Part shown: piece after piece, positions 1 to 64,000 of the stretch
How the letters are laid out: each line of letters opens with the position of its first letter
How positions within the stretch are numbered: the first letter of the stretch is position 1
Source of the DNA: Malacoraja senta
Lineage: Eukaryota
Length of the DNA: 64,000 bases
Reading direction: 5' to 3'
Assembly: GCA_038087875.1 (NCBI GenBank)
Contig: CM075987.1
Location: 27,840,001-27,904,000 of the forward strand
Translations under genes and position numbers: made by a program
Notes under the pieces: generated by a model
The model's database searches: none
Told to the model about the DNA's origin: nothing
What the model saw: only the letters and a program-made list of their open reading frames with translations

Positions 1-1503
1 GTCAGTGTTGACTCGGTGGGCAGAAGGGTCTGTTTCCGCACTATATCTCCAAACTAAACTAAACTTTTAAGTAAGTCAGGTCGTACATAAGTTGGAGCCA
101 CCATCGTCATCCCATGAGTGAACTGACTCACTGAGAGTATTAACCATCTCAGAGGCGTCTGGCTGCATATAGGGCACTTTCTGCAGGGCCTGACCTTCTG
201 GGTAAGCACCACCGCCATTGCAGGCTTGTTTCCAGCCAGTAGACGTACAAAGGGTCTCCATAAACATTTACTGATCTCTTCCTTTTTACAGAACTGTCGA
301 AGGTTTCACATCCCTTTTTATGTTTCATGATCAGTTACTCTTGTAATCTACCTTCCCTTTTCCTTGTCAATATTTGCTCCCCCTTTGCTGAATTCTGAAA
401 TAATCTCAATCCTCAGCCCTTGTGCCATTTCCCTCCAGCTGAACACCAGCTTTAACCTGTTCATGACAACAGCTAGACAACTTCTCCCTCTGTGCTTGTG
501 TGCCTCAAAGTAATACTGAAGAAGGGCCTCTACCCGAAACGTCACCCATTCCTTCTCTCCAGGGATGCTGCCTGTCCCGCTGAGTTACTCCAGCTTTTTG
601 TGTCTATCTTCGGTTTAAACCAGCATCTGCAGTTCCTTTCTACACACTTAAAGTAATACATGTTTGTCGTAAACTTTAGTTTAGTTTAGAGTTACAGCGT
701 GGAAACAGGCCATTCGGCCCACCGAGTCCATGCAGACCAGCGATCCCCGCACACTAACATTATCTCCTAAGGACACTAGGAACAATTTATTCTTTAAATA
801 TTAGTCATTGCTTATTTACTATTGGATCTTTTATGAAGTTTCCCAATGTACCAGTGACTCCTGGCTTCATCCTATTATAGTTGTGAATAATCCAAATCCT
901 TAAATTGCCTCCTGAATATTACAAATGAAATAATATATAATCAGTCTGAAGAAAGGTCCCAACCCGAAATATTATCTATGCATGTTCTCCAGTGATGCTG
1001 CCTGACCCGTTGATTTACTCCAGCACATTGTGTCTGTCTTTGGCATGAACCAGCATCTGCAGTTCCTTCTTACAACGTAGGGTGGATCTGTATAGTGGTT
1101 TGCCCAGACTATTTCCAGATTAAAGTCTCCAATGATTTAAATTATGCCCTCTATGTAACTTTTATTAGTTCTTCCTGAGCACAATCAAAAGGGGAAGTTT
1201 TCTAACAACTACTGTATATAAATAATTAAAGTTGGAATTTGCTTCCAGTAGAACTGTGAAATGGATGTTGTAATTATTCTTAATCAGTTGGCAATACCTG
1301 GTTTAGGTTTGATGTATTATAGTCACATATACCCAGATACAGAGAAAAGGGTTAATTTGCAGGCTGTCAAAACAAATCAGATAAGTTTGTTAAATCAGTT
1401 TGATGATGGGTCTCGACCTGAAACGTCACCCATTCCATTTGTCCAGAGATGCTGCCGGTCCCGCTGAGTTACTCCAGCTTTTTGTGTCTATTTTCAGATA
1501 ATA

Positions 1504-1833
1504 CGGTGTACCCTGGTTATTACGGACTTCATTATAACGGATTTTGGTTATAGCGGATAAAATCTGTAGCAACCGAGGCATCTTGCGTATCGGGAACAAA
1601 TGACTGAGTTTGTTGTATCATGTTGTGACCGCAATGTGGTTGGAGCGAATCTTGTCTGTCTGTGTTTACTGTTCCCATTTATTGTGTGTCTTGTTTAGTG
1701 TATGTTTATTGGCTGTTTTTCCAATACTGGAAATATTTACCCCCCCCTCCTTACTTGGTTATAGCAGACAATCGGCAATAATGGACACCATTCCCCCCCC
1801 CCCCCCGTAGCCAGTTCTAATAAGGGTTATCTG
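1504..1833. mobile_element. Possible old Tigger/pogo-like MITE
   Basis: TA-flanked, with degenerate inverted ends (C.GTGTACCCT / AGGGTTATCTG) and repeated TTAT.ACGGA-like subterminal motifs. Confidence 0.35.
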
Positions 1834-2134
1834 TACTACGTTGCACCACGGCCATTCCCTCTACTTCACTCTCCCACCGGGCAAAAGGTACAGAAGTGTG
1901 AAAACGCACACCTCCAGATTCAGGGACAGTTTGTTCCCAGCTGTTGTCAGGCAACTGAATCATTCTACCACAACCCGAGAGCAGTGCTGAACTATTATCT
2001 ACCTCATTGGTGACCCTCGGACTCTCTTTGATCGGACTTTGCTGACTTTACCTTGCACTAAACTTCATTCCCTTATCATGTAACTATACACTGTGAATGG
2101 CTGGATTGTAATAATGTATTGTCTTTCTGCTGTT

Positions 2135-2495
2135 TAAGAAGGAACTGCAGATGCTGGAAAATCGAAGGTAGACAAAAATGCTGGAGGACCACCGTAAATT
2201 GGAGGAGCAGCACCTCATATTTCGCTTGGGTAGTTTACACCCCAGCGGTATGAACATTGACCTAACTTCAGATAACCCTTGCTTTCCTTCTCTATCCCCT
2301 CCCTTTTCCCAGTTCTGTCTCCGACTACATTCTATCTTTGTCCCGCGCACTCCCCTGACATCTGTCTGAAGAAGGTTCTCGACCCGAAACGTCGCCCATT
2401 CCTTCTCTCCAGAGATGTTGCCAGTCCCACTGAGTTACTCCAGCATTTTGTGTCTACCTTCGATTTAAACCAGCATCTGCAGTTCTTTCTTATAC
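2135..2495 (+). mobile_element. Penelope 3' fragment with pLTR and a short inverted pLTR piece
   Basis: Encodes RKLEEQHLIFRLGSLHPSGMNID (matches the end of the 50527-51990 element), followed by the hammerhead-like pLTR motif at 2366-2393. Confidence 0.8.
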
Positions 2496-2695
2496 ATTCA
2501 TAATTAAGCAGATACGCTCAATGCTCGTAGCCCCATTATCACCCATCCTCGCAGCTAGTTACAGTGCAGGCAAATATGGGAGCTGTTGTTCCTCCCACGT
2601 GGTGTCTCTGTGGGTTATCAGACCACACAGTGAGCCACTGAGACAAACATTGAGAAAATCTTGCAATGCCTTAGTGGCCGAATATGTTTGCAGAA

Positions 2696-2999
2696 GGGTG
2701 GCGCAGCGGTAGAGTTGCTGCCTCACAGCGCCAGAGGCCCGGGTTCGATCCTGACTACGGTTGCTGTCTGTACAGAGTTTGCACGTTCTCCCTGTGACTT
2801 GCGTGGGTTTTCCCCAGGTGCTCTGGTTTCTTCCCACACTCCCAAGACGTACAAGTTTGTAAGCTAATTGGCTTGGTAAAAATGTAAATTGTTCCTAGGA
2901 TAGGTAGGATGGTGTTAATGTGCGGGGGTCGCTGGTCGGCGCGGACTCGGTAGGCCGAAGGGCCTGTTTCCACGCTGTATCTCTAAAGCTAAACTAAAC
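2696..2999 (+). mobile_element. tRNA-derived SINE (HE1/V-SINE-like), full-length representative
   Basis: A box TGGCGCAGCGG, B box GGTTCGATCC, conserved core, CR1-like 3' end GGGCCGAAGGGCCTGTTTCC and (CTAAA)n tail. Confidence 0.85.
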
Positions 3000-3727
3000 C
3001 AGTGCCTCAACTGTGTGTGTGTGTCTTTGTTCGTTCGTGTGTCAGACGGCGTTCTGCCATCGCTTTGCCACGGCCAGCCAGTGCCACATCTGTGCCTCTG
3101 CGGAGATCGTGCCTCTCCGCCACAAGTCAGTAGGTGGGACTGTGTCCGGTAAACTGCTAACCCGTAATTGAGAGGAAATCTGTAAATTGCACAATTATAC
3201 TCTAAAACTGTGTAATTCAAATACAATTAGTTATGGATAAGGCACGAGGGTGTAACGATACCGTGTGCACTAAGGAGCTTTAGTTACAGACCAGTTGCCA
3301 CGGTTACATGATTTGATTGGAGCGAGTGAACCGTCAAGTTTGACTTTGGAATCTGCGGTTGCAGAATATTCAGATAACACAAGTCACATGCGGTAGATCA
3401 CATTGTGGAAGTGTAGTCGGGTTTAAACAAAGCCACCATTTGTATCATTATCATGTTGACATATTGATATCCATATTCCTGTGTGTTGGTGCAGAGTCTA
3501 GGTGGAGCAGGAGATTGCAGAACAGTTCCATCAGACAATGGGCCGAGAAAGAAACGTCACCTATCCATGTTCTCCACAGATGCTGCCTGACCCGCTGAGT
3601 TACTCTGCAACTTTATGTCCGTATTTGGAGTACAGAATTCTCTTTCCGGTCCCTCTCCCATCCATAGTTAACCCGAAGGACAGAGTTTTATTTGCATTTC
3701 CAGCACCCATTGTGTTCCTGGTTATTG

Positions 3728-3993
3728 TGTAGGAAGGAACTGCAATGCTGGTTTACACCGAAGATAGACACAAAATGCTGGAGTAACTCAGCGGGACCAG
3801 GCAGCATCTCTGAAGAGAAGGGATGAGTGACGTTTCAGGTCGAGAACCTTCTGCAGACTGAAGTTATCTCTGTGTCTTCTTCTCCCCTGACTCTCAGTCT
3901 GAAGAAGGGTCTCGACCCGAAACATCACCCAATTTTCTCCAGAGATGCTGCCTGTCTCGCTGAGTTACTCCAACACTTTGTGTCTATCTTCGG
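3728..3993. repeat. Palindromic pair of Penelope pLTR-derived repeats
   Basis: Left arm (GACACAAAATGCTGGAGTAACTCAGC...) is the reverse complement of the right arm; the same arrangement recurs at about 8 sites. Confidence 0.8.
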
Positions 3994-4363
3994 AGTTCCT
4001 GATCATTATCAGGCTTTCTGCAAAAAAATTAGCTTTTTCTTTTCTGGACTTGATTTGTTATTTCTAACTGGCTTTAAAACTACTTAGAAAAGTGGCACCT
4101 GGGTTCGATCCTGACTACGGGTGCTGTCTGTACGGAACTTGTACATTCTCCCTGTGACCGCGTGGGTTTTCTCCGAGTGCTCCAGTTCCTCCCACACGCC
4201 AAAGACGTTCAGGTTTGTAGGTTAATTGGCTTCGGTAAAATTGTAAATTGGTCCTCATGTGTAGGATAGTACCAGTTTACGGGGTTGGCGTGGACTCGGT
4301 GGCCAAAGGGCCTGTTTCTGCACTGTATCTAAAGGCAAAGAGAGACCAGGATTTATGTAGTTA

Positions 4364-4790
4364 CTAGACTAAGTGGGACCCGTTGGGTCCCAGTCACACG
4401 GGAGGCCTGGTCCCCCCCCAACGCAACCCGTTCCCCCAAAGCAATGTTCCACCACTCTGGGGAGGGGTGTGTGGGGGGAAGGGGGTGTGTGGGGAAGAGG
4501 GTGTGTGGGGGAAGGGTTTGGGGGTGTGTGGGGGAGGGGGGATGTGGGGGAGGGTGTGTGTGTCGGGATTGGGGTGTGGGGGAGGGGAGGTTGGGGGAGG
4601 GGGAACCTTCAAAACCTTCATAACTTTTGTACTATTTCACGGATTGAAACAAAACTTATTTGACTTGCAGCAGAGGAGAATGGTGAGTAAGGTGGCGAAA
4701 AATCGTAGCGCTATAGGGGGATAGTTTTTGCGCAAATTTGATTACAACAGACAGGAAGTGGTCAAGATGAGAGTTTTAGTAATATATAGA
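4364..4790 (-). mobile_element. Short non-autonomous Helitron, same family as 50033-52377
   Basis: Same 3' hairpin plus CTAG, and the same 5' TCTATATATTACTAAAACTCTCATCTTGACC terminus; G-rich interior. Confidence 0.75.
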
Positions 4791-5751
4791 TAGATAGATG
4801 GGTTATATGTCTCTCAACCAATGGCTGACTTAGAAATGTAGTTATTGTTCTGTTTACAAGAACACTGGAACAACGTATGACGGTCCCATGGTGTTAGCAG
4901 CTGACCAAGGATGTGTTGCCCATTTGTATTTCTTCATTGACTCCAGTGGAAATAAAAATGAACGGAGATATAAAACATTGTATCCAATCTTCCATCTTAA
5001 TCTGTTGGACAAAATCAAAATCTGCCTCCTTGAACCGTAAACATATTTATATACAACATATCTACTTGATATCGAATATAAATAAACATCAAGGAGGAAT
5101 TAGGTTGTATATAAAACACTTAATCATCCTTTCTCCCTTTGTATTGCTTACATTTAACTTAGTTCTTGGAGTTTAGTTCACCAAGGCTCAATACCATTCT
5201 GATTTTCCTTCAGTGCCTACTAGCATCCATACATGGACATACAAGGCACTAGATCCTTGAAACGACATTGAGTGCTGGAGTAACTCAGCGGGTTAGGCAG
5301 CATCTGTGGAGAACATGGATAGGTGACGTTTCGGGTTGAGACTGGAAAGCTGGAAAAGGGAAGAGGCAGGACAGAGTGTGACTGGGCGAGGTGGGGGGAA
5401 ACATTTAATAGGAATCTGAGGGGTAACTTTTTCACACAGAGGGTGGTGGGTGCATGGAATGAGCTGCCAGAGGAGGTAGTTGAGGCTGGGACTATCACAA
5501 CGTTTAAGAAACATTTAGACAGGTACATAGATAGGACATCTGTGGAGGATATGGGCCAAACGCTGGCAGGTGGGACTAGTGTAGATGTGGCATGTTGGCC
5601 AGTGTGGGCAAGTTGGGCCAAAGGGCCTGTTTCTACACTGTATGAGTCTATAACTATAGATGAATAATGTTTATTTTCTTTTTTTGCATCAACCTTCCCA
5701 CCCCCCTCCCCCACTGTCCCCCCCGCCCCCCCCCCCCCTTATTCCCCACAG

Positions 5752-5850
5752 AATAAACTGGTTGACGTCTGTGAGAAGCTGCAGCTGAGGATAGCTTCAG
5801 TGACCAGGTTCATGGCAGATACTCTGAACAGTAAAGACCACAATGTTAAG
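5752..5850 (+). CDS. BSPRY: BSPRY internal coding exon (coiled-coil start, NKLVDVCEKLQL...)
   Basis: Pyrimidine tract and AG at 5750-5751, 99-bp open exon, donor AAG|gtaagt; peptide resembles the vertebrate BSPRY segment NKIVDQCERLQLQ as recalled. Confidence 0.88.
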
Positions 5851-6036
5851 GTAAGTGCATTTGGTCAACAAAACCGTAGCTCTTGAAGTGGGCAAAATTC
5901 TTCCTTGTGCCGAGAGTGTTATTTGCAGGAGCCAAAACACAATTATTCTGCACCTTTTACTGGGATTTTCATGGATCATCTGTGATGGGTTATATTGGTA
6001 GAACAGCAGGAGGAATGGGACCTGGTGGATAATTGG

Positions 6037-6328
6037 AGGTGCAGTGGTAGAGCTGCTGCCACACAGCGCCAGAGACCTGGGTTCGATCCTGACTACGGGT
6101 GTTAGATATACGGAGTTTGTACGTTCTCCCCGTGACAGCGTGTGTTTTATCTGGTTTCCTCCAACACTCCGAAGACGTACAGGTTTTTCGGCTAATTGGC
6201 TTGGTGTAAATGTAAATTGTCCCTAGTGTGTGTAGGATGGTTTTAATGTGCTGGGATCGTTGGTCAGCGTTGACTCGGTGGGCCGAAGGGACTGTTTCAG
6301 TGCTGTATCTCTAAACTCAACTAAACTG
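6037..6328 (+). mobile_element. tRNA-derived SINE copy
   Basis: Same head, core and tail as 2696-2999. Confidence 0.8.
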
Positions 6329-8291
6329 AAAAACTTTTTGAAAGACCCTGCCCAGGCAGAATGGTGAGGTTGTCTTCCCCTGCTGTGGGTCCAACGTTAA
6401 CCTAGCTCAGCGGGCAGGAGAACCGTGAGATCACATGCAATGCCAGGATAATTATTTAGCAAGTAGAAGCTAAACCCAGTAGGCACCTGATCCTCTGAGT
6501 TCCCTTACAGGACAATGAGTTTAAAGTTGCCCCCAATGCTTCTCATTGTTCTTAAGATAGACACAAAAAGCTGGAGTAAATCAGCGGGTCAGACAGCATC
6601 TCTGGAGAAAAGGAATGGGTGACGTTTTGGGACGAGACGCTTCTTCAGACTGAGAGTCAGGGAGAGGGAAACGAGAGATATAGACGATGATGTAGAGAGA
6701 TATAGAACAAATGAATGAAAGATATGCAAAAAAGTATCGATGATAAATGAAACAGGCCATTGTTAGCTGTGGGCTAGGTGAAAACGAGTTACAGACAATG
6801 AGACTCATCAAGACAACTATGAAGCTAGAACAATGACTTGGGTGGGGGAGGGGTGGAGGAGAGGGGGTGCAGGGGTTACTTGAGGTTGCCTGCTGGGAGG
6901 GGTGGAGAGAGAGGGGGTGCAGGCAGGGGTTACTTGAGGTTGCCTGCTTCTTTGTTCTTGTGGATTGCAATGACTGCGGTTAGTTTCTTCAGTGGCGATG
7001 CTTCCTAAAACAAATACATTTTGCAAACCTCATCCTTTCTGTTCATGTCACTTTGGCTTCGCCATTTCTCATTTCCACTTCCTGTGTAACACTGCCATCT
7101 TCATGAGGTTATTTAGCTCAGTCTATGATTGTCACAATGTAAAGCTTTTTTCTTCCGTGCTATCCAGTCGATGAAATGTCTGTATAATCAAGCCGAATAC
7201 AGTGTACAGATACAGGTTAACGGGTATATCATGTAATGCAAGATAAAGACCGATTAAAGATAGTTCTAAAGTCTCCAATGAGGCAGAGGTCAGGACCGCT
7301 CTCTAACTGATGAGAGGATGGTTCAGTTGCCTGATAGCAGCATTCCATCATTGGTAGATAGACACACAAAGCTGGAGTAACTCAGCAGGACAGGCAGCAT
7401 CTCTGGATAGCAGGAATGGGTGAAATGTCAGGTCGAGACCTTTTGGTAGCCATGCTTTCACCTGCCTCAGCCTTAAACTCTGAAATTCCTTCTCTAAACC
7501 TCTCTCCCTTTCTCTCCTCCCTTACAAGGCTCCTGAAAACAAGTAACTTTGTCCAGACTTTAATTCACCTGCCCTATGCCATCTTACAAAGCTGGTTGCT
7601 TCAGTCTTAGACAATAGACAATAGACAATAGGTGCAGGAGTAGGCCATTCGGCCCTTCGAGCCAGCACAGCCATTTAATGTGATCATGGCTGATCATCCA
7701 CAATCAGTACCCCTTTCCTGCCTTCTCCCCATATCCCCTGACTCCCCTATCTTTAAGAGCCCTATCCAGCTCTCTCTTGAAAGCTCTTGTGTGTAAGTGC
7801 TGCAGTGGGACATTAGCGAAATGCTTTGATGAAGAAATGGAAGTTGCTGCAATAGGTTCATGTGATAGGAGCAGAATTAGGCCATTCGGCCCAACAAGTC
7901 TACTCCCAATTCAATCATGGCTGATCTATCTCTCCCCCTCAACCGCATTCTCCTGCCTTCTCCCCGTAACCCCTGACACCCATACTAATCAAGAATCTAT
8001 CTATCTCTGCCTTAAAAATATCCATTGACGCCTCCACAGCCTTCTATGAAAATGAATTCCACAGATTCACCACCTCTTACTAAAGAAATCCCTCCTCATC
8101 TCCTTCATAAAGGGACGTCCTTTTATTCTGAGGCTATGCCCTCTGGTCCTGGACTCTCCCACTAGTGGAAACATCCTCTCCACACCCAATCTATCCAGGC
8201 CTTTCGCTATTCAAGAGGCCTCTTTCTACTCTGGATAGGAAAGACGGCAGCTCGTCCTCGCTAACAGTCTCACTCCCCTTCCCGCTGGCAG

Positions 8292-8522
8292 GCAAAGGCG
8301 AGCGAGTCCAGGGAGCTGATCATCCATCGTGTGAACTTCATCCGCGAGGTGTGTGAGAACGAGGAGCAGCGACTGCTGGATGTTATCCATGATGAGGAGG
8401 AGCGAGTCCAGCAGAGCGTCCTAACACAAAAAACCTACTGGGCGGAGGCCCACCAAAAGCTGACGGACATTAAACACTACCTGGTGGATATGCTGACCAA
8501 AATGGACGATGTTGCACTTATG
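8292..8522 (+). CDS. BSPRY: BSPRY coding exon (coiled coil, AKASESRELIIHRV...DDVALM)
   Basis: AG at 8290-8291, 231 bp, phase 0/0, donor ATG|gtgggt; contains CENEEQRLL..HDEEERVQQSVLTQ..WAEA.QKL typical of BSPRY. Confidence 0.92.
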
Positions 8523-8608
8523 GTGGGTCAAGGATTTCCATGGCTGCTCTGCCAATTTAGGATTTGTCCCCCTTTCAAATGAACTGAACTCACTTTCTTT
8601 TCCTGCAG

Positions 8609-8634
8609 GAACAACAGAAGGAAATACTTGAAAA
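8609..8634 (+). CDS. BSPRY: BSPRY 26-bp micro-exon (EQQKEILE/K)
   Basis: Acceptor ctttcttttcctgcag, donor AA|gtacgt; follows an 86-bp intron; phase 2 end matches the next exon. Confidence 0.85.
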
Positions 8635-8819
8635 GTACGTCCAGCGATAACAACCAACTCAACTCACCCGCGAGCAATTCCCATGCAATTTCTGAATGTC
8701 TTTTGAGACTGGCAAGCTTTAGTTGTGCTTGTGCTGAATTTGTGGTAGCACCGTGCCATGTCCAAGCTCTCAAGTAGTGCCGTTCAGTCAAGATTGTTGA
8801 GTAGAGCCTAGAGACATTA

Positions 8820-9105
8820 GCGATACAGCAAGGAAACAGGCCCTTCAGCCCACCAAGTCCGTGCCGACCAGCATTCACCCATTCCACTATTCCACACACA
8901 CACATTAGGGATAATTTTACAATTTTACCGAAGCCAATTAACCTACAAACCTGCATGTCTTTGGAGTGTGGGGGGAAACCGGAGCACCCGGAGAAAACTC
9001 ACGTGGTCACTGGGAGAATGTACAAACACCGTACAGACAGCACCCGTAGTCAGGATGGAACCCGTGTCTCTGGCGCTGTGAGGCAGCAACTCTACCGCTG
9101 TGCCA
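8820..9105 (-). mobile_element. tRNA-derived SINE copy in a BSPRY intron
   Basis: Reverse complement of the same SINE consensus. Confidence 0.8.
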
Positions 9106-10592
9106 CCCACACTAACAACACAATCTGAATGTTTCTGGGCTCTTGATAGTGTCGAACCTTTCTGATCTCTTGAGTTATTCCGTGCTTGGTCTTCACTTGC
9201 GTTTAGCGCTGCGCCCTGTCTGAGCACGAAAACTGGCCAACACTTTCATCCCCTGATAATGCAACCAATCTCCCACATCGGTCCTGTCCAATAAGTGGCA
9301 CAGATACATTGTGAAAGAAACCAAAACAGAAACAGTGGAAGAACTCAGCTTGTCCAGCGGTGTCTGTGGAGAGACTGCAGCCTTCACAAGGTGGATGACA
9401 ACAACTTCTCAAGGTCATAATATTCTTACTGTTCAACATCACCCACAGCCCATGAATGAAGTTTAAGTAACTCACCATTGTAACCACTCTTGAATCTGAG
9501 AGACGACATTCCATTTGCTCTTGCCTTGAATCACATTTTCTATCCACGTGATGAAACTTTTGCTGCCCAATCTTTTGTGTGGGATTTATCAAATACCTTC
9601 CAGAAGTCCATGTAGACAACACACACTGTAATCCCTTCATCGAGATGAAGTTTGAGTTGATAAAGGAGAGCTTTTATCTAATTATGTTTGGATGAACGAA
9701 TGTTGATCAAGTCACAAAGAAGTTGATGAAGGGATTGCAGTGGGTTTTCGCTACATGGGGCTTCTGGAAGGCTGTGTGTACGGAGTTTGTACGTTCTCCC
9801 CGTGACCTGTGTGGGTTTTCTCCACGATCTCCGATTTCCTCCCACATTCCAAAGTTTGTAGGTTAATTGGCTTCGGTAAAATTGTAAATTGTCCCTAACG
9901 TGTGTAGTATAGTGATAATGTACGGGGATCGTTGGTTGGCATGGACTTGGTGGGCCGAGGGGCCTGTTTCCACCTGTATCTCTAAAATAATCAAATAAAC
10001 CTCATATTGGAGAATGGTTAGAGTGGTGTTCTCTAGGGGACAGTGTGGGACTCCTTGGGTTTTGTTAATATACACTAATCATTTGCTATCTGTGGAAAAA
10101 TGCCCAAGTTTGTAGATATTCCAGAGATTGGAAGAGTAGCATGCACTCAGGATAGGAATAAGCTGCAAGACCTTGAATACTCGCTGAAAAGTCATCTGTC
10201 CATTTCCCTCCACAGATGCTGACTGACCTGCTGAGTTCCTCCAGCACTTTGTATTTTGCTCAGTTAAAGGGTAATCTGGTTCACATCACATTTCTCAGAC
10301 CATACTGTATTTTCACATTGGCTGTCATGTAGCCTCCATTACATCACCACCTGCACTCCAAACCTTCCCACTGGATGTGGAGCTCTTTTGAATGCCCATA
10401 AGGTTATGTAAGGTGCTTGGTAATGCTGAAGTCTGCAGAAGGGTCTCAAGCCAAAACGTCACCTATTCCTTTTCTCTATAGAGATGCTGTCTGACCCGCT
10501 GAGTTACTCCAGCATTTTGTGTCTGTCTACTAGATTATGCAAGTGTCTCTTTCTGTTTCTCTTGTTCTGAATGGGCTTCTTCTTTGTTCCAG

Positions 10593-10717
10593 AGCAGAGG
10601 AAGCAGAGGGGATCCTGGAACCTAAGGACTCGAACAAGCTGAACTTCAACGTTGCCTGTGGTCGCAGTAATCTCCTCAGTAGCCTGTGGGCATCTGCTAC
10701 CATGCTCTGCATGGCAG
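10593..10717 (+). CDS. BSPRY: BSPRY coding exon (AEEAEGILEP...LWASATMLCMA)
   Basis: AG at 10591-10592, 125 bp, phase 2 to 1, donor G|gtcagt; EEAEGIL.P...LNFN..C..S.LL..LWA motif. Confidence 0.92.
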
Positions 10718-10809
10718 GTCAGTAATGGTCCATCCTCAGTAATAAACTGGTAACGTGGAATAGAAGTCGGTCTCAATGTTAGCCTAGCGGCTCATGGACT
10801 AGTTCAAGA

Positions 10810-11272
10810 GTTCATAAGTGATAGGAGCAGAATTAGGCCATTTGGTCCATCATCTACTCCGCCATTCAATCATGGATGATCTATCTTTCCCTTTTAACCC
10901 CATTCTCCTGCCTTCTCCCCATAACCTCTGACACTTACTAATTGAGAATCTATCTCTGCCTTAAAAATATCCCATGACGGCCTCCACAGCCTTCTGTGGC
11001 AGTGAATTCCACAGATTCACCGCCCTCTGACTAAATAAATTCCTCATCTCCTTCCTAAAGGAACATCCTTTTATTCTGAGGCTATGGCCTCTGGGCCTAG
11101 ATTCTCCCACTAGTGGAAACATCCTCTCCACATCCACTCTTTCCAGGCCTTTCACTATTCGGTAAGTTTCAATGAGGTCCTCCCTCATCCTTCTAAACTC
11201 CAGCGCCTACAGGTCCAGTGCTGTGAAACGCTCATCATATGTTAACCCACTTATTTCTGGGATCATTCTCAT
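10810..11272 (-). mobile_element. CR1 3' fragment in a BSPRY intron
   Basis: DLIETY.IVKG...VNLWNSLP peptide. Similar fragments lie near 5395-5650, 7610-8210, 37685-38070 and 53232-53410. Confidence 0.85.
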
Positions 11273-11727
11273 TCAGAGGAGAGGTCATTGTTATGATGTG
11301 ATCTCCAGGCATCTATTAGCCCAAACAAAATAGGGACATCAGAGTTCCTTTCCTGAAGAACAGTAGTGGAGTTTTATGTTAATTTGATAGTATCAATGAT
11401 ATTGGATAAGTAGTGACTGAGAATTACAAAGGAAGAGAGGAACCTTTGTGTCATAGTATCATGGATGGTCAGCCGGTCAGTGTGTGTTTTACCCTCTGGG
11501 CTACCTACCTGTCTCCCCTCCTTTCCATGTGAATAGGGCAGGTAGACGAGGTGGTCAACAGGACAAATGTGATACTTTGCTTTACCAGCTGATGCATGGA
11601 ATATAGGAGTGGAGAAGTCACACAAACGATGCATAAACACATACTCAAGGCTTTGGGGAATACAGTGTGTACAATTGTTAACAAATAAGTAAATGTAATT
11701 GAAGTAAAACAGAATCCCCTGTTTCAG

Positions 11728-12251
11728 GTGCCGAAGACATTCACGTTGATGAGAAAACTTTGCACCCATCCTTGGTATTATCCCAAAATAAAAAGCGATT
11801 GACCTTTGCAAGCAAGAGGATCCATTTGTACCCAGACGGCCCTGAACGCTTTGACCACTGGCCCAACGCTCTGGGACTGGAATCTTTCCAAAGTGGACTC
11901 CACACCTGGAGGGTGGATGTGGAGAGAAGCTGTGCCTACAAAGTGGGGCTGGCGTCCGACTGCCTTGCACGTAAAGGTGCTGGCAATGAATGCCGGCTGG
12001 GATATAACCCGTCTTCCTGGGTCTTCTCCCGGTTCGATGAAGAATACACAGTTGCCCACGATGGGCAGGTGAAGATTCTGGATCTGTTGAGGCGTCCAAC
12101 AGCAATTGGTGTGCTTGTAGACTACGATGGAGGTGAAATCCTCTTCTATGACCCTGACACCTGTGCCATACTGCAGAGTTACAGAACAAAGTTCACCCAT
12201 CCCATACACGCAGCCTTGGGTGTAGTAGATGAAAGTATCTCAATCATCTAG
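11728..12251 (+). CDS. BSPRY: BSPRY last coding exon, PRY/SPRY (B30.2) domain
   Basis: Acceptor gtttcag ends 11727; frame continues into ORF 11760..12251 with DGPERFDHWPNAL, GLHTWRVDV, CAYKVG, CRLGYN and SWVFSR; TAG at 12249-12251. Confidence 0.95.
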
Positions 12252-15200
12252 AAGCATGTCTGTGGATCGCAGGATCAAATGATATCTCTGATTCTCATCT
12301 AATATTTTGGCTCTAGAATACCCCTATTCTAGGACTACACTCCAGTGGTATAGACTGGAAATCAACATCTGTGCCAAAACTGGGTTCAACTACCCCCAAA
12401 CTGAGTTATCAACATACTGATGTTTCATTCTTGGGTCAGAGTTTGGATAAGATGTTGACCGTTTGGGAAAGGTTGGGTAACTGGGATTTGTTTCAGTTGT
12501 TTTCTGATCTTGTTTGCCTTTAGAAAAAAAACACAATTTCCTTGTGAGTGTAATTTTGGGAGTTGGTGGTTTGGCCAGCCTAGGGTTTCCTCATGGCCCA
12601 TGGTTCTCTTGAGGATAAGGTGGTGATGTGCCTTATTGAACTGTGTATGAAGGAACTGCAGATACTGGTTTACACCGAAGATAGACACAAAAAGCTGGAG
12701 TCACTCAGTGGGTCAGGCAGCATCTCTGGAGAGGATTGGGTGACATTTCAGGTCGAGACCCTTCTTCAAACGTCACCTATTCCTTCTCTCCAGAGATGCT
12801 GCCTGACCCAATGAGTTACTCCAGCATTTTGAGCCTTATTGAACCCCAGGGATGGAATTAAAACAAGTGATGGGTGGGGCAGGAGACCCACACAGGCCAG
12901 GCCAGGCTCGAAAGGAATTACTTCTCTAAAGAACCAGTAGGTTTTTATTTTACTCCAGTAACTTCATAGCCACTTTTACGTTGCCACATTTTTATTTTCA
13001 TGTATTAGAAATGACTAACTCACTATTATTTGAAGTGACTCATTTATGAGATTACTAATCGTGTTAGTATTCACAATATTACCATATCTAACATCAATGG
13101 TAAAATGTTGAGATGAGATCTTTGAGAGTAAATGTTGGCAGGCCAGTTCACTGTCATGCACTTCTTGAATAGAAGAACAAACTTTACTTCAGAGATTGAG
13201 CGTGGAAATAGGCTCTTCTGTCCACCGAGTCCTCGCCAGCCAGAAACCCCCCCACTCCCCCGTACACAAGCACTGTCCTACACACCAGGGACGCAATTTA
13301 CACTTTACAGAAGTGAATTAACCCGCAAACCTGTTCGACCTTGGAGTGTGGGAGGAAACTGGAGCACCCGGAGAATACCCATGCAGTCAGAGGGAGAAGG
13401 TACAAACTCCGTACAGACAGCACCTACAGTCAGGATCGATCTCGGGTCTACCGCTGTACCACTGGGCCATGAAATAAACTTTGGATGATTCCCCCCTGAG
13501 TTGAGCTCAGAGTGATAACACTACCACTGTCACCTGGTAACTGATAATCCAAACCTAGTTGCTGGCAGCTGTCATGAGGCTTTCAGTGTTGGCAGTTTGT
13601 GAAAGGAAATGTCTGATATTCAGACATGAGCACATTGGTCTAGAATTCAGAACTTTCAAACTCTTTTGAGGCCACATAGTTAGGAGGATCATAGTTCCAT
13701 GTGCAGTGTGACCAGGTGATACTGAGAGGAAGAGGCTGGAGAGCTCAGTACCTTGACCCAGCTCCTACACATCCTAATTCACTGGGATTGCTATACTGAT
13801 CCATTGTAGACAGTTGTGATGTGATGCCCATGTTCTATTGTCCCCCTCACCTCCATTGCTCTCTGCCCCTTTGTCGCTCCATTCATCTCTCTCTGCATGT
13901 ATCTGTCTCTCCTTCTCTCCCCCTTCTAGCTGTATCACACAACCACAAACCAAAGGGCCTGTTTCCATGCCGTGGGACTAGTGTAGATGGGGCATCTTGG
14001 TCAGCATGGGCCAATGAGCCTGTTTCCTTGCTGTGTGACTCTATGAACCTTGAAAGGGATTTGGAAAGCGTTGGATGATAATCTTCTGGCTTGAACTGCA
14101 TTCTCCGGGAATTGTAATGCCATGCCCAACCCAAGGGAAAAGTTAATAGAAGTGGTTAAACTATATTTTAAAACATGTTTACTTCTGAGTTCTAGAGATA
14201 TTAAAGCCTAGGTTTTTGGGGTGGGGTGATGGGAATGGCTTGTGGAAGCTGGAGCGGGGGAGGTATGGAAGGATGATATACAGAGTTAACAAGCCCAGTG
14301 GCACAGTGAGATAAGGTTCTGCTGTATTGAAAGACATAAGAAATATGGTGGTGGGAAGGTTGGTTAATTCTGAATTCTGATTTCAAAGGGATTAAAGTTA
14401 GATGCCTTGGGCATGCTATTTTATAGAAACAAAGAACTGCAGATGCTGGTTAATACATAAAAAGGCTCAAAGTGCTGGAGTAAATCAGCAGGTCAGGCAG
14501 CATCCCTGGAGAACATGGATAGGTGACCATTTCAGGTCGAGACCATTCTTCACTCTGATGAGATGCCACCTGACCTGCTGAGTTACTCGGTGCTTTGTGC
14601 CATTATTTTATGCTCTCTGCCTCCTATTGATTACCATGGACCTCAGAAATATGCTCCAAACATATTGTTCTGGTGACTGAAAGGATTATTGCCGTCATAC
14701 TTTCTAAGCTGAATGAACATCCTCGCCCATTACAGGGTTACAGGTTGCATCTCTGGAACTGTATTGTGCCTGGTCCCTGATAGTTACTGATGAATGTATT
14801 ATTTATTCTGTAGCCTCTTATAGTTCAGCAGAAATATTTAAACTCATGTTTGTACTTTTGACATATGAATATATCTTCATTCAACACAATTTTGTCCTCC
14901 AGTCTTTAATGACCAGTGCATTCTCTGAACCTACACGTTAAAATGCCAAGTTCTTCTATACAAGGACACTAAGACACAATGTGGAAGAGCCAGAGAGAGG
15001 CACAGAGAGAAGTTATTCAGCAGTCTCTAACTAGAATTGCCCCTTGCCTCTTTCATGAATCATGAAATATGTAGCTTCTGAAGTAGCTACCTAAATCTCA
15101 GTAAAAACTCAGTAGAAAAAATGGTGCAGCTGCTTAGTGGACAAGGCAGATAAGATTGTGGGGAAATATTTATCTTCTATGAATTATGGAAGTGGTTGAG

Positions 15201-16697
15201 AGGGAGGTAGGAGACCATGCCTTCACTGTAGTCGATGGTTCAGACTATTGTCCCAATGTGATGCAGCAGAATCTGTGATTTCCACAGAATTGTTACTTAT
15301 TAGTCAAGAGTGTTTAATTGTCATATGTACTGAAACCGGAACAATAAATTTTTTACATGCAGCAGCATGACACAATATGCTTAAAGAAATATTAGAGGTT
15401 GGAACAAAGCGTCACTGAAGATGGCGCTGAAGCCAGGCGACTGCGTGCTGGTCCCAGAAGTGGATCTGCGATCAAACATTACAATCGCTCCACTCTTCTA
15501 AACCTTTATTTATCTGTTTGATTGTAATCATGCATAGTCTTGTCTTGACTGGATAGCACGCAACATAAAAGCTATTCACTGGACCTCAGTACACGTGGCA
15601 ATAACGTTTAGTGATACAGAGTGGATACGGGCTCTACGGCCCACGAAGTCCACGCCGACTAATGATCACCCCAATCATAACGTAGAACCAACTAGTTCTA
15701 TGTTATGGTAGACACAAAATGCTGGAGTAACTCAGCGGGTGAGGCAGCATCTCAGGAGAGAAGGAATGGGTGACGTTTTGGGTCGAGGCCCTTCTTCAGA
15801 CTCTATGTTATCCAAGTTTCACATCCTACACACTAGGGGCAATTTACTTACAAACCTGCATGTCTTTGGAGTGTGGGAGGAAACCTGGGTAGCCTAGGTG
15901 AGACACAACATCTATGGCACGTGTATTCTTTATGCAAGGCCATCTGACCTCTCACCTCATTTAAACATATTCATGTGTTCATCAGCCATGTTGACAGATT
16001 GTGAATGTCGGGGCAGTAGAAGAACACAAATCAATGTCCTATTCTGCATCGGAGGTGCAAAGGGACTTGGACGTGCTGGTACCGGATTCCCAAAAGGATG
16101 AATCAGTAGTAAGGTAGGCAAATGCAATGTGAGTATTCATTTCAAGAGGACTAGAATATAAAGGGAGGGATGTAATGGTGAGGCTTCATAGGGGACTGGT
16201 CAGACCATATTTGGAGAAATGTTTTGGACCCAATATCTGAGGAGGGATGTGCTGGTGTTGGAGAGGTATACGAGAATGATCGGGTTAACGTATGATGAGC
16301 GTTGATGACACACTTACAGAAGCTCTCCTCCAGAGTGCACATTCCCAGACTGTTGGCCCATATACACCTCCATGTGCTGTAGAACAGGGGGGGATATGTG
16401 GAAACGTGCATTTAGCTAAGTTTATCTCATGCTATTTAATAGGAAAGGGAGGGGTAACAGTTTCACACAAAGGGTGGTGCATGTATGGAACGAGCTGCCA
16501 GAGTTGAGGCTGGGACTATCCCAACGTTTAAGAAACATTGAGACAGGTACATGGATAGGACAGGTTTAGAGGGCAGGCGGGACTAGTGTGGCTGGGTCAT
16601 GCTGGTCGGTGTGGGCAAGTTGGGCCCAAGGGACTGTTTCCGTGCTGCATGACTTTATTTGTCTCTCTTTAAAAAGATTCCACTTGGTATCAATGCT

Positions 16698-17463
16698 TGG
16701 AAGAGTGCTAGCACAATGTAAGTTGTTAATAAAGTGCATTCTTGCTCCACCTTATGACTGAACTATTTATTGTATTTTATATGCTGTCGAAATCTCAATT
16801 TGTTGGTGAATTTGCTGGTTAACCTGCACCTGGTAGTGCTTTGGGAAGAATGTTGGCTCTGGTAAGTACTGGAGCAGTGCTTTTGTTTCCCTTGGGCTAA
16901 CAATACACTGGAGTGCATCACACCAACATGCAAACAATGCATAGTAAGGAGTTAAAGATTCTATTATTCACTCCAGTGGGTATCGATGACAAGCCCAGCA
17001 ATGATTGAGCCTCCCCGGATGCCTTGCGAAGGAGCTGCTGCTGCCTTTCAATATTGGATCAGGAATGTTATTGCATACGTATAGGCAGGACCAATAAACA
17101 ATAGCAACTCTGAAAGACACTGACAAATGCATTTTTCTCACAGAGATTTCAATGCCCTATGTTTATTCTTAATTAATCTTGTTATTTTCTTCCAAACTTA
17201 CGTTTGCACGTTGGTGTGATGAACTCCAGTGTATCGTTAGCCCAGGGGGAACAAAAGCATTGCTCCAGTACAATTTGAAGAGCAGTGGGATTTACATACC
17301 AGAGCCAACATTCATCCCAAAGCACCACCATGTACAAGTTAATCAGCAAATTCACCAACAAATTGAGATTTCAACAGCAAATAAAATGCAATAAATAGTT
17401 CAGTCATGAGGTGGAGCAAGAATGCACTTTATTAACAACTTATATTGTGCTAGCACTCTTCCA
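16698..17463. repeat. Long inverted repeat (arms about 240-260 bp, spacer about 265 bp)
   Basis: 16698-16935 is the reverse complement of 17202-17463, with scattered substitutions and one indel of about 25 bp. Confidence 0.9.
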
Positions 17464-18236
17464 TTGCCTCTCCGTTCAGCATGGTGTACTCACTGCAAGC
17501 TAATCATTCTTTCCAGGCAAGAACAAGTGGCTCACATTTGCTCCACATCTCAGACAGACTGTGCAGAGACTGATCTAAAGTGCAATGTGTAAAAAAAAAT
17601 TCATATTAAATGCGAATTTTTTTTTATTAAAACATTCCTGATTAAAATGTCACCAAAGAATCACAGCAGAATGTTATCTGTTGGATTCTCTTTTATAAAT
17701 GTTATATATTTGCATCAACCCACAGAATTGCGCAGATCTCCTCCACTGTTTGTTCATTCGGGGAGTCCTTACTGGGGTTGAAGGCATATCCCTCTGCCCA
17801 GCACAATAATTTACACCAGCTCACACTGATAATTCTCTCAGGAAGCCAATCCGACCTGAACATTTCAATAACTATCAGAATTCTAAACATCAGCAATTGA
17901 TGGTCAGGATGAGGGTACTTGGAGTTTAATTTAGAGATACAGCACGGAAACAAGCCCTTCTGCCCACCGAGTCCAGGCCGACCAGTGACCCAACACACTA
18001 ACACTATCTTACACAAACGGGGCAATTTACAATTTTACCGAAGCAAATTAATCTATAAATCTGTATGTCTTTGGAGTGTGGGAGGAAATCGGAGCTCCCG
18101 GAGAAAACCCACGCAGGTCATGGGGAGAAAGTACAAACTCCATATAGACAGAACCCATAGTCAGGATCGAACCCAAGACTCTGGCGCAGTGCCACGGTGC
18201 CGCCCTATGCTAGGACAGGCACACACTATTAAGCCT

Positions 18237-18953
18237 TCATTTAATGAGGTCACACAGTTGGTGCAAGGAGCTGAGGATGTGGGCTCTGGGCACCAGCTGC
18301 TTCGCACCACAGGGCTCCTCTTGTCCTCTGCAGATCAGGTAGCTCTCCATTCCGACAGCCCTGGCTGCCAGATAATCCATCCTGATGTCATCTCCGATGT
18401 GCATGACCTGTCTGGGCTCTACCTGGGCGAGGTTCAGTGCTGCATGGAAGATCCGCTGATCCGGCTTGGCGATTCCGGCATCTTCTGACGTCATCACAAA
18501 CTGGAAATACTGCCGCAGGTTACAATTGGCTAAAATCTGCTCCAGGCGGCGATCAAAGTTGGAAATCACTGCCATTTTGACGCCTATCTTCCTGCAGTGA
18601 TCCAGGGTGTCCTGTACATCACCATACACCTCCCAGTTGGCAGCGTTGCAGAACTGGTGGTAAAGCTTCTCTGCCAGTGGAGACAACACCTGCTCATCGC
18701 TCACTCCGCAGAAACAGAAGGTTTTTTTGACGACGTCCACCCACCACTGCTGGGAAGTCAGACCCCGACCTCGTCCATAGTTGGGGAATTGCTTGTCTTG
18801 CATTTGTAAGGCAGCTTGGAATGATCTGTCCAGAGCTCTGGCCTCCAGCTGGAGTCCGTGGAGCTTGGCCTCTGAGGAGTACAGCTCACCAACTGACCGG
18901 CGCACACATAGCAGAGTGCCCTTCACATCCCACGTCAGGAGCTGGGGCCTCAT
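18237..18953 (-). CDS. HDHD3: Haloacid dehalogenase-like hydrolase domain-containing 3
   Basis: ATG at 18953 (MRPQLLTWDVKGTLL); HAD motifs ISNFDRRL, KPD.RIF and HIGDD; acceptor ttttctttcag ends at 18984; convergent with BSPRY as in human 9q32. Confidence 0.95.
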   Translation of the reverse strand: MRPQLLTWDVKGTLLCVRRSVGELYSSEAKLHGLQLEARALDRSFQAALQMQDKQFPNYGRGRGLTSQQWWVDVVKKTFCFCGVSDEQVLSPLAEKLYHQFCNAANWEVYGDVQDTLDHCRKIGVKMAVISNFDRRLEQILANCNLRQYFQFVMTSEDAGIAKPDQRIFHAALNLAQVEPRQVMHIGDDIRMDYLAARAVGMESYLICRGQEEPCGAKQLVPRAHILSSLHQLCDLIK

Positions 18954-19425
18954 CCTCACATCAGTTATAGCTTTGACTATTCTCTGAAAGAAAACAAAAT
19001 CACTGCACTCATACAATGCCTTCAAAACTCCAGGACATCCTTAAACATGGTCACTGTTCAAACAAGTCATAGCAGCTAATTTATTTCTTGCAAATACCTT
19101 AAGCAACAAGATAATAATGTTAAGATATGGTCTCCCAGCACAGTGAGATGCTGCTGAGTCCACGCACTGAAGCTTAGTGCAGCCAGCGCGAAGGCTCTGT
19201 GGGGAGGATCACAGTCTCGGTTTCTTCCACTACTGGACATTGAGAGACCAAGTCCAACGAGGAGACCCTCAAGCAACGGAAGGGTTATCACTCCAGGTGG
19301 ACACACAAGTAGCATTGGTGCTGTGTGTAAGGAAAACGTTTTGTTTAGTTTAGTTTGGTTTGAATGGTTTGGTGCTGATATGGGGGCTTGGGGTCGAATC
19401 CCACTCCTGACAATAAGTTTAGGAT

Positions 19426-19682
19426 CGGCATGGCGGTGCAGCGGTGGAGTTGCTGCCTCTTCACAGCGCCAGAGACCCGGGTTCGATCCTGACTACAGGT
19501 GCTGTCTATACGGAGTTTGTACGTTCTTCCCGTGACCCGCGTGGGTTTTCTCCGGGAGCTCCGGTTTCCTCCCACAGTCCGGAGACGTGCAGGTTTGTAG
19601 GTTAATTGGCTTGGTGTAAATGTCAATTGTCCCTAGTGTGTGTAGGATAGTGTTAGTGTGCGGGGATCGCTGGTCGGTGCAG
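19426..19682 (+). mobile_element. tRNA-derived SINE copy in the HDHD3 5' intron
   Basis: A and B boxes and core intact. Confidence 0.8.
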
Positions 19683-19845
19683 AACAAGAGAGAGAGTTAG
19701 ATTTAGCTGAGTCTTAGGGCTAAGGGAACCAAGGGATGTGGAGAGAAGGCAGGAACGGGGTACTGATTGTGGATGATCACATTGAATGGCGGTGCTGGGC
19801 CGAAGGGCCTGTTTCCGTGCTAAACGAAACGACAGCCCCACTCAC

Positions 19846-20150
19846 ATGTAAGCAGCTGGTTGTTGTAGCTCAGTGTCATGGCGGCCGCTCCTCTCCTCTC
19901 CTCTCCGCCCGCCCGTCGTCATCACCCCGCGCCCGACCGCCCGCCGTCGCCCGGCAACAACCAACTGCCAGCCCGCCCTCTCCTGCATCATCACCCCGCG
20001 ACCGCCCGCCGTCGCCTAGCAACCCGCCGGCCCGCGGCCTGCCTTGAACCCGCTGCCACTGGGCGGCCGGTGGCCGGTGTCGGGGTCATCCTTGGCCGGA
20101 ACGGCTGGCTTATCCCGGCTTGGAATCACACTGTGACAGTCACCGCCGAG
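19846..20150 (-). promoter_or_regulatory. CpG island; probable HDHD3 promoter and first exon
   Basis: CpG-dense GC-rich block; minus-strand donor CAT|gtgagt at 19845; two RFX X-box-like motifs (19946-19958, 20011-20023). Confidence 0.65.
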
Positions 20151-20477
20151 AGAGTAAGTGATGTGAGCAATCAGGGAGCGGGGAAGGGAAAGGACAGGGA
20201 GGGAGAAAGGGAGAGAGAGAGAGAGAAGGGGGAAGAGGCAAGAGTGTTTTATTGCCATGCGTCCCAGATACAACTACGAAATCCTTACTTGCAGCAGCAC
20301 AACAGGATATATAAACGTAGTACACTGTAAACAATATAATAAACGAGAAAAAAAGTCCAGTGTATGTTCACATATATACACACACACATGTGATGTTTAA
20401 GAAAGAACTGCAGATGCTGGAAAAATCGAAGGTAGATAGAAATGCTGGAGGAACTCAGCGGGTGAGGCAGCAACGAA

Positions 20478-20523
20478 GGAATAGGCGACGTTTCGGGTCA
20501 AGACCCTTCTTCAGACCTCTTCC
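20478..20523 (-). ncRNA. Minimal type I hammerhead ribozyme motif in a Penelope pLTR-derived repeat
   Basis: Minus strand GGAAGAGGT-CTGAAGA-A-GGGT-CTTG-ACCC-GAAAC-GTC-GCCTATTCC: intact core, helix II, palindromic ACGT helix III and 8 of 9 possible helix I pairs. Activity is unproven. Confidence 0.6.
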
Positions 20524-20549
20524 TCTGAAGAACTTCTTCCTCAACCCGA

Positions 20550-21142
20550 AGAGCCTCTACTTCATGAGAAGATTACGGAGAGTCGGTTTGTCAAGGAGGA
20601 CTCTCCCTAACTTCTACAGGTGCACAGTAGAGCATGCTGACCAGTTGCATCGTGGCTTGGTTCATCAACTTGAGCGCCCAGGAGCGAAAAAGACTACAAA
20701 AAGCAGTAAACACTGCCTAGTCCATCATCGTCTCTGACCTCCCTACCGTCGAGGGGATCTATCGCAGTCGCTGCCTCAAAGAGGCTGGCAGCATCATCAA
20801 GGACCCACATCATCCTGGCCACACACTCATCTCCCCGCTACCATCAAGTAGAAGGTACAGGAGCCTGAAGACTGCAACGTCCAGGTTCAGGAGTAGCTAC
20901 TTCCCCACAGCCATCAGGCTATTAAACTCAACTCAAACAAAACTCTGAACATTAATAGCCCATTATCTGTTTATTTGCACTTTATCTGTTTATTTATTCA
21001 TGTGTGTATATATTTATAAAATGGTATATGGACACACTGATCTGTTCTGTATTCATGCCTACCATATTCTGTTGTGCTGAAGCAAAGCAAGAGTTTCATT
21101 GTCCCATCTGGGACACATGACAATAAACTCTCTTGAATCTTG
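20550..21142 (+). mobile_element. Rex1-like LINE 3' fragment
   Basis: LYFMRRLRRVGL.. peptide, HPGHTL-like region, AATAAA and CTTGA tail. Confidence 0.8.
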
Positions 21143-22993
21143 AACGTCACCTATTCCTTCTCTCCATAGATGTGCCTCACCCGCTGAGTTCCTCCAGCAT
21201 TGTGCTGGCTGCCTTTTTGAGACAGCTACTCCGGTAAACCCCTGCAATGGGATTTATCAGACAGAGAGAAGGATAGGGAGAGAAGGAGAGAGATGTCAGA
21301 TCCTCGCCTTGATCCGAATGTAATATACACACTCCAAGGACACTGAATACCAACAGTTTTATTCCGCTATTCCTTTACATCCATGTGTCCTCTGACCTTT
21401 CTGACTCTTGCTAACCAGGCCAGGGAAGTCCATGTTACTGTGAATTAGAAAGGTCAGATGGGTCAAGGGATCGAATTCAAACTGACACTTAAAACTAAAA
21501 CTCCAAGATGAGTTTGCCAGTGAAGCTGTAATTTAGCAAGTAACACATCCTGATGATGATTTGCTGGTAATATATCACTTGGTTTGATATCCTGGTAATA
21601 TATAAATGTCAGAATTCCCATTGTAAAACACCTACCCAGCTTGAATGACTGAAATTGTAGAAAGTAAACAGATGCGTTTAGATGCCAGAGGTGAGCATTG
21701 GGATAAAGTATGGAGATTATTTAATTTTCAAATAACGAAGGGCTGCTGTAGCCTTCAAACCAAGCCCACCAGGTGGCAGCATTGTAGCACAGTCTTGACC
21801 AAAGATACTGACTGGCTCTCCAGAGGGACAGAAGCAGCAAACAGTTGAGTGAACAAACAGCTAATGAACACAATTTAACCCTGACTCCCATGTCAGCACC
21901 CAAACAACGAAGCCATGAATCCTACATTAAAGTACAGGACACAATCTTTATCACAATGTAACACGCCTGCCCCTCCAGTAACATGAGGTCTCCTTTGAGA
22001 AGCCGAATATTCATTCTGAACCCCTTGGTATGGGTGACCAGAGACAAGCTGAGAGGCTTTGTGCAGTAATAAAGAGTGGCAGCAAGCAGTGAAACCCAAC
22101 CTCAGAGGGTGAGGAAAGGGATCCAGAGGTGGGAGGGCATTTGTCCTGCTCTCTGCTACATTGGAGCAGTGTGCTGACTGCAAGATGCAGGCAGACACGG
22201 CTGGGCCAGTTACGTGGGGGTAGGGTGGGAGGGGGGACTGTATTAAGTGGTGAATCTGAGAATTCATTGCCACAGACAGCTGTAGAGGCAGTCTTTGGAT
22301 ATTTCCTAAGATGAGACTGATTAGTACGGGTGTCAGGGGTTATGGGAAGAAGGCAGGAGAATGGGGTTAGGAGGGAAAGACAGATCAGCCCGTTCGCGGA
22401 GCTCGGATTCAGCCGCGGGACTTGCTTACCATCACCCGGCGGGGTCACAACATCAGAGGCCTGGATCGCCTCAGCGCAGAGGGAGAGCAAGGAGGGAAGA
22501 GACAAGGACTTTAAGACTTTTGCCTTCCATCACAGTGCAGAGGTGCCTGGTGGACTCACTGTGGTGGATGTAAAACTGTGTTGAGTGTGTGTTTTGTTAT
22601 TTTATTCTATGTTATGACTGCAAGGTTAAACCATTTCGTTGTACTGTAAATATGCAATGATAATAAAGTTGAATCTAATCTAATCTAAATTGAATTGTGG
22701 GTTGAATGGCCTAATTCTGCTCCTTCAATTTATGGTATAGGGGCTCTGCGGTGCATGGACTCTGACTCCAGCAATGAGGAGCGGTGCTGGAAACACTCTG
22801 CATGCCGGGCAGCCGCGGGGGACGGAATATTTCAGTCACCCTTTACGACCGGGGTGAGGCCGTTTGCTCTGAGCCTCCGAGGTGGGTGGAATCCCTTGTC
22901 ACCAGGGCATGTTGGCATACCGAGTCCACACACACTCTAATCCCTGTCTCATCCCACACATCACTCGCACGCGTTTTGTCTTTTGACTTTTTT

Positions 22994-23052
22994 TTTATTC
23001 AGCAAATCCCGCACATGGGCTGCACGATTAACGATTAATAAATAAACAATAA
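22994..23052 (-). terminator. AU-rich element and poly(A) signal of the IER3-like gene
   Basis: Minus strand ATTTATTGTTTATTTATT including the TTATTTATT nonamer (23045-23037), then AATAAA at 22999-22994. Confidence 0.55.
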
Positions 23053-23390
23053 ATCAATATTAACAAGTGTCACCATAATAAACAGTTAACCACAGCCCGA
23101 CCCTGGGGCCTCTGCAGCCTCAGTTGAGTTTATTGAGGTACAGTGACTGTACACCTATAGTGACTGAGTGAGTGAAAAGCTTTTGTTGCACGCTATCCAT
23201 TCTTCAGGACAGTCTGAAGAAAGGTCTCGACATGAAAGGTCTCGACATGAAACGTCACCCATTCCTTTTCTCCACAGATGCTGCCTGACCAGCTGAGTTA
23301 TTCCAGCCCTTTGTGTCTGTCTACAGTTGAGCCATTTCCAGTGTACAGATACATGGTCAGAGAATAACGTTTAGTGCAAGGATAGTCCGA

Positions 23391-23945
23391 TCAAGGATAG
23401 TCCGAGGGTCTCCAAAGAGACAGACAGTAGTTCAGGACTGCTCTCTGGCTGTGGTGGGACGGTTCAGTTGTCTGATGATGAAATGTTCCCGAGTGGTTCC
23501 AGTTCCAGGGCCCGGCCTCCTCGTCTCTGGCCCCGGGCCCCGGCCTCCACCAGGCGGGCCCAGGCCCAGGCCCAGGCTGCTCCCACACGCCGGTCTCGCC
23601 GCTGTAGTTGTCGGCCGGGGCCGGGGCCGGGGCTGGGGCCGGGGCAGCCTCTCCCTCCTCCCCGTCCTCCTCGTCCGGCTGCTCGGCGCAGACCTGCAGC
23701 GCGACCAGGGCGCCGAGGGCGAGCAGCCAGAGCCGGGGCCTGTCTCGCTTCCGCGGCGGCAAGTAGCGCCGGCCCGAGGCCGGGTACAGCACCCGCCGGG
23801 GCCGCCTCCTCCTCCTCCTCCTCCTCCTCACCTGGCGGTGGCAATCAAGCCGCTCCTGCTCCCGGTCCCGGTCCCCCGGCTCGGCAGCACCGCTACTCGA
23901 CGTCCAGGGCAGAGGCCCACAGCGGCCCACAGGGCTGAGGCACAT
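23391..23945 (-). CDS. IER3/IEX-1-like immediate-early membrane protein, 184 aa, intronless
   Basis: Kozak gcccgccATG at 23945 (MCLS..., cf. IER3 MCHS); poly-Arg, RRVLYP..RRYLP and a hydrophobic helix ending LQV, matching the IER3 core; lies in a CpG island; downstream ARE and AATAAA. Confidence 0.8.
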   Translation of the reverse strand: MCLSPVGRCGPLPWTSSSGAAEPGDRDREQERLDCHRQVRRRRRRRRRPRRVLYPASGRRYLPPRKRDRPRLWLLALGALVALQVCAEQPDEEDGEEGEAAPAPAPAPAPADNYSGETGVWEQPGPGPGPAWWRPGPGARDEEAGPWNWNHSGTFHHQTTEPSHHSQRAVLNYCLSLWRPSDYP

Positions 23946-24223
23946 GGCGGGCAGTGGAGACGACAACGACAACGACGACCCGGCCTCTGTCCTCACTGTC
24001 CTCGGCCTCTGGGCCTCGCTCCCCAGTTCTTGACGCTGGACCCCGGGCTCGGGCTCTCGTTGTGTCCGGGCTCTCGATCGATGCTGTTTCTCGGACTCTG
24101 TCCACGTTCTCCCCCTTGCTGTGTATCTTCACGCTGGGGCTTTGGCTCTCTACGCTGGGCCCCGGGCTCTGTGTCTCTGCTGCTCCTGTGGTTCTGTGCT
24201 CCTCTAGCTGCCCGATCCCCGGG

Positions 24224-24290
24224 TTATATCCACGCCGAGCTCCGGGGCCGGGACTTGAATTTCCCTCCCTCATTCACCCAGTGACCGCCC
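24224..24290 (-). promoter_or_regulatory. Putative core promoter of the IER3-like gene: TATA-like box, NF-kB-like site, GC box
   Basis: Minus strand ATATAA at 24229-24224, GGGAAATTCA at 24265-24256 (one mismatch to the kB consensus), GGGCGG near 24285. Confidence 0.5.
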
Positions 24291-24649
24291 ACTTGCCCGG
24301 CCACAAGATTTATTAAACCTTTAACGTCGCCAAACATTCCTGAGCAGTGTGTGGGCGAGTAATGAATCGAAACCTGAAAAACTGCAGAAAGGTTATGTTT
24401 AAATGCTGCTTCTCTGCTGTAAACAGACTGCTGAACGGCCCTCTCACAAACTAAGGGCCCCCCCACAAACTAAGGGCCCCCCCCATCTCCCGACCTACCT
24501 CGTGGGGTTTTTGCATATGTTAAATCTGCAATTTCTGGAACGGTAACGGTATAATTCTGTAACACGTTGGTATTGTTCACTTTGCACGGCATGTTTGATT
24601 GTACAGTATGATTTAACTGGGAAGTATGCAAACAAAGTACTCCTAGCCA

Positions 24650-25115
24650 TGTTCTTAAAACCCGTGCAGACCAACTGGACGGAGTTTTTGCGGAAATCTT
24701 CAATCCCTCATTACTATAGTCCAAGGTTCCCAACTGCTTTAAAACGACGTCAATAATTCTGACGCCGAACAAGAGTAAGTTGACATGCCTCGATGACTAT
24801 CGCCTGTGGCACTAACATTTGTGGTGATCAAGTGCTTTGAAAGGTTGTGTATGACGCATATCTGTAAAACATATCTGCCTTAGAAGGACCTGGACCCACT
24901 GCATTTGACCTATAGACACAATACCTCAACAAGGGATGCAATATCACTGGCTCTCCACATTGTACTGGACAATTGGACAATAACAATACATATGCCAGGC
25001 TGTGGTTCATTGACTACAACTCAGGTTCAACGCTCTCATCTCCTCCAACCTTCGCAGCAAACTCAGAGAACTGGGTCTCTATGGAATCAGATCCTTGACT
25101 TCCTATTCGGCAGAC
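24650..25115 (+). mobile_element. Degenerate Rex1-like RT fragment
   Basis: Decayed ADQL.GVF..IFN.SL, DYR..ALT and DPL.F.YR.N motifs. Confidence 0.65.
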
Positions 25116-25289
25116 CACAGAAGGGTACAGAGAAGATTTACGAGGATGTTGCCAGATGGGAGAGGGGAACCCCTGTTCCCTAAAGAATGCGGACATCTCG
25201 GATGTCCTAGTATGGAACACTCATCTTGGGCGCATATGCGGCGTAGACGGAGGAGTTGGGACTGACTAATAGTGACTGAAATTTATTCG

Positions 25290-26475
25290 TCGTTGCTATC
25301 CCTCGAGGTCGAGGATGATGGTCTACGTTCTGTTGTCTTTATGGACTCTCAGATGGCTTATGAGTCCAATCCTGGCTTTGAAAGTTCTTCGGCATTCAGG
25401 ACAGGTAATTCCAGATGGCAGATCGGGCTTTGGTTGTTGCTGCCTCTCTTTCAGTTTTCTTCTCTTTTCTTCTAATTCTGCGCATCCCTTGGCTTCGAAG
25501 GTCGCTGTTCCTTCTTGGATGATGGTTCGCCAGAGTTTCCTGTCCTTGGCATTGGTTTCCCAATTGTCGATGTCAATTGCACATTTCTTCATGCTGGCTT
25601 TTAAGGAGTCTTTGAATCTCTTCTTTTGTCCGCCTCTTTTCCGTTTGCCTTCTTTAAGCTGGGAGTAGAAGGTTTGCTTTGGTAGACGCTCGTCTTCCAT
25701 CCGAACAACATGACTGACCCATCTTAGTTGGTTCTTGATGATGAAGGCTTCGATGCTAGATGTTTTCGCTTCATTCAGCACGCTGACGTTGGTTCTTCTG
25801 TCTTCCCAACTGATATTTAAGCTGCTTCGAAGACATCGTTGATGGAACTTTTCAAGTGTTTTCAGATGGCATCGGTATGGTGTCCAGGTTTCTGATGCAT
25901 ACAGGAGCATTAGAATCACTACTGCCTTGTACACTAACATTTTGGTGTCTGTTCGGATGTCACGATTTTGAAAGACTCTCGATCGAAGACGCCCAAATGC
26001 TGTTCCGGCACAGTTAAGACGAAGTTGGATCTCGTCATCAAGGTCAATATTGGAGGAGAAGTGACTTCCAAGGTACGGAAAGTGATCCACATTTTCCAGG
26101 GTTGTTTCACCAAGTTGAATTGACGGTTCTTTCCGATTTGTCTCAGTTGGTGACGATTGGTAGATAACCTGAGTCTTCTTGGAGTTGATGGTAAGTCCAA
26201 GTTTCGTGTATGCACTGTTGAAGCCAGTCAGGATCTGTTGCAGATGATTTTCTGAGAGAGCTGCGTATTGGAACTCGATGAGGGAGCTCATAGATGTCTT
26301 AGTTTTGGACTTGAGACGGGCAAGATTGAAAAGTCTGCCATCTGTTCTGTAGACGCTTTTGATTCCTGGGGGTAGGTCATCCTGGATGATGTGGATGGTT
26401 GTCGCAATGAAGATGGTGAACAGTTTTGGGGCAATCACGCATCCCTGTTTCACTCCTGATCTGACTTGAAACAGT
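25290..26475 (-). mobile_element. RTE-clade LINE, 5'-truncated
   Basis: ORF 25323..26453 with VKQGCVIAP, F.YLGS, LLYASETW, QLRW..HVVRM and a C-terminal CPEC...SHLR.H zinc finger; the YADD motif lost by in-frame deletion. Confidence 0.9.
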
Positions 26476-28119
26476 TATTACAAACACACTGACTCCCACA
26501 ACTATCTTGACTACACTTCTTCCCACACTGCTTCCTGCAAAGATTCTATCCCCTACTCCCAATTCCTCCTACTCCCAATTCCATACTAGGACATCCAAGA
26601 TGTCCTCAATTAGGGAACGGGGGTTCCCCTCTCCCTTCATAGATGAGGCCCTCACTCGCGTCTCGATGGTAGCTTAATTCTGTATATAACTTTGTAGCTT
26701 TGTATATAACTATCTTTGTAGCTACAACATTGGGAATGTGTAATGGGACAGCTCTGAGGCAGCTTCATTGCTCATCCAAGTCGTGCTATATTTGTCCTAC
26801 AAACATTTTATGGGCTAGGCAGAACATATCTTTACAATAGATCTAACACGTACTGTAACTGACCTACAAGCTATTGATAGGGCAAAGCAGAAAATGTTTT
26901 ACTCTCTACCTGATCTTTGCCCGAGGCATGATTATTGGGAAAGAATGGAGACTATTGTTGTCTGTCTATAAACTGTACAGTATCTTATCTGAAATTGTTT
27001 ACTGGATCAGCAAAGAGGGAGGTTATTACATTTTCGACTTCTTGAACCTCTCTTAGTTTAGAGTTTAGAGATACAGTGTGGAAATAGACCCTTCGGCCCA
27101 TTGATTCTGCACAGACCAACAATCACCTGTACACTAGTTCTATCCTACACACAATTTACAGAAGCCAATTAACCTACAAGCCTGCACGTCTTTGGAAAGT
27201 GGGAGGAAGCCAGAGCGCCTGGAAAAACCCACACAGTTTCAACTTTGATGGTGTAATCTCCTGATTACTGCCAGTACCAAGTGCCAGTGTGCGTGGAAAC
27301 AAGGGTGGCCTTCATCACTGTCCAATTGGAAAGAAGTTGCACGAGGAGGGCTTTAAATTCTTGGACGTTAAATACTCTGGGACCATTCCTGGACAGGTGG
27401 GATGTGTACATGTGTAGAAAGGAACTGTACATGCTGGTTTAAACCAAAGATAGACACAAAAAACTGGAGTAACTCAGCTGGACAGACAGCATCTCTGAAG
27501 AAAAGGAATAGGTAACATTTCGGGTCGAGTCTGAAGAAGTGTCTCAACCCTAAACGTCACCTATTCCCTTTTCTCCAGATGCTGCCTGACCCGCTGAGTT
27601 ACTCCATCTTCTTGTGTCTATCTTTGGGATGTGTACATGCTGGACAGATTGTACCTCAACCCAGCAAGGATCACTATGCTTAGTGGTACTGTGGGGGGAG
27701 GTGTAGACCAAACTGGGTTCAAGAAGGTAACATTAAGAAGGAAGAAATGAACAGCACCAGAATATTAAGTAGAAATGTTTGGACTGGATGAGAAGGGCGG
27801 GCACAAGAAGCTCAAGGATGCATGAGGGCAACATTGTAAATGATTACAAGAATTGGGGGACATGTATGGATAGCTCATGGAATAGTGTAGATGGGGCATG
27901 TTAGTCAGCATGGACAGGTTGGGTTGAAGGGCCTCTTTCCACGCTATATGACTCTATTGCAGGTGGAGAGAATGATTAAGAAAGCACACAGGAATCTGAA
28001 CTTGAATCTTTATTAAACAGTATCCAATTCGGGCACCACCATTTGGAAAGATGTGAAGGCTTCGGAGAGGATCTTTGAAAAGATTTACCAAAATGATTCA
28101 TAAGGTCATAAGTGATAGG

Positions 28120-30610
28120 AGTAGAATTAGGCCATTCTGCCCATCAGGTCTTCTCCTGCCTTCTCCCCATAACCTCTGTCACCCGTACTAATCAAGAATT
28201 TATCTATCTCTGCCTTAAAAATATCCACTGACCTTGCCTCCACAGCCTTCCATGGCAAAGAATTCCACAGATTCACCACCCTATGATTAAATAAATTCCT
28301 CATCATCTCCTTCCTAAAAGAATGTCCTTTAATTCTGAGGCTATGTCTTCTAGTCCTAGTCTCTCCCACTAGTGGAAACATCCTCTCCACATCCACTCTA
28401 TCCAAGCCTTTCACTATTCTGTACGTTTCAATGAGGTTTTCCCTTCATCCTTCTAAACTCCGGCGAGTTTAGAAGGATGAGGGGGCATTATATAGAAACA
28501 TATACAATTATAAAAGGACTGGACAAGCTAGATGCAGGAAAAATGTTCCCAATGTTGGGCGAGTCCAGAACCAGGGGCCACAGTCTTAGAATAAAGGGGA
28601 GGTCATTTAAGACTGAGGTGAGAAAAAACCTTTTCACCCAGAAAGTTGTGAATTTATGGAATTCCCTGCCACAGAGGGCAGTGGAAGCCAAATCACTGGA
28701 TGGATTTAAGAGAGAGTTAGAGCTCTAGGGGCTAGTGGAGTAAAGGGACATGGGGAGAAGGCAGGCATGGGTTATTGATAGGGGATGATCAGCCATGATC
28801 ACAATGAATGGCGGTGCTGGCTCGAAGGGCCGAATGGCCTCCTCCTGCACCTATTTTCTATGTTTCTATGAGTACAGGCCCAGTGCCGACAAACGCTCAT
28901 CATATGTTATCCTACTCATTCCTGGGATCATTCTTGTAAACCTCCTCTGGACCCTCTCCAGAGCTAGCACATCCTTTCTCAGATATGGTGCCCAAAATTG
29001 CTCACAATATTCCAAATGTGGCCTGACCAGCGCCTTGTGGAGCCTCAGCATTACATCCTTGTTTTTGTATATAAGCCCTCTCGAAATGCTAGCATTGCGT
29101 TTGCTTTCTTACTATCGATTCGACTTGCAGATTAACGTTTTGGGAATCCTGCACCAGCACTCCCAAGTCCTTTTGCACCTCTGATTTCTGGATTCTCTCC
29201 CCATTTAGAAAATAGTCTATGCCTTTATTCCTACTACCAAAATACATGACTCCACACTTTGCTACACTATATTCCATCTGCCACTTCTCTTCCCACTCTC
29301 CCAACCCGTCCAAGTCCTGCAGAGTCCCTGCTTTCTCTACACGACCTGCCCTTCTACCTATTTTGGTATCATCCGCAAACTTGGCCACAAAGCCTTCAAT
29401 CCCCTTGTCCAAATCATTAATATACAACATGAAGAGTAGCGGCCCCAGCACTGACCCCTGCTGAACTCCACTAGTCACTGGCAGCCAACCAGAAAAAGCC
29501 CCCTTTATTGCCAATCTTTGCCTTCTACCATCCAGCCAACCTGCTGTCCATGCTAGTATCTGTCCTTCGATACCATGGGCTCTCATCTTCCCGAGCAGCC
29601 TCCCATGTGGCACCTTATCATCGGCTTTCTGAAAATCTAGGTATACTACATCTACTGACTCTCCTTTGTCTATCCTATTTACTTCTTCAAAGAATTCCAG
29701 CAAATTTGTCAGGCAAGACCTCCCCTTCACAGATCCATGCTGACTTTGGCCTATTTTATTGTGAACTCTTAAGTACTCCGTAACCTCATCCTTTCAAATG
29801 GACTCTAAAATCTTACGAACCACTGAAGTCAGACTAACAGGCCTATAGTTCCCACTATTCTGCTTTGCTCCCTTCTTGTGCAGCGGGGTAATTTTGGCAA
29901 TTTTCCAATCATCTGGAACCATTCCTGACTCTAGTGATTCCTGTAATATCATTATCAATGCCTCCACAATCTCTAAAGCCACCTCTTTCAGAACCCTAGG
30001 GTGCAGTCCATCTTGTCCAGGTGACGTATCCACCTTCAGCCCTTTCAGCTTCCCAAGCACCTTCTCCCTGGTAATAGCCACTCCCCTAACTTCCACCCCC
30101 TGACTCTCTTGAATTTCAGGCACGTTGCTGGTGTCTTCCACTGTGAAGGCTGATGCAAAAAAGTTATTCAACTCCTCTGTCATTTCTTTATTCCCCATTA
30201 TCACTTCTCCTGCATCATTCTCCAGCGGTCCAACGTCCACTCTTGCCTCTTTCTTGCTCTTTATATAACTGAAGAGACTCTTGCTATATTTTATATTAGC
30301 TAGCTTACCTTCGTATTTCATCTTTTCTCCCCATATTGCCTGTTTAGTCACCTGTTCTTCTTTAAAAGCTTCCCAATCCTCCGGCTTCCCACTAATCTTT
30401 GCAATGTTATATGCCTTCTCTTTTAGTTTTATACTGTCCTTGACTTCCCTTGTCAGCCACAGTCACCTCTTTCTCCCCCTAGAATCTTTCTTCCTCTTTG
30501 GAATGAGAAGGTCCTGCATCTTCCGGATTTTTCCCAGAAATTCCTACCATCGTCCCTGCTGGTTTCCCTTTCCAGTCAACTTTGGCCAGCTCCTCCCTCA
30601 AGCCTCTGTA
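28120..30610 (-). mobile_element. CR1 LINE ORF2 (RT), degenerate, about 2 kb, interrupted by an antisense CR1 3' fragment
   Basis: Successive ORFs with NYRPVSLTSVV, SCLTNLLEF, SGV.QGSVLGP, KFADDTK, LVRPHLEYC and RTRGHS. Confidence 0.92.
28465..28869 (+). mobile_element. CR1 3' fragment inserted antisense into the CR1 above
   Basis: RTRGHSLRIKG..FT.KVVNLWNSLP peptide, CR1 3' UTR and TTTCTATG tail; GAGT at both junctions (28465-68, 28870-73). Confidence 0.85.
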
Positions 30611-30939
30611 GTCCCCTTTGCTCAGCTGCTCAGGGTTGAGATTCCTGTTGAGTTAGTTATGTGGACAGACTGGATAAACTGCCACAAGAAGGCAAGAGGT
30701 TGTGAAGTGACAAAGGAGTTTAAAACCATGAAAATTATAGAAAATGTTGACCGAAACAGAGTGTTCTCTAATTCTTGATTGCTCCACCATGCTCTCTGCA
30801 CTGGTTGTAGCTGGTATTCGCGAACTTGATTGTAGAAACAAAGAACTACAGATACTGGTTTATACCAAAGATAGGCACAAACTGCTGGAGTAACTCTGGG
30901 TCAGGCAGCATCTCTGGAGAAAAAGGATAGGTGATAGAT

Positions 30940-31427
30940 AATAGACAATAGACAATAGGTGCAGGAGTAGGCCATTCGTCCCTTCGAGCCAGGACCGCCA
31001 TTCAATGTGATCATGGCTGATCATCCACAATCAGTACCCCTTTCCTGCCTTCTCCCCATATCCCCTGACTCTGCTATCTTTAAGAGCCCTATCTAGCTCT
31101 CTCTTGAAAGTATCCAGAGAACCGGCCTCCACCGCCCTCTGAGGCAGAGAATTCCACAGACTCACAACTCTCTGTGAGACAAAGTGTTTCCTCGTCTCCG
31201 TTCTAAATGGCTTACCCCTTATTCTTAAACTGTGGCCCCTGGTTCTGGACTTCCCCAACATCGGGAACATGTTTCCTGCCTCTAGCGTGTCCAAACCCTT
31301 AACAATCTTATATGTTTCAATAAGATGCCCTCTCATCCTTCTAAACTCCAGAGTGTACAAGCCCAGCCGCTTCATTCTCTCAGCATATGACAGTCCCGCA
31401 ATCCCGGGAATTAACCTTGTAAACCTA
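30940..31427 (-). mobile_element. CR1 3' fragment
   Basis: RRFTRLIPG...RTRGHSLRI peptide; (TATTGTC)n tail. Confidence 0.85.
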
Positions 31428-31964
31428 CGTTTTTGGTCGGGACCCTTCTTCAGACGAAAGGTCTGAGCCACTCCAGCCCTTTGATCTCTCTTTAAATGTT
31501 TGCGTTTGTTAATAATTCTGACTTTGATGAAACGATTGTAATATATCCCTGTACCCACTGAATGGATAACTTTTTGTCATCTTAATGAGCAATTCTAAAT
31601 ATCTATTAGTCTGCAACTTTAAGTTTTAGTTAAGTTAATTTGTTTGTCACGTATACCGAGGTACAGTGAAAAGCTTATGTTGCGTGCTATCCAGTCAGTG
31701 AAAGGACAATACTTGATTACAATCTTCACATTGTACAGATACATGATACAGGGAATAACATGAATAATGTTTTGTGCAACATAAAGCCAGTAAAGTCCGA
31801 TCAAAGATAGTCTTTGGTTACTCCAATGAGGTAGATAGCAGTTCAGGACTGCTCTCTGGTTATGGTAGGATGTTTCAGTTGCCTGATAACAACTGGGAAG
31901 AAACTGTCCCTGAATTTGGAGGTGTGTGTTTTCACACTTCTATACCTTTTGCCCAATGGGAGAG

Positions 31965-32496
31965 GCACAGTAGAGAGCATGCTGACCGGTTGCATCATGG
32001 CTTGGTTCGGCAACTTGAGTGCCCTGGAGAGGAAAAGACTACAAAAAGTAGTAAACACTGCCCAGTCCATCATCGGCTCTGACCTCCCTTCCATCGAGGG
32101 GATCTATCACAGTCGCTGCCTCAAAAAGGCAGGCAGTATTATCAAGGACCCACACCATCCTGGCCACACACTCATCTCCCTACTACCTTCAGGTAGAAGG
32201 TACAGGAGCCTGAAGACTGCAACGACCAGGTTCAGGAATAGCTACTTCCCCACAGCCATCAGGCTATTAAACCTGGCTCGGACAAAACACTGAACTTTAT
32301 TAGCCAATTAACTGTTATTTGCACTTTATCAGTATATTGATTCATGTGTGTATATATTTATAGAATGGTATATGGACACACTGATCTGTTTTGTAGTCAA
32401 TGCCTACTATGTTCTGTTGTGCTGAAGCAAAGCAAGAATTTCATTGTCCTATCAGGGACACATGACAATAAACTCACTTGAACTTGAACTTGAACT
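31965..32496 (+). mobile_element. Rex1-like LINE 3' fragment
   Basis: VESMLTGCIMAWFG...RFRNSYFPTAIRLLN; (AACTTG)n tail. Confidence 0.85.
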
Positions 32497-32705
32497 TCAG
32501 AAGAGAGTGGACTGGGTGTGACTGGTCCTTGATGATGCTGCTGGCCTTGCCGAGGCAGCGTGAGGTGTAGATGGAGTCAATAAATGAAACTTAGAATTTG
32601 ATACCCAAGCTGTAAGAGTTAAATTACCAGGATAGATTGCAAAAACAAACATTGTAATCCTTGGCATTTAATTGGTGCGGATATATTTAATTATACAGTA
32701 GTTGT

Positions 32706-33923
32706 TAAAACATTATGAACCACTAATAGAGGGATTGAGAATAATCAGTGCTGGGATTTGAGGGGCAGGGGCTGTGGTACTTCAGTGCCTGACATGCAGA
32801 GCACGGATAAATGAGATCGCTCCTTTGCAAGAGCTAACCGATACTCAGACAATTGTTAACAATAAGTGAAGACTTTTGATATCCAGCAGCAATAACCATT
32901 GTGAGGGAAAGGTGTGTAGATGGAATTAGATTACAGTTGACTGCAAGCTCTTTGAAGGTTGGAATGGGCTTGTGGGGTGAGTTGGCTCAGATCCTGTGGG
33001 TGTGGGTGTAGTCGTTGGGAAAGTTCTATTTATAGATGTTGGAGATATGAGCGGCGTGTGGCTGGGAAGTGGCGACAGTTAAACTGTAATCATAGTCAGC
33101 AATGTTGGAATGGGGAGAAAGTGACGGGCCCTGCGCTAGGGCTCCGCCTAAGCCTACTAGATCTCCCGGTTGCTAAACACTTGAACTCCCCTTCCCATTC
33201 CCACACTAACCTTCCTGTCCTGGGCCTCATCCATTGTCACAGTGAGGCCACACGCACATTGGAGGAACAGACCTCATATTTCGCGTGGGTAGCTTACAGC
33301 CCGATGGTATGCACATTGAATTCTCCAATGCTTAATACTCCCCCTCTCCCTTCTTCCCCATCTTCTCAGCCCTTTCCCTCTACCGCCCATCTCCCCTGTG
33401 CCCCTCCTGAACTCACATCTATCTCTCCTGGAACTTACATTCCTTCCTCTAGCTTCACAATTCACAACTCTTCAATCCTTTTGTCTTACACCTTCTGTCC
33501 TTTCATCTTAGTTTAGTTTAGATACAGGGCGGAAACTGGCCCTTCGGCCCACTGAATCCGTACGTACCAGTGATCCCCACACACAAACACTATCCTACAC
33601 ACACTAGGGGTAAATTACATTTGTACCAAAGCCAATTAACCTACAAACCTGCACGTATTTTGAGTGTGGGGGGAAACCGAAGATCTCGGAGAAGACCCAC
33701 GCAGGTCACAGGGAGAACATACAATCTCTGTACAGACAGCACCCGTAGTCGGGATTGAACCCGGAACTCTGGCGCTGCGAGCGCAGTAAGGCAACTCAAT
33801 CGCTGCGCCACCGTGCTGCAAAAGAGCGATCTCATTTATCCGTGCTCTGCATGTCAGACCCTGACCCTCGAATCCTAGCAGTGAATATTCTCAATCCCTC
33901 TATTAGTGGTTCATAATGTTTTA
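32706..33923. repeat. Inverted duplication (arms 32706-32829 and 33817-33923)
   Basis: TAAAACATTATGAACCACTAATAGAGGGATTGAGAATA...GACATGCAGAGCACGGATAAATGAGATCGCTC is present in both orientations. Confidence 0.9.
33510..33817 (-). mobile_element. tRNA-derived SINE copy
   Basis: Reverse complement of the same consensus, with head GCACGGTGGCGCAGCG. Confidence 0.8.
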
Positions 33924-36900
33924 GGAATTATAATTTGACCCAGGTTTGATCCTGAATATGGGTGCCCTCTGTGTAGAGCTTGGACATTTTCCCCGGGACC
34001 ACATGGGTTTTCTCTGGGTGCTCCGGTTTCCTCCCACATTCCAAAGACGTGCAGGTTTGTAGGTTAACAGAAATTGCTGGAGTAACTCAGCTGGTCAGGC
34101 AGCATCGCTGGAGTAAAGAAATAGGTGATGTTTTGGGACGAGATCCTATTCCTATTCTCCAGAGATGCTGCGTGTCCCGCTGAGTTACTCAAGCTTTTTA
34201 TGTCTATCTTTGGTGTAAAGCAGCACCTGCAGTTCCTCCTTACACAGGTTTGTAGGTTAGTTGGCTTCTGTAAATTGTCCCTAGTGTGCTGGTGAGAACT
34301 AGTGTATAGGTGATCACCGGTCAGCACAGAGGGCAATGTGCCTGTTTCCACGCTGTATCTCTGAATTAAACTAAAACTATAAAAACCTAAACAGTAAACC
34401 CTTGCTTGGCTGATGTCCCAAGGGCAGAGGGTGTTGTGAGTGAGACTTCACTGGATAGCGAGGCTGGTGCCCTTCATTGCAATGTCTGCTTGTGGCACAG
34501 TGACACAGCTGGTATAGCTGCTGCCTCTCAACCCGACACACAGCTTCCATCCTGACCTCAGCTGCTGCCTGTGTAGAGTTTGCGCGTTTCCCGTTTCACA
34601 CGTGTGTTCGACCGGGTGATCCAGTTTCCGCCCACATCCCAAAGACATGTAGGTTTATTGGTCTCTGTAAATTGCCCCCTAGTGTGTAGGGAGTTGATGT
34701 GGAAGTGGGATAACATAGAACTCGTGTGAATGGGTGATCGATGGTCAGTGTGGACTTGGTGGACTGAAGGGCCAGTATCTCTAAACTAAACTGAACATTA
34801 ATTTCTGTTGGAAGAACTTATTGTTCTCAACTATTTAGCAAATTAGATAAAATGTGTACATATACAGCATGAATGTTTTTTGCAACATTATGTGAATGTA
34901 GGTAAATGCTGGCCTTGGATAGGTCAAATGGATGTAGGTCAGGTTTGGCCTAGGATTGACAGATACAGAATGGATGATGGTCAGCTTTGGCCGATGTTGA
35001 CGGATGAAGTCGGCTTCATGTGGCCCACTGGGGCTAGCCTGGAGAGGGCAGTACAGCTCTGGTCTCAACATTGCCATTCACCACCTCCCTTTGCTCCCCT
35101 GCAGATGGACACAATAAACTGGAGTAACCCAGCGGGACTGGACAGGCAGCATCTCTGGAAAGAAGGAATAGGTGACGTTTTGGGTCGAGACCCTTCTTCA
35201 GTTTCGGAAGTTCAGCTGCAGTTCAACTGGCCAGAACAGGGGTAGGGGGCTTCTGAACTCTGAGTATCAGAGGAAGTCTAAATAGCAATTGAGGCTGCTT
35301 GTGCAAGGCATGCCGAATCACCCTTCATAGAAACAGCCGTCTGTCAACATTCAAAATGTAAAACAAGCTGTACAGAAGTAACATTTGTTAAAGAACTCCA
35401 TGTTATATAATGTGTGGGTGAATGATGGGTTGTACGTAAAGTTGGTTGCGTGAATAATAGGCAGGCCACATAATGGACGGGGTATATGGGGAGAAGGCAG
35501 GAACAGGGTACTGATTGTGGATGATCAGCCATGATCACATTGAATGGCGGTGTTGGCTTGAAGGGCCGAATGGCCTACTCCTGCACCTATTGTCTATAAA
35601 TAGAATCATTAATGGCTAGAGTGTAGATTGGGTAAGATGTAAAGAAGGTCTGGGGTATCATGGCCAGGGTGGCACAATGGGAGAGTGTGTAAACAATGGG
35701 TGGTAAGTATGTACAATCAGCCAGGGTTTATAATGAGTGTATGTGTCTGAAGTATGTGTCTGAAGAAGGATCCAGGCATGCTGTCAGTCCCATTGAGTTA
35801 CTCCAGCACTTTGTCCTTTTGTGTATTAATTAGCATCTGCAGTTCCTCATTTCTGCATAATAGGCAGATAAATAATGGGTAGGGTATGTGGATGGCAGGT
35901 GTAACATGGTTAGAGTATATCATGGGATATATAATGGAAGGTATGTGTAATGAGTGGTGATAGATGAGCTGGGAAATGGGTAGGGTGTATAATATATATT
36001 ATGTATAATGCACGGTGAATATAAGTTATGTTAAGATCGGAGGTTGAGCCTCAGTATATAGACGGTGCTTATATCTGCGTGCACAGCAAGGCATCGATGC
36101 CTTGTTCACTGAGGTACAGCCGATGTGGACCTTAGCCACATGCACAAGGTTCAGTTTCAGTTCAGTTTAGTTTATTGTCACGTGTACCGAGGTAGAGGGA
36201 AAAGATTTTGATGCGCGCTAACTAGTCAGCGGAAAGTCCCGACATGATTACAATCGAGCCGTCCACTGTGTACAGATACACGATAAAGGGAACAACGTGA
36301 ATAGGGTAAAGGCCTTGCAATACCACAGCATCCTCCAAAAATGAAGATTCACAGCGACGTTAGAGAAATAGACCACTTCTCATATCCCAAGAGGCATGTT
36401 TGGTGAAGGAGTATGTCCATGAACGGACTGACCACTGCCTTGCTGTTGAGGAGGGTGTTATGAAACTTGAGGCCATGCATTGGAGCACAGAAGCCCTGCG
36501 TATGTGTGAAAGAAATGCACCACTTCACAAACCACCCACCCACCGCCCCATCAGTCACTCAGACTGTGGCTTCCACACTGCCTTTATTACCCATCTCAGA
36601 GGCAGAGTAGAATCAGATTGTCCTTAATCTTGGGTGTACTATGGGAGAGCAATGTTGGTTGGTATAGTGTACAATGTGTGGGTTGTAAACTAGGATGGGT
36701 GTAAACTGGGTGTGATGAATCATTAGCTGAATATGTAACGGTTGGTGAATACAACAGTGAGGTGACTGAGGGGGCAATATATAAACAACAAATATAAACC
36801 AGCTGGATTGTACTATGGGTGATATACAAATGTACTAGGTAGGTTGTGTATTCAAGGAGGGGTTGTATAAATTACTTTATAACTGGCAAGGCAAACTGAG

Positions 36901-37402
36901 CTTGGAACATTATCAGCAGGGTATATCTTGGGTGGATTTCTTACAACCTGTGTGTGTAACTTGTGGTGTGTAAAACTTGTGTGGTTTTAAAAGGATGCTA
37001 GGGTATATAATGAGCTTGAATTATGGATGTGATGTATAAAAGGTGCTGTGAAAATTGAACAGATCTATAACATGAATGCATTTTGGGAAGTCAAACTAGG
37101 GCAGGTACTTCACAGTGGACTGGCAGGGTCCTGGGGTAGATTGTAGAGCAGAGGGATCTTGGAGTACAGGTACATAATTCCATTAAAGTGGTGTCACAGG
37201 TAGACAGGGTGGTGAAGATATATCAGGTGCACCGTTCCGGTGGGAGTAGCATGTGGCTGATGATGCTGGAGCACAGATGGGCAGCAGGTTAAATAATGGA
37301 GATACATTGAACAAAAGAATAGGTCCCGTGGTTGCAAAATCGATGAAAGGAATTAACAGCCTAAGCTGCCACTTCATAGGTGAATACGTGCAGGAGAAAG
37401 GA

Positions 37403-37649
37403 CACAGAGTGCTGGAGTAACTCAGCGGGTCAGGCAGCATCTCTGGACAACATGGATAGGTGACGCTTCACAGAGTGCTGGAGTAACTCAGTGGGTCAGG
37501 CAGCATCTGTGGAGAACATGGATAGGTGGTGCTTCACAGAGTGCTGGAGTAACTCAGTGGGTCAGGCAGCATCTCTGGAGAACATGGATAGGTGGTGCTT
37601 CACAGAGTGCTGGAGTAACTCAGCGGGTCAGGCAGCATCTCTGGAGAAC
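37403..37649 (-). repeat. Tandem array, about 3.7 x 66 bp, of a pLTR-derived unit
   Basis: CACAGAGTGCTGGAGTAAC recurs at 37403, 37469, 37535 and 37601. Confidence 0.9.
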
Positions 37650-38450
37650 GGTAACAGATAACGGAAACAGTAGCATTTTACAGTATGAGGATGTTGCCAG
37701 GATTCAAGGGTCTGAACTGTAGGGAGAGGTTGAGCAAGTCAGTACTCTATTCCTTGAGTCGCAGGAGGACGTGGGGTGATCTAATGGAGGTGTATAAAAT
37801 CATGAGAGGAATAGATCGGGTAGACGCACAAAGTCTCTTGCCCAGAGTAAGGGATTCAAGAACTAGAGGACATAGGTTTAAGGTGAAGGGGGAAAGATTT
37901 AATAGGAATCGGAGGGGTACGTTTTTCAAACAAAAGGGTGGTGGGTCATTGGAACGAGGTAATTGAGGCAGGGACTATTGCAACGTTTAAGAAATAACTA
38001 GACAGGTACATGGATAGGACAAGTTTAGAGGGATATGAGCCAAAAGCAGGCAGGTGTGACTAGTATAGAGGGGTGTGTAAGAAGGAACTGCAGATGTGGT
38101 CTCGCTGATGTATAAAAATCCACATCTTGAACAACGGATACAGTAGATGAGGTTGGAGGAGGTGCAAGTGAACCTGAAAGGACTGTCGGGGTCTGGACTG
38201 TGGAGGGAGGAGGTATAACGACAGGTGTTGCATCTTCTGTGGTTGCAGGGGAAAGTACCTGGGATGGGGGGAGGGGGAAGGGATGAGTTAACCTGGGAGT
38301 TGCGGAAAGAACGGTCTCTGCGTGGGCAAGTTGGGCCAAAGGGCCTGTTTCCACGCTGTGTGATTCTGTGACTCGCAGAGAGCCAGAGGGGGTTTTGGTG
38401 AATCATAAACTGGTGCCATTGACCTGCTATCAGGGCCCATTCACTAGCTG

Positions 38451-38454
<4 letters not shown>

Positions 38455-38511
<57 letters not shown>
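38455..38511. repeat. (CT)n microsatellite
   Basis: Perfect CT dinucleotide run. Confidence 0.95.
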
Positions 38512-38514
<3 letters not shown>

Positions 38515-40007
38515 TGACTGGAACTGTGGGCAGCCCAGAGATTAGACGCACAAAATTAGAAATGTGATGAATAATGTCGAGAACAGGGGACGTGAGAACT
38601 CATTCTCTTAAAATGACACGACATTGGAAACTATTTGTCCCTCAATAACTAAGTCATCACTGTAGTTACATCCTTTTCCCCCACCCCCACAACATCCCAT
38701 TCTGATGAAGGGTCTCGACCCCAAACATCACCCAATACTTCTCTCTACAGATGCTGCCTGTTACTGAGTTACTCCAGAATTTTGTGTCTATCTTCAGTTT
38801 AAACCAGCATCTGCAGTTCCTTCCTACACGTCCCATTCTTAAACATTTCTGCTTTTCAGGTACACGACATTAGCTCTTTAGACCAGCGCGGCTTGTTTTA
38901 CGGAAAGGAAACTGCTGACACAGCGAGCTTTATCGCGCCACAATGCCCCCAGTGAACGTTAGCTGTTGTGAATTCTAGACTTTTTAGCAGGAAGTGTAGC
39001 TATATTTAATCAGACACTCATCCTACTACCATCGAGGGGATCTGTCGCAGTCGCTGCCTCAAAAAGGCTGCCAACAGCAATACTCAATGCTGATAATTGA
39101 CTTCCCAGCAGAGCTTGTGCCAGGAACCGTGAAGCACGGGCTCTGCTGAGCAGTGAATGGAGGAATATCTGCGGGATATATCCTGGTGTCCACTTGCACA
39201 TGTGGGAATGCGGCAAGCCGCTGTGGACCAGCAAGTGGGCTTGCTGACGCTCAGTGTTTGCTTCCTCTTCTGCATTAAACATCCTGCGGCTCTGAACTTC
39301 ACCCACAACTTGTCACAGTTCTTTCGACACCCACTTTCAAACATTCTTGCTGAGAAATTGAATCCCACCCATTACTGCGTTTAACCCCGTTGGAGTACCT
39401 GCAAAAGATGCCTACATTGGAGAAATGAACAAATCATGTGCACCTTTGCCCAGCAATAGAGAACTGTTGGCATCTCACGTGTTTCCCATCAGCCACAGTG
39501 TGTGGAGCAAGAGGGGGGGAGTTAGAGTGTGGAGTATCTGTACCTGAGCCCAGTCTGGCCCAGCTGGCACCAGCACCAACTTAGAGAGAGAGATAGATTA
39601 TTGATCAGTACAGGTGTCAGAGTTTATGGGGAGAAGGCAGGAGAATGGGGTTAGGAGGGAGAGATAGATCAGCCGTGCTTGAATGGCGCAGTAGACTTGA
39701 CGGGCCGAATGGCCTAATTCTACACCTATTCATTATGATCTTATGACCTTCCAAGAATTCTGCTCAACGTGACATGGCTGACACTGAAGACAGACACAAA
39801 AAGCTAGAGTAACTCAGCGGGACAGGCAGCATCTCTGGAGAGAAGGAATGGGTGATGTTTCGGGTCAAGACTACGAATGACTGCCTGTGCCCTGGCTGAC
39901 CGCTCACTCTGAGATGGGCAATAGAGAACTGTTGGCATCTCACGTGTTTCCCATCAGCCACAGTGTGTGGACGATGGGATGAGAGAGCAGCGAGAGGGGG
40001 GAGTTAG

Positions 40008-40775
40008 AATGTCCAGCAAAACCAAGGAACTGATTGTGGACTTTGGAAGGGGTAGGATGGGGACCCAGTCCTGTTTATATCAACGGGTCGATGGTGGAAA
40101 GGGTCAAGAACTTCAAATTCCTGGGCATGCATATTTCCGAAGCTCTCTCCTGGTCCCAGAACACTGATGCAATTATAAAGAAAGCACATCAGCGCCTCTA
40201 CTTCCTGAGAAGATTACGGAGAGTCGGTTTGTCAAAGACGACTCTCTCGAACATCTACAGGTGCATAGTAGAGAGCATGCTGACCGGTTGCATCGTGGCT
40301 TGGTTCGGCAACTTGTGCGTCCAGGAGCGGAAAAGGCTGCAAAAAGTTGTAAACAATGCCCAGTCCATCATCGGCTCTGACCTCCCTACCATCGAGGGGA
40401 TCTGTCGCAGTCGCTGCCTCAAAAAGGCTGCCAACATCATCAAGGTCCCACACCATCTTTGCCACACACTCATCTCTCCGCTGCCATCAGGTAGAAGGTA
40501 CAGGAGCCTGAAATCTGCAACATCCAGATTCAGGAATAGCTACTTCCCCACAGCCATCAGACTATTAAACACAACTTCAAACAAACTATGAACTATAACA
40601 GCCTATTGCACTTTATCTGTTTACTGATGTATGTATATATATATTCTATGGTATATGGACACACTGATCTGATCTGTATTTATGACTACAATATCCTGCT
40701 GTGCTGCAGCAATGCAAGAGTTTCATTGTCCAATCTGGGACACATGACAATAAACTCTCTTGACTTGACTTGACA
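40008..40775 (+). mobile_element. Rex1-like LINE 3' fragment
   Basis: ORF 40034..40591 with FKFLG, QRLYFLRRL and SYFPTAIRLLN; (CTTGA)n tail. Confidence 0.88.
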
Positions 40776-41922
40776 TAAGGGAGTGACGTTGATAAGGTGG
40801 CAGTGCGGGGGGCAATGGGGTGTTTCAACCTCAGCATGTGTGGGCAAACCAGTGTTTCCAGAGGGTGGGGCGGGGTGAGGCGGTGGGGTGGGATGGGGGG
40901 GTTGGGGTGCGGGGGCGGGGCGGTGGCCTAAATCAAACAGAAACGGACCTTTACTGTTTCAGACGGAGGCAATGTGTTAGAGGGGGAGGGACAGGCAGTT
41001 AGTCCTGTCTGCCAGGAGTCTGGGCATTGAGGGAGCAGCATGTTATGGGTGAATGTATCCGCTCTGGGTGCTGCCAGCTTGCTGTGCTAGAGGTGATTAG
41101 CTGTAGGGCAGGTTCGGGTCTCAGCTAGCTCATGAGCACACGCAGAACTTTTGCAGAATTTGCATTCTGTGCAAATGAGCCTCTGAGTCTGTCTCTTATT
41201 GGCCTTTGAAAGCAGGCGGGTGTAAACAATGAAGTCACACCACGCACACTGGCCCCATTCACCCAGTGAAGCTGCAGAGATGAGAAGCATGATAATATTT
41301 CACAACAGCTCAGTGGTGCTGTACATGCTGTGGAAAATGCCTGTCGACTTTTCAGTTTAGAGTCAAGCAGGGTTAGGCACTACCATCTCATTTAACTGCA
41401 GATAGAATAATGTGTGATCAACTCCCCGTGTACAGCAGAGACTCAGTGCGGACACTGTAAATGAATGGCCACTGTTGTACAGTACCGCATGAACACAGAC
41501 TGGACACTATTGTACAGTGCACCACCGACTCAGTGTGGACACTGTAACACAAACTGGCCACTGTTGTACAGTTCACTAATAGTTGTACAATACAGCACAG
41601 ACTCAGGGTAAACACTTGCCTGAGGAACAATATTCACAGCACTCACTTTGCTTTTGAAATGGTTACTTCATTTTAGCAACAACAGATATTTTCCTTGACA
41701 GAAAGTGAACAGTAGACAGAGGCATCATGAATTGTCTTTTTGCACAAAGTTACTCAATGTGTGTAGCGTGGTCTGGTTAGAGTTAGTGAGCGAGTGAGTG
41801 TCCAACACACCTGCCCTGTACCATTCCATTAGTAAACCCAGAGCCAGGGGCAAGCAGAGAGAGCATGATGAATGTCCCAAAGCCTCTCCTGACATTGTGT
41901 TGCTGAGAATCAGCCTTAGTCA

Positions 41923-43182
41923 TCAATGCAAGAGGTTCATTTTGGAGTCTACGTGCTTGCAGCCGTGGACAGAGTACTGGTGCTCGCCAACAGAGTGGTA
42001 ATTCAGCTCGCCGGACAGCTTGTCCAGATGGGCCGAGTCTGGGTAGAATCCTTCTGCCATCATCTTTTCTAAGAAGCACTCGAGGATGTGGTGTCTCTGG
42101 AGCAGGGTGAAGGGCACAATGTCTGCATGGTTCCACAGTGGGTGGATGTGTACCAGTGAAGACTGCACCATGAAGAGAAGCTCTTCAGACTTTGCTGGCT
42201 GCTGGGTCATGCCACTAGAAGCGTTGTGGAGAACAAACTTGGTTATCTCAGCCTGCCCGTGGTTGCTGATCAATATGTACACCACATTGAGGAACTCGTT
42301 GGTCTGGTTGGGTTGGAGGAAGTTGTGCAGGAAGTCCAGGAGGCCGGGCTGCATGAACTCCACCTCGTCGAAGATGAGCAGTGGAATCTTCTCCTCATCC
42401 TCGGCACGGCTGACTATCTCCGAGATGATCACCTGCAGCTCCTGCTGACAGCTGGTCACGTTGTTGTGGGTCGGGCAGTGATGCAGCACAAAGTACTGGT
42501 GCACCAGCTCGTCACCCAGCACTGAACGGAAGTGTTTGGCCAGCAGTCTGCCCACCAGGCTCTTGCCCACCCCGATGGGCCCATTGACAGAGAGCACCAG
42601 CGGTTTGTTGTGACTGTGAGTGGACAGGTAGTCATTCAGCAGATCCATCACACTATCAATGGCAACCGCCTGCCCAAACACCTCCCTCTTAAGTGTCTTC
42701 TCCAGCCCAGCCAAGTCATATTTTAGCACGTTGTCATCCAGGTTCTCGATGGCGTTGTATATCTGAAAGAACACAATAACACTCAGCAAGAAGAGGCAGT
42801 GTTTGGCCTTGCTTTTCTTCTTCTCGGGAAGGTACTTCCGGCTGTCGTTTGGGTAGAGCACTTTGCGCTTCTTGTGTGAGCGCCGCTTCCTGGTGGCCCT
42901 GACGGGGACCTTGTCGAAGGTGAAATACTCTGGCGGCTTGCCCCTGTTCCTGGCCCCGCGACCCTGGCACTCCTGCCCCTTGAGCCCCGGCCTCTCCCCG
43001 TCACCAGGCTCCCGCTGCTCTGTGCTGACCCTCCGCCTCTTCATCAACAGGTACTTGTGGCGGATGCGGCAGGCGGCTCTCAGGGGAGACGAAAAGGTGG
43101 ACATCTTGTGTCTGGGCACAGGCACCCCATTGGGCATGGACTCCATCGCTCGTCTGGTTGGCTCAGGCCCCTTGGGTTCCAT
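41923..43182 (-). CDS. TOR4A: Torsin-4A (AAA+ ATPase), 419 aa
   Basis: ATG at 43182 after acceptor gttcttgttacag; TM helix, NAIENLDD, VFGQ, Walker A GPIGVGKS, Walker B LIFDEVE, sensor-1 ILISN and C-terminal GCK torsin motif. Confidence 0.95.
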   Translation of the reverse strand: MEPKGPEPTRRAMESMPNGVPVPRHKMSTFSSPLRAACRIRHKYLLMKRRRVSTEQREPGDGERPGLKGQECQGRGARNRGKPPEYFTFDKVPVRATRKRRSHKKRKVLYPNDSRKYLPEKKKSKAKHCLFLLSVIVFFQIYNAIENLDDNVLKYDLAGLEKTLKREVFGQAVAIDSVMDLLNDYLSTHSHNKPLVLSVNGPIGVGKSLVGRLLAKHFRSVLGDELVHQYFVLHHCPTHNNVTSCQQELQVIISEIVSRAEDEEKIPLLIFDEVEFMQPGLLDFLHNFLQPNQTNEFLNVVYILISNHGQAEITKFVLHNASSGMTQQPAKSEELLFMVQSSLVHIHPLWNHADIVPFTLLQRHHILECFLEKMMAEGFYPDSAHLDKLSGELNYHSVGEHQYSVHGCKHVDSKMNLLH

Positions 43183-43897
43183 CAATGTGCTCCCTGTAAC
43201 AAGAACAAGAACTATTTAACCAACACTGCAAAAAAAAACACACACCCTCCTCACCCTGCCTCCGCAAGGTCAGCAGCATAATCAAGGACCAGTTGCACCC
43301 TGGCCACTCCCTCTTCCCCCCACTCCCATTCGGCAAAAGGTATAGAAGTATGAAAACACACACCTCCAGATTCAGGGACAGTTTCTTCCCAGCTGTTGTC
43401 AGGCAACTGAACCATCCTACCACAACCAGAGAACAGTCTTGAAATACTATCTAGCTCATTGGAGATCCTCAGACTATCTTTTATCAGACTCTACTGGCGT
43501 TATGTTGCACTAAACGTTATTGCCTTTATCCTGTATCTGTACACCATGAATGGATGAATTGTAATCATGTACTGTCTTTCTGCTGGCTGGTTAGCACGCA
43601 GCAAAAAGCTTTTCACTGTACCTCGGTACACGTGACAATAAACTAAACTGAACTGAGCTCAAAGACAGGGTATTGAACTAGAAGGCACTGAATCAAGCTT
43701 TAAGTTGGGTAACCAAGGGGAGCAATCAGGGCTGAGGGACTGGGCACTGGAGAAACGCCCATGGTTCTGGGCATTCCTGCAAGGCCAAAACACAGGGTTA
43801 AATAATCCCACAGCAATGGGGTCGGGCAGCAACTACAAACACACCCGCAACCCAAGAGGTTCCCTGAGGACACCTGATGTTTCTGTCCAGTACTCAC

Positions 43898-44010
43898 CCT
43901 ACAAGTCATGGGCTCAAGCTCAGCCGCTGTCCCAGCGAAAGGTCCCAGCTACTTCCTAACTACAGCTCGCCGCTACTGAGAAGCTGTGTACTGTCCACAC
44001 TATATCAGGA
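43898..44010 (-). other. Possible 5' exon of TOR4A
   Basis: Strong minus-strand donor AGG|gtgagta at 43897 in unique sequence about 700 bp upstream of the TOR4A acceptor; ETS-like ACTTCCTG nearby. The upstream boundary is a guess. Confidence 0.35.
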
Positions 44011-44789
44011 AGTCCTGATGTAAAGAGTTGCTTCTGTTCAGCAGTGAGGTTGCTCCTCCCCTTCCCCTTCTGCACGTTTGTGCACCGGCCTGCTGAAACT
44101 GTCTGGCCTGCAGCTCCCCACAACTAGGAGAGGCCTGTTACTCCCCTCTCAAGCCCACTCACCCCCTCACACACTCACTGTACCCATCACAGTGGGCTGC
44201 ATGTTACTCCCCTCTCCAGCCCACTCACCCCCTCCACACCCTGGCACACTGCACCCACCGGCGTGCCAGAGACCGCTTACTTCCTGCTCTCTCTACAAAC
44301 ATATCAATTCATACCCTTTGTGTGGGAAAGAATTGCAGATGCTGGTTTAAATCGAAGATAGACACAGAATGCTTGGGGTAACTCAGCGGGACAGGCAGCA
44401 TTTCTGGAGAGATTCTCCAGAGAGATTCTCTCCAGAGATGCTGCCTGTCCCGCTGAGTTACTCCAGCATTTTGTGTCTATCTTCAATTCTGCCCACGTAT
44501 CTACGAATTTACTTTATATTTCACAATCTCGAGACCCAGGGCATTTATATTTCACAACTTCTGAACAAGGTGTTTTATAATCAATTAACCAGTTTCAAAG
44601 TTCTGTGTATAGACAAAAAACCTGGAGTAACTCAGCGAGTTAGACAGCATCTCTGGAAAAAAAGGAATAGGTGACGCTTTGGGTGGAGTTGTGTAATTGG
44701 GGATCATCAGTGGGCATTTCAACAGCATTGTGGGTACCCCCGTGCCCAGTGATCTTACTTTAATCCATGGATCCTGCAAATATCGAAAT

Positions 44790-45670
44790 ATTTATCGATA
44801 TGAATGATTTGGTTGAGAACGTACATGGCATGCTTAGCAAGTTTGCAGATGACACTAAAGTGGGTGATTTTGCAGATAGTGAAGATGGCTGTGATGAATT
44901 GCAGTAGGATCTGGATCGATTGGCCAGGTGGGCTGAGGAATGGTTGATGGGATTTAATACAGAGAAATGTGAGGTGTGAGAAGTCTAACATGGGCAGGAC
45001 CTACACAGTGAATGGTAGGGCTCTGGGTAGTGTTGTAGAGCAGAGGGATCAAGGTGTCCAGGTACATACTTGCTTGAAAGTGTAGTCGCAGGTAGATAAG
45101 GTGGTCAAGAAGACTTTCGGCATATATAAGACGTTGGTGAAGGTGTATATAAAGTATTGTGTTCAGTTTTGAGCACCATATTATAGGAAAGATATTGTCA
45201 AGCTTGAAAGGGTTCAGAGAAGATTTAAGAGGATGTTGCCAGGACCTGAGGGACTGAGCTATGGGGAGAGGTTGAGCAGGTTGGGACTGTATTCCTTGGG
45301 GCACCAGAGGATGTAATCTTACAGAGGTGTAAAACATTTGAGAGGAATAGATCAGGTAAAAGCAGTCATTTGCCCAGAGCAGAAGAATCGAGAAGCAGAG
45401 GACCTGGTTTAAAGTGAGGGGGGATAAATGTAATGGGAACTTGAGGAGTAACTTTTTCACACAGAGGGTGGTGGGTGTCTGGAACGAGCTGCCGGAGGAG
45501 GTAGTTGAGGCTGATACTATTGCAACGTTTAAGAAACATTTAGACAGGTACATGGATAGGACAGGTTTAGAGGGATGACCAAACGCAAGCAGGTGGGACT
45601 AGTGTAGATGGGACATGTTGGTCGGTGTGGGCAAGTTGGGCTGAAGGGCCTGTTTCCACACTGTATGATT
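44790..45670 (+). mobile_element. Degenerate CR1 3' portion
   Basis: SKFADDTK, ERVQRRF.RMLPG and FFTQRVVG.WN.LP motifs. Confidence 0.85.
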
Positions 45671-47714
45671 CTTTCTAGATCTCTATACCTCTGGGAGCTT
45701 CTGCTCATTTCCCTCAGAATCAAAACATTACTTATGCTGGAATCCGGAAACGATACAAACAACATACTTTGGAAATCCTTGGTGGATTAGGCAGTATTTA
45801 TGGAGAAGGAAATTGCATTTGCTCTGCAGCTCCAAGCTGCACAGTGTCTCCACTTGGAATTATCGTCTAGTCTCCGACCTAAATCTCCCACTCAGTAACT
45901 CTGTGGCAGCAGGGATGGCTTCCTAGAGGTTGGAGAGGTCAGCACACCAAGAGCAGTTAGAGAGGGCTGGTAAATACTGCCCATACCAGTGACGTCTAGG
46001 GCAGCTGGTGAATTCAAAGTTCAATAACCTTTTAGCAGGACTGAGTCTTGAATACTTCTGTAAAATCTCCCCATGTCCACTCTACTCTTATTAGCAACTC
46101 CACCTCTCATTACTCCACAGAAACACTCAGAAAGCCAAGAAACGGGGCAGCATGGTGGCTCAGCAGTAGAGTTGCTGCCTCACAGTGCCAGAGATTCCAG
46201 TTCGATCCTGACCACGCGTGCTGTATGTACGGAGTTTGTACGTTCTCCCCATGACCGGGCATGTTTACGCACTTTATTTCTAAACTAAACTAAAAACAAA
46301 ACTAAACAGGTCCTTCAGCTGAGTGGGTCTGCACTGACCATCAAGCACTCATCTACATTCCTCTTACACTTTTCCTATTTTATTCTCTCAGATTCCCATC
46401 AATGTCCCTGAACATTCCACCACTCACCTGCAAACTCGGGGCAATCTCCAGTGGCCAATTAAACCCACTCACCTGCCTGTCTGAGCAGTAGGTAGAAAGC
46501 GGAGCACCTGGGGGAAACCCACACCATCTCCACACAGAACAGCACCAGAGGTCAGGATGTAGCAGTGGCTCTATTAGCTGCACAACTGTGTCCCATTACT
46601 GAGTAGGAAGGAACCGCAGATGCTGGTTTACACCAAAGATAGACACAAAGTGCTGGAGTAACTCTGCGGGTTAGGCCGCATCTCTGGAGAGAAGGAATAG
46701 GTGACGTTTCTGGTCGCGACCCTTCTTGGGTCTCGACCCGAAACGTCACCCATTCCTTCTCTCCAGAGATGCTGCCCGTCCCGCTGAGTTACTCCAGCAC
46801 TTTGTGTCCCATTACCGACAGCTTGCTGTATGGTTCTGGCTTCTTCGTTGCAAAATAATATCAAGGCAATGGAGACAGCCGGTAAAAAACGTTATATTAT
46901 CTGAAGAGGAAGTTATCACTGCCAGGAATGTTGAACAGGCTGGGGTTTACGGAAAAGGGAAGATTGACAGGTGAGGTGACCTTGAAAAGCTTTTGTAAAT
47001 GTTTAATCTGTGAGGGAATCAACATCCAAAATTCAAAGATATGAATGTGAAAGAAACTTTGTCCAGAGTGTGGTTAGAATGTGGAACAAGCTGCCACAAA
47101 GAGTAGTTGATGTTGGGGAAGCTGAACTCAAACCCAGAAGAAAAGAATAGTTCAATGAAGGGGGTTGATCTGCTGGAGTGAGAAGGGAGTTAATCCATGC
47201 TGAGATGGATGATGAGAGACTGTTTCCAGGCTGTAGGACAGAGCGTGGGGTTAAACTGGGAGAAGGGGTGATGGACCCAACGGTGGTGCAGTGGTAGAGT
47301 TGCTGCCTCACAGCACCAGAGACCTGGGTCCGATGCTATCTGTATGGAGTTTGTACGTTCTCCCCGTGACCGCCTGGGTTTTCTCCAGGTTTCCTCCCAC
47401 ACTCAAAAGACATGCAGGTTTGGAGTTTGGAGGGAGAGATAGATCAGCCATGATTGAATGGCAGAGTAGGCTTGATGGGCCGAATGGCCTAATTCTACTA
47501 GCACTTATGACCTATGAGTTGGTGGGCCGAAGGGCCTGTTTCCATGCTGTATCTCTAAACTGAACAAACTGGGAGAGAGAACACAGACTACATGGAGAGA
47601 ACACACAGTGCTGGAGACGTCACCTACACAGAGTAGACTTACTCCAGACCTGCCTCGTATACTTCAAACACCACGAAGGACTGGGCCTCTTGCTTTAGCT
47701 GCCGATTGGATTGT

Positions 47715-48382
47715 GTAATGCAGGCAGTGAAGAAAGCGAATGGTATGTTAGCATTCATAGCAAAAGGATTTGAGTATAGGAGCAGGGAGGTTCTACTGCA
47801 GTTGTACAGGGTCTTGGTGAGACCACACCTGGAGTATTGCGTACAGTTTTGGTCTCCAAATCTGAGGAAAGCCATTCTTGCCATAGAGGGAGTACAGAGA
47901 AGGTTCACCAGACTGATTCCTGGGATGTCAGGACTTTCATGTGAAGAAAGACTGGATAGACTTGGCTTGTACGCACTAGAATTTAGAAGATTGAGGGGGG
48001 ATCTTATAGAAACTTACAAAATTCTTAAGGGGTTGGACAGGCTAGATGCAGGAAGATTGTTCCCGATGTTGGGGAAGTCCAGGACAAGGGGTCACAGTTT
48101 AAGGATAAAGGGGAAATCCTTTAGGACCGAGATGAGAAAAACATTTTTCACACAGAGAGTGGTGAGTCTCTGGAACCCTCTGCCACAGAAGGTAGTTGAG
48201 GCCATTGGCTATATTTAAGAGGGAGTTAGATGTGGCCCTTGCGGCTAAAGGGATCAGGGGGTATGGAGAGAAGGCAGGTACGGGATACTGAGTTGGATGA
48301 TCAGCCATGATCATATTGAATGGCGGTGCAGGCTCGAAGGGCCGAATGGCCTACTCCTGCACCTATTTTCTATGTTTCTATG
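47715..48382 (+). mobile_element. CR1 3' portion, little decayed
   Basis: ORF 47706..48218 with LVRPHLEYCVQFWSP and RTRGHS; TTTCTATG tail. Confidence 0.9.
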
Positions 48383-49488
48383 TAATGCCTATAGTAATCA
48401 CCCAGAATCTTGGTGTCTTTGTTGATGTAGTCTCTGGCTGCCTAACCGTGCCCATGGAGAAGTTGCTGCCTCACAGCAGAGACCTGGGTTCCATCGTGCA
48501 TCAAACATGGATAAGTGACGTTTCCGGTCGGGACCCTTCTTCAGACAACTTCCAATTGAGAATCACCGGGTGCAGCTTATAGAAATAAATCATTGTGGAA
48601 TGCTCCAGTGCTGTGGTCCTGTGGGTCAGCCTGATGCTCAGTTACATGTTTGGCTGACAGTATGCACTGTTGGTTCTTCAGTAGCTGAGATGTCCCCACA
48701 CACCCACACACCCAGCCACCCTACAGACACCCTCTGCCTACCTACCTGTATGGTAATGCGCTCTTGCTGGTCTGTGGTCTTTGTCCAGCTCTCTAATCCT
48801 GTAGCCACGGTTAACACAGCACTGTTAGCTCACAGCTCAAGTAGATAAGTGCAGAGTCACACAACCTGCTAAACCACAGCTGAGTAATAAAACCACTTCC
48901 TCTCCCCCGGGCCCGCTCCCCACTGCTCTGTGAACGCTGTACCACACCATGCACTTTGGTGCAGCTGCGGGAGATGACATACACATCACAGTCATTCACA
49001 CAGAGAGGCCGTGCTGGGTTAATCACTAACTGACTGGCTGCCTGTTCAATGCTACTCAGTGCCCATTGTCAGGAGCAGGTCTGTGTGAATGGGCAGTGCC
49101 CAGCTAATCATTAGCAAGTGGTCATCAAGAATCAGTCCAACTGTGATAGACACCAAATGCTGGAGTAACTCAGAGGGTCAGACAGTATCTCTGGAGAGAA
49201 GGAATGGGTGAAGATTCTGATCAGGACCCTTCAAAGAATCTTGACCTGAAACGTCACCTATTCCTTTTCTCCAGAGATGCTGTCTGACCCGCTGAGTTAC
49301 TCCAGCTTTTTGTGTCTATCTTCTAGAGATCTCCATCCTTCCTGACTGCTGTATCCTCAGTTTTAGTCCCAGCATTAGAAAACGTTATTGTGCATTCTGT
49401 GCTCTCTCCACATCCTCATAAAATGTTCAGATGACTTCAGGTGGTAGACAAGACCTCTTCATTTTCTGAAAAACGCTTGATGGATAAG

Positions 49489-49786
49489 GGCAGCACAGTG
49501 GCGCGGCGGGTGGAGCTGCTGCCTCACAGCGCCAGCGATCCTGACAATGGGTGCTGCCTTTACGGCGTTTGTAAATCCACCCTGTGACCGCGTGGGTTTT
49601 CTCTGGGTACTCCGGTTTCCTCCCACATTCTAAAGATGTGCAGGTTTGTAGGTTAATCAGCTTCGGTAAATTTGTAAATTGTCCCCAGTGTGTGTAGGAT
49701 AGTGCAAGTATGCAGGGATTGCTGGTCGGCACGGACTCGGTGGGCCGAAGGGCATGTTTCTGCGCTGTATCTCTAAACTATACTAA
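49489..49786 (+). mobile_element. tRNA-derived SINE copy
   Basis: Same consensus, partly deleted B box. Further partial copies occur across the window, e.g. near 4100, 13190, 17930, 27070, 52710 and 62010. Confidence 0.75.
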
Positions 49787-50032
49787 GATGTTGAAGAGAC
49801 TTCTGCCTCTCACTCCCACCCCTCCTGCCATGCCGGCTTTGTGATGGTCGATCGGTCTGCTTCTCCCGGACATCACTGTATTTGTGTTCAGAGTCTCATT
49901 GCTGCTCTCGCCTATTTACAGCCTTATACTCCCAAATATCACAACTCCTGCTTATCTATCACGGCTCAGTTTACAATCACACGTCCTTCCTGATAGATTA
50001 TCATGAGTCAATAGTGCAGAGTTTAATTGTCA

Positions 50033-52377
50033 CTAGACTAAGTGGGACCCGTTGGGTCCCATGTTCGCACGGGAGGGCTGGTCCCCCAACGCAATATTCC
50101 ACCTCCACCAATTCCAATATTGGTGGCCAGTGGGGGGGGGGGGGGGGGGCTTTCTGGAGCGCTAGTTTCCAGAGGGCTAGTATGGACATTGTGGGTCTGG
50201 CAACTCAGTCACTCAGGCCTGGTGGGCTGGCAGCTCAGTCACTCAGGGCTGGTGGGCTGGCAGCTCAGTCACTCAGGGCTGGTGGGCTGGCAGTTCACCC
50301 ACGGCTATTCCTTGAAATTCCATTTCAAGCAGAGTGAAGGCCACCAAATTCAATTTGAGAGCATTTCAAGCGGTGCAGGCCAACAAATTCAATTTCATAG
50401 CATTTCAAGCAGCGTGCAGGCCAACAAATTCAATTTCATAGCATTTCAAGCAGAGTGCAGGCCACCAAATTGCAAAACAACTCATTGCATTGTCATTAAG
50501 GGCTAACAAATCATTTATTGCAAGTAGTTTAAGAAGGAACTGCAGATGCTGGAAAACCGGAGGTAGACAAAAATGCTGGAGAATCTCAGCGGGTGAGGCA
50601 GCATCTATGGAGCGAAGGAAATAGGCAACGTTTTGGGCCGAAACCCTTCTTCAGACTGATGTGAGGGTGGAGGGGGGGGCGGCGGGAAGAAGAAAGGGAG
50701 AGGAGGAGCCAGAGGGCTAGAGGGAGAGCATAGAAGGGGAGGAGACAGTAAGGACTACCTGAAATTAGAGAAGTCAATGTTCATACCGCTGGGGTACAGA
50801 CTGCCCCAAGTGAAATATGAGGTGCTGCTCCTCCAATTTCCGTTGGTCCTCACTCTGGCCATGGAGGAGGCCCAGGACAGAAAGGTCGGATTCGGAATGG
50901 GAGGGCGAGTTGAAGTGCTGAGCCACTGGGAGATGAGGTTGGTTATTGGTTCGGCGAAGCAATCGCCAAGCCTACGCTTGGTCTCACCGATGTAGATCAG
51001 CTGACAACTAGAGCAGCGGATGCAATAGATGAGGTTGGAGGAGATGCAGGTGAACCTCTGTCGCACCTGGAAAGACTGCTTGCGTCCTTGAATTAAGTCA
51101 AGGAGGGAGGTAAAGCGACAAGTGTAGCATTTCTTGCGGTTGCAAGGGAAAGTGCCCAGAGAGGGGGTGGTTTGGGTGGGAAGGGACGAATGGACCAGGG
51201 AGTCACGGAGGGAGCGGTCTCTGTGGAAAGCAGACATGGGAGGAGATGGGAAGATGTGGCAAGTGGTGGGGTCACGTTGGAGGTGGCAAAAATAACGGAG
51301 GATTATTTTTTGTACGTGACAGCTGGTAGGGTGGAAGGTGAGGACAATGGGGACTCTGCCCTTGTTACCAGTGGGGGGATGGAGAGAGAGAGCAGTGTCA
51401 CGGGGCATCGAAGAAACCCTGGTGAGAGCCTCATCTATGGCAAAAGAGGGGAACCCCCGTTCCCTGAAGAATGAGGACATCTCCGATGCCCTGGTGTGGA
51501 ACACCTCAGCCTGGGAGCAGATGCGGCGTAGACGGAGGAATTGGGAGTAGGGGATGGAGTCCTTACAGGAAGCAGGGTGGGAAGAAGTGTAGTCCAGATA
51601 GCCATGGGAGTCAGTGGGTTTATAATGGATGTCGGTCAGAAGTCTATACCTGCAATGGAGATAGCGAGGTCCAGAAATGGTAGGCAAATGTCGGAAATGG
51701 TCCAGGTGTATTTGAGTGCCGGATGGAAGTTAGTGGTGAAATGGATGAAGTCAATGAGTTGTGGGTGCAGGAGGTAGCACCAATGCAGTCGTCATGTAGC
51801 GGAGGTAGAGTTCGGGGATGGGGTCCTGGTACGTCTCGAACAAAGATTGTTCGACATACCGTACAAAGAGGCAGGCATAGCTAGGGCCCATGCGCGTGTC
51901 CACAGCTATTTCCTTGTATTTGGAGGAAATGGGAGGAGTCAAACGAAAAGTTATTAAGGGTAAGGACTGCGGAGGAGAGTATCAGTAGTATTATTGCAAG
52001 TACATTGCAGACTCACAGTTCAGTTGATTCACAGCTTAGAATCACAGTTGTGGACTCGCCCTCATGATCTTCCAGAGTGACTGACTCACGTCCAGGCATC
52101 CGGGGTTTTATAGTCCTGCCCCCCCCCCCCCCCGGAAGTGGCGTTACCTTCATCGTGGTGATTGACAGGCGAGAGGACCAATCAGCTGATCTCAAGATTT
52201 TTTAAACACTCAGAACTTTTTTATTTTCCATCGATCGGAAAAATCCTCGGGGCTGCCTCAGCGGAGGACTGTGAGTAAGATGGCCAAAAATAATAGAGAT
52301 ATATGGTAGCGTTTTTTCTAAAATCAATATACTGCGCAGACAAGAAGTTGTCAAGATGAGACTTTTAGTTATATAGA
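50033..52377 (-). mobile_element. Non-autonomous Helitron carrying the Penelope insertion
   Basis: Minus strand starts TCTATATA, ends with hairpin GGGACCC-AAC-GGGTCCC followed by ACTTAGT-CTAG; sits between A and T without a TSD; internal 30-bp and about 40-bp tandem repeats. Confidence 0.8.
50527..51990 (-). mobile_element. Penelope-like element (RT C-terminus, GIY-YIG endonuclease, pLTR), 5'-truncated
   Basis: ORF 50755..51687 with YKPTDSHGYLDYTSSHP, IPYSQFLRLRRICS and NLIYCIRC..C..IYIGETKR; flanked by a 12-bp duplication TTATTGCAAGTA (50515-50526, 51991-52002). Confidence 0.92.
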
Positions 52378-54094
52378 TATGTAACAAAAATGGAACAAAG
52401 ACGTTCCCACTTGCAGCAGCGATAAACTATTAAACTGAGCTAAACATGTCCATAAACACAATATTCATAGATAATACAATTAACCAAATAAAGTTCAACA
52501 AATTAAAAATATATATCATTGCAAAAGAGAAGCCAAAGTCGCTAGTGCAATCTTGATAGTTCATATTTCCTAGTTTACTTGGTGTAGATGATAATCAATT
52601 GAGTTCATAGTTCGTTGTCTTTACCATGGCTACAACACAAAGCCATTTGACGTATTCCACAAATCCTAAAATTGTGTTTCTCACTTCCAAGTCCTCATTA
52701 GTCCCACAGCGCAGAAACGGGCCCTTCGGCTCATCGATTCCACGCTGACCAGTGATCCTACACACACTAGGGATAATTTACAATTCTTTACCGGAGCCAA
52801 TTAACCTACAAACCTACACGTCTTTGGAGTTGGGAGGCAACCGGAGAAAACCCACACAGGTCGCGGGGGAGAACGTACAAACTCCGCACAGACAGCACCT
52901 GTAGTCAAGATGGAACCTGGGTCCCTGGCGCCGTGAGGCAGCAACTCTACCGCTGTGCCACCGTGCTGCTCGTTAATGTGAGAAATCAAACAATAGTGCT
53001 CCCAAATGTAAATCAGAAAATGCAAATGTTGGATACAGAAACAGAAAAGAGTAGAAATACTGATTGGGTGAGGTTAGTGTTGCTGTGATGGTCAGCATTT
53101 GCTGGAGTAACTGGTTGATGGATTAATGAAGGTAGTTAAAGGGAGCTAACTCAAACAAAGGCATTTCAAGGTTCTGCAGTGAGGACAGTTGGAGAAAGAA
53201 TCCAGAAACAATGGAATGTAAAAGCTGTGAATAGTGAAATGCCTGGATAGAGTGGATGTGGAGAGGATGTTTCCACGAGTGGGAGAGTCTAGGACCAGAG
53301 GTCATAGCCTCAGAATTAAAGGACATTCTATTGGGAAGGAGATGAGGAGGAATTTCTTCAGTCAGAGGGTAGTGAATCTGTGGCATTCTTCGCCACAGAG
53401 GCTGTGGAGGCCAAGAGGGTACTTTCCTTCCGGTGTTTGTATCTTCTGCCCAATGGGAGAGGGGAGAAATGTGAACGACCGGGGTCTGAGTGGTTCTTGA
53501 TTATTGTCGGCTACGTGGGATGGCAGGAAAATAAACTATGAAACCAGCGATCCCCACACACACATCAAGTCTTCACCACCATTCAATCATAGCTGATCTA
53601 TCTCTCCCTCCTAGCCCCATTCTCCCCATAACTCCTGACACTCGTACTAATCAAGAATCTATCTATCTCTGCCTTAAAAATATCCACTGAAGACCTCCAC
53701 AGCCATCTGTGGCAAAGAATTCACAGATTTACCACCCTTTGCTCAATCTCTTCTCAATAACAGACCTCATCCATCCCAGAATCAATGCGATGAACAATGT
53801 TGTGTTCCTATCCTTCCCTAGGTGGGGTTAGCACACCTCACAGTCTCATCAAGGCTCTCTAGAACGGAAGCAAAATGTCTTGTCCTCAAATCCTGTTGCA
53901 GTAAAGGCCACTGTTTCATGGCTGATCTAAGTTGCCTTCCACCTGTGCATCAGCTTCAGTGATTTGTGTAACAGGGTAGAGGGGCCTCTCTGGACCCCAA
54001 CACGTCCTGACTTCTCACCGTGTGAGAACTGTTCCACGTGAATGACAAGCGGATAACCTTCAATTAGTCTAGTTCAGACGAAAGGTCCCAACCC

Positions 54095-54292
54095 GAAATG
54101 TCACCTATCCATGTTCTCCACAGATGCTGCCTGACCCGCTGAGTTACTCCAGCACTCTGTGAAACGTCACCTATCCATGTTCTCCAGAGTTGCTGCCTGA
54201 TCCGCTGAGTTACTCCAGCACTCTGTGAAACGTCACCTATCCATTTTCTCCACAGATGCTGCCTGACCCACTGAGTTACTCCAGCACCCTGT
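54095..54292 (+). repeat. Tandem array, 3 x 66 bp, of the same unit
   Basis: GAAA(C/T)GTCACCTATCC recurs at 54095, 54161 and 54227. Confidence 0.9.
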
Positions 54293-55169
54293 GTCATTTT
54301 TACTTAGTCAATATATATTGACCCCCTGAACTGTCTCTGCCTCCTAACTTTATATATCAGCAGATTTGGATATTTTTCTTGATTAGTACGGGTTTCAGGG
54401 GTTATGGGGAGAAGGCAGGAGAATGGGGTTGAGATAGATCTCCGTGATTGAATGGCAGAAGAGACTTGATGGGCTGAATGGCCTAATTCAACTCCTAAAA
54501 CTTATGAAGTTATGTATTTCACACTCAATTCCTCGACCAGTCATTAATCCAGAGTGTGAACAGCCTTAGCCCTGAGCCCTGGGTGACCCCATCAGTTGCA
54601 GCTCCCAACCCAAGCACAAACCCTTTATTCCTTTCTCTCTATTATACAATACTTCATCAACACTCATATATTCCACTGTGAACTGATTCAGTTTAATTAT
54701 CTTGTGGATGATAATAATATCAGAGACAAACTCCTTCATGAAACAAGCATCCATTGATTTGATGTTATATTTCCTGCTAATATTTACCTCAAAACTCTAA
54801 CCTGCTCGTTAAGCGTAATTCCCCTTGCTTAACTACTTGTGGATTCTGCACAACCCTGCTATTGTTTTCTAAGCGACCTATTACTACTTCCTTAATAGAT
54901 ACAAAATGCTGGAGTAACTCAGCAGGACAGGCAGCATCCCTGGAGAGAAGGAATGGGTGATGTTTCGGGTCAAGACCCCTCTTCAGACTAGTCTCCCAGC
55001 ACGAAAAGCCACCCATTCCTTCTCTGGAGAAAGGAGATGCTGCCTGGCCCACTGAGTTACTCCAGCATTTTGTGTCTATCTTCGGTGTAAACCAGCATCT
55101 GCCGTTCCTTCCTACACACTACTTCCTTAATGAAGGATTCCTGTATTTTCGCCATAGTCCGAGTGGTCA

Positions 55170-57765
55170 ATAGGTGTCTGTTTCCTGCATGCGCACCCTC
55201 CACTGCCACTTCCTTCAAATCCCCAGGATTGAGGTGATTGGAACATAGAACACATACAGTACAGCATACCAAACTCTCCCTAGAGAGTTTACTGTCGTCA
55301 TGATAACTGTTGTATACATACCACCGGATGCTAATGCTAACTCGGCTATCGGACATTTGTATGGTAGCACCAGCAGCCAGCAGAGCACATATCCTGACGC
55401 TGTTCACATCATAGCAGGGCACTTTAATCACGCGGACTTGAAGGCAATGCTCCCCAAATTCTACCAGCATGTTAAATGTGCTACAAAAGGAGCTAACACA
55501 CTGGACAAGGTCTACTCCAACATCAAGCTGGGCTACAGGGCTAGACCACTACCACACCTGGGCCAGTCTGACCATATGTCCCTGCTTTTAATTCCTGCAT
55601 ATGCCCCCCTCAGGAAAACTGCTCCTACCATCACAAAGACCATCACAACTTGGCCTGATGGTGCCTCTCAGCAGCTGCAGGACTGCTTCGACAGGACCAA
55701 CTGGGATGTGTTTGAACACCAGGACCTGGAGGTGTTCACAGACAGTGTACTATGTTACATTAAAAACTGCATGGACACTGTCACAGTGGACAAACGCATC
55801 CGGGTCTACCCCAACCAGAAGCCCTGGATGACCCGGGAGGTCCAGCGGCTGTTAAAAGAGAGGAACACCGCTTTTAGGTCTGGCGATAGGGCTTTATACA
55901 GCACGGCCCGAGCTAACCTGAAGAGAGGCATCAGAGAGGCCAAATCAGACTACAGGAGGAGGATAGAGGACCACCTGGACAGTAACAACAGCAGGCAGGT
56001 GTGGCAGGGGATCCAGTATCTCACCAACTACAAGACCAATCTTGGAGCTGCTGAAGGTGACGCCTCATTGGCAGAGGAGCTGAACCTCTTCTTTGCTCGC
56101 TTTGAAGTGGAGCCACCAGAGACAGCCATATCACACCACATGGTCCACAGCAGCTTATCCCTCAAAATAGAGGAGCATGAGGTGAGGCGCACGCTGCGGG
56201 CCATCAATCCGAGGAAAGCTGCTGGACCCGACGGCGTCTCTGGACGCGTGCTGAAGGACTGCGCAGACCAGCTGGCTGGAGTCTTTACGAGGATTTTCAA
56301 CCAGTCTCTGGCCCAGTCCACTGTCCCACCCTGTCTGAAGTCCTCCACCATAGTCCCCTTGCCCAAAGAAACCCACATTTCCAGCCTCAACGACTACCGG
56401 CCAGTCGCACTCACACCAGTGGTGATGAAGTGCTTTGAAAAACTGGTCCGGGGTCACATCACATCACTCCTGCCCCGAAGCTTTGACCCCCACCAGTTTG
56501 CGTATAGAGCGAACAGATCCACAGAGGACGCTGTAGCCACAGCCCTCCATGCTGCACTGTCCCACCTGGAGCAGCGGGGGAGCTACGTGCGGATGCTCTT
56601 TGTGGACTACAGCTCTGCTTTTAACACCATCCTTCCCCACAAACTGGTGGACAAACTGGGGGACCTGGGACTTCCACACTCCACCTGCATGTGGATAAAT
56701 AGCTTCCTGTCGGGTCGCAGTCAGAGAGTCAGAGTGGGCCATCACACATCCACGGCCCTCAGCGTGCTGAGCCCCCTGCTTTACACCATCTACACATATG
56801 ACTGCACCCCCGTCCACCACAGTAACACCATTGTCAAATTCGCGGATGACACCACAGTGGTGGGGCTCATCTCTGGGGGGGATGAGTACGCCTACAGGGA
56901 TGAGGTGGAGCAGCTGACAGTGTGGTGTGGAGAGAATAACCTGCTCCTCAACACCTCAAAGACCAAGGAGCTCATAATAGACTACCGGAAGAAGAAAACG
57001 GACATTACACCATTAATCATCAGAGGGGACTGTGTGGAGAGGGTGGCGGATTTCCGCTTCCTGGGAATCCACATTGAGGAGGACCTGACATGGAGCGTGA
57101 ACACCTCTGCGCTGCTGAAAAAGGTCCAGCCGAGACTGTACTTCCTGAGGGTGCTCAGGAAGAACAACATCACCCAGAGACTGCTGCTGTCCTTTTATCG
57201 GTGCTCAATAGAGAGCATCTTATCATACTGTGTATGCGTGTGGTACACCAGCTGCACAGCGGCTAAGAGGAAAGCGCTCCAGAGGGCTATTGACAACGCC
57301 CAGAAGATTGTCGGCTGCCCTCTCCTCACCTTGGAGGACTTACACAGTTCCCACTGTCTCAAGAAATCCCAGAACATTATAAAGGATATTTCCCACCCCG
57401 GACACTCCCTGTTTGAACTGTTGCCGTCAGGCAGACAGTACAGATCAATGAGGACAAGGACAAACAGACTCAAAAACAGTTTTTATCCCACAGCAATAAC
57501 TACACTTAATGTAGCCACCAAATGAGCGCAGGTGCGCTACATACCAAAGGGATTGTGAAATCGACAGAAGAATGTATGGTTGTGTGTTTATGCTTGTTTT
57601 TTTCATGTTATTTATTTTAGTTGTTTATTTTAGATATTTATCTTTTACGTATCGTTAGCTTTTGGATAATGTGTGAATAGTGCACTGACTGATTGGCATT
57701 TTTAATTTCGTTGTACATGTTTACATGTTATAATGACAATAAAGAATTTCATTTCATTTCATTTC
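55170..57765 (+). mobile_element. Rex1/Babar-like LINE, 5'-truncated, with 741-aa uninterrupted ORF (APE C-terminal part plus RT)
   Basis: ORF 55300..57525 with LGQSDH, LNDYRPVALTPVVMKCFE, DPHQFAYRANRSTEDA and KFADD; AATAAA then an (ATTTC)n tail near 57738-57765. The 5' boundary is approximate. Confidence 0.9.
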
Positions 57766-58345
57766 AACAGGCCCTTCAGCCCACAATGTCTCTGCTGACC
57801 ATGATGCCAAATGACACTAATCCCATCTGTCTGCACACAGTCTTCATCTCTCTGTTCCTTGTGGGATTATCTCTATGGCATTTCTTAAACATAGGAACAA
57901 TGTGGCTAGACTCCAGTCATTGGAATTTAGAAAGATGAGAGGGAATCTTATAGAAACATAACATTCTTAAAGGATTGGACAGGCTAGATGCAGGAAAAAT
58001 GTTCCCCATGTTGGGGAAGTCCAGAACCAGAGGATCAACACATTATCAATTAGCAAGGGTGGCTCCTGGGAGGCAGGCTGTGGGCCGAGCATCAAAAATG
58101 TGTTTCGAAATCAACTTTCGTGACCCATGTCTCGGAACTACATGAAATTTTGCACAGATTTAGATAAAATATAATTGGGAAGGAAGTCATAACTCATCAG
58201 TGCCAAAGGTTGCACATTAATTAATTAAATTAGAAAATGAGATCGAAAGAGTAAGCGCCATCTAGTGTCCAATCCCCATATTACACCATGGGGAGCCTAT
58301 TTCCGTGTTGCAGTTTATTTAAACCATATATTATTATACCAGATA

Positions 58346-59961
58346 CAGTGGCATGTAAAAGTTTTAATACCCCTTGAACTTTTCCACATTTTGTCACGTT
58401 ACAACCACAAACGTAAATGTATTTTATTGGGATTTTATGTGATAGACCAACACAAAGTGGTGCATAATTGTGAAGTGGAAGGAAAATAATACATGGTTTT
58501 CACATTTTTTTTACAAATAAAAAACTGAAAAGTGTCGCGTGCAAAAGTATTCAGCCCCCCTGAGTCAATACATTGTAGAACCACCTTTCGCTGCAATTAC
58601 AGCTGCAAGTCTTTTGGGGTATGTCTCTACCAGCTTTGCACATCTAGAGACTGAAATTTTTGCCCATTCTTCTTTGCAAAATAGCTCAAGCTCAGTCAGA
58701 TTGGATGGAGAGCATTTGTGAACAGCAATTTTCAAGTCTTGCCAGAGATTCTCAATTGGATTTAGGTCTGGACTTTGACTGGGCCATTCTAACACATGAA
58801 TATGCTTTGATCTAAACCATTCCATTGTAGCTCTGGCTGTATGTTTAGGGTCGTTGTCCGGCTGGAAGGTGAACCTCCGCCCCAGTCTCAAGTCTTTTGC
58901 AGACTAACAGGTTTTCTTCCAAGATTGCCCTGTATTTGGCTCCATCCATCTTCCCATCAACTCTGACCAGCTTCCCTGTCCCTACTGAAGAAAAGCATCC
59001 CCACAGCATGATGCTGCCACCACCATGTTTCACAGTGGGGATGGTGTGTTCAGGGTGATGTGCAGTGTTAGGTTTCCGCCACACATAGCGTTTTGCATTT
59101 AGGCCAAAAACTTCAATTTTGGTCTCATCTGACCAGAGCACCTTCCTCCACATGTTTGCTGTGTCCCCCACATGGCTTGTGGCAAACTGCAAACGGGACT
59201 TCATATGGCTTTTTTTCAACAATGGCTTTCTTCTTGCCACTCTTCCATAAAGGCCCGATTTGTGGAGTGCACGACTAATAGTTTTCCTGTGGACAGATTC
59301 TCCCACCTGAACTGTGGATCTCTGCAGCTCCTCCAGAGTTACCATGGGCCTCTTGGCTGCTTCTCTGATCAATGCTCTCCTTGCCCGGCCTGTCAGTTTA
59401 GGTGGACGGCCATGTCTTGGTAGGTTTGCAGTTGTGCCATACTCTTTCCATTTTCGGATGATGGATTGAACAGTGCTCCGTGAGATGTTCAAAGTTTGGG
59501 ATATTTTTTTATAACCTAACCCTGCTTTAAACTTCTCCACAACTTTATCCCTGACCTGTCTGGTGTGTTCCTTGGGCTTCATGATGCTGTTTGTTCATTA
59601 ATGTTCTCTAACAAACCTCTGAGGCCTTCACAGAACAGCTGTATTTATACTGAGATTAGATTACACACAAGTGGACTCTATTTACTAATTAGATGACTTC
59701 TGAAGGCAATTGGTTGCACTGGATTTTATTTAGGGGTATCAGAGTAAAGGGGGCCGAATACTTTTGCACACGACACTTTTCGGTTTTTTATTTGTAAAAC
59801 AATTTGAAAACCATGTATCATTTTCCTTCCACTTCACAATTATGCGCCACTTTGTGTTGGTCTATCACATAAAATCCCAATAAAATACATTTACGTTTGT
59901 GGTTGTAACGTGACAAAATGTGGAAAAGTTCAAGGGGTATGAATACTTTTGCAAGCCACTG
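58346..59961 (-). mobile_element. Full-length Tc1/mariner (DD34E, IR/DR type) transposon, 1616 bp
   Basis: TA flanks (58344-45, 59962-63), about 215-bp TIRs starting CAGTGGC with an internal AAAAGTATTC repeat; transposase 59582->58565 with GRPPK, WSDE, DND and SPDLNPIE. Confidence 0.96.
58565..59582 (-). pseudogene. Tc1 transposase interrupted by one frameshift
   Basis: ORFs 58845..59582 and 58565..58891 join if 2 bp are restored near 58904, giving about 339 aa with 34 residues between the second D and E. Confidence 0.9.
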
Positions 59962-62900
59962 TATATATATGACTTGTGAATATGATTGTAATCATATATA
60001 ATTATGTATAATTATATAATTATATAATTATATAATTATAAAAATAATATAATGAATATAATTGTGCGTTTTTTTTCGAATGAGCCTGCCGCAGTGTGCA
60101 GAGTGGGGGTCACGGCTAAAGTGGGACTGGGGCAGTGCCAGGCTGGGGGAAGGCTAAGGCATCTTCCACTGACAGGAAAATGCCTAACCCTAACCCTAAC
60201 CCGCCCCCCTTCCAGAGCTGCCAACGGCTGGAACTGGAGCCGCTTTGGGACCGGCTGCGGGCTCCGTACGTGTGGCCCCACAGCGCGTCCACCTCGGCCA
60301 GCATGCCATTCTGGTGGTGATGATGGTGGGGAGCAGCACTGCCCTGCACGACGCCCGGGCTGCCTTCAGCACCCCCAACGCTCACCACCCACCGGAGGCC
60401 CAGCCCGACCCAATGCTCACCACCCGCCGGAGGCCCGACGGCCCGACCGATCCTCCACAGCATCCATCGACCTACCGACAAACCCGACCAACAGACTGAC
60501 CGACTGACTGACTGACCCTAATCCTAACCCTAGCTCTACATTTGTTATTTATCATTTTTATTTAACAGTTCACATCATAACTTTATAAAGATAAATCAAT
60601 TGAAAAACAAAATTATCAGCAAGGGGAGCATTACCTTTATCCTTGGAAACCTTGCTATTGCTATTGATGTAATGAGGAGGCAGCCATGATCCCAGGGTCC
60701 TCGCTGCCTAGCGACCATAAAACAAAGCGCAGGATTGGTCAATTTGCGTCCGAACATAAAGTCAAACGTGCATTGATTGGCCAATTACTAAGAAAATTTG
60801 AGGTTTTTCTCATATTTCTTAAAAATGTGCAGGTTTTGTTCTTGATGAGTTTCAGGTATGATTTATATAATATTTTTACACAATATGTTAAAAATGTAGG
60901 TATTTCCGTGAGCTGGGTCACGAACCTGAACGAGAAAGCTCCTCGGCCCACAGCCTAAGGAGGGGTTGTCATATGAAGACCATTTAAGGATAACCCGCCA
61001 GCAATTCCTCTGTTTATTGCACTCAAGGAGAAACTAGAGAAGTAAATGAGGGCGAAAGTAACAACAGAGATATGGACAGGATTAGATAAAGTGCTTGGCG
61101 GGGGAGGGGCGGTGCAGGGAGGATCATGTAGCACTTAAACTCGGCACAACTTGTTGAAAGGAACGCAGAGTTTCTGAGCTGTAAATTCTGCATCTATTTG
61201 TACATGGAATACTTCAATTTGTACATGGATTACAAAATACAATATTAATTATTCTGAAGAAGGGTCTCGACCCAAAACGTCACCCATTCCTTTTATCCAG
61301 AGATGCTGACTGACCCGCTGAGTTACTCCAGCATTTTGTGTGTATTGCAGCTGCACATTGCAGAGTGAACAGTGACCCTTGCGTTCTGTGTAGAAGCAGG
61401 GATTCTGTCTCCGAGACACTCTGCTAACAGCGCGCCCGACTAGGTTGATCAGTACCTGCCAATTCCACACTCCCTCCTGAGTGAATCTCAAATTCACCAT
61501 GTAAATAAAAGCCTACCTTTTCTTTCCAACTGCAAGCTGGAATAGCGACCGAGGGTTTTTCCTCGAAGCAGTCTGGATCGCCTCTCCATTAGTTGAGACA
61601 AAAAGGTGCAGCCACGGTATGCAAAGGGCTAAACCACAAAATGCAGAGCCCTCCTGCCCAAGGCTGAAGTTGTGTTTCCAATGCTGATAACGCTGGTTTC
61701 CAACTAGTCAGGACACGTTTTTTCCAACGATCCTGCACCAGAATAATTCTGCCAGTTTCCTGGAATTACTCAAATCAAATTTATATAATTCCAAAATATT
61801 CCCATGTTTTTTGTTTTACTTCATGGTGCTGCATCATTTTTGCATCTGATTTGCCTGAGCTAATTCTGCCGCAAGATGCATCAGTTTCTCTCAACAACTG
61901 ATCACAAATAAAACCCAGCCTCTGTCTGCTGAGGAAAGGCTTGGATGAATGTCCCTTTAAAACAATCCACATTGCTGCAGCAACAATCCTAAATGGTGAC
62001 AGAGTTATAGAAACAGGCCCTTCAGCCCACCCAGGCTGAACCATGACTGCACTATCCCATCAACTCTGCCAGGTTCATTACATACCGGGGGCTGTTCACA
62101 GAGGCAATTCACTGCCCAGCCCGCACATCTGTGGGATGTGGGAGGAAACCGTAGCACCCGGAGGAAACCCACATTATCATAAGGTGAACATATAGACAGC
62201 ACCTGAACTGAAGTCAGGATTGAACCTGGGTCTGTGGAGCTGTGAAGCAGCAGCTCTACTAGCTGTACTACTGTGCCACTCCAAAGCTGCAGCACTGTTG
62301 GCCCTTGTTGCAGGATACTGGAGTACTGGAATCAAAACATCTTGCTGGAGATATACAGGGCTCTGGTGGGATACCGTGAGCCTGACCATGGCTCTGCAAC
62401 CAGGGGTCTGAAGGAGTGAATGGGATTAGTGATGCAGCAAGATATAGGTCAGTTGGACATCTGGACGGAGAATTTGCAGATGAAGTTTAATCCAAACAAT
62501 AATGAAGTGTTGAATTTAGGGGGTCAAATGCAAGAAGAGAGCATCTAATAAATGGCAGGTCACTCAGGAGCATCAATGGACAGGTGGTGCCAGTTTATAG
62601 CTCCCTGATAGTGGCAACACAAGTGGACACATTCTTGCCTTCAACCATCGAGTGTGAAAGTTGGCAAGTCATGTTGTAAATGTTTCACACTTTGGGAGTA
62701 TTGTCTTCAGTTCTGGTCACCTTGTGGAGGCTCTGGAGCAGGAGCAGAAGATGGTCATCAGGCTGTTTGTTGTCTGAATCGGGATATAACAGCTACAGGC
62801 AAATTTGTTGGACACATTTGGATTCTTTTCTCAGACGCTGAGGGGAGACATGATGGATCCATATAAAATGAAGAGAGGCATAGATAGGGTAGACAGTCAG

Positions 62901-64000
62901 AATCTTTGTTTCTGGGCTGGAAATGTCAAATACTACAGGGCATGGGTTTAAAGTGCAAGAGGGAAAGTTTAAAGGAGAATGGAAAGTTTAATGGGTTAAA
63001 GTTTAAAGACTGTTTTTTTACAGGATGAACAATGTGCCTGGAGCGTGCTGCTGGGACAGGTACAATAGTGAATGAAGATAGACACAAGGAGTAAAGCTGG
63101 AATAACTTCCTACACAGATACAATAGTGATATTCACCGACTGCCAGATGGAACAGGCAAGGAATCGACAGATGTGGCCCTGGTGCACACAGGTGTTCATG
63201 GTTGGTGCAGGCAGGGAATGTTTCACACCGCTTTCCACTTCCAATGTTTATTTAAATCATGTATAATATTCTACAGCTTCCACCTTCCCTCCAGGCAGTG
63301 CAGTCACATCAGGACCGTCCACTTACTGAGGTAACTTTCCTTTGTCACTGACTGGATCATAAACTGAAATTGATATCTGGAGCTGTTTTTTTAATTTGGA
63401 CTGTTTTTTTCGACAGGAACAAGCACCAAGCTTCTCACAGGTCGGGATGGTTGGAACTAGGCGTAGGCATTGGCGTTTGGAGTCAGAGGGAATCATTTGG
63501 AGTGTTGTGTGTAGTTCTGGTCACCACACTGTGGGAAGGATGTGGAGCCACTTCTCCTAATATCCAACACACCATTGCTCTGTGGACCACAGCTTATTGC
63601 AACATGCACTGTGTAGATTTATCATTCTCAGACCCTGATGTTATGTTGTAGTATATTGCGTTTGTAACCCATTTAAAATGTTAATATTGTACACAAGGGA
63701 CAAAATAACATGCTTCCTGCCAGGTATCAGATTGAGAGAGATATAAAGAGAGCGTATGGTTGACAGAAACCATTGATAATCAACCCCTGAACTGATCTGA
63801 AATGCTTTGTGTATTATTATCGTGGGCTGCAGATGGCCTGATAGTACCTCAATAACTAGTGATGGATCTCAACAACCCACCCAACAAGAAATGCCATTGT
63901 TTGGGATGGCCACTGCAAACCGCAGCCACTCTATGATCGGTTCTCAAAAACTATCTGCAGCATTTATTCAATCAACGACTGGTGTAGATTGTTGCAATTT

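What the first reader, a model, noticed from the sequence alone, without database searches (positions are those of the whole stretch)
516..61285. The dominant short repeat carries a minimal hammerhead ribozyme motif, dispersed in many copies
Seen in sequence: consensus CTGA(A/T)GA-A-GGGT-CTCG-ACCC-GAAAC-GTC, e.g. + strand at 516-543, 2366-2393, 3899, 38702 and 61254, and - strand near 6620, 15770, 20487, 35172, 48517 and 50627. This is the CUGANGA/GAAA/GUC core with a 4-bp helix II (loop variants CUCG, CUUG, UUCG) and a loopless palindromic ACGU helix III. The motif lies directly 3' of Penelope ORF ends at 2366 and 50627. Established knowledge: Penelope-like elements carry short-stem-III hammerheads reported to cleave as dimers. 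Many copies here are damaged at CpG sites. Inference: this genome holds a very large family of ribozyme-bearing pLTR fragments, several inside gene introns.
Basis: partly seen in the sequence, partly recalled or inferred. Interest (0 to 1): 0.7.

Follow-up and report, generated by a model that had tools for sequence, protein, structure and literature searches.

The report
Skate Penelope ends carrying weak hammerheads
The repeat is the short end piece of a very abundant Penelope-like jumping gene in a skate-like fish and carries the known minimal hammerhead-ribozyme motif, here with a two-base-pair first stem that is predicted to cut poorly; the kind is known, and most short copies begin just before the motif, not at its cut site, so they were likely copied from uncut RNA.

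Summary
Observation confirmed. The window has 25 motif copies within 6 mismatches and shuffles have none. Two exact 28-mers occur 18,728 and 19,101 times in the genome; a sample extrapolates to about 370,000 whole-core copies. The motif sits in the pseudo-LTR of a Penelope-like element (RT plus GIY-YIG, Neptune-type linker; 3,872-nt tandem unit). Minimal hammerheads in such elements are published.

No pair shows a two-sided compensatory change, and a competing fold is predicted. Only 1 of 21 scored window copies keeps every feature. Eight copies lie in BSPRY introns, and none is complete.

About half of the copies are separate short insertions, many with target-site duplications. They start 0-8 nt before the core and end about 66 or 102 nt after the cut site; starts do not pile up at the cut site. 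They are likely run-off products from uncut RNA that begins at the motif. This scan has noted the same family and pile-up in other skate genomes. Cleavage is untested. Known kind, modest interest.

The parts
516..648 (+). Solo short copy (core 516-543, long 3' end with tail), flanked by a 12-bp target-site duplication; in BSPRY intron 1; helix II 3/4, no helix I
940..1072 (+). Older decayed copy (core 946-973), BSPRY intron 1
1394..1490 (+). Short copy (core 1400-1427, C3 mutated), BSPRY intron 1
2184..2497 (+). 5'-truncated Penelope-like copy: endonuclease C-terminal remnant, pyrimidine-rich spacer, motif 2366-2393 (helix II 3/4, helix I 2 bp), tail
3726..3992 (.). Head-to-head pair of copies (cores 3829-3856 minus, 3899-3926 plus; the plus copy has lost the helix III palindrome)
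6554..6662 (-). Copy with some element upstream sequence (core 6621-6648, G12 lost), antisense in the BSPRY intron between exons 5749-5859 and 8289-8522
10431..10524 (+). Decayed copy (core 10433-10460), BSPRY intron between exons 8289-8522 and about 10552-10719
12637..12831 (.). Inverted-joined pair; junction at the helix III palindrome (core 12742-12769 minus)
15707..15801 (-). Solo short copy (core 15772-15799, G12 lost), short 3' end, 10-bp target-site duplication
20393..20516 (-). The only window copy with intact core, palindrome, 4-bp helix II and a helix I of 4 bp (plus 6 bp beyond a bulge) supplied by its own flank; core 20487-20514; folds as a hammerhead in silico
27410..27624 (.). 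Inverted-joined pair (core 27531-27558 plus)
35108..35201 (-). Short copy (core 35174-35201, G12 lost)
37403..37649 (-). Tandem array, 3.7 x 66 nt, of the part 3' of helix II; lacks the CUGA box
38702..38831 (+). Solo short copy with tail and an about 10-bp target-site duplication (core 38702-38729, G12 and palindrome lost)
46604..46808 (.). Head-to-head pair joined inside the motif
48517..48547 (-). Very short copy (core 48517-48544; helix II 3/4)
50522..51986 (-). 5'-truncated Penelope-like element (85% to the L043 unit): RT thumb, linker, GIY-YIG region (frameshifted), spacer, motif 50627-50654 (G12 lost), tail
54074..54295 (+). Decayed core (54075-54102) followed by a 3 x 66 nt tandem array of the 3' part
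54896..55118 (.). Head-to-head pair (core 54959-54986 minus, palindrome lost)
61253..61344 (+). Solo short copy (core 61254-61281, G12 lost)

Best explanation
The repeat is the 3' tip (about 95 or 135 nt) of the pseudo-LTR of an abundant Penelope-like retrotransposon in a skate-like genome, and it carries the known minimal hammerhead motif of such elements, which here would cut only as a dimer and likely only with help from the element's protein, while the dispersed copies are likely inert by-products of copying uncut RNA. Shown: the motif, its place about 100 nt after the ORF stop, a tandem unit with a motif at each end, two preferred 3' ends about 35 nt apart, target-site duplications, a pile-up of 5' ends 0-8 nt before the core and none at the cut site. 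Inferred by analogy with the anole element PAc: the protein nicks DNA and primes reverse transcription at two internal sites about 66 and 102 nt after the scissile bond. Inferred (about 45%): transcripts start at the Inr-like TCAGT just before the core, so priming in the upstream pLTR runs off the RNA 5' end and gives the short solo and inverted copies, while priming in the downstream pLTR gives the long copies. Inferred: two motifs pair through ACGU to form helix III; with a 2-bp helix I and a competing stem, cleavage is slow or protein-gated and is not needed for insertion.
For: [quoted passage not shown] L043 has motifs 3,872 nt apart with 99.6% identical repeats. All 20 long-ORF loci carry a motif, in most cases about 100-150 nt after the long frame's end. 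The motif matches the published consensus in core, extra nucleotide, G10.1-C11.1 and palindrome. Common subfamily changes fall in loop II, H17 (C/U) or keep the pair on one side (U-A/U.G at 10.4-11.4 and at the first helix I pair); subfamily consensuses keep the core. 3' ends peak at +65-69 (45 of 174) and +100-104 (35 of 174); in 84 young copies at +65-68 (40) and +99-106 (21), matching the 30-40 nt tail and the two RT starts of PAc. Target-site duplications of 8 bp or more: 20 of 91 unique-flank copies against 0-1 in controls, 13 of 27 young solo copies against 0-1. 5' starts: 68 of 374 at -3..-1, 112 at -6..+1, 84 over +2..+25, 10 at +26..+30 around the cut; 41 of 84 young copies end within 8 nt of the core and 43 run further. 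In four public runs depth rises 6- to 110-fold between L043:1305-1307 and 1314-1316. PAc's hammerhead cuts only with protein, is dispensable for insertion in vitro, and uncut RNA is the main substrate (PMC11167929).
Against: No cleavage test and no RNA-end data. Helix I is 2 bp in 34 of 36 element-attached copies and never 3 or more; published 2-bp examples are all G-C pairs, this one is one G-C plus U-A or U.G. No two-sided change in 6 pairs, and no family with a C-G first pair (525 scattered copies; 24 of 30 fetched have 1-2 bp). The hammerhead fold is 6-8 kcal/mol above the minimum-energy fold in two intact element-attached copies, with helix II probability about 0; z-scores are unremarkable. 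For the run-off step: the 5' boundary is spread over about 8 nt and blurred by microhomology, and no clear cap-derived G was seen. RT phylogeny was not done, so Neptune versus Nematis rests on the linker motif and on known vertebrate distribution.
Confidence: 0.8

Rival explanations
1. On the 5' boundary: the RNA starts further upstream, and the RT stalls or switches template on reaching the TCAG-T-CTGA palindrome and the long pyrimidine tract just before the core.
For: Perfect head-to-head copies centred on the base before the core exist (L212, L249) and need cDNA reaching about -4/-5. The boundary is fuzzy, and many junctions use microhomology. Palindromes at pLTR 5' ends were read as self-priming in rotifers (PMC3846280). 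D. virilis Penelope starts transcription 46 nt before a 75-nt intron that ends at helix I, well upstream of its motif.
Against: The same boundary holds across subfamilies with different pyrimidine tracts. Start density is high through the whole motif and falls off beyond about -12. The 41:43 short-to-long split of young copies fits two priming sites per transcript, though it may be chance.
Confidence: 0.4
2. On activity: the motif is catalytically dead in this lineage and is kept for another job (protein binding, promoter or RT priming signal).
For: 2-bp helix I, no two-sided covariation, competing fold; no insertions enriched at the cut site; PAc inserts without cleavage.
Against: All six subfamily consensuses keep the catalytic boxes, a cleavable H17 and the palindrome while loop and flanks differ; the two helix I pairs are 100% paired in 12 distinct element-attached copies; 2-bp helix I motifs are published.
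Confidence: 0.35
3. The short unit is its own non-autonomous family (SINE-like or retrozyme) that copies itself using the element's protein.
For: Preferred ends, target-site duplications, solo copies outnumber element-attached ones 91 to 36.
Against: Short and long copies share the same diagnostic letters in the young subfamily; ends vary copy by copy; the tandem arrays in the window lack the CUGA box, whereas retrozymes need a motif in each unit.
Confidence: 0.12
4. Many dispersed copies are active ribozymes that cut host pre-mRNA, for example in BSPRY introns.
For: Six of 8 BSPRY intron copies are in sense orientation; 3,402 exact-core copies genome-wide have a 3-bp helix I through their flank (against 27,943 with the usual A); the copy at 20487 folds correctly in silico.
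Against: None of the 8 intronic copies has all features; a partner is needed for helix III; published minimal hammerheads are inactive as monomers and weak as multimers; the two strands hold equal numbers (not resolved by gene orientation).
Confidence: 0.07

Closest known systems
Minimal type I hammerheads (min-HHR) in pLTRs of metazoan Penelope-like elements, Cervera and De la Pena 2014 (PMC4209133; main text parts 1-2 of 4, supplement file 2 part 2 and passages)
   Same: CUGANGA plus one extra base, G10.1-C11.1, loopless palindromic helix III (A-CG-U), place in both flanking repeats, mass dispersal as single motifs.
   Different: Helix I is 2 bp with only one G-C pair (descriptor 3-7 bp; listed 2-bp cases in Culex, D. 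virilis and Oikopleura are G-C only); helix II is 4 bp; no compensatory covariation among subfamilies; no cartilaginous fish among the rows I saw; the estimated copy number is far above the 4,000-9,000 reported for coelacanth and Xenopus, counted by a different method.
Poseidon_Ac (PAc) of Anolis carolinensis, Frangieh et al. 2024 (PMC11167929; parts 1-2 of 4)
   Same: Hammerhead at the pLTR, two 3' ends forming an optional tail downstream of the cut site, no sign of ends at the cut site.
   Different: PAc is Poseidon-clade and its ORF starts inside the motif; here a CX4CxxC linker is present and the first ATG of the long frame in L043 lies about 165 nt after the core start. A 5' pile-up at the motif is not mentioned in the parts read.
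Neptune-type endonuclease-positive Penelope-like elements (Craig et al. 2021, PMC8557442, passages; Arkhipova et al. 2013, PMC3846280, passages)
   Same: RT with C-terminal GIY-YIG, DKG motif, Cys linker, partial tandems, adjacent inverted truncated copy, 30-40 nt tail, variable target-site duplications.
   Different: Very high share of stubs that consist only of the motif and its 3' flank.
Short-stem-III hammerheads that cleave as dimers (Lunse et al., PMC5785218; not held, known only through passages of PMC6765202 and PMC6466107)
   Same: Unstable palindromic helix III, association with Penelope-like elements.
   Different: Could not compare helix I lengths or species; dimer cleavage is untested here.

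Membership tests
min-HHR of metazoan PLEs | CUGANGA box plus optional extra base | tested here: met
   descriptor
min-HHR of metazoan PLEs | Helix II 3-7 bp, loop 3-10 nt, closed by G10.1-C11.1 | tested here: met
   4 bp and 4 nt
min-HHR of metazoan PLEs | GAAANNUH with palindromic 15.2/16.2 | tested here: met
   CG in 180 of 265 copies, the rest mostly CpG decay
min-HHR, strict published descriptor | Helix I of 3-7 bp | tested here: not met
   2 bp in 34 of 36 element-attached copies, none with 3 or more; only 6 of 151 sampled and 1 of 23 window copies pass, through flank or point changes. Not filed under the strict descriptor.
PLE hammerhead variants with 2-bp helix I (Culex, D. virilis, Oikopleura rows) | Two conserved pairs next to the core | tested here: met
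   G-C 12 of 12, U-A/U.G 12 of 12; published rows
min-HHR of metazoan PLEs | Compensatory covariation among families | tested here: not met
   0 of 6 pairs with two-sided change; one-sided changes only; subfamilies are close, so power is low
min-HHR of metazoan PLEs | Located in both pLTRs of a PLE | tested here: met
   L043 tandem, L047 inverted
min-HHR of metazoan PLEs | Self-cleavage as dimer | not testable with these tools
   needs in vitro assay
EN+ Penelope-like element | Single ORF with RT and C-terminal GIY-YIG | tested here: met
   (Pfam scores below curated cut-offs; motifs read directly)
EN+ Penelope-like element | pLTR tandems, inverted truncated copy, 30-40 nt tail, variable target-site duplication | tested here: met
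Neptune clade | CX2-5CxxC linker between RT and EN | tested here: met
   shared with Nematis
Neptune clade | RT phylogeny | not tested
   no named reference proteins were fetched
Non-LTR retrozyme | Tandem non-coding units each with a whole hammerhead | tested here: not met
   the two 66-nt arrays in the window lack the CUGA box; definition; not tested genome-wide

The most novel reading that the evidence does not exclude
The element's transcript begins at the first base of the hammerhead, so the same 35 nt serve as internal promoter in DNA and as a protein-gated ribozyme in RNA; internal priming in the upstream pLTR makes a strong-stop-like run-off cDNA that is inserted on its own, which produced hundreds of thousands of ribozyme stubs and records that the RNA is uncut when copied.
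Probability: 0.4. Interest if true: 0.55.

Novelty: new member of a known kind. Interest (0 to 1): 0.27.

Why it matters
The motif and its host class are published, so the finding as written is ordinary. What the copies add is a large fossil record of how a Penelope-like element is copied: two fixed start points for reverse transcription, a preferred stop at the hammerhead's 5' edge, and no trace of cleaved templates. That bears on an open question, whether Penelope hammerheads cut during transposition at all, and gives a young, nearly intact element and a 2-bp-helix-I motif to test it with. It also shows that descriptor searches needing 3 bp of helix I miss nearly all of this family, whose end piece covers about 4% of sampled bases.

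Tried and rejected
Rfam at gathering score: no match. PDB sequence search with P0002: no match. Sequencing runs: no RNA holder listed, contigs only, so RNA ends, strand and level could not be examined; searches are used only for coverage shape and variants. Spliced-template idea (pyrimidine tract plus CAG looks like a 3' splice site, at about the place where the D. virilis intron ends): none of 344 copies had sense-strand element sequence joined at that AG with a GT donor in the element; 18 rows were printed, nearly all inverted or restart junctions, and target duplications abut the boundary. Rejected as the source of the short copies; splicing of the RNA itself is not excluded. Cap-derived extra G: among the first 100 listed matches, counted by eye, the base before AGT was G 38, A 35, T 27 (2,028 matches) and the base before GT was G 47, T 28, C 25 (3,128 matches); the second excess is confounded by microhomology with the element's own GGGT and ACGT (rows). 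Inconclusive. A family with a longer helix I: the published descriptor found 10 hits in 1.17 Mb, all of this family; the C-G first-pair search gave 525 scattered copies. Distant relatives: 34 metagenome loci, 2 with a minimal hammerhead with 4-bp helix I (L160, L163), too distant to align; alignment A1 had one wrong row and was not used. Pfam scan of 34 small ORFs for BSPRY exons found nothing useful; homologues did. Literature searches found no description of this motif in cartilaginous fishes or of the 5' pile-up; Repbase, Dfam, the Lunse paper, figure panels and bioRxiv supplements could not be seen and may hold either.
Full report
Observation. The window holds 25 places within 6 mismatches of the 28-nt consensus and 10 shuffles hold none; about 50 pieces match the wider 170-nt reference. 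The two commonest exact 28-mers occur 18,728 and 19,101 times in the 1.94-Gb genome, with zero for the reversed control. In 80 evenly placed 10-kb stretches of large contigs there were 151 whole-core copies and 309 pieces covering 31,673 of 800,000 bases. This extrapolates to roughly 370,000 and 750,000 copies; small contigs were not sampled. CpG positions are the most decayed. Rfam has no match.

Host and genes. The SPRY exon at 11703-12248 is 92% identical to little-skate BSPRY, so the host is a skate-like fish (inference). BSPRY exons map about 5 kb before the window and at 5749-5859, 8289-8522, about 10552-10719 and 11703-12248. The copies at 516, 946, 1400, 2366, 3829, 3899, 6621 and 10433 are therefore intronic, six of them in sense. 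None of the eight keeps core, palindrome, helix II and helix I together. Of 21 window copies scored, only 20487-20514 does. Other copies were not assigned to genes.

Parent element. The 324-residue frame at 50755-51729 had 118,811 first-look candidates, of which 123 were scored. I fetched 20 of the hits with long frames; all carry a motif, mostly just past the frame's end. L043 is a tandem with motifs 3,872 nt apart and 99.6% identical repeats. Its protein has RT and GIY-YIG hits below Pfam's cut-offs, and DKG, YIDD, a CX4CxxC linker and the two Cys within GIY-YIG. These features mark Neptune/Nematis-type Penelope-like elements (PMC8557442, passages); Neptune and Poseidon are the clades reported in vertebrates (bioRxiv 10.64898/2026.07.22.740005, part 1 and passages). 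No tree was built.

Is it a hammerhead? It matches the published minimal motif in the two boxes, the extra base, G10.1-C11.1 and the palindrome (PMC4209133). It fails that paper's descriptor, which needs 3-7 bp of helix I. Helix I is 2 bp in 34 of 36 element-attached copies and never longer. Of 151 sampled copies, 49 have boxes and helix II, 40 add 2 bp of helix I and 6 add 3 bp. The paper lists 2-bp cases, all G-C pairs. Subfamily changes are one-sided (U-A to U.G) or in the loop or H17; no pair changes on both sides in 12 distinct copies, though the subfamilies are too close for a strong test. ViennaRNA prefers a stem in which the purine run of the core pairs with the pyrimidines after the cut site, 6-8 kcal/mol below the hammerhead fold in two intact copies. 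The anole element's hammerhead cuts only with its protein and is not needed for insertion in vitro (PMC11167929). I take weak, dimer- and protein-dependent cleavage as most likely (about 60%) and a dead relic as the main rival (35%).

How the copies were made. Of 169 classifiable whole-core copies, 91 have a unique upstream flank, 35 an inverted copy, 36 element sequence and 7 other (5 dropped for short flanks). In the unique class, identity to the element is 81%, 65% and 56% at -1, -2 and -3 and 29% at -4. Duplications of 8 bp or more abut that boundary in 20 of 91, against 0-1 in mismatched controls. In 84 young copies from the first 80 listed regions of contig 1 (not a random sample), 41 end within 8 nt of the core, 43 run further, and 13 of 27 solo copies have such a duplication. 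3' ends fall near +66 and +102, the known optional tail. Among 374 copies anchored on their 3' part, 68 start at -3..-1, 84 across +2..+25 and 10 at +26..+30 around the cut; a few rows in that set are spurious and small peaks at +33 and +37 were not resolved. Contigs from four public runs show the same rise in cover at the motif's 5' edge. Every copy that spans the scissile bond came from uncut or re-ligated RNA.

Why the 5' ends stop there. Best guess (45%): the RNA starts at the TCAGT before the core. Inr-like motifs are reported in rotifer pLTRs (PMC3846280, passages) and an internal promoter in D. virilis Penelope (PMC2377424, passages); calling this one Inr-like rests on those and on recall. 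The rival (40%) is stalling or template switching at the local palindrome and pyrimidine tract; perfect head-to-head copies and the upstream start of D. virilis transcripts favour it. No cap-derived G was clear and no spliced junction was found.

Novelty. The motif class, its host and its dispersal are published. Six searches found no account for cartilaginous fishes or of the 5' pile-up, but Repbase, Dfam, the Lunse paper and figure panels were out of reach. Earlier notes of this scan describe the same family and the same pile-up in several other skate genomes; these are unchecked AI notes and not independent support. Verdict: real, new member of a known kind, interest 0.27.

Noticed in passing
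window:20464-20529 (minus): This copy's upstream flank resembles a decayed inverted piece of its own 3' side and supplies a 4+6 bp helix I; it folds as a hammerhead in silico. Junctions can thus rebuild a long helix I; 3,402 exact-core copies have at least 3 bp.
   Followed up: partly
L063, L067, L076, L084 (oldest subfamily, 8 copies): The bases after the cut site could pair with the upstream CAGU for 4 bp if one base bulges, a hint that helix I was longer in the ancestor and that the conserved CAG is its relic rather than a promoter motif.
   Followed up: no
window:37403-37649 and 54095-54293: Two separate 66-nt tandem arrays of the region 3' of helix II, with similar unit boundaries; both are of the older subfamily.
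   Followed up: partly
L043:1312-1343: The ACGT palindrome lies 27-30 nt after the putative start and partly resembles (5 of 8) the downstream promoter element RGACGTGY reported for Drosophila Penelope; a weak lead.
   Followed up: no
L043:1442-5041: The young element's long frame is about 1,200 codons with a long proline-rich low-complexity stretch before the RT; this copy is frameshifted near the endonuclease end.
   Followed up: no
window:23391-24128 (minus): GC-rich 245-codon frame with a basic stretch, a hydrophobic segment and an acidic run, resembling by eye the N-terminal part of the torsin-4A-like ORF at 41923-43215; no Pfam hit and no tblastn match to it.
   Followed up: partly
window:18237-19040 (minus), 41923-43215 (minus): HAD-family hydrolase (likely HDHD3, recalled as BSPRY's neighbour in human) and a torsin-family gene, each in one coding exon.
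   Followed up: partly
window:55249-57525, 25323-26474, 58845-59594: Other mobile elements: two LINE reverse-transcriptase frames (758 and 383 codons) and a Tc1-type transposase frame.
   Followed up: no
L160:3212 (plus) and L163 (minus, 306 nt from the end): Minimal hammerheads with 4-bp helix I near distant Penelope-like RT matches in metagenome contigs.
   Followed up: no

Follow-up and report, generated by a model that had tools for sequence, protein, structure and literature searches.

Torsin-4A of the skate Malacoraja senta shares a probably homologous membrane-anchor module with the IER3/IEX-1 family and with a divergent neighbouring gene

Introduction

Proteins of the IER3/IEX-1 family are short type-II membrane proteins of vertebrates whose core is a module of some 75 residues. 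It opens with F-T-F-(D/E) and continues through the basic tract, VLYP, R-(K/R)-Y-L-P and a small charged linker to a TM helix and a short acidic lumenal stretch. The single TM helix carries an invariant Gln. Human IEX-1 docks ERK through its F-T-F motif and has a nuclear localisation signal in the basic tract. IER3 is not known to be related to IER2 or IER5. The IER2/IER5 family (Pfam IER) has only the "immediate early response" name in common with it, and a search of eight IER3-family proteins against Pfam, including IER, at E ≤ 1 returned nothing but one 12-bit chance match.

Among proteins connected with torsins, LAP1 and LULL1 are type-II torsin activators in which a single anchor separates a nucleoplasmic or cytosolic N-terminal tail from an AAA+-like domain in the lumen. 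They do not bind ATP and are not themselves torsins. Torsin-4A (TOR4A) is the only torsin for which a transmembrane domain is predicted (PMC5350507). We found no paper in the literature connecting IER3 and torsin-4A, and the module falls within no Pfam family, whether in TOR4A or in the eight IER3-family proteins.

Results

Two module-bearing genes in the window

The window analysed here is a stretch of 64,000 nucleotides from the skate Malacoraja senta (contig CM075987.1, positions 27,840,001 to 27,904,000). A sequence-only reading of it had reported a gapless 34-residue match between an IER3-like gene and TOR4A, in two co-oriented genes about 18 kb apart. The features concerned are:

23391..23945, minus strand: IER3-family paralogue (clade I), 184-aa ORF with an M-C start like the family (profile scores, tree, tblastn)
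23691..23792, minus strand: quoted 34 residues of the IER3-like ORF, V52-V85 (ORF letters and BLASTP)
41923..43182, minus strand: torsin-4A (TOR4A), complete 419-aa CDS in one uninterrupted ORF (Pfam and identity to skate torsin-4A)
42727..42957, minus strand: IER3-type module of TOR4A, residues 76-152 (hhalign 99.4 %, E 7.4e-22)
42760..42861, minus strand: quoted 34 residues of TOR4A, V108-I141 (ORF letters and BLASTP)
41935..42735, minus strand: torsin AAA+ domain in the lumenal part of TOR4A, residues 150-416; Walker A motif G-P-I-G-V-G-K-S (Pfam and sequence)

In the ORF list and its translations, the 184-aa ORF reads ...RRPRRVLYPASGRRYLPPRKRDRPRLWLLALGALVALQVCAEQP... and the 419-aa ORF reads ...KKRKVLYPNDSRKYLPEKKKSKAKHCLFLLSVIVFFQIYNAIENLDD.... 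V52 of the former begins at 23792 and the 34th residue of the stretch finishes at 23691, while V108 of TOR4A begins at 42861 and residue 141 finishes at 42760. Over this stretch 13/34 residues are identical by manual count, without gaps. BLASTP of the two ORFs gave 14/44 identical and 23/44 positive residues, 0 gaps, 35.8 bits and E 3e-7, the latter for a single pairwise comparison with composition-based adjustment on. Both genes lie on the minus strand, with 17,977 bases between the TOR4A stop (41923) and the ATG of the IER3-like ORF (23945). The reported match and gene arrangement were thus reproduced. When the whole window was scanned in six frames with the module profile, only two copies were found (111.9 and 39.1 bits), the next score being 13.3 bits. 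The sequence-only reading had also quoted a human IER3 motif of identical spacing; a shrew protein named IEX-1 (P0072) has the same motif order and spacing.

The ORF at 41923-43182 is identified as TOR4A by Pfam matches to Torsin (residues 150-259, E 3e-16) and TOR1A_C (364-416, E 7.6e-8), and by the 92-93 % identity of residues 60-165 to skate torsin-4A (92 % to the Amblyraja radiata protein so named). Its coding sequence is intronless throughout in the window. The module lies between a TOR4A-specific N-terminal basic helix (S-P-L-R-A-x-x-R-I-R-x-K-Y), absent from all IER3-like proteins compared, and the lumenal torsin AAA+ domain; it runs through F-T-F-D, the basic tract, VLYP, R-K-Y-L-P, S-K-A-K, the anchor and Y-N-A-I-E-N-L-D-D to the torsin domain start. 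The window gene itself shows no difference from torsin-4A as known, and what is new is the IER3-type reading of its N-terminal extension. IER3/IEX-1 proteins have the same module order and spacing as residues ~76-152 of TOR4A and ~39-90 of the window IER3-like ORF, and all three have in common the basic tract, VLYP, R-x-Y-L-P, an anchor with the conserved Gln and an acidic stretch after it. The M-C start is common to IER3/IEX-1 and the window ORF, whereas TOR4A adds the N-terminal helix and a 270-residue torsin domain.

Homology of the IER3 and TOR4A modules

A forward profile (A1), made of 24 TOR4A module segments with no IER3 rows, was searched against 1,835,955,588 proteins and returned 134 matches at E ≤ 1e-3. 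By motif and tree, 115 of the 134 were short IER3/IEX-1-like proteins without any torsin mark, 17 were TOR4A or TOR4A fragments and one was a TOR4A-derived broken form (P0144); the remaining match was an unrelated 1157-aa repeat protein (P0055). The best short match (P0051) had an E of 2.1e-16, and shrew IEX-1 6.1e-12. Thirty matches were looked up, and 26 of their clusters had a source-named member. All 26 were vertebrate, and 20 bore the name "radiation-inducible immediate-early gene IEX-1(-like)" in at least one source; the other named clusters comprised zgc:158343, one apparent misnomer and proteins labelled hypothetical or uncharacterised.

In the reverse direction, a profile of IER3-proper only (A2) and a second of clade I only (E ≤ 1e-3, Z = library size) each matched 44/44 full-length TOR4As, at 57-86 and 50-81 bits respectively, on TOR4A residues about 50-153. 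The checks proposed with the sequence-only reading, IER3 profile against TOR4A and TOR4A profile against IER3, both gave matches. The TOR4A medians were 76.5 bits with the clade II (IER3-proper) profile vs 70.5 with that of clade I. In the window, the IER3-only profile matched TOR4A residues 65-153 at 83.8 bits, and the TOR4A-only profile matched the IER3-like ORF at 42.5 bits. Alignment of A2 with A3 (full-length TOR4A) by hhalign gave 99.4 %, E 7.4e-22, over 80 columns with 38 % identity. Because the IER3-family rows of the reverse and profile-profile tests had been recruited by the TOR4A profile, these tests are not fully independent; the protein names are.

Every type-II protein has a basic tract before its hydrophobic helix, and for that reason a gapless match of this kind could be ascribed to chance and composition, that is, to convergence. 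The pairwise BLASTP score in the window, only 35.8 bits, would agree with this, as would the effect of masking at library scale: 75/116 rows still reached E ≤ 1e-3 with the basic tract masked and 38/116 with the anchor masked, but only 3/116 with both masked (median 17.6 bits). Much of the score therefore resides in the anchor and basic tract, though in ordered form. Against a compositional origin stand segment-preserving shuffles in which composition was kept within the N-part, basic tract, middle and anchor (300 per protein, 14 proteins). Their maximum was 19.7 bits vs 42.5-77.6 for the real sequences, with 0/300 reaching the real score for each protein; for the window IER3-like ORF it was 18.5 vs 42.5 bits (n = 300). 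Moreover, 133/134 matches of the TOR4A-only profile were TOR4A or IER3-like, not other type-II proteins, and F-T-F-D/E, VLYP, R-x-Y-L-P, A-K, the helix Gln and E-N/E-D after the helix align at fixed spacing, the motifs so aligned lying outside both biased segments. As judged from sequence, convergence is contradicted by the 1.84-billion-protein search, the shuffles and the hhalign E of 7.4e-22, and we consider it highly improbable.

We accordingly read the IER3-TOR4A similarity as homology, not composition. The proposal that IER3 and the TOR4A N-terminal region contain one homologous module held in forward and reverse profiles, profile-profile alignment, masking and segment shuffles. Its extent had been set too short: the part quoted is real, but the shared block is wider, running from F-T-F-D/E through the basic tract, VLYP and R-x-Y-L-P to the anchor and some ten residues on its lumenal side.

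The neighbouring ORF belongs to a second IER3-family clade

The free-standing IER3 family falls into at least two clades, with several subgroups across jawed vertebrates. IER3/IEX-1 proper (clade II) is found in mammals, birds, reptiles, a caecilian, lungfish, coelacanth, sturgeon and bowfin, and as shark and ray "IEX-1-like" proteins; in the tree, these separate shark and ray genes are grouped with tetrapod IER3. Clade I includes teleost zgc:158343, coelacanth LOC106704514, lungfish LOC122789477, chicken A0A8V1AM64, Pleurodeles NDU88_011763 and NDU88_011767, and shark hypothetical proteins.

The window ORF scored 96.9 bits with the clade I profile vs 52.3 bits with the IER3-proper profile, 44.6 bits lower, and was placed inside clade I with 100/97 support, which rules it out as an IER3 orthologue. 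Details that it has in common with clade I include R-R-Y-L-P-P, R-D-x-P-R, V-A-L-Q and C-E-Q-P. By tblastn and phmmer its nearest relatives are Heptranchias P0058, Rhincodon P0099 and Chiloscyllium P0069; tblastn gave 50.6 % identity over 87 aa to Heptranchias P0058, post-anchor tail included. Given this placement and the separate IEX-1-like genes of sharks and rays, the window does not keep both IER3 and TOR4A, as the sequence-only reading had it: the neighbour is not the IER3 gene but a paralogue. The window is best described as containing TOR4A plus a divergent clade I member 18 kb downstream on the same strand. We hold with considerable confidence the joint claim that the IER3-type module in TOR4A is homologous and that the neighbour belongs to clade I.

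The skate ORF keeps the module only from basic tract to anchor, without F-T-F-D/E, and its surroundings bear on whether it is a live gene:

23805..23829, no strand: (CCT)8.3 trinucleotide repeat (Tandem Repeats Finder and sequence)
23138..23488, no strand: high-copy interspersed repeat (contig depth and sequence)
23401..24800, no strand: CpG-island-like stretch over the IER3-like ORF and its 5' flank (GC and CpG observed/expected)

A decaying relic, with the module match as a fossil and the frame a by-product of GC-rich, repeat-rich DNA, is a possibility that we entertain tentatively. The ORF sits on an end branch of 1.58, longer than any other in the tree (median 0.24), and lacks F-T-F-D and the C-terminal C-A-Y-L-E of its clade I shark relatives, the latter motif not being found downstream either. 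Its arginine, Pro-Ala and Gly-Pro runs are encoded by short tandem repeats; the (CCT)8.3 repeat reads AGG on the minus strand and encodes nine arginines ahead of P-R-R-VLYP. The stop and the last 20-30 or so codons fall inside the interspersed repeat, whose bins have contig depths of 4.8e5 to 7.5e6 vs 17-44 in the flanks. The opposite strand of the same GC-rich stretch is also open (ORFs of 269 and 151 aa), and word-index protein searches with the skate ORF gave no close protein. On the other hand, the reading frame runs unbroken across the whole module from the M-C start that is conserved in the family, the score against the clade profile is 96.9 bits, and the similarity to the six-gill shark protein (50.6 % over 87 aa) is accompanied by an N-x-S site in the post-anchor tail. 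The ORF and its 5' flank also form one of only three separate stretches in the 64 kb that pass a CpG filter of observed/expected ≥ 0.75 and GC ≥ 0.55. With GC up to 0.74 and CpG observed/expected of 0.71-0.79 (window median 0.39), this stretch points to a promoter that escapes methylation in the germ line. The skate clade I neighbour may be decaying.

Discussion

Origin of the TOR4A module

We lean slightly towards an origin of TOR4A in which a torsin ATPase domain was joined behind an IER3-family anchor, which would have replaced the signal peptide used by other torsins. The intronless TOR4A coding sequence in the window is compatible with a retrocopy. IER3 proper has an apparent intron inside the module after VLYP-x-x (P0176, P0110), whereas TOR4A and the window ORF read through this point, and a simple one-exon transfer from IER3 proper therefore does not fit.

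The opposite direction, in which a partial duplication of TOR4A or a proto-TOR4A, minus the ATPase, gave rise to the IER3 family and the skate pair is a surviving tandem remnant, seems to us rather unlikely. In its favour, the clade I gene and TOR4A of the window are co-oriented and 18 kb apart, and in Heptranchias perlo the contig listed for clade I P0058 has the same length as that listed for TOR4A P0009, 37,577,816 bases, a hint of synteny. The module tree, for which no outgroup was found, is unrooted and its three groups (TOR4A, clade I, clade II) allow a single shape, so that it may be rooted on the TOR4A branch. The best tree nevertheless joins the TOR4A module to clade II and not to the window neighbour (100/97). 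AU testing does not back this split: a tree constrained to unite TOR4A with the lineage of the neighbour is worse by 11.85 lnL (p 0.26), and none of the three alternatives tried was rejected (p 0.44, 0.50 and 0.26). An ancestral tandem pair sorted differently after the genome duplications, as the sequence-only reading proposed, may accordingly hold too, being compatible with the unrooted tree and these p values. Also against TOR4A as the source are its slightly better scores with the clade II profile, the lack of its N-terminal helix in all IER3-like proteins, and the older, more diverse look of the free-standing family beside the one tight clade of TOR4A (99/94). Within clade I, the skate ORF stands beside an F-T-F-less tetrapod subgroup, its grouping with sharks having the AU p of 0.44. 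In Heterodontus, the contigs that carry clade II P0120 and TOR4A P0007 differ in length, with 74,466,956 and 62,842,262 bases respectively.

Predicted topology and partners

Basic residues ahead of the helix would keep the N-terminal tail on the cytosolic or nucleoplasmic side of the membrane, with the C-terminal part facing the ER lumen or perinuclear space, so that the TOR4A module would act both as signal-anchor and as cytosolic docking tail. IER3 would be the same tail and anchor with just a short glycosylated lumenal stub. If the motif roles given above for human IEX-1 hold, the TOR4A tail is predicted to bind the same partners as IEX-1. LAP1 and LULL1 may be likened to TOR4A in overall architecture, purely as a comparison of how they work; no sequence relation was seen, and both are absent from the 134 A1 matches. 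For IEX-1 itself, the MCL1-IEX-1 contact has been mapped to the transmembrane domain of MCL1 (PMC7641127).

Other features of the window

The remaining features are:

11703..12248, plus strand: PRY/SPRY (B30.2) exon, compatible with BSPRY (Pfam PRY 5.8e-14, SPRY 7.7e-9)
18240..19040, minus strand: HDHD3 orthologue (HAD hydrolase), next gene 3' of the IER3-like ORF (Pfam Hydrolase/HAD_2; PDB 3K1Z)
25326..30462, minus strand: LINE reverse-transcriptase fragments, part of the spacer between the IER3-like ORF and TOR4A (Pfam RVT_1 on 25323-26474 and 29089-29793)

The sequence-only reading had argued for a paralogon from human map positions, with IER3 near TUBB at 6p21, TOR4A near TUBB4B at 9q34 and BSPRY/HDHD3 at 9q32. 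Of this, the window confirms only HDHD3 and a PRY/SPRY exon. The best PDB matches of the exon are butyrophilin and TRIM B30.2 domains, which makes it B30.2-type and at most a candidate for BSPRY; HDHD3 is confirmed, with E 1.8e-71 to human HDHD3 (PDB 3K1Z).

The N-terminal part of torsin-4A is homologous to IER3

The two genes that concern us lie on the same strand, the shorter one downstream of the other and 17,977 bases from it:

41923-43182, minus strand: TOR4A, an uninterrupted open reading frame (ORF) of 419 aa
23391-23945, minus strand: IER3-like ORF of 184 aa, with no Pfam match

In TOR4A, Pfam detects the Torsin family (PF06309) at residues 150-259 (E 3e-16, 60.1 bits, cut-off 27) and the torsin C-terminal domain (PF21376) at residues 364-416 (E 7.6e-8, 32.8 bits, cut-off 27). 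Residues 60-165 gave 40 matches, of which those with names are all torsin-4A or TOR4A, and identity in this region is 92 % to the torsin-4A of Amblyraja radiata and 92-93 % to skate torsin-4A, which marks the source as a skate-like cartilaginous fish. By its torsin domains and its orthology to torsin-4A proteins, the ORF can thus be assigned to torsin-4A. A single helix, C-L-F-L-L-S-V-I-V-F-F-Q-I, is predicted at residues 129-141, after a basic tract, and the helix region is kept in 38 of 38 full-length TOR4A relatives; an N-terminal extension with this one predicted transmembrane helix appears to stand in place of a signal peptide. The protein falls into three parts: a TOR4A-specific N-terminal basic helix (motif S-P-L-R-A-x-x-R-I-R-x-K-Y), an IER3-type module, and the torsin domain. 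The ESM Atlas look-up with residues 60-150 gave no usable match.

The sequence-only reading had matched 34 residues of the two ORFs, and its coordinates are exact: 13 of the 34 are identical by hand count, with no gap. BLASTP of the TOR4A ORF against the IER3-like ORF aligned 14 identical residues out of 44 with 0 gaps (E 3e-7). A six-frame scan of the 64-kb window with the module profile found these two copies only and nothing else of note; a third match at 17124-17216, plus strand (13.3 bits, E 0.0056 within the window's six-frame set), was treated as chance. Full-length TOR4A relatives were then gathered, 38 in all and ranging over sharks, lizards, frogs and teleosts, and 24 of them were cut from just before F-T-F-(D/E) to just past the anchor, as the transmembrane helix is called here. 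The resulting TOR4A-only profile (alignment A1, 69 positions) gave 134 matches at E <= 1e-3, 47 of them at E <= 1e-10, against 1.84 billion representative proteins. These were sorted by motif marks and tree.

Matches of the TOR4A-only profile by class
TOR4A or TOR4A fragments: 17
Broken TOR4A-derived form: 1 (P0144)
Short proteins without the torsin mark: 115 (~84-300 aa, with a few longer mispredictions; module at residues ~20-110)
Unrelated 1157-aa tandem-repeat protein: 1 (P0055; passes by adding ten weak repeats)

Thirty of the 134 matches were looked up by exact sequence. For 26 of the 30 the cluster has a member with a source name, all 26 are vertebrate, and 20 of these 26 bear the name "radiation-inducible immediate-early gene IEX-1" or "IEX-1-like" in one or more sources. 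The IEX-1-named matches include shrew, gecko, woodpecker, caecilian, lungfish, coelacanth, sturgeon, bowfin, sharks and a sawfish; shrew IEX-1 (P0072) reaches E 6.1e-12 with the TOR4A-only profile. The profile search that the sequence-only reading had proposed thus recovers, from TOR4A, 115 IER3-like proteins among the 134 matches. It also works in reverse: profiles made of IER3 proteins only match 44 of 44 full-length TOR4As, with 57-86 bits for IER3 proper (alignment A2) and 50-81 bits for the second IER3-family clade (clade I), at TOR4A residues ~50-153 and E <= 1e-3 at library-size Z. Profile-profile comparison of A2 with the full-length TOR4A alignment A3 by hhalign gave a probability of 99.4 % (E 7.4e-22, 80 columns, 38 % identity); the IER3 rows of this and of the reverse test came from the forward search, and only their names are independent. 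At the level of sequence we consider the homology between the front part of TOR4A and IER3 to be robust. Within Pfam, no family covers IER3 or the module.

Both partners carry basic and hydrophobic segments, and the masking of these had been named in advance as the test that could refute the match. Masking lowered the scores considerably.

Effect of masking segments in the targets (116 non-TOR4A rows; significant means E <= 1e-3 at library scale)
Nothing masked: 115/116 significant, median 49.1 bits
Anchor masked: 38/116 significant, median 27.9 bits
Basic tract masked: 75/116 significant, median 39.2 bits
Anchor and basic tract masked: 3/116 significant, median 17.6 bits

Since masking both segments leaves 3 of 116, a large share of the score sits in the anchor and the basic tract. 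Each of 14 proteins, the window ORF among them, was also shuffled 300 times with four segments fixed in place and residues permuted only within each. The shuffles reached 19.7 bits at most, against 42.5-77.6 bits for the real proteins, and in none of the 14 did any of the 300 attain the real score, indicating that what is scored in these segments is ordered sequence and not composition. Outside the biased segments the conserved columns are F-T-F-(D/E), VLYP, R-(K/R)-Y-L-P and the A-K before the helix; an invariant Gln lies in the helix, and Y-x-A-x-E-(N/D/E) follows it. The shared block thus comprises about 75-80 residues, not 34. It starts some 30 residues upstream of the stretch originally quoted and ends with the first residues of the torsin domain. 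Its upstream part was invisible to the sequence-only reading because the skate ORF has lost it.

The neighbour is a clade I paralogue

Is the neighbour of TOR4A then IER3 itself, as had been supposed? The family splits in two (SH-aLRT 98 in a quick tree of 172 rows; 100/97 in a careful tree of 76 rows). In clade II fall IER3 proper (tetrapods, lungfish, coelacanth, sturgeon, bowfin) and two "IEX-1-like" groups from sharks and rays; the TOR4A module also belongs to it and forms a single clade there (99/94). Clade I contains teleost zgc:158343-type proteins and teleost proteins named IEX-1 by UniRef, the proteins LOC106704514 (coelacanth) and LOC122789477 (lungfish), two amphibian subgroups, uncharacterised turtle and chicken proteins, and shark hypothetical proteins; it seems to be absent from mammals. 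The window ORF falls in clade I, with the 100/97 branch between clade I and IER3 proper. With a clade I profile from which the ORF was left out, its score is 96.9 bits (E 1.7e-22 at Z = 1.84e9); the IER3-proper profile gives 52.3 bits, lower by 44.6. The grouping with tetrapod IER3 therefore fails, and sharks and rays have other genes inside the IER3-proper clade. By profile score and tree, the neighbour is an IER3 paralogue, not IER3.

The ORF keeps the basic tract, VLYP, R-(K/R)-Y-L-P and the anchor with its conserved Gln at fixed spacing (R9-P-R-R-VLYP-A-S-G-R-R-Y-L-P-P...L-W-L-L-A-L-G-A-L-V-A-L-Q-V). F-T-F-(D/E), sought ~20-30 residues before VLYP, is missing: the ORF has E-Q-E-R-L-D-C-H-R-Q-V where sharks have Q-I-F-T-F-D-T-E-S. 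In the careful tree it stands beside a tetrapod subgroup that is also without the motif, so F-T-F is not defining for clade I as a whole. Constraining the ORF to the sharks costs only 1.44 lnL (p-AU 0.44). Its best tblastn partner is a clade I protein of the shark Heptranchias perlo (P0058; 50.6 % over 87 aa, E 1.3e-20), and this alignment extends into the post-anchor tail with an N-x-S site. A word-index search with the whole ORF gave 0 of 8000 scored candidates at E <= 0.01, probably because low-complexity words swamped it; with residues 49-100 it gave 11 candidates, none at E <= 10, and no close skate orthologue among them. P0058 itself bears the source name "peptidyl-prolyl cis-trans isomerase G-like", apparently owing to a repetitive R/E/Q/T-rich N-terminal extension of 240 residues; its annotated start is probably wrong, since the IER3-like part begins at an internal M-C (residue ~238).

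Whether the skate ORF is still a working gene can be weighed from its sequence and surroundings, which include two copies or parts of very high-copy interspersed repeats:

22202-22786: very high-copy interspersed repeat
23138-23488: very high-copy interspersed repeat

On these repeats the contig depth in X1, a public sequencing run, rises to as much as 7.5 million. Run X1 is otherwise even, at 17-44; this pattern of even depth with repeat spikes is like that of genomic DNA and so has no bearing on expression. The stop and last codons of the ORF lie inside a repeat, with depth in the millions against 17-44 alongside. The repeat at 23138-23488 has a 15-base tandem duplication at 23219-23256, and a 15-base unit at 23377-23405 within it duplicates the S-D-Y-P codons around the ORF stop. 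That the ORF is decaying or changing fast is suggested by this ending, by the loss of F-T-F-(D/E) (E-R-L-D-C-H for the I-F-T-F-D-T of sharks), and by its nine arginines, which a (CCT)8.3 repeat encodes, reading AGG on the coding strand, just as short repeats encode its Pro-Ala and Gly-Pro runs. C-A-Y-L-E, the C-terminal motif of shark relatives, was not found downstream of the ORF, and further frames are open in the same stretch; the branch leading to the ORF, at 1.58, far exceeds the median of 0.24. The frame is nevertheless open from the M-C start of the family on through the module, its clade I score is high (96.9 bits), and, of the three CpG-island-like stretches that the window has, one covers the ORF and its 5' flank, as a promoter region might (o/e 0.71-0.79; window median 0.39). 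Taking both sides together, we regard decay to a relic as possible, though somewhat doubtful.

Origin of the fusion

Since the TOR4A module forms one clade (99/94), the torsin domain and the IER3-type module were joined once. In which direction? We lean, without great confidence, towards an IER3-family gene that gained a torsin domain, because diversity is greater in the free-standing family, TOR4A carries an additional N-terminal element, and its coding sequence lacks introns here, which are usual in other torsin genes. The sequence-only reading had put it the other way round, with IER3-type genes as TOR4A copies that lost the ATPase. That the unrooted tree of three groups has a single shape, with no outgroup found, is compatible with this, as is the result that forcing TOR4A together with the neighbour's lineage costs 11.85 lnL (p-AU 0.26); we consider such a loss the less likely direction. 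Keeping clade II by itself on one side lowers lnL by 0.62 (p-AU 0.50), and as to the donor lineage the three AU tests reject none of the alternatives. P0044, a 341-aa TOR4A-type protein, has a very long branch (1.24); it could come from a deep-branching vertebrate and so bear on the age of the fusion.

Linkage and gene structure in other vertebrates

The contig listed with the clade I protein of Heptranchias perlo measures 37,577,816 bases, as does the one listed with its TOR4A; in Heterodontus francisci the figures differ, 74,466,956 for a clade II protein and 62,842,262 for TOR4A. These sizes give hints about synteny. In Pleurodeles, two clade I subgroups are on one contig, with locus tags four apart. 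A 522-aa teleost prediction, P0108, fuses a clade I module (residues 31-97) to a DDR-type discoidin ectodomain (residues 186-489; 318.6 bits to human DDR1, PDB 4AG4). It was not assigned to DDR1 or DDR2 specifically, as the domain scores about equally with both. This fusion suggests that in P0108's fish a clade I gene and a ddr gene are direct neighbours, with the clade I gene on the upstream side; human IER3 is next to DDR1. The paralogon argument of the sequence-only reading takes its human map positions as given.

Nine short teleost TOR4A-type predictions (P0045, P0046, P0050, P0052, P0053, P0056, P0064, P0094 and P0103) diverge right past the anchor, after Q-V, into unrelated residues. In some teleosts an intron may interrupt tor4a a few codons ahead of the point where module and torsin domain meet; skate TOR4A has none there. 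Among the IEX-1 variants, P0176 (91 aa, shrew) begins just past VLYP, and P0110 (184 aa, IER3 proper) has an insertion of ~50 residues at this same point. Together they point to an intron within the module of IER3 proper, after VLYP-x-x, where the human IEX-1L isoform presumably keeps its intron. No intron follows VLYP-x-x in the window TOR4A or the skate ORF.

Proposed topology and function

The positive-inside rule, taken with the lumenal location of torsins (PMC5350507), would place the TOR4A tail in the cytosol or nucleoplasm and make the helix a signal-anchor. IER3 would share this topology and expose a short lumenal stub only, which fits the glycosylation of IEX-1. In IEX-1, F-T-F is the ERK docking site and the basic tract the nuclear localisation signal; if these roles hold, the TOR4A tail may be a docking site for IEX-1's signalling partners. 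According to PMC7641127, the MCL1-IEX-1 contact maps to the transmembrane domain of MCL1, which would suit a membrane-embedded IEX-1.

It is tempting to speculate that TOR4A is a signalling-coupled torsin, with IER3 and clade I as headless competitors and the whole derived from a single gene pair, a joint reading that we hold to be improbable as it stands. The TOR4A tail would then be an IER3-type adaptor, engaging ERK via F-T-F as well as B56-PP2A and MCL1, and through it a MAP-kinase or stress signal would reach a lumenal AAA+ ATPase on the far side of the ER or nuclear membrane. IER3 and its clade I paralogues would be inducible competitors of TOR4A for partners and membrane sites, and the family would stem from one pre-duplication gene pair in the proto-MHC region.

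No human torsin is less well understood than TOR4A. IER3, to our knowledge, has been regarded as having neither paralogues nor recognisable domains. The TOR4A-IER3 relation was not found in the full-text literature, which leaves out most subscription journals, so that an earlier mention is possible. Judging by titles and abstracts, the texts naming both TOR4A and IER3 are expression or omics studies, and PMC9542162, the sole listed text with both torsin and IER3, is one of them; in the same literature no listed text joins a torsin term with IEX-1, and none pairs "IEX-1" with "FTF". The passages of PMC5350507 on TOR4A describe its N-terminal extension only as a predicted transmembrane domain. 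What we report is thus a domain-fusion gene and a hitherto unnoticed family relation between TOR4A and IER3. Homology would provide the TOR4A tail with concrete candidate partners and motifs, and would fix the likely topology of IER3, with the tail cytosolic or nucleoplasmic and a glycosylated stub lumenal. It also makes IER3 a member of a vertebrate family of several genes, whose second clade, present in sharks, fishes, amphibians, turtles and birds, is uncharacterised. In the favoured direction, this would be a clean case of a signalling tail and anchor joined to an old ATPase to make a new gene.

Other features of the window

11703-12248, plus strand: PRY/SPRY exon, B30.2-type; BSPRY identity not established
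18240-19040, minus strand: HDHD3 (E 1.8e-71 to PDB 3K1Z)
19601-20200: CpG-island-like stretch, at the 5' side of HDHD3
25.3-30.5 kb: LINE fragments (reverse transcriptase)
40.0-40.6 kb: ALKBH8_N-type tail (Pfam), LINE-related by our own reading
50758-51729, minus strand: Penelope-like ORF, a 324-aa open frame with no Pfam match (by eye)
55249-57525, plus strand: reverse transcriptase
58845-59594, minus strand: Tc1-type transposase
60201-60600: CpG-island-like stretch, overlapping ORFs at 60028-60517 on both strands, with no Pfam match

The C-terminal part of the ORF at 50758-51729 resembles, by eye, the GIY-YIG endonuclease of a Penelope-like retroelement. The stretch at 60201-60600 may be the first exon or promoter of some gene.
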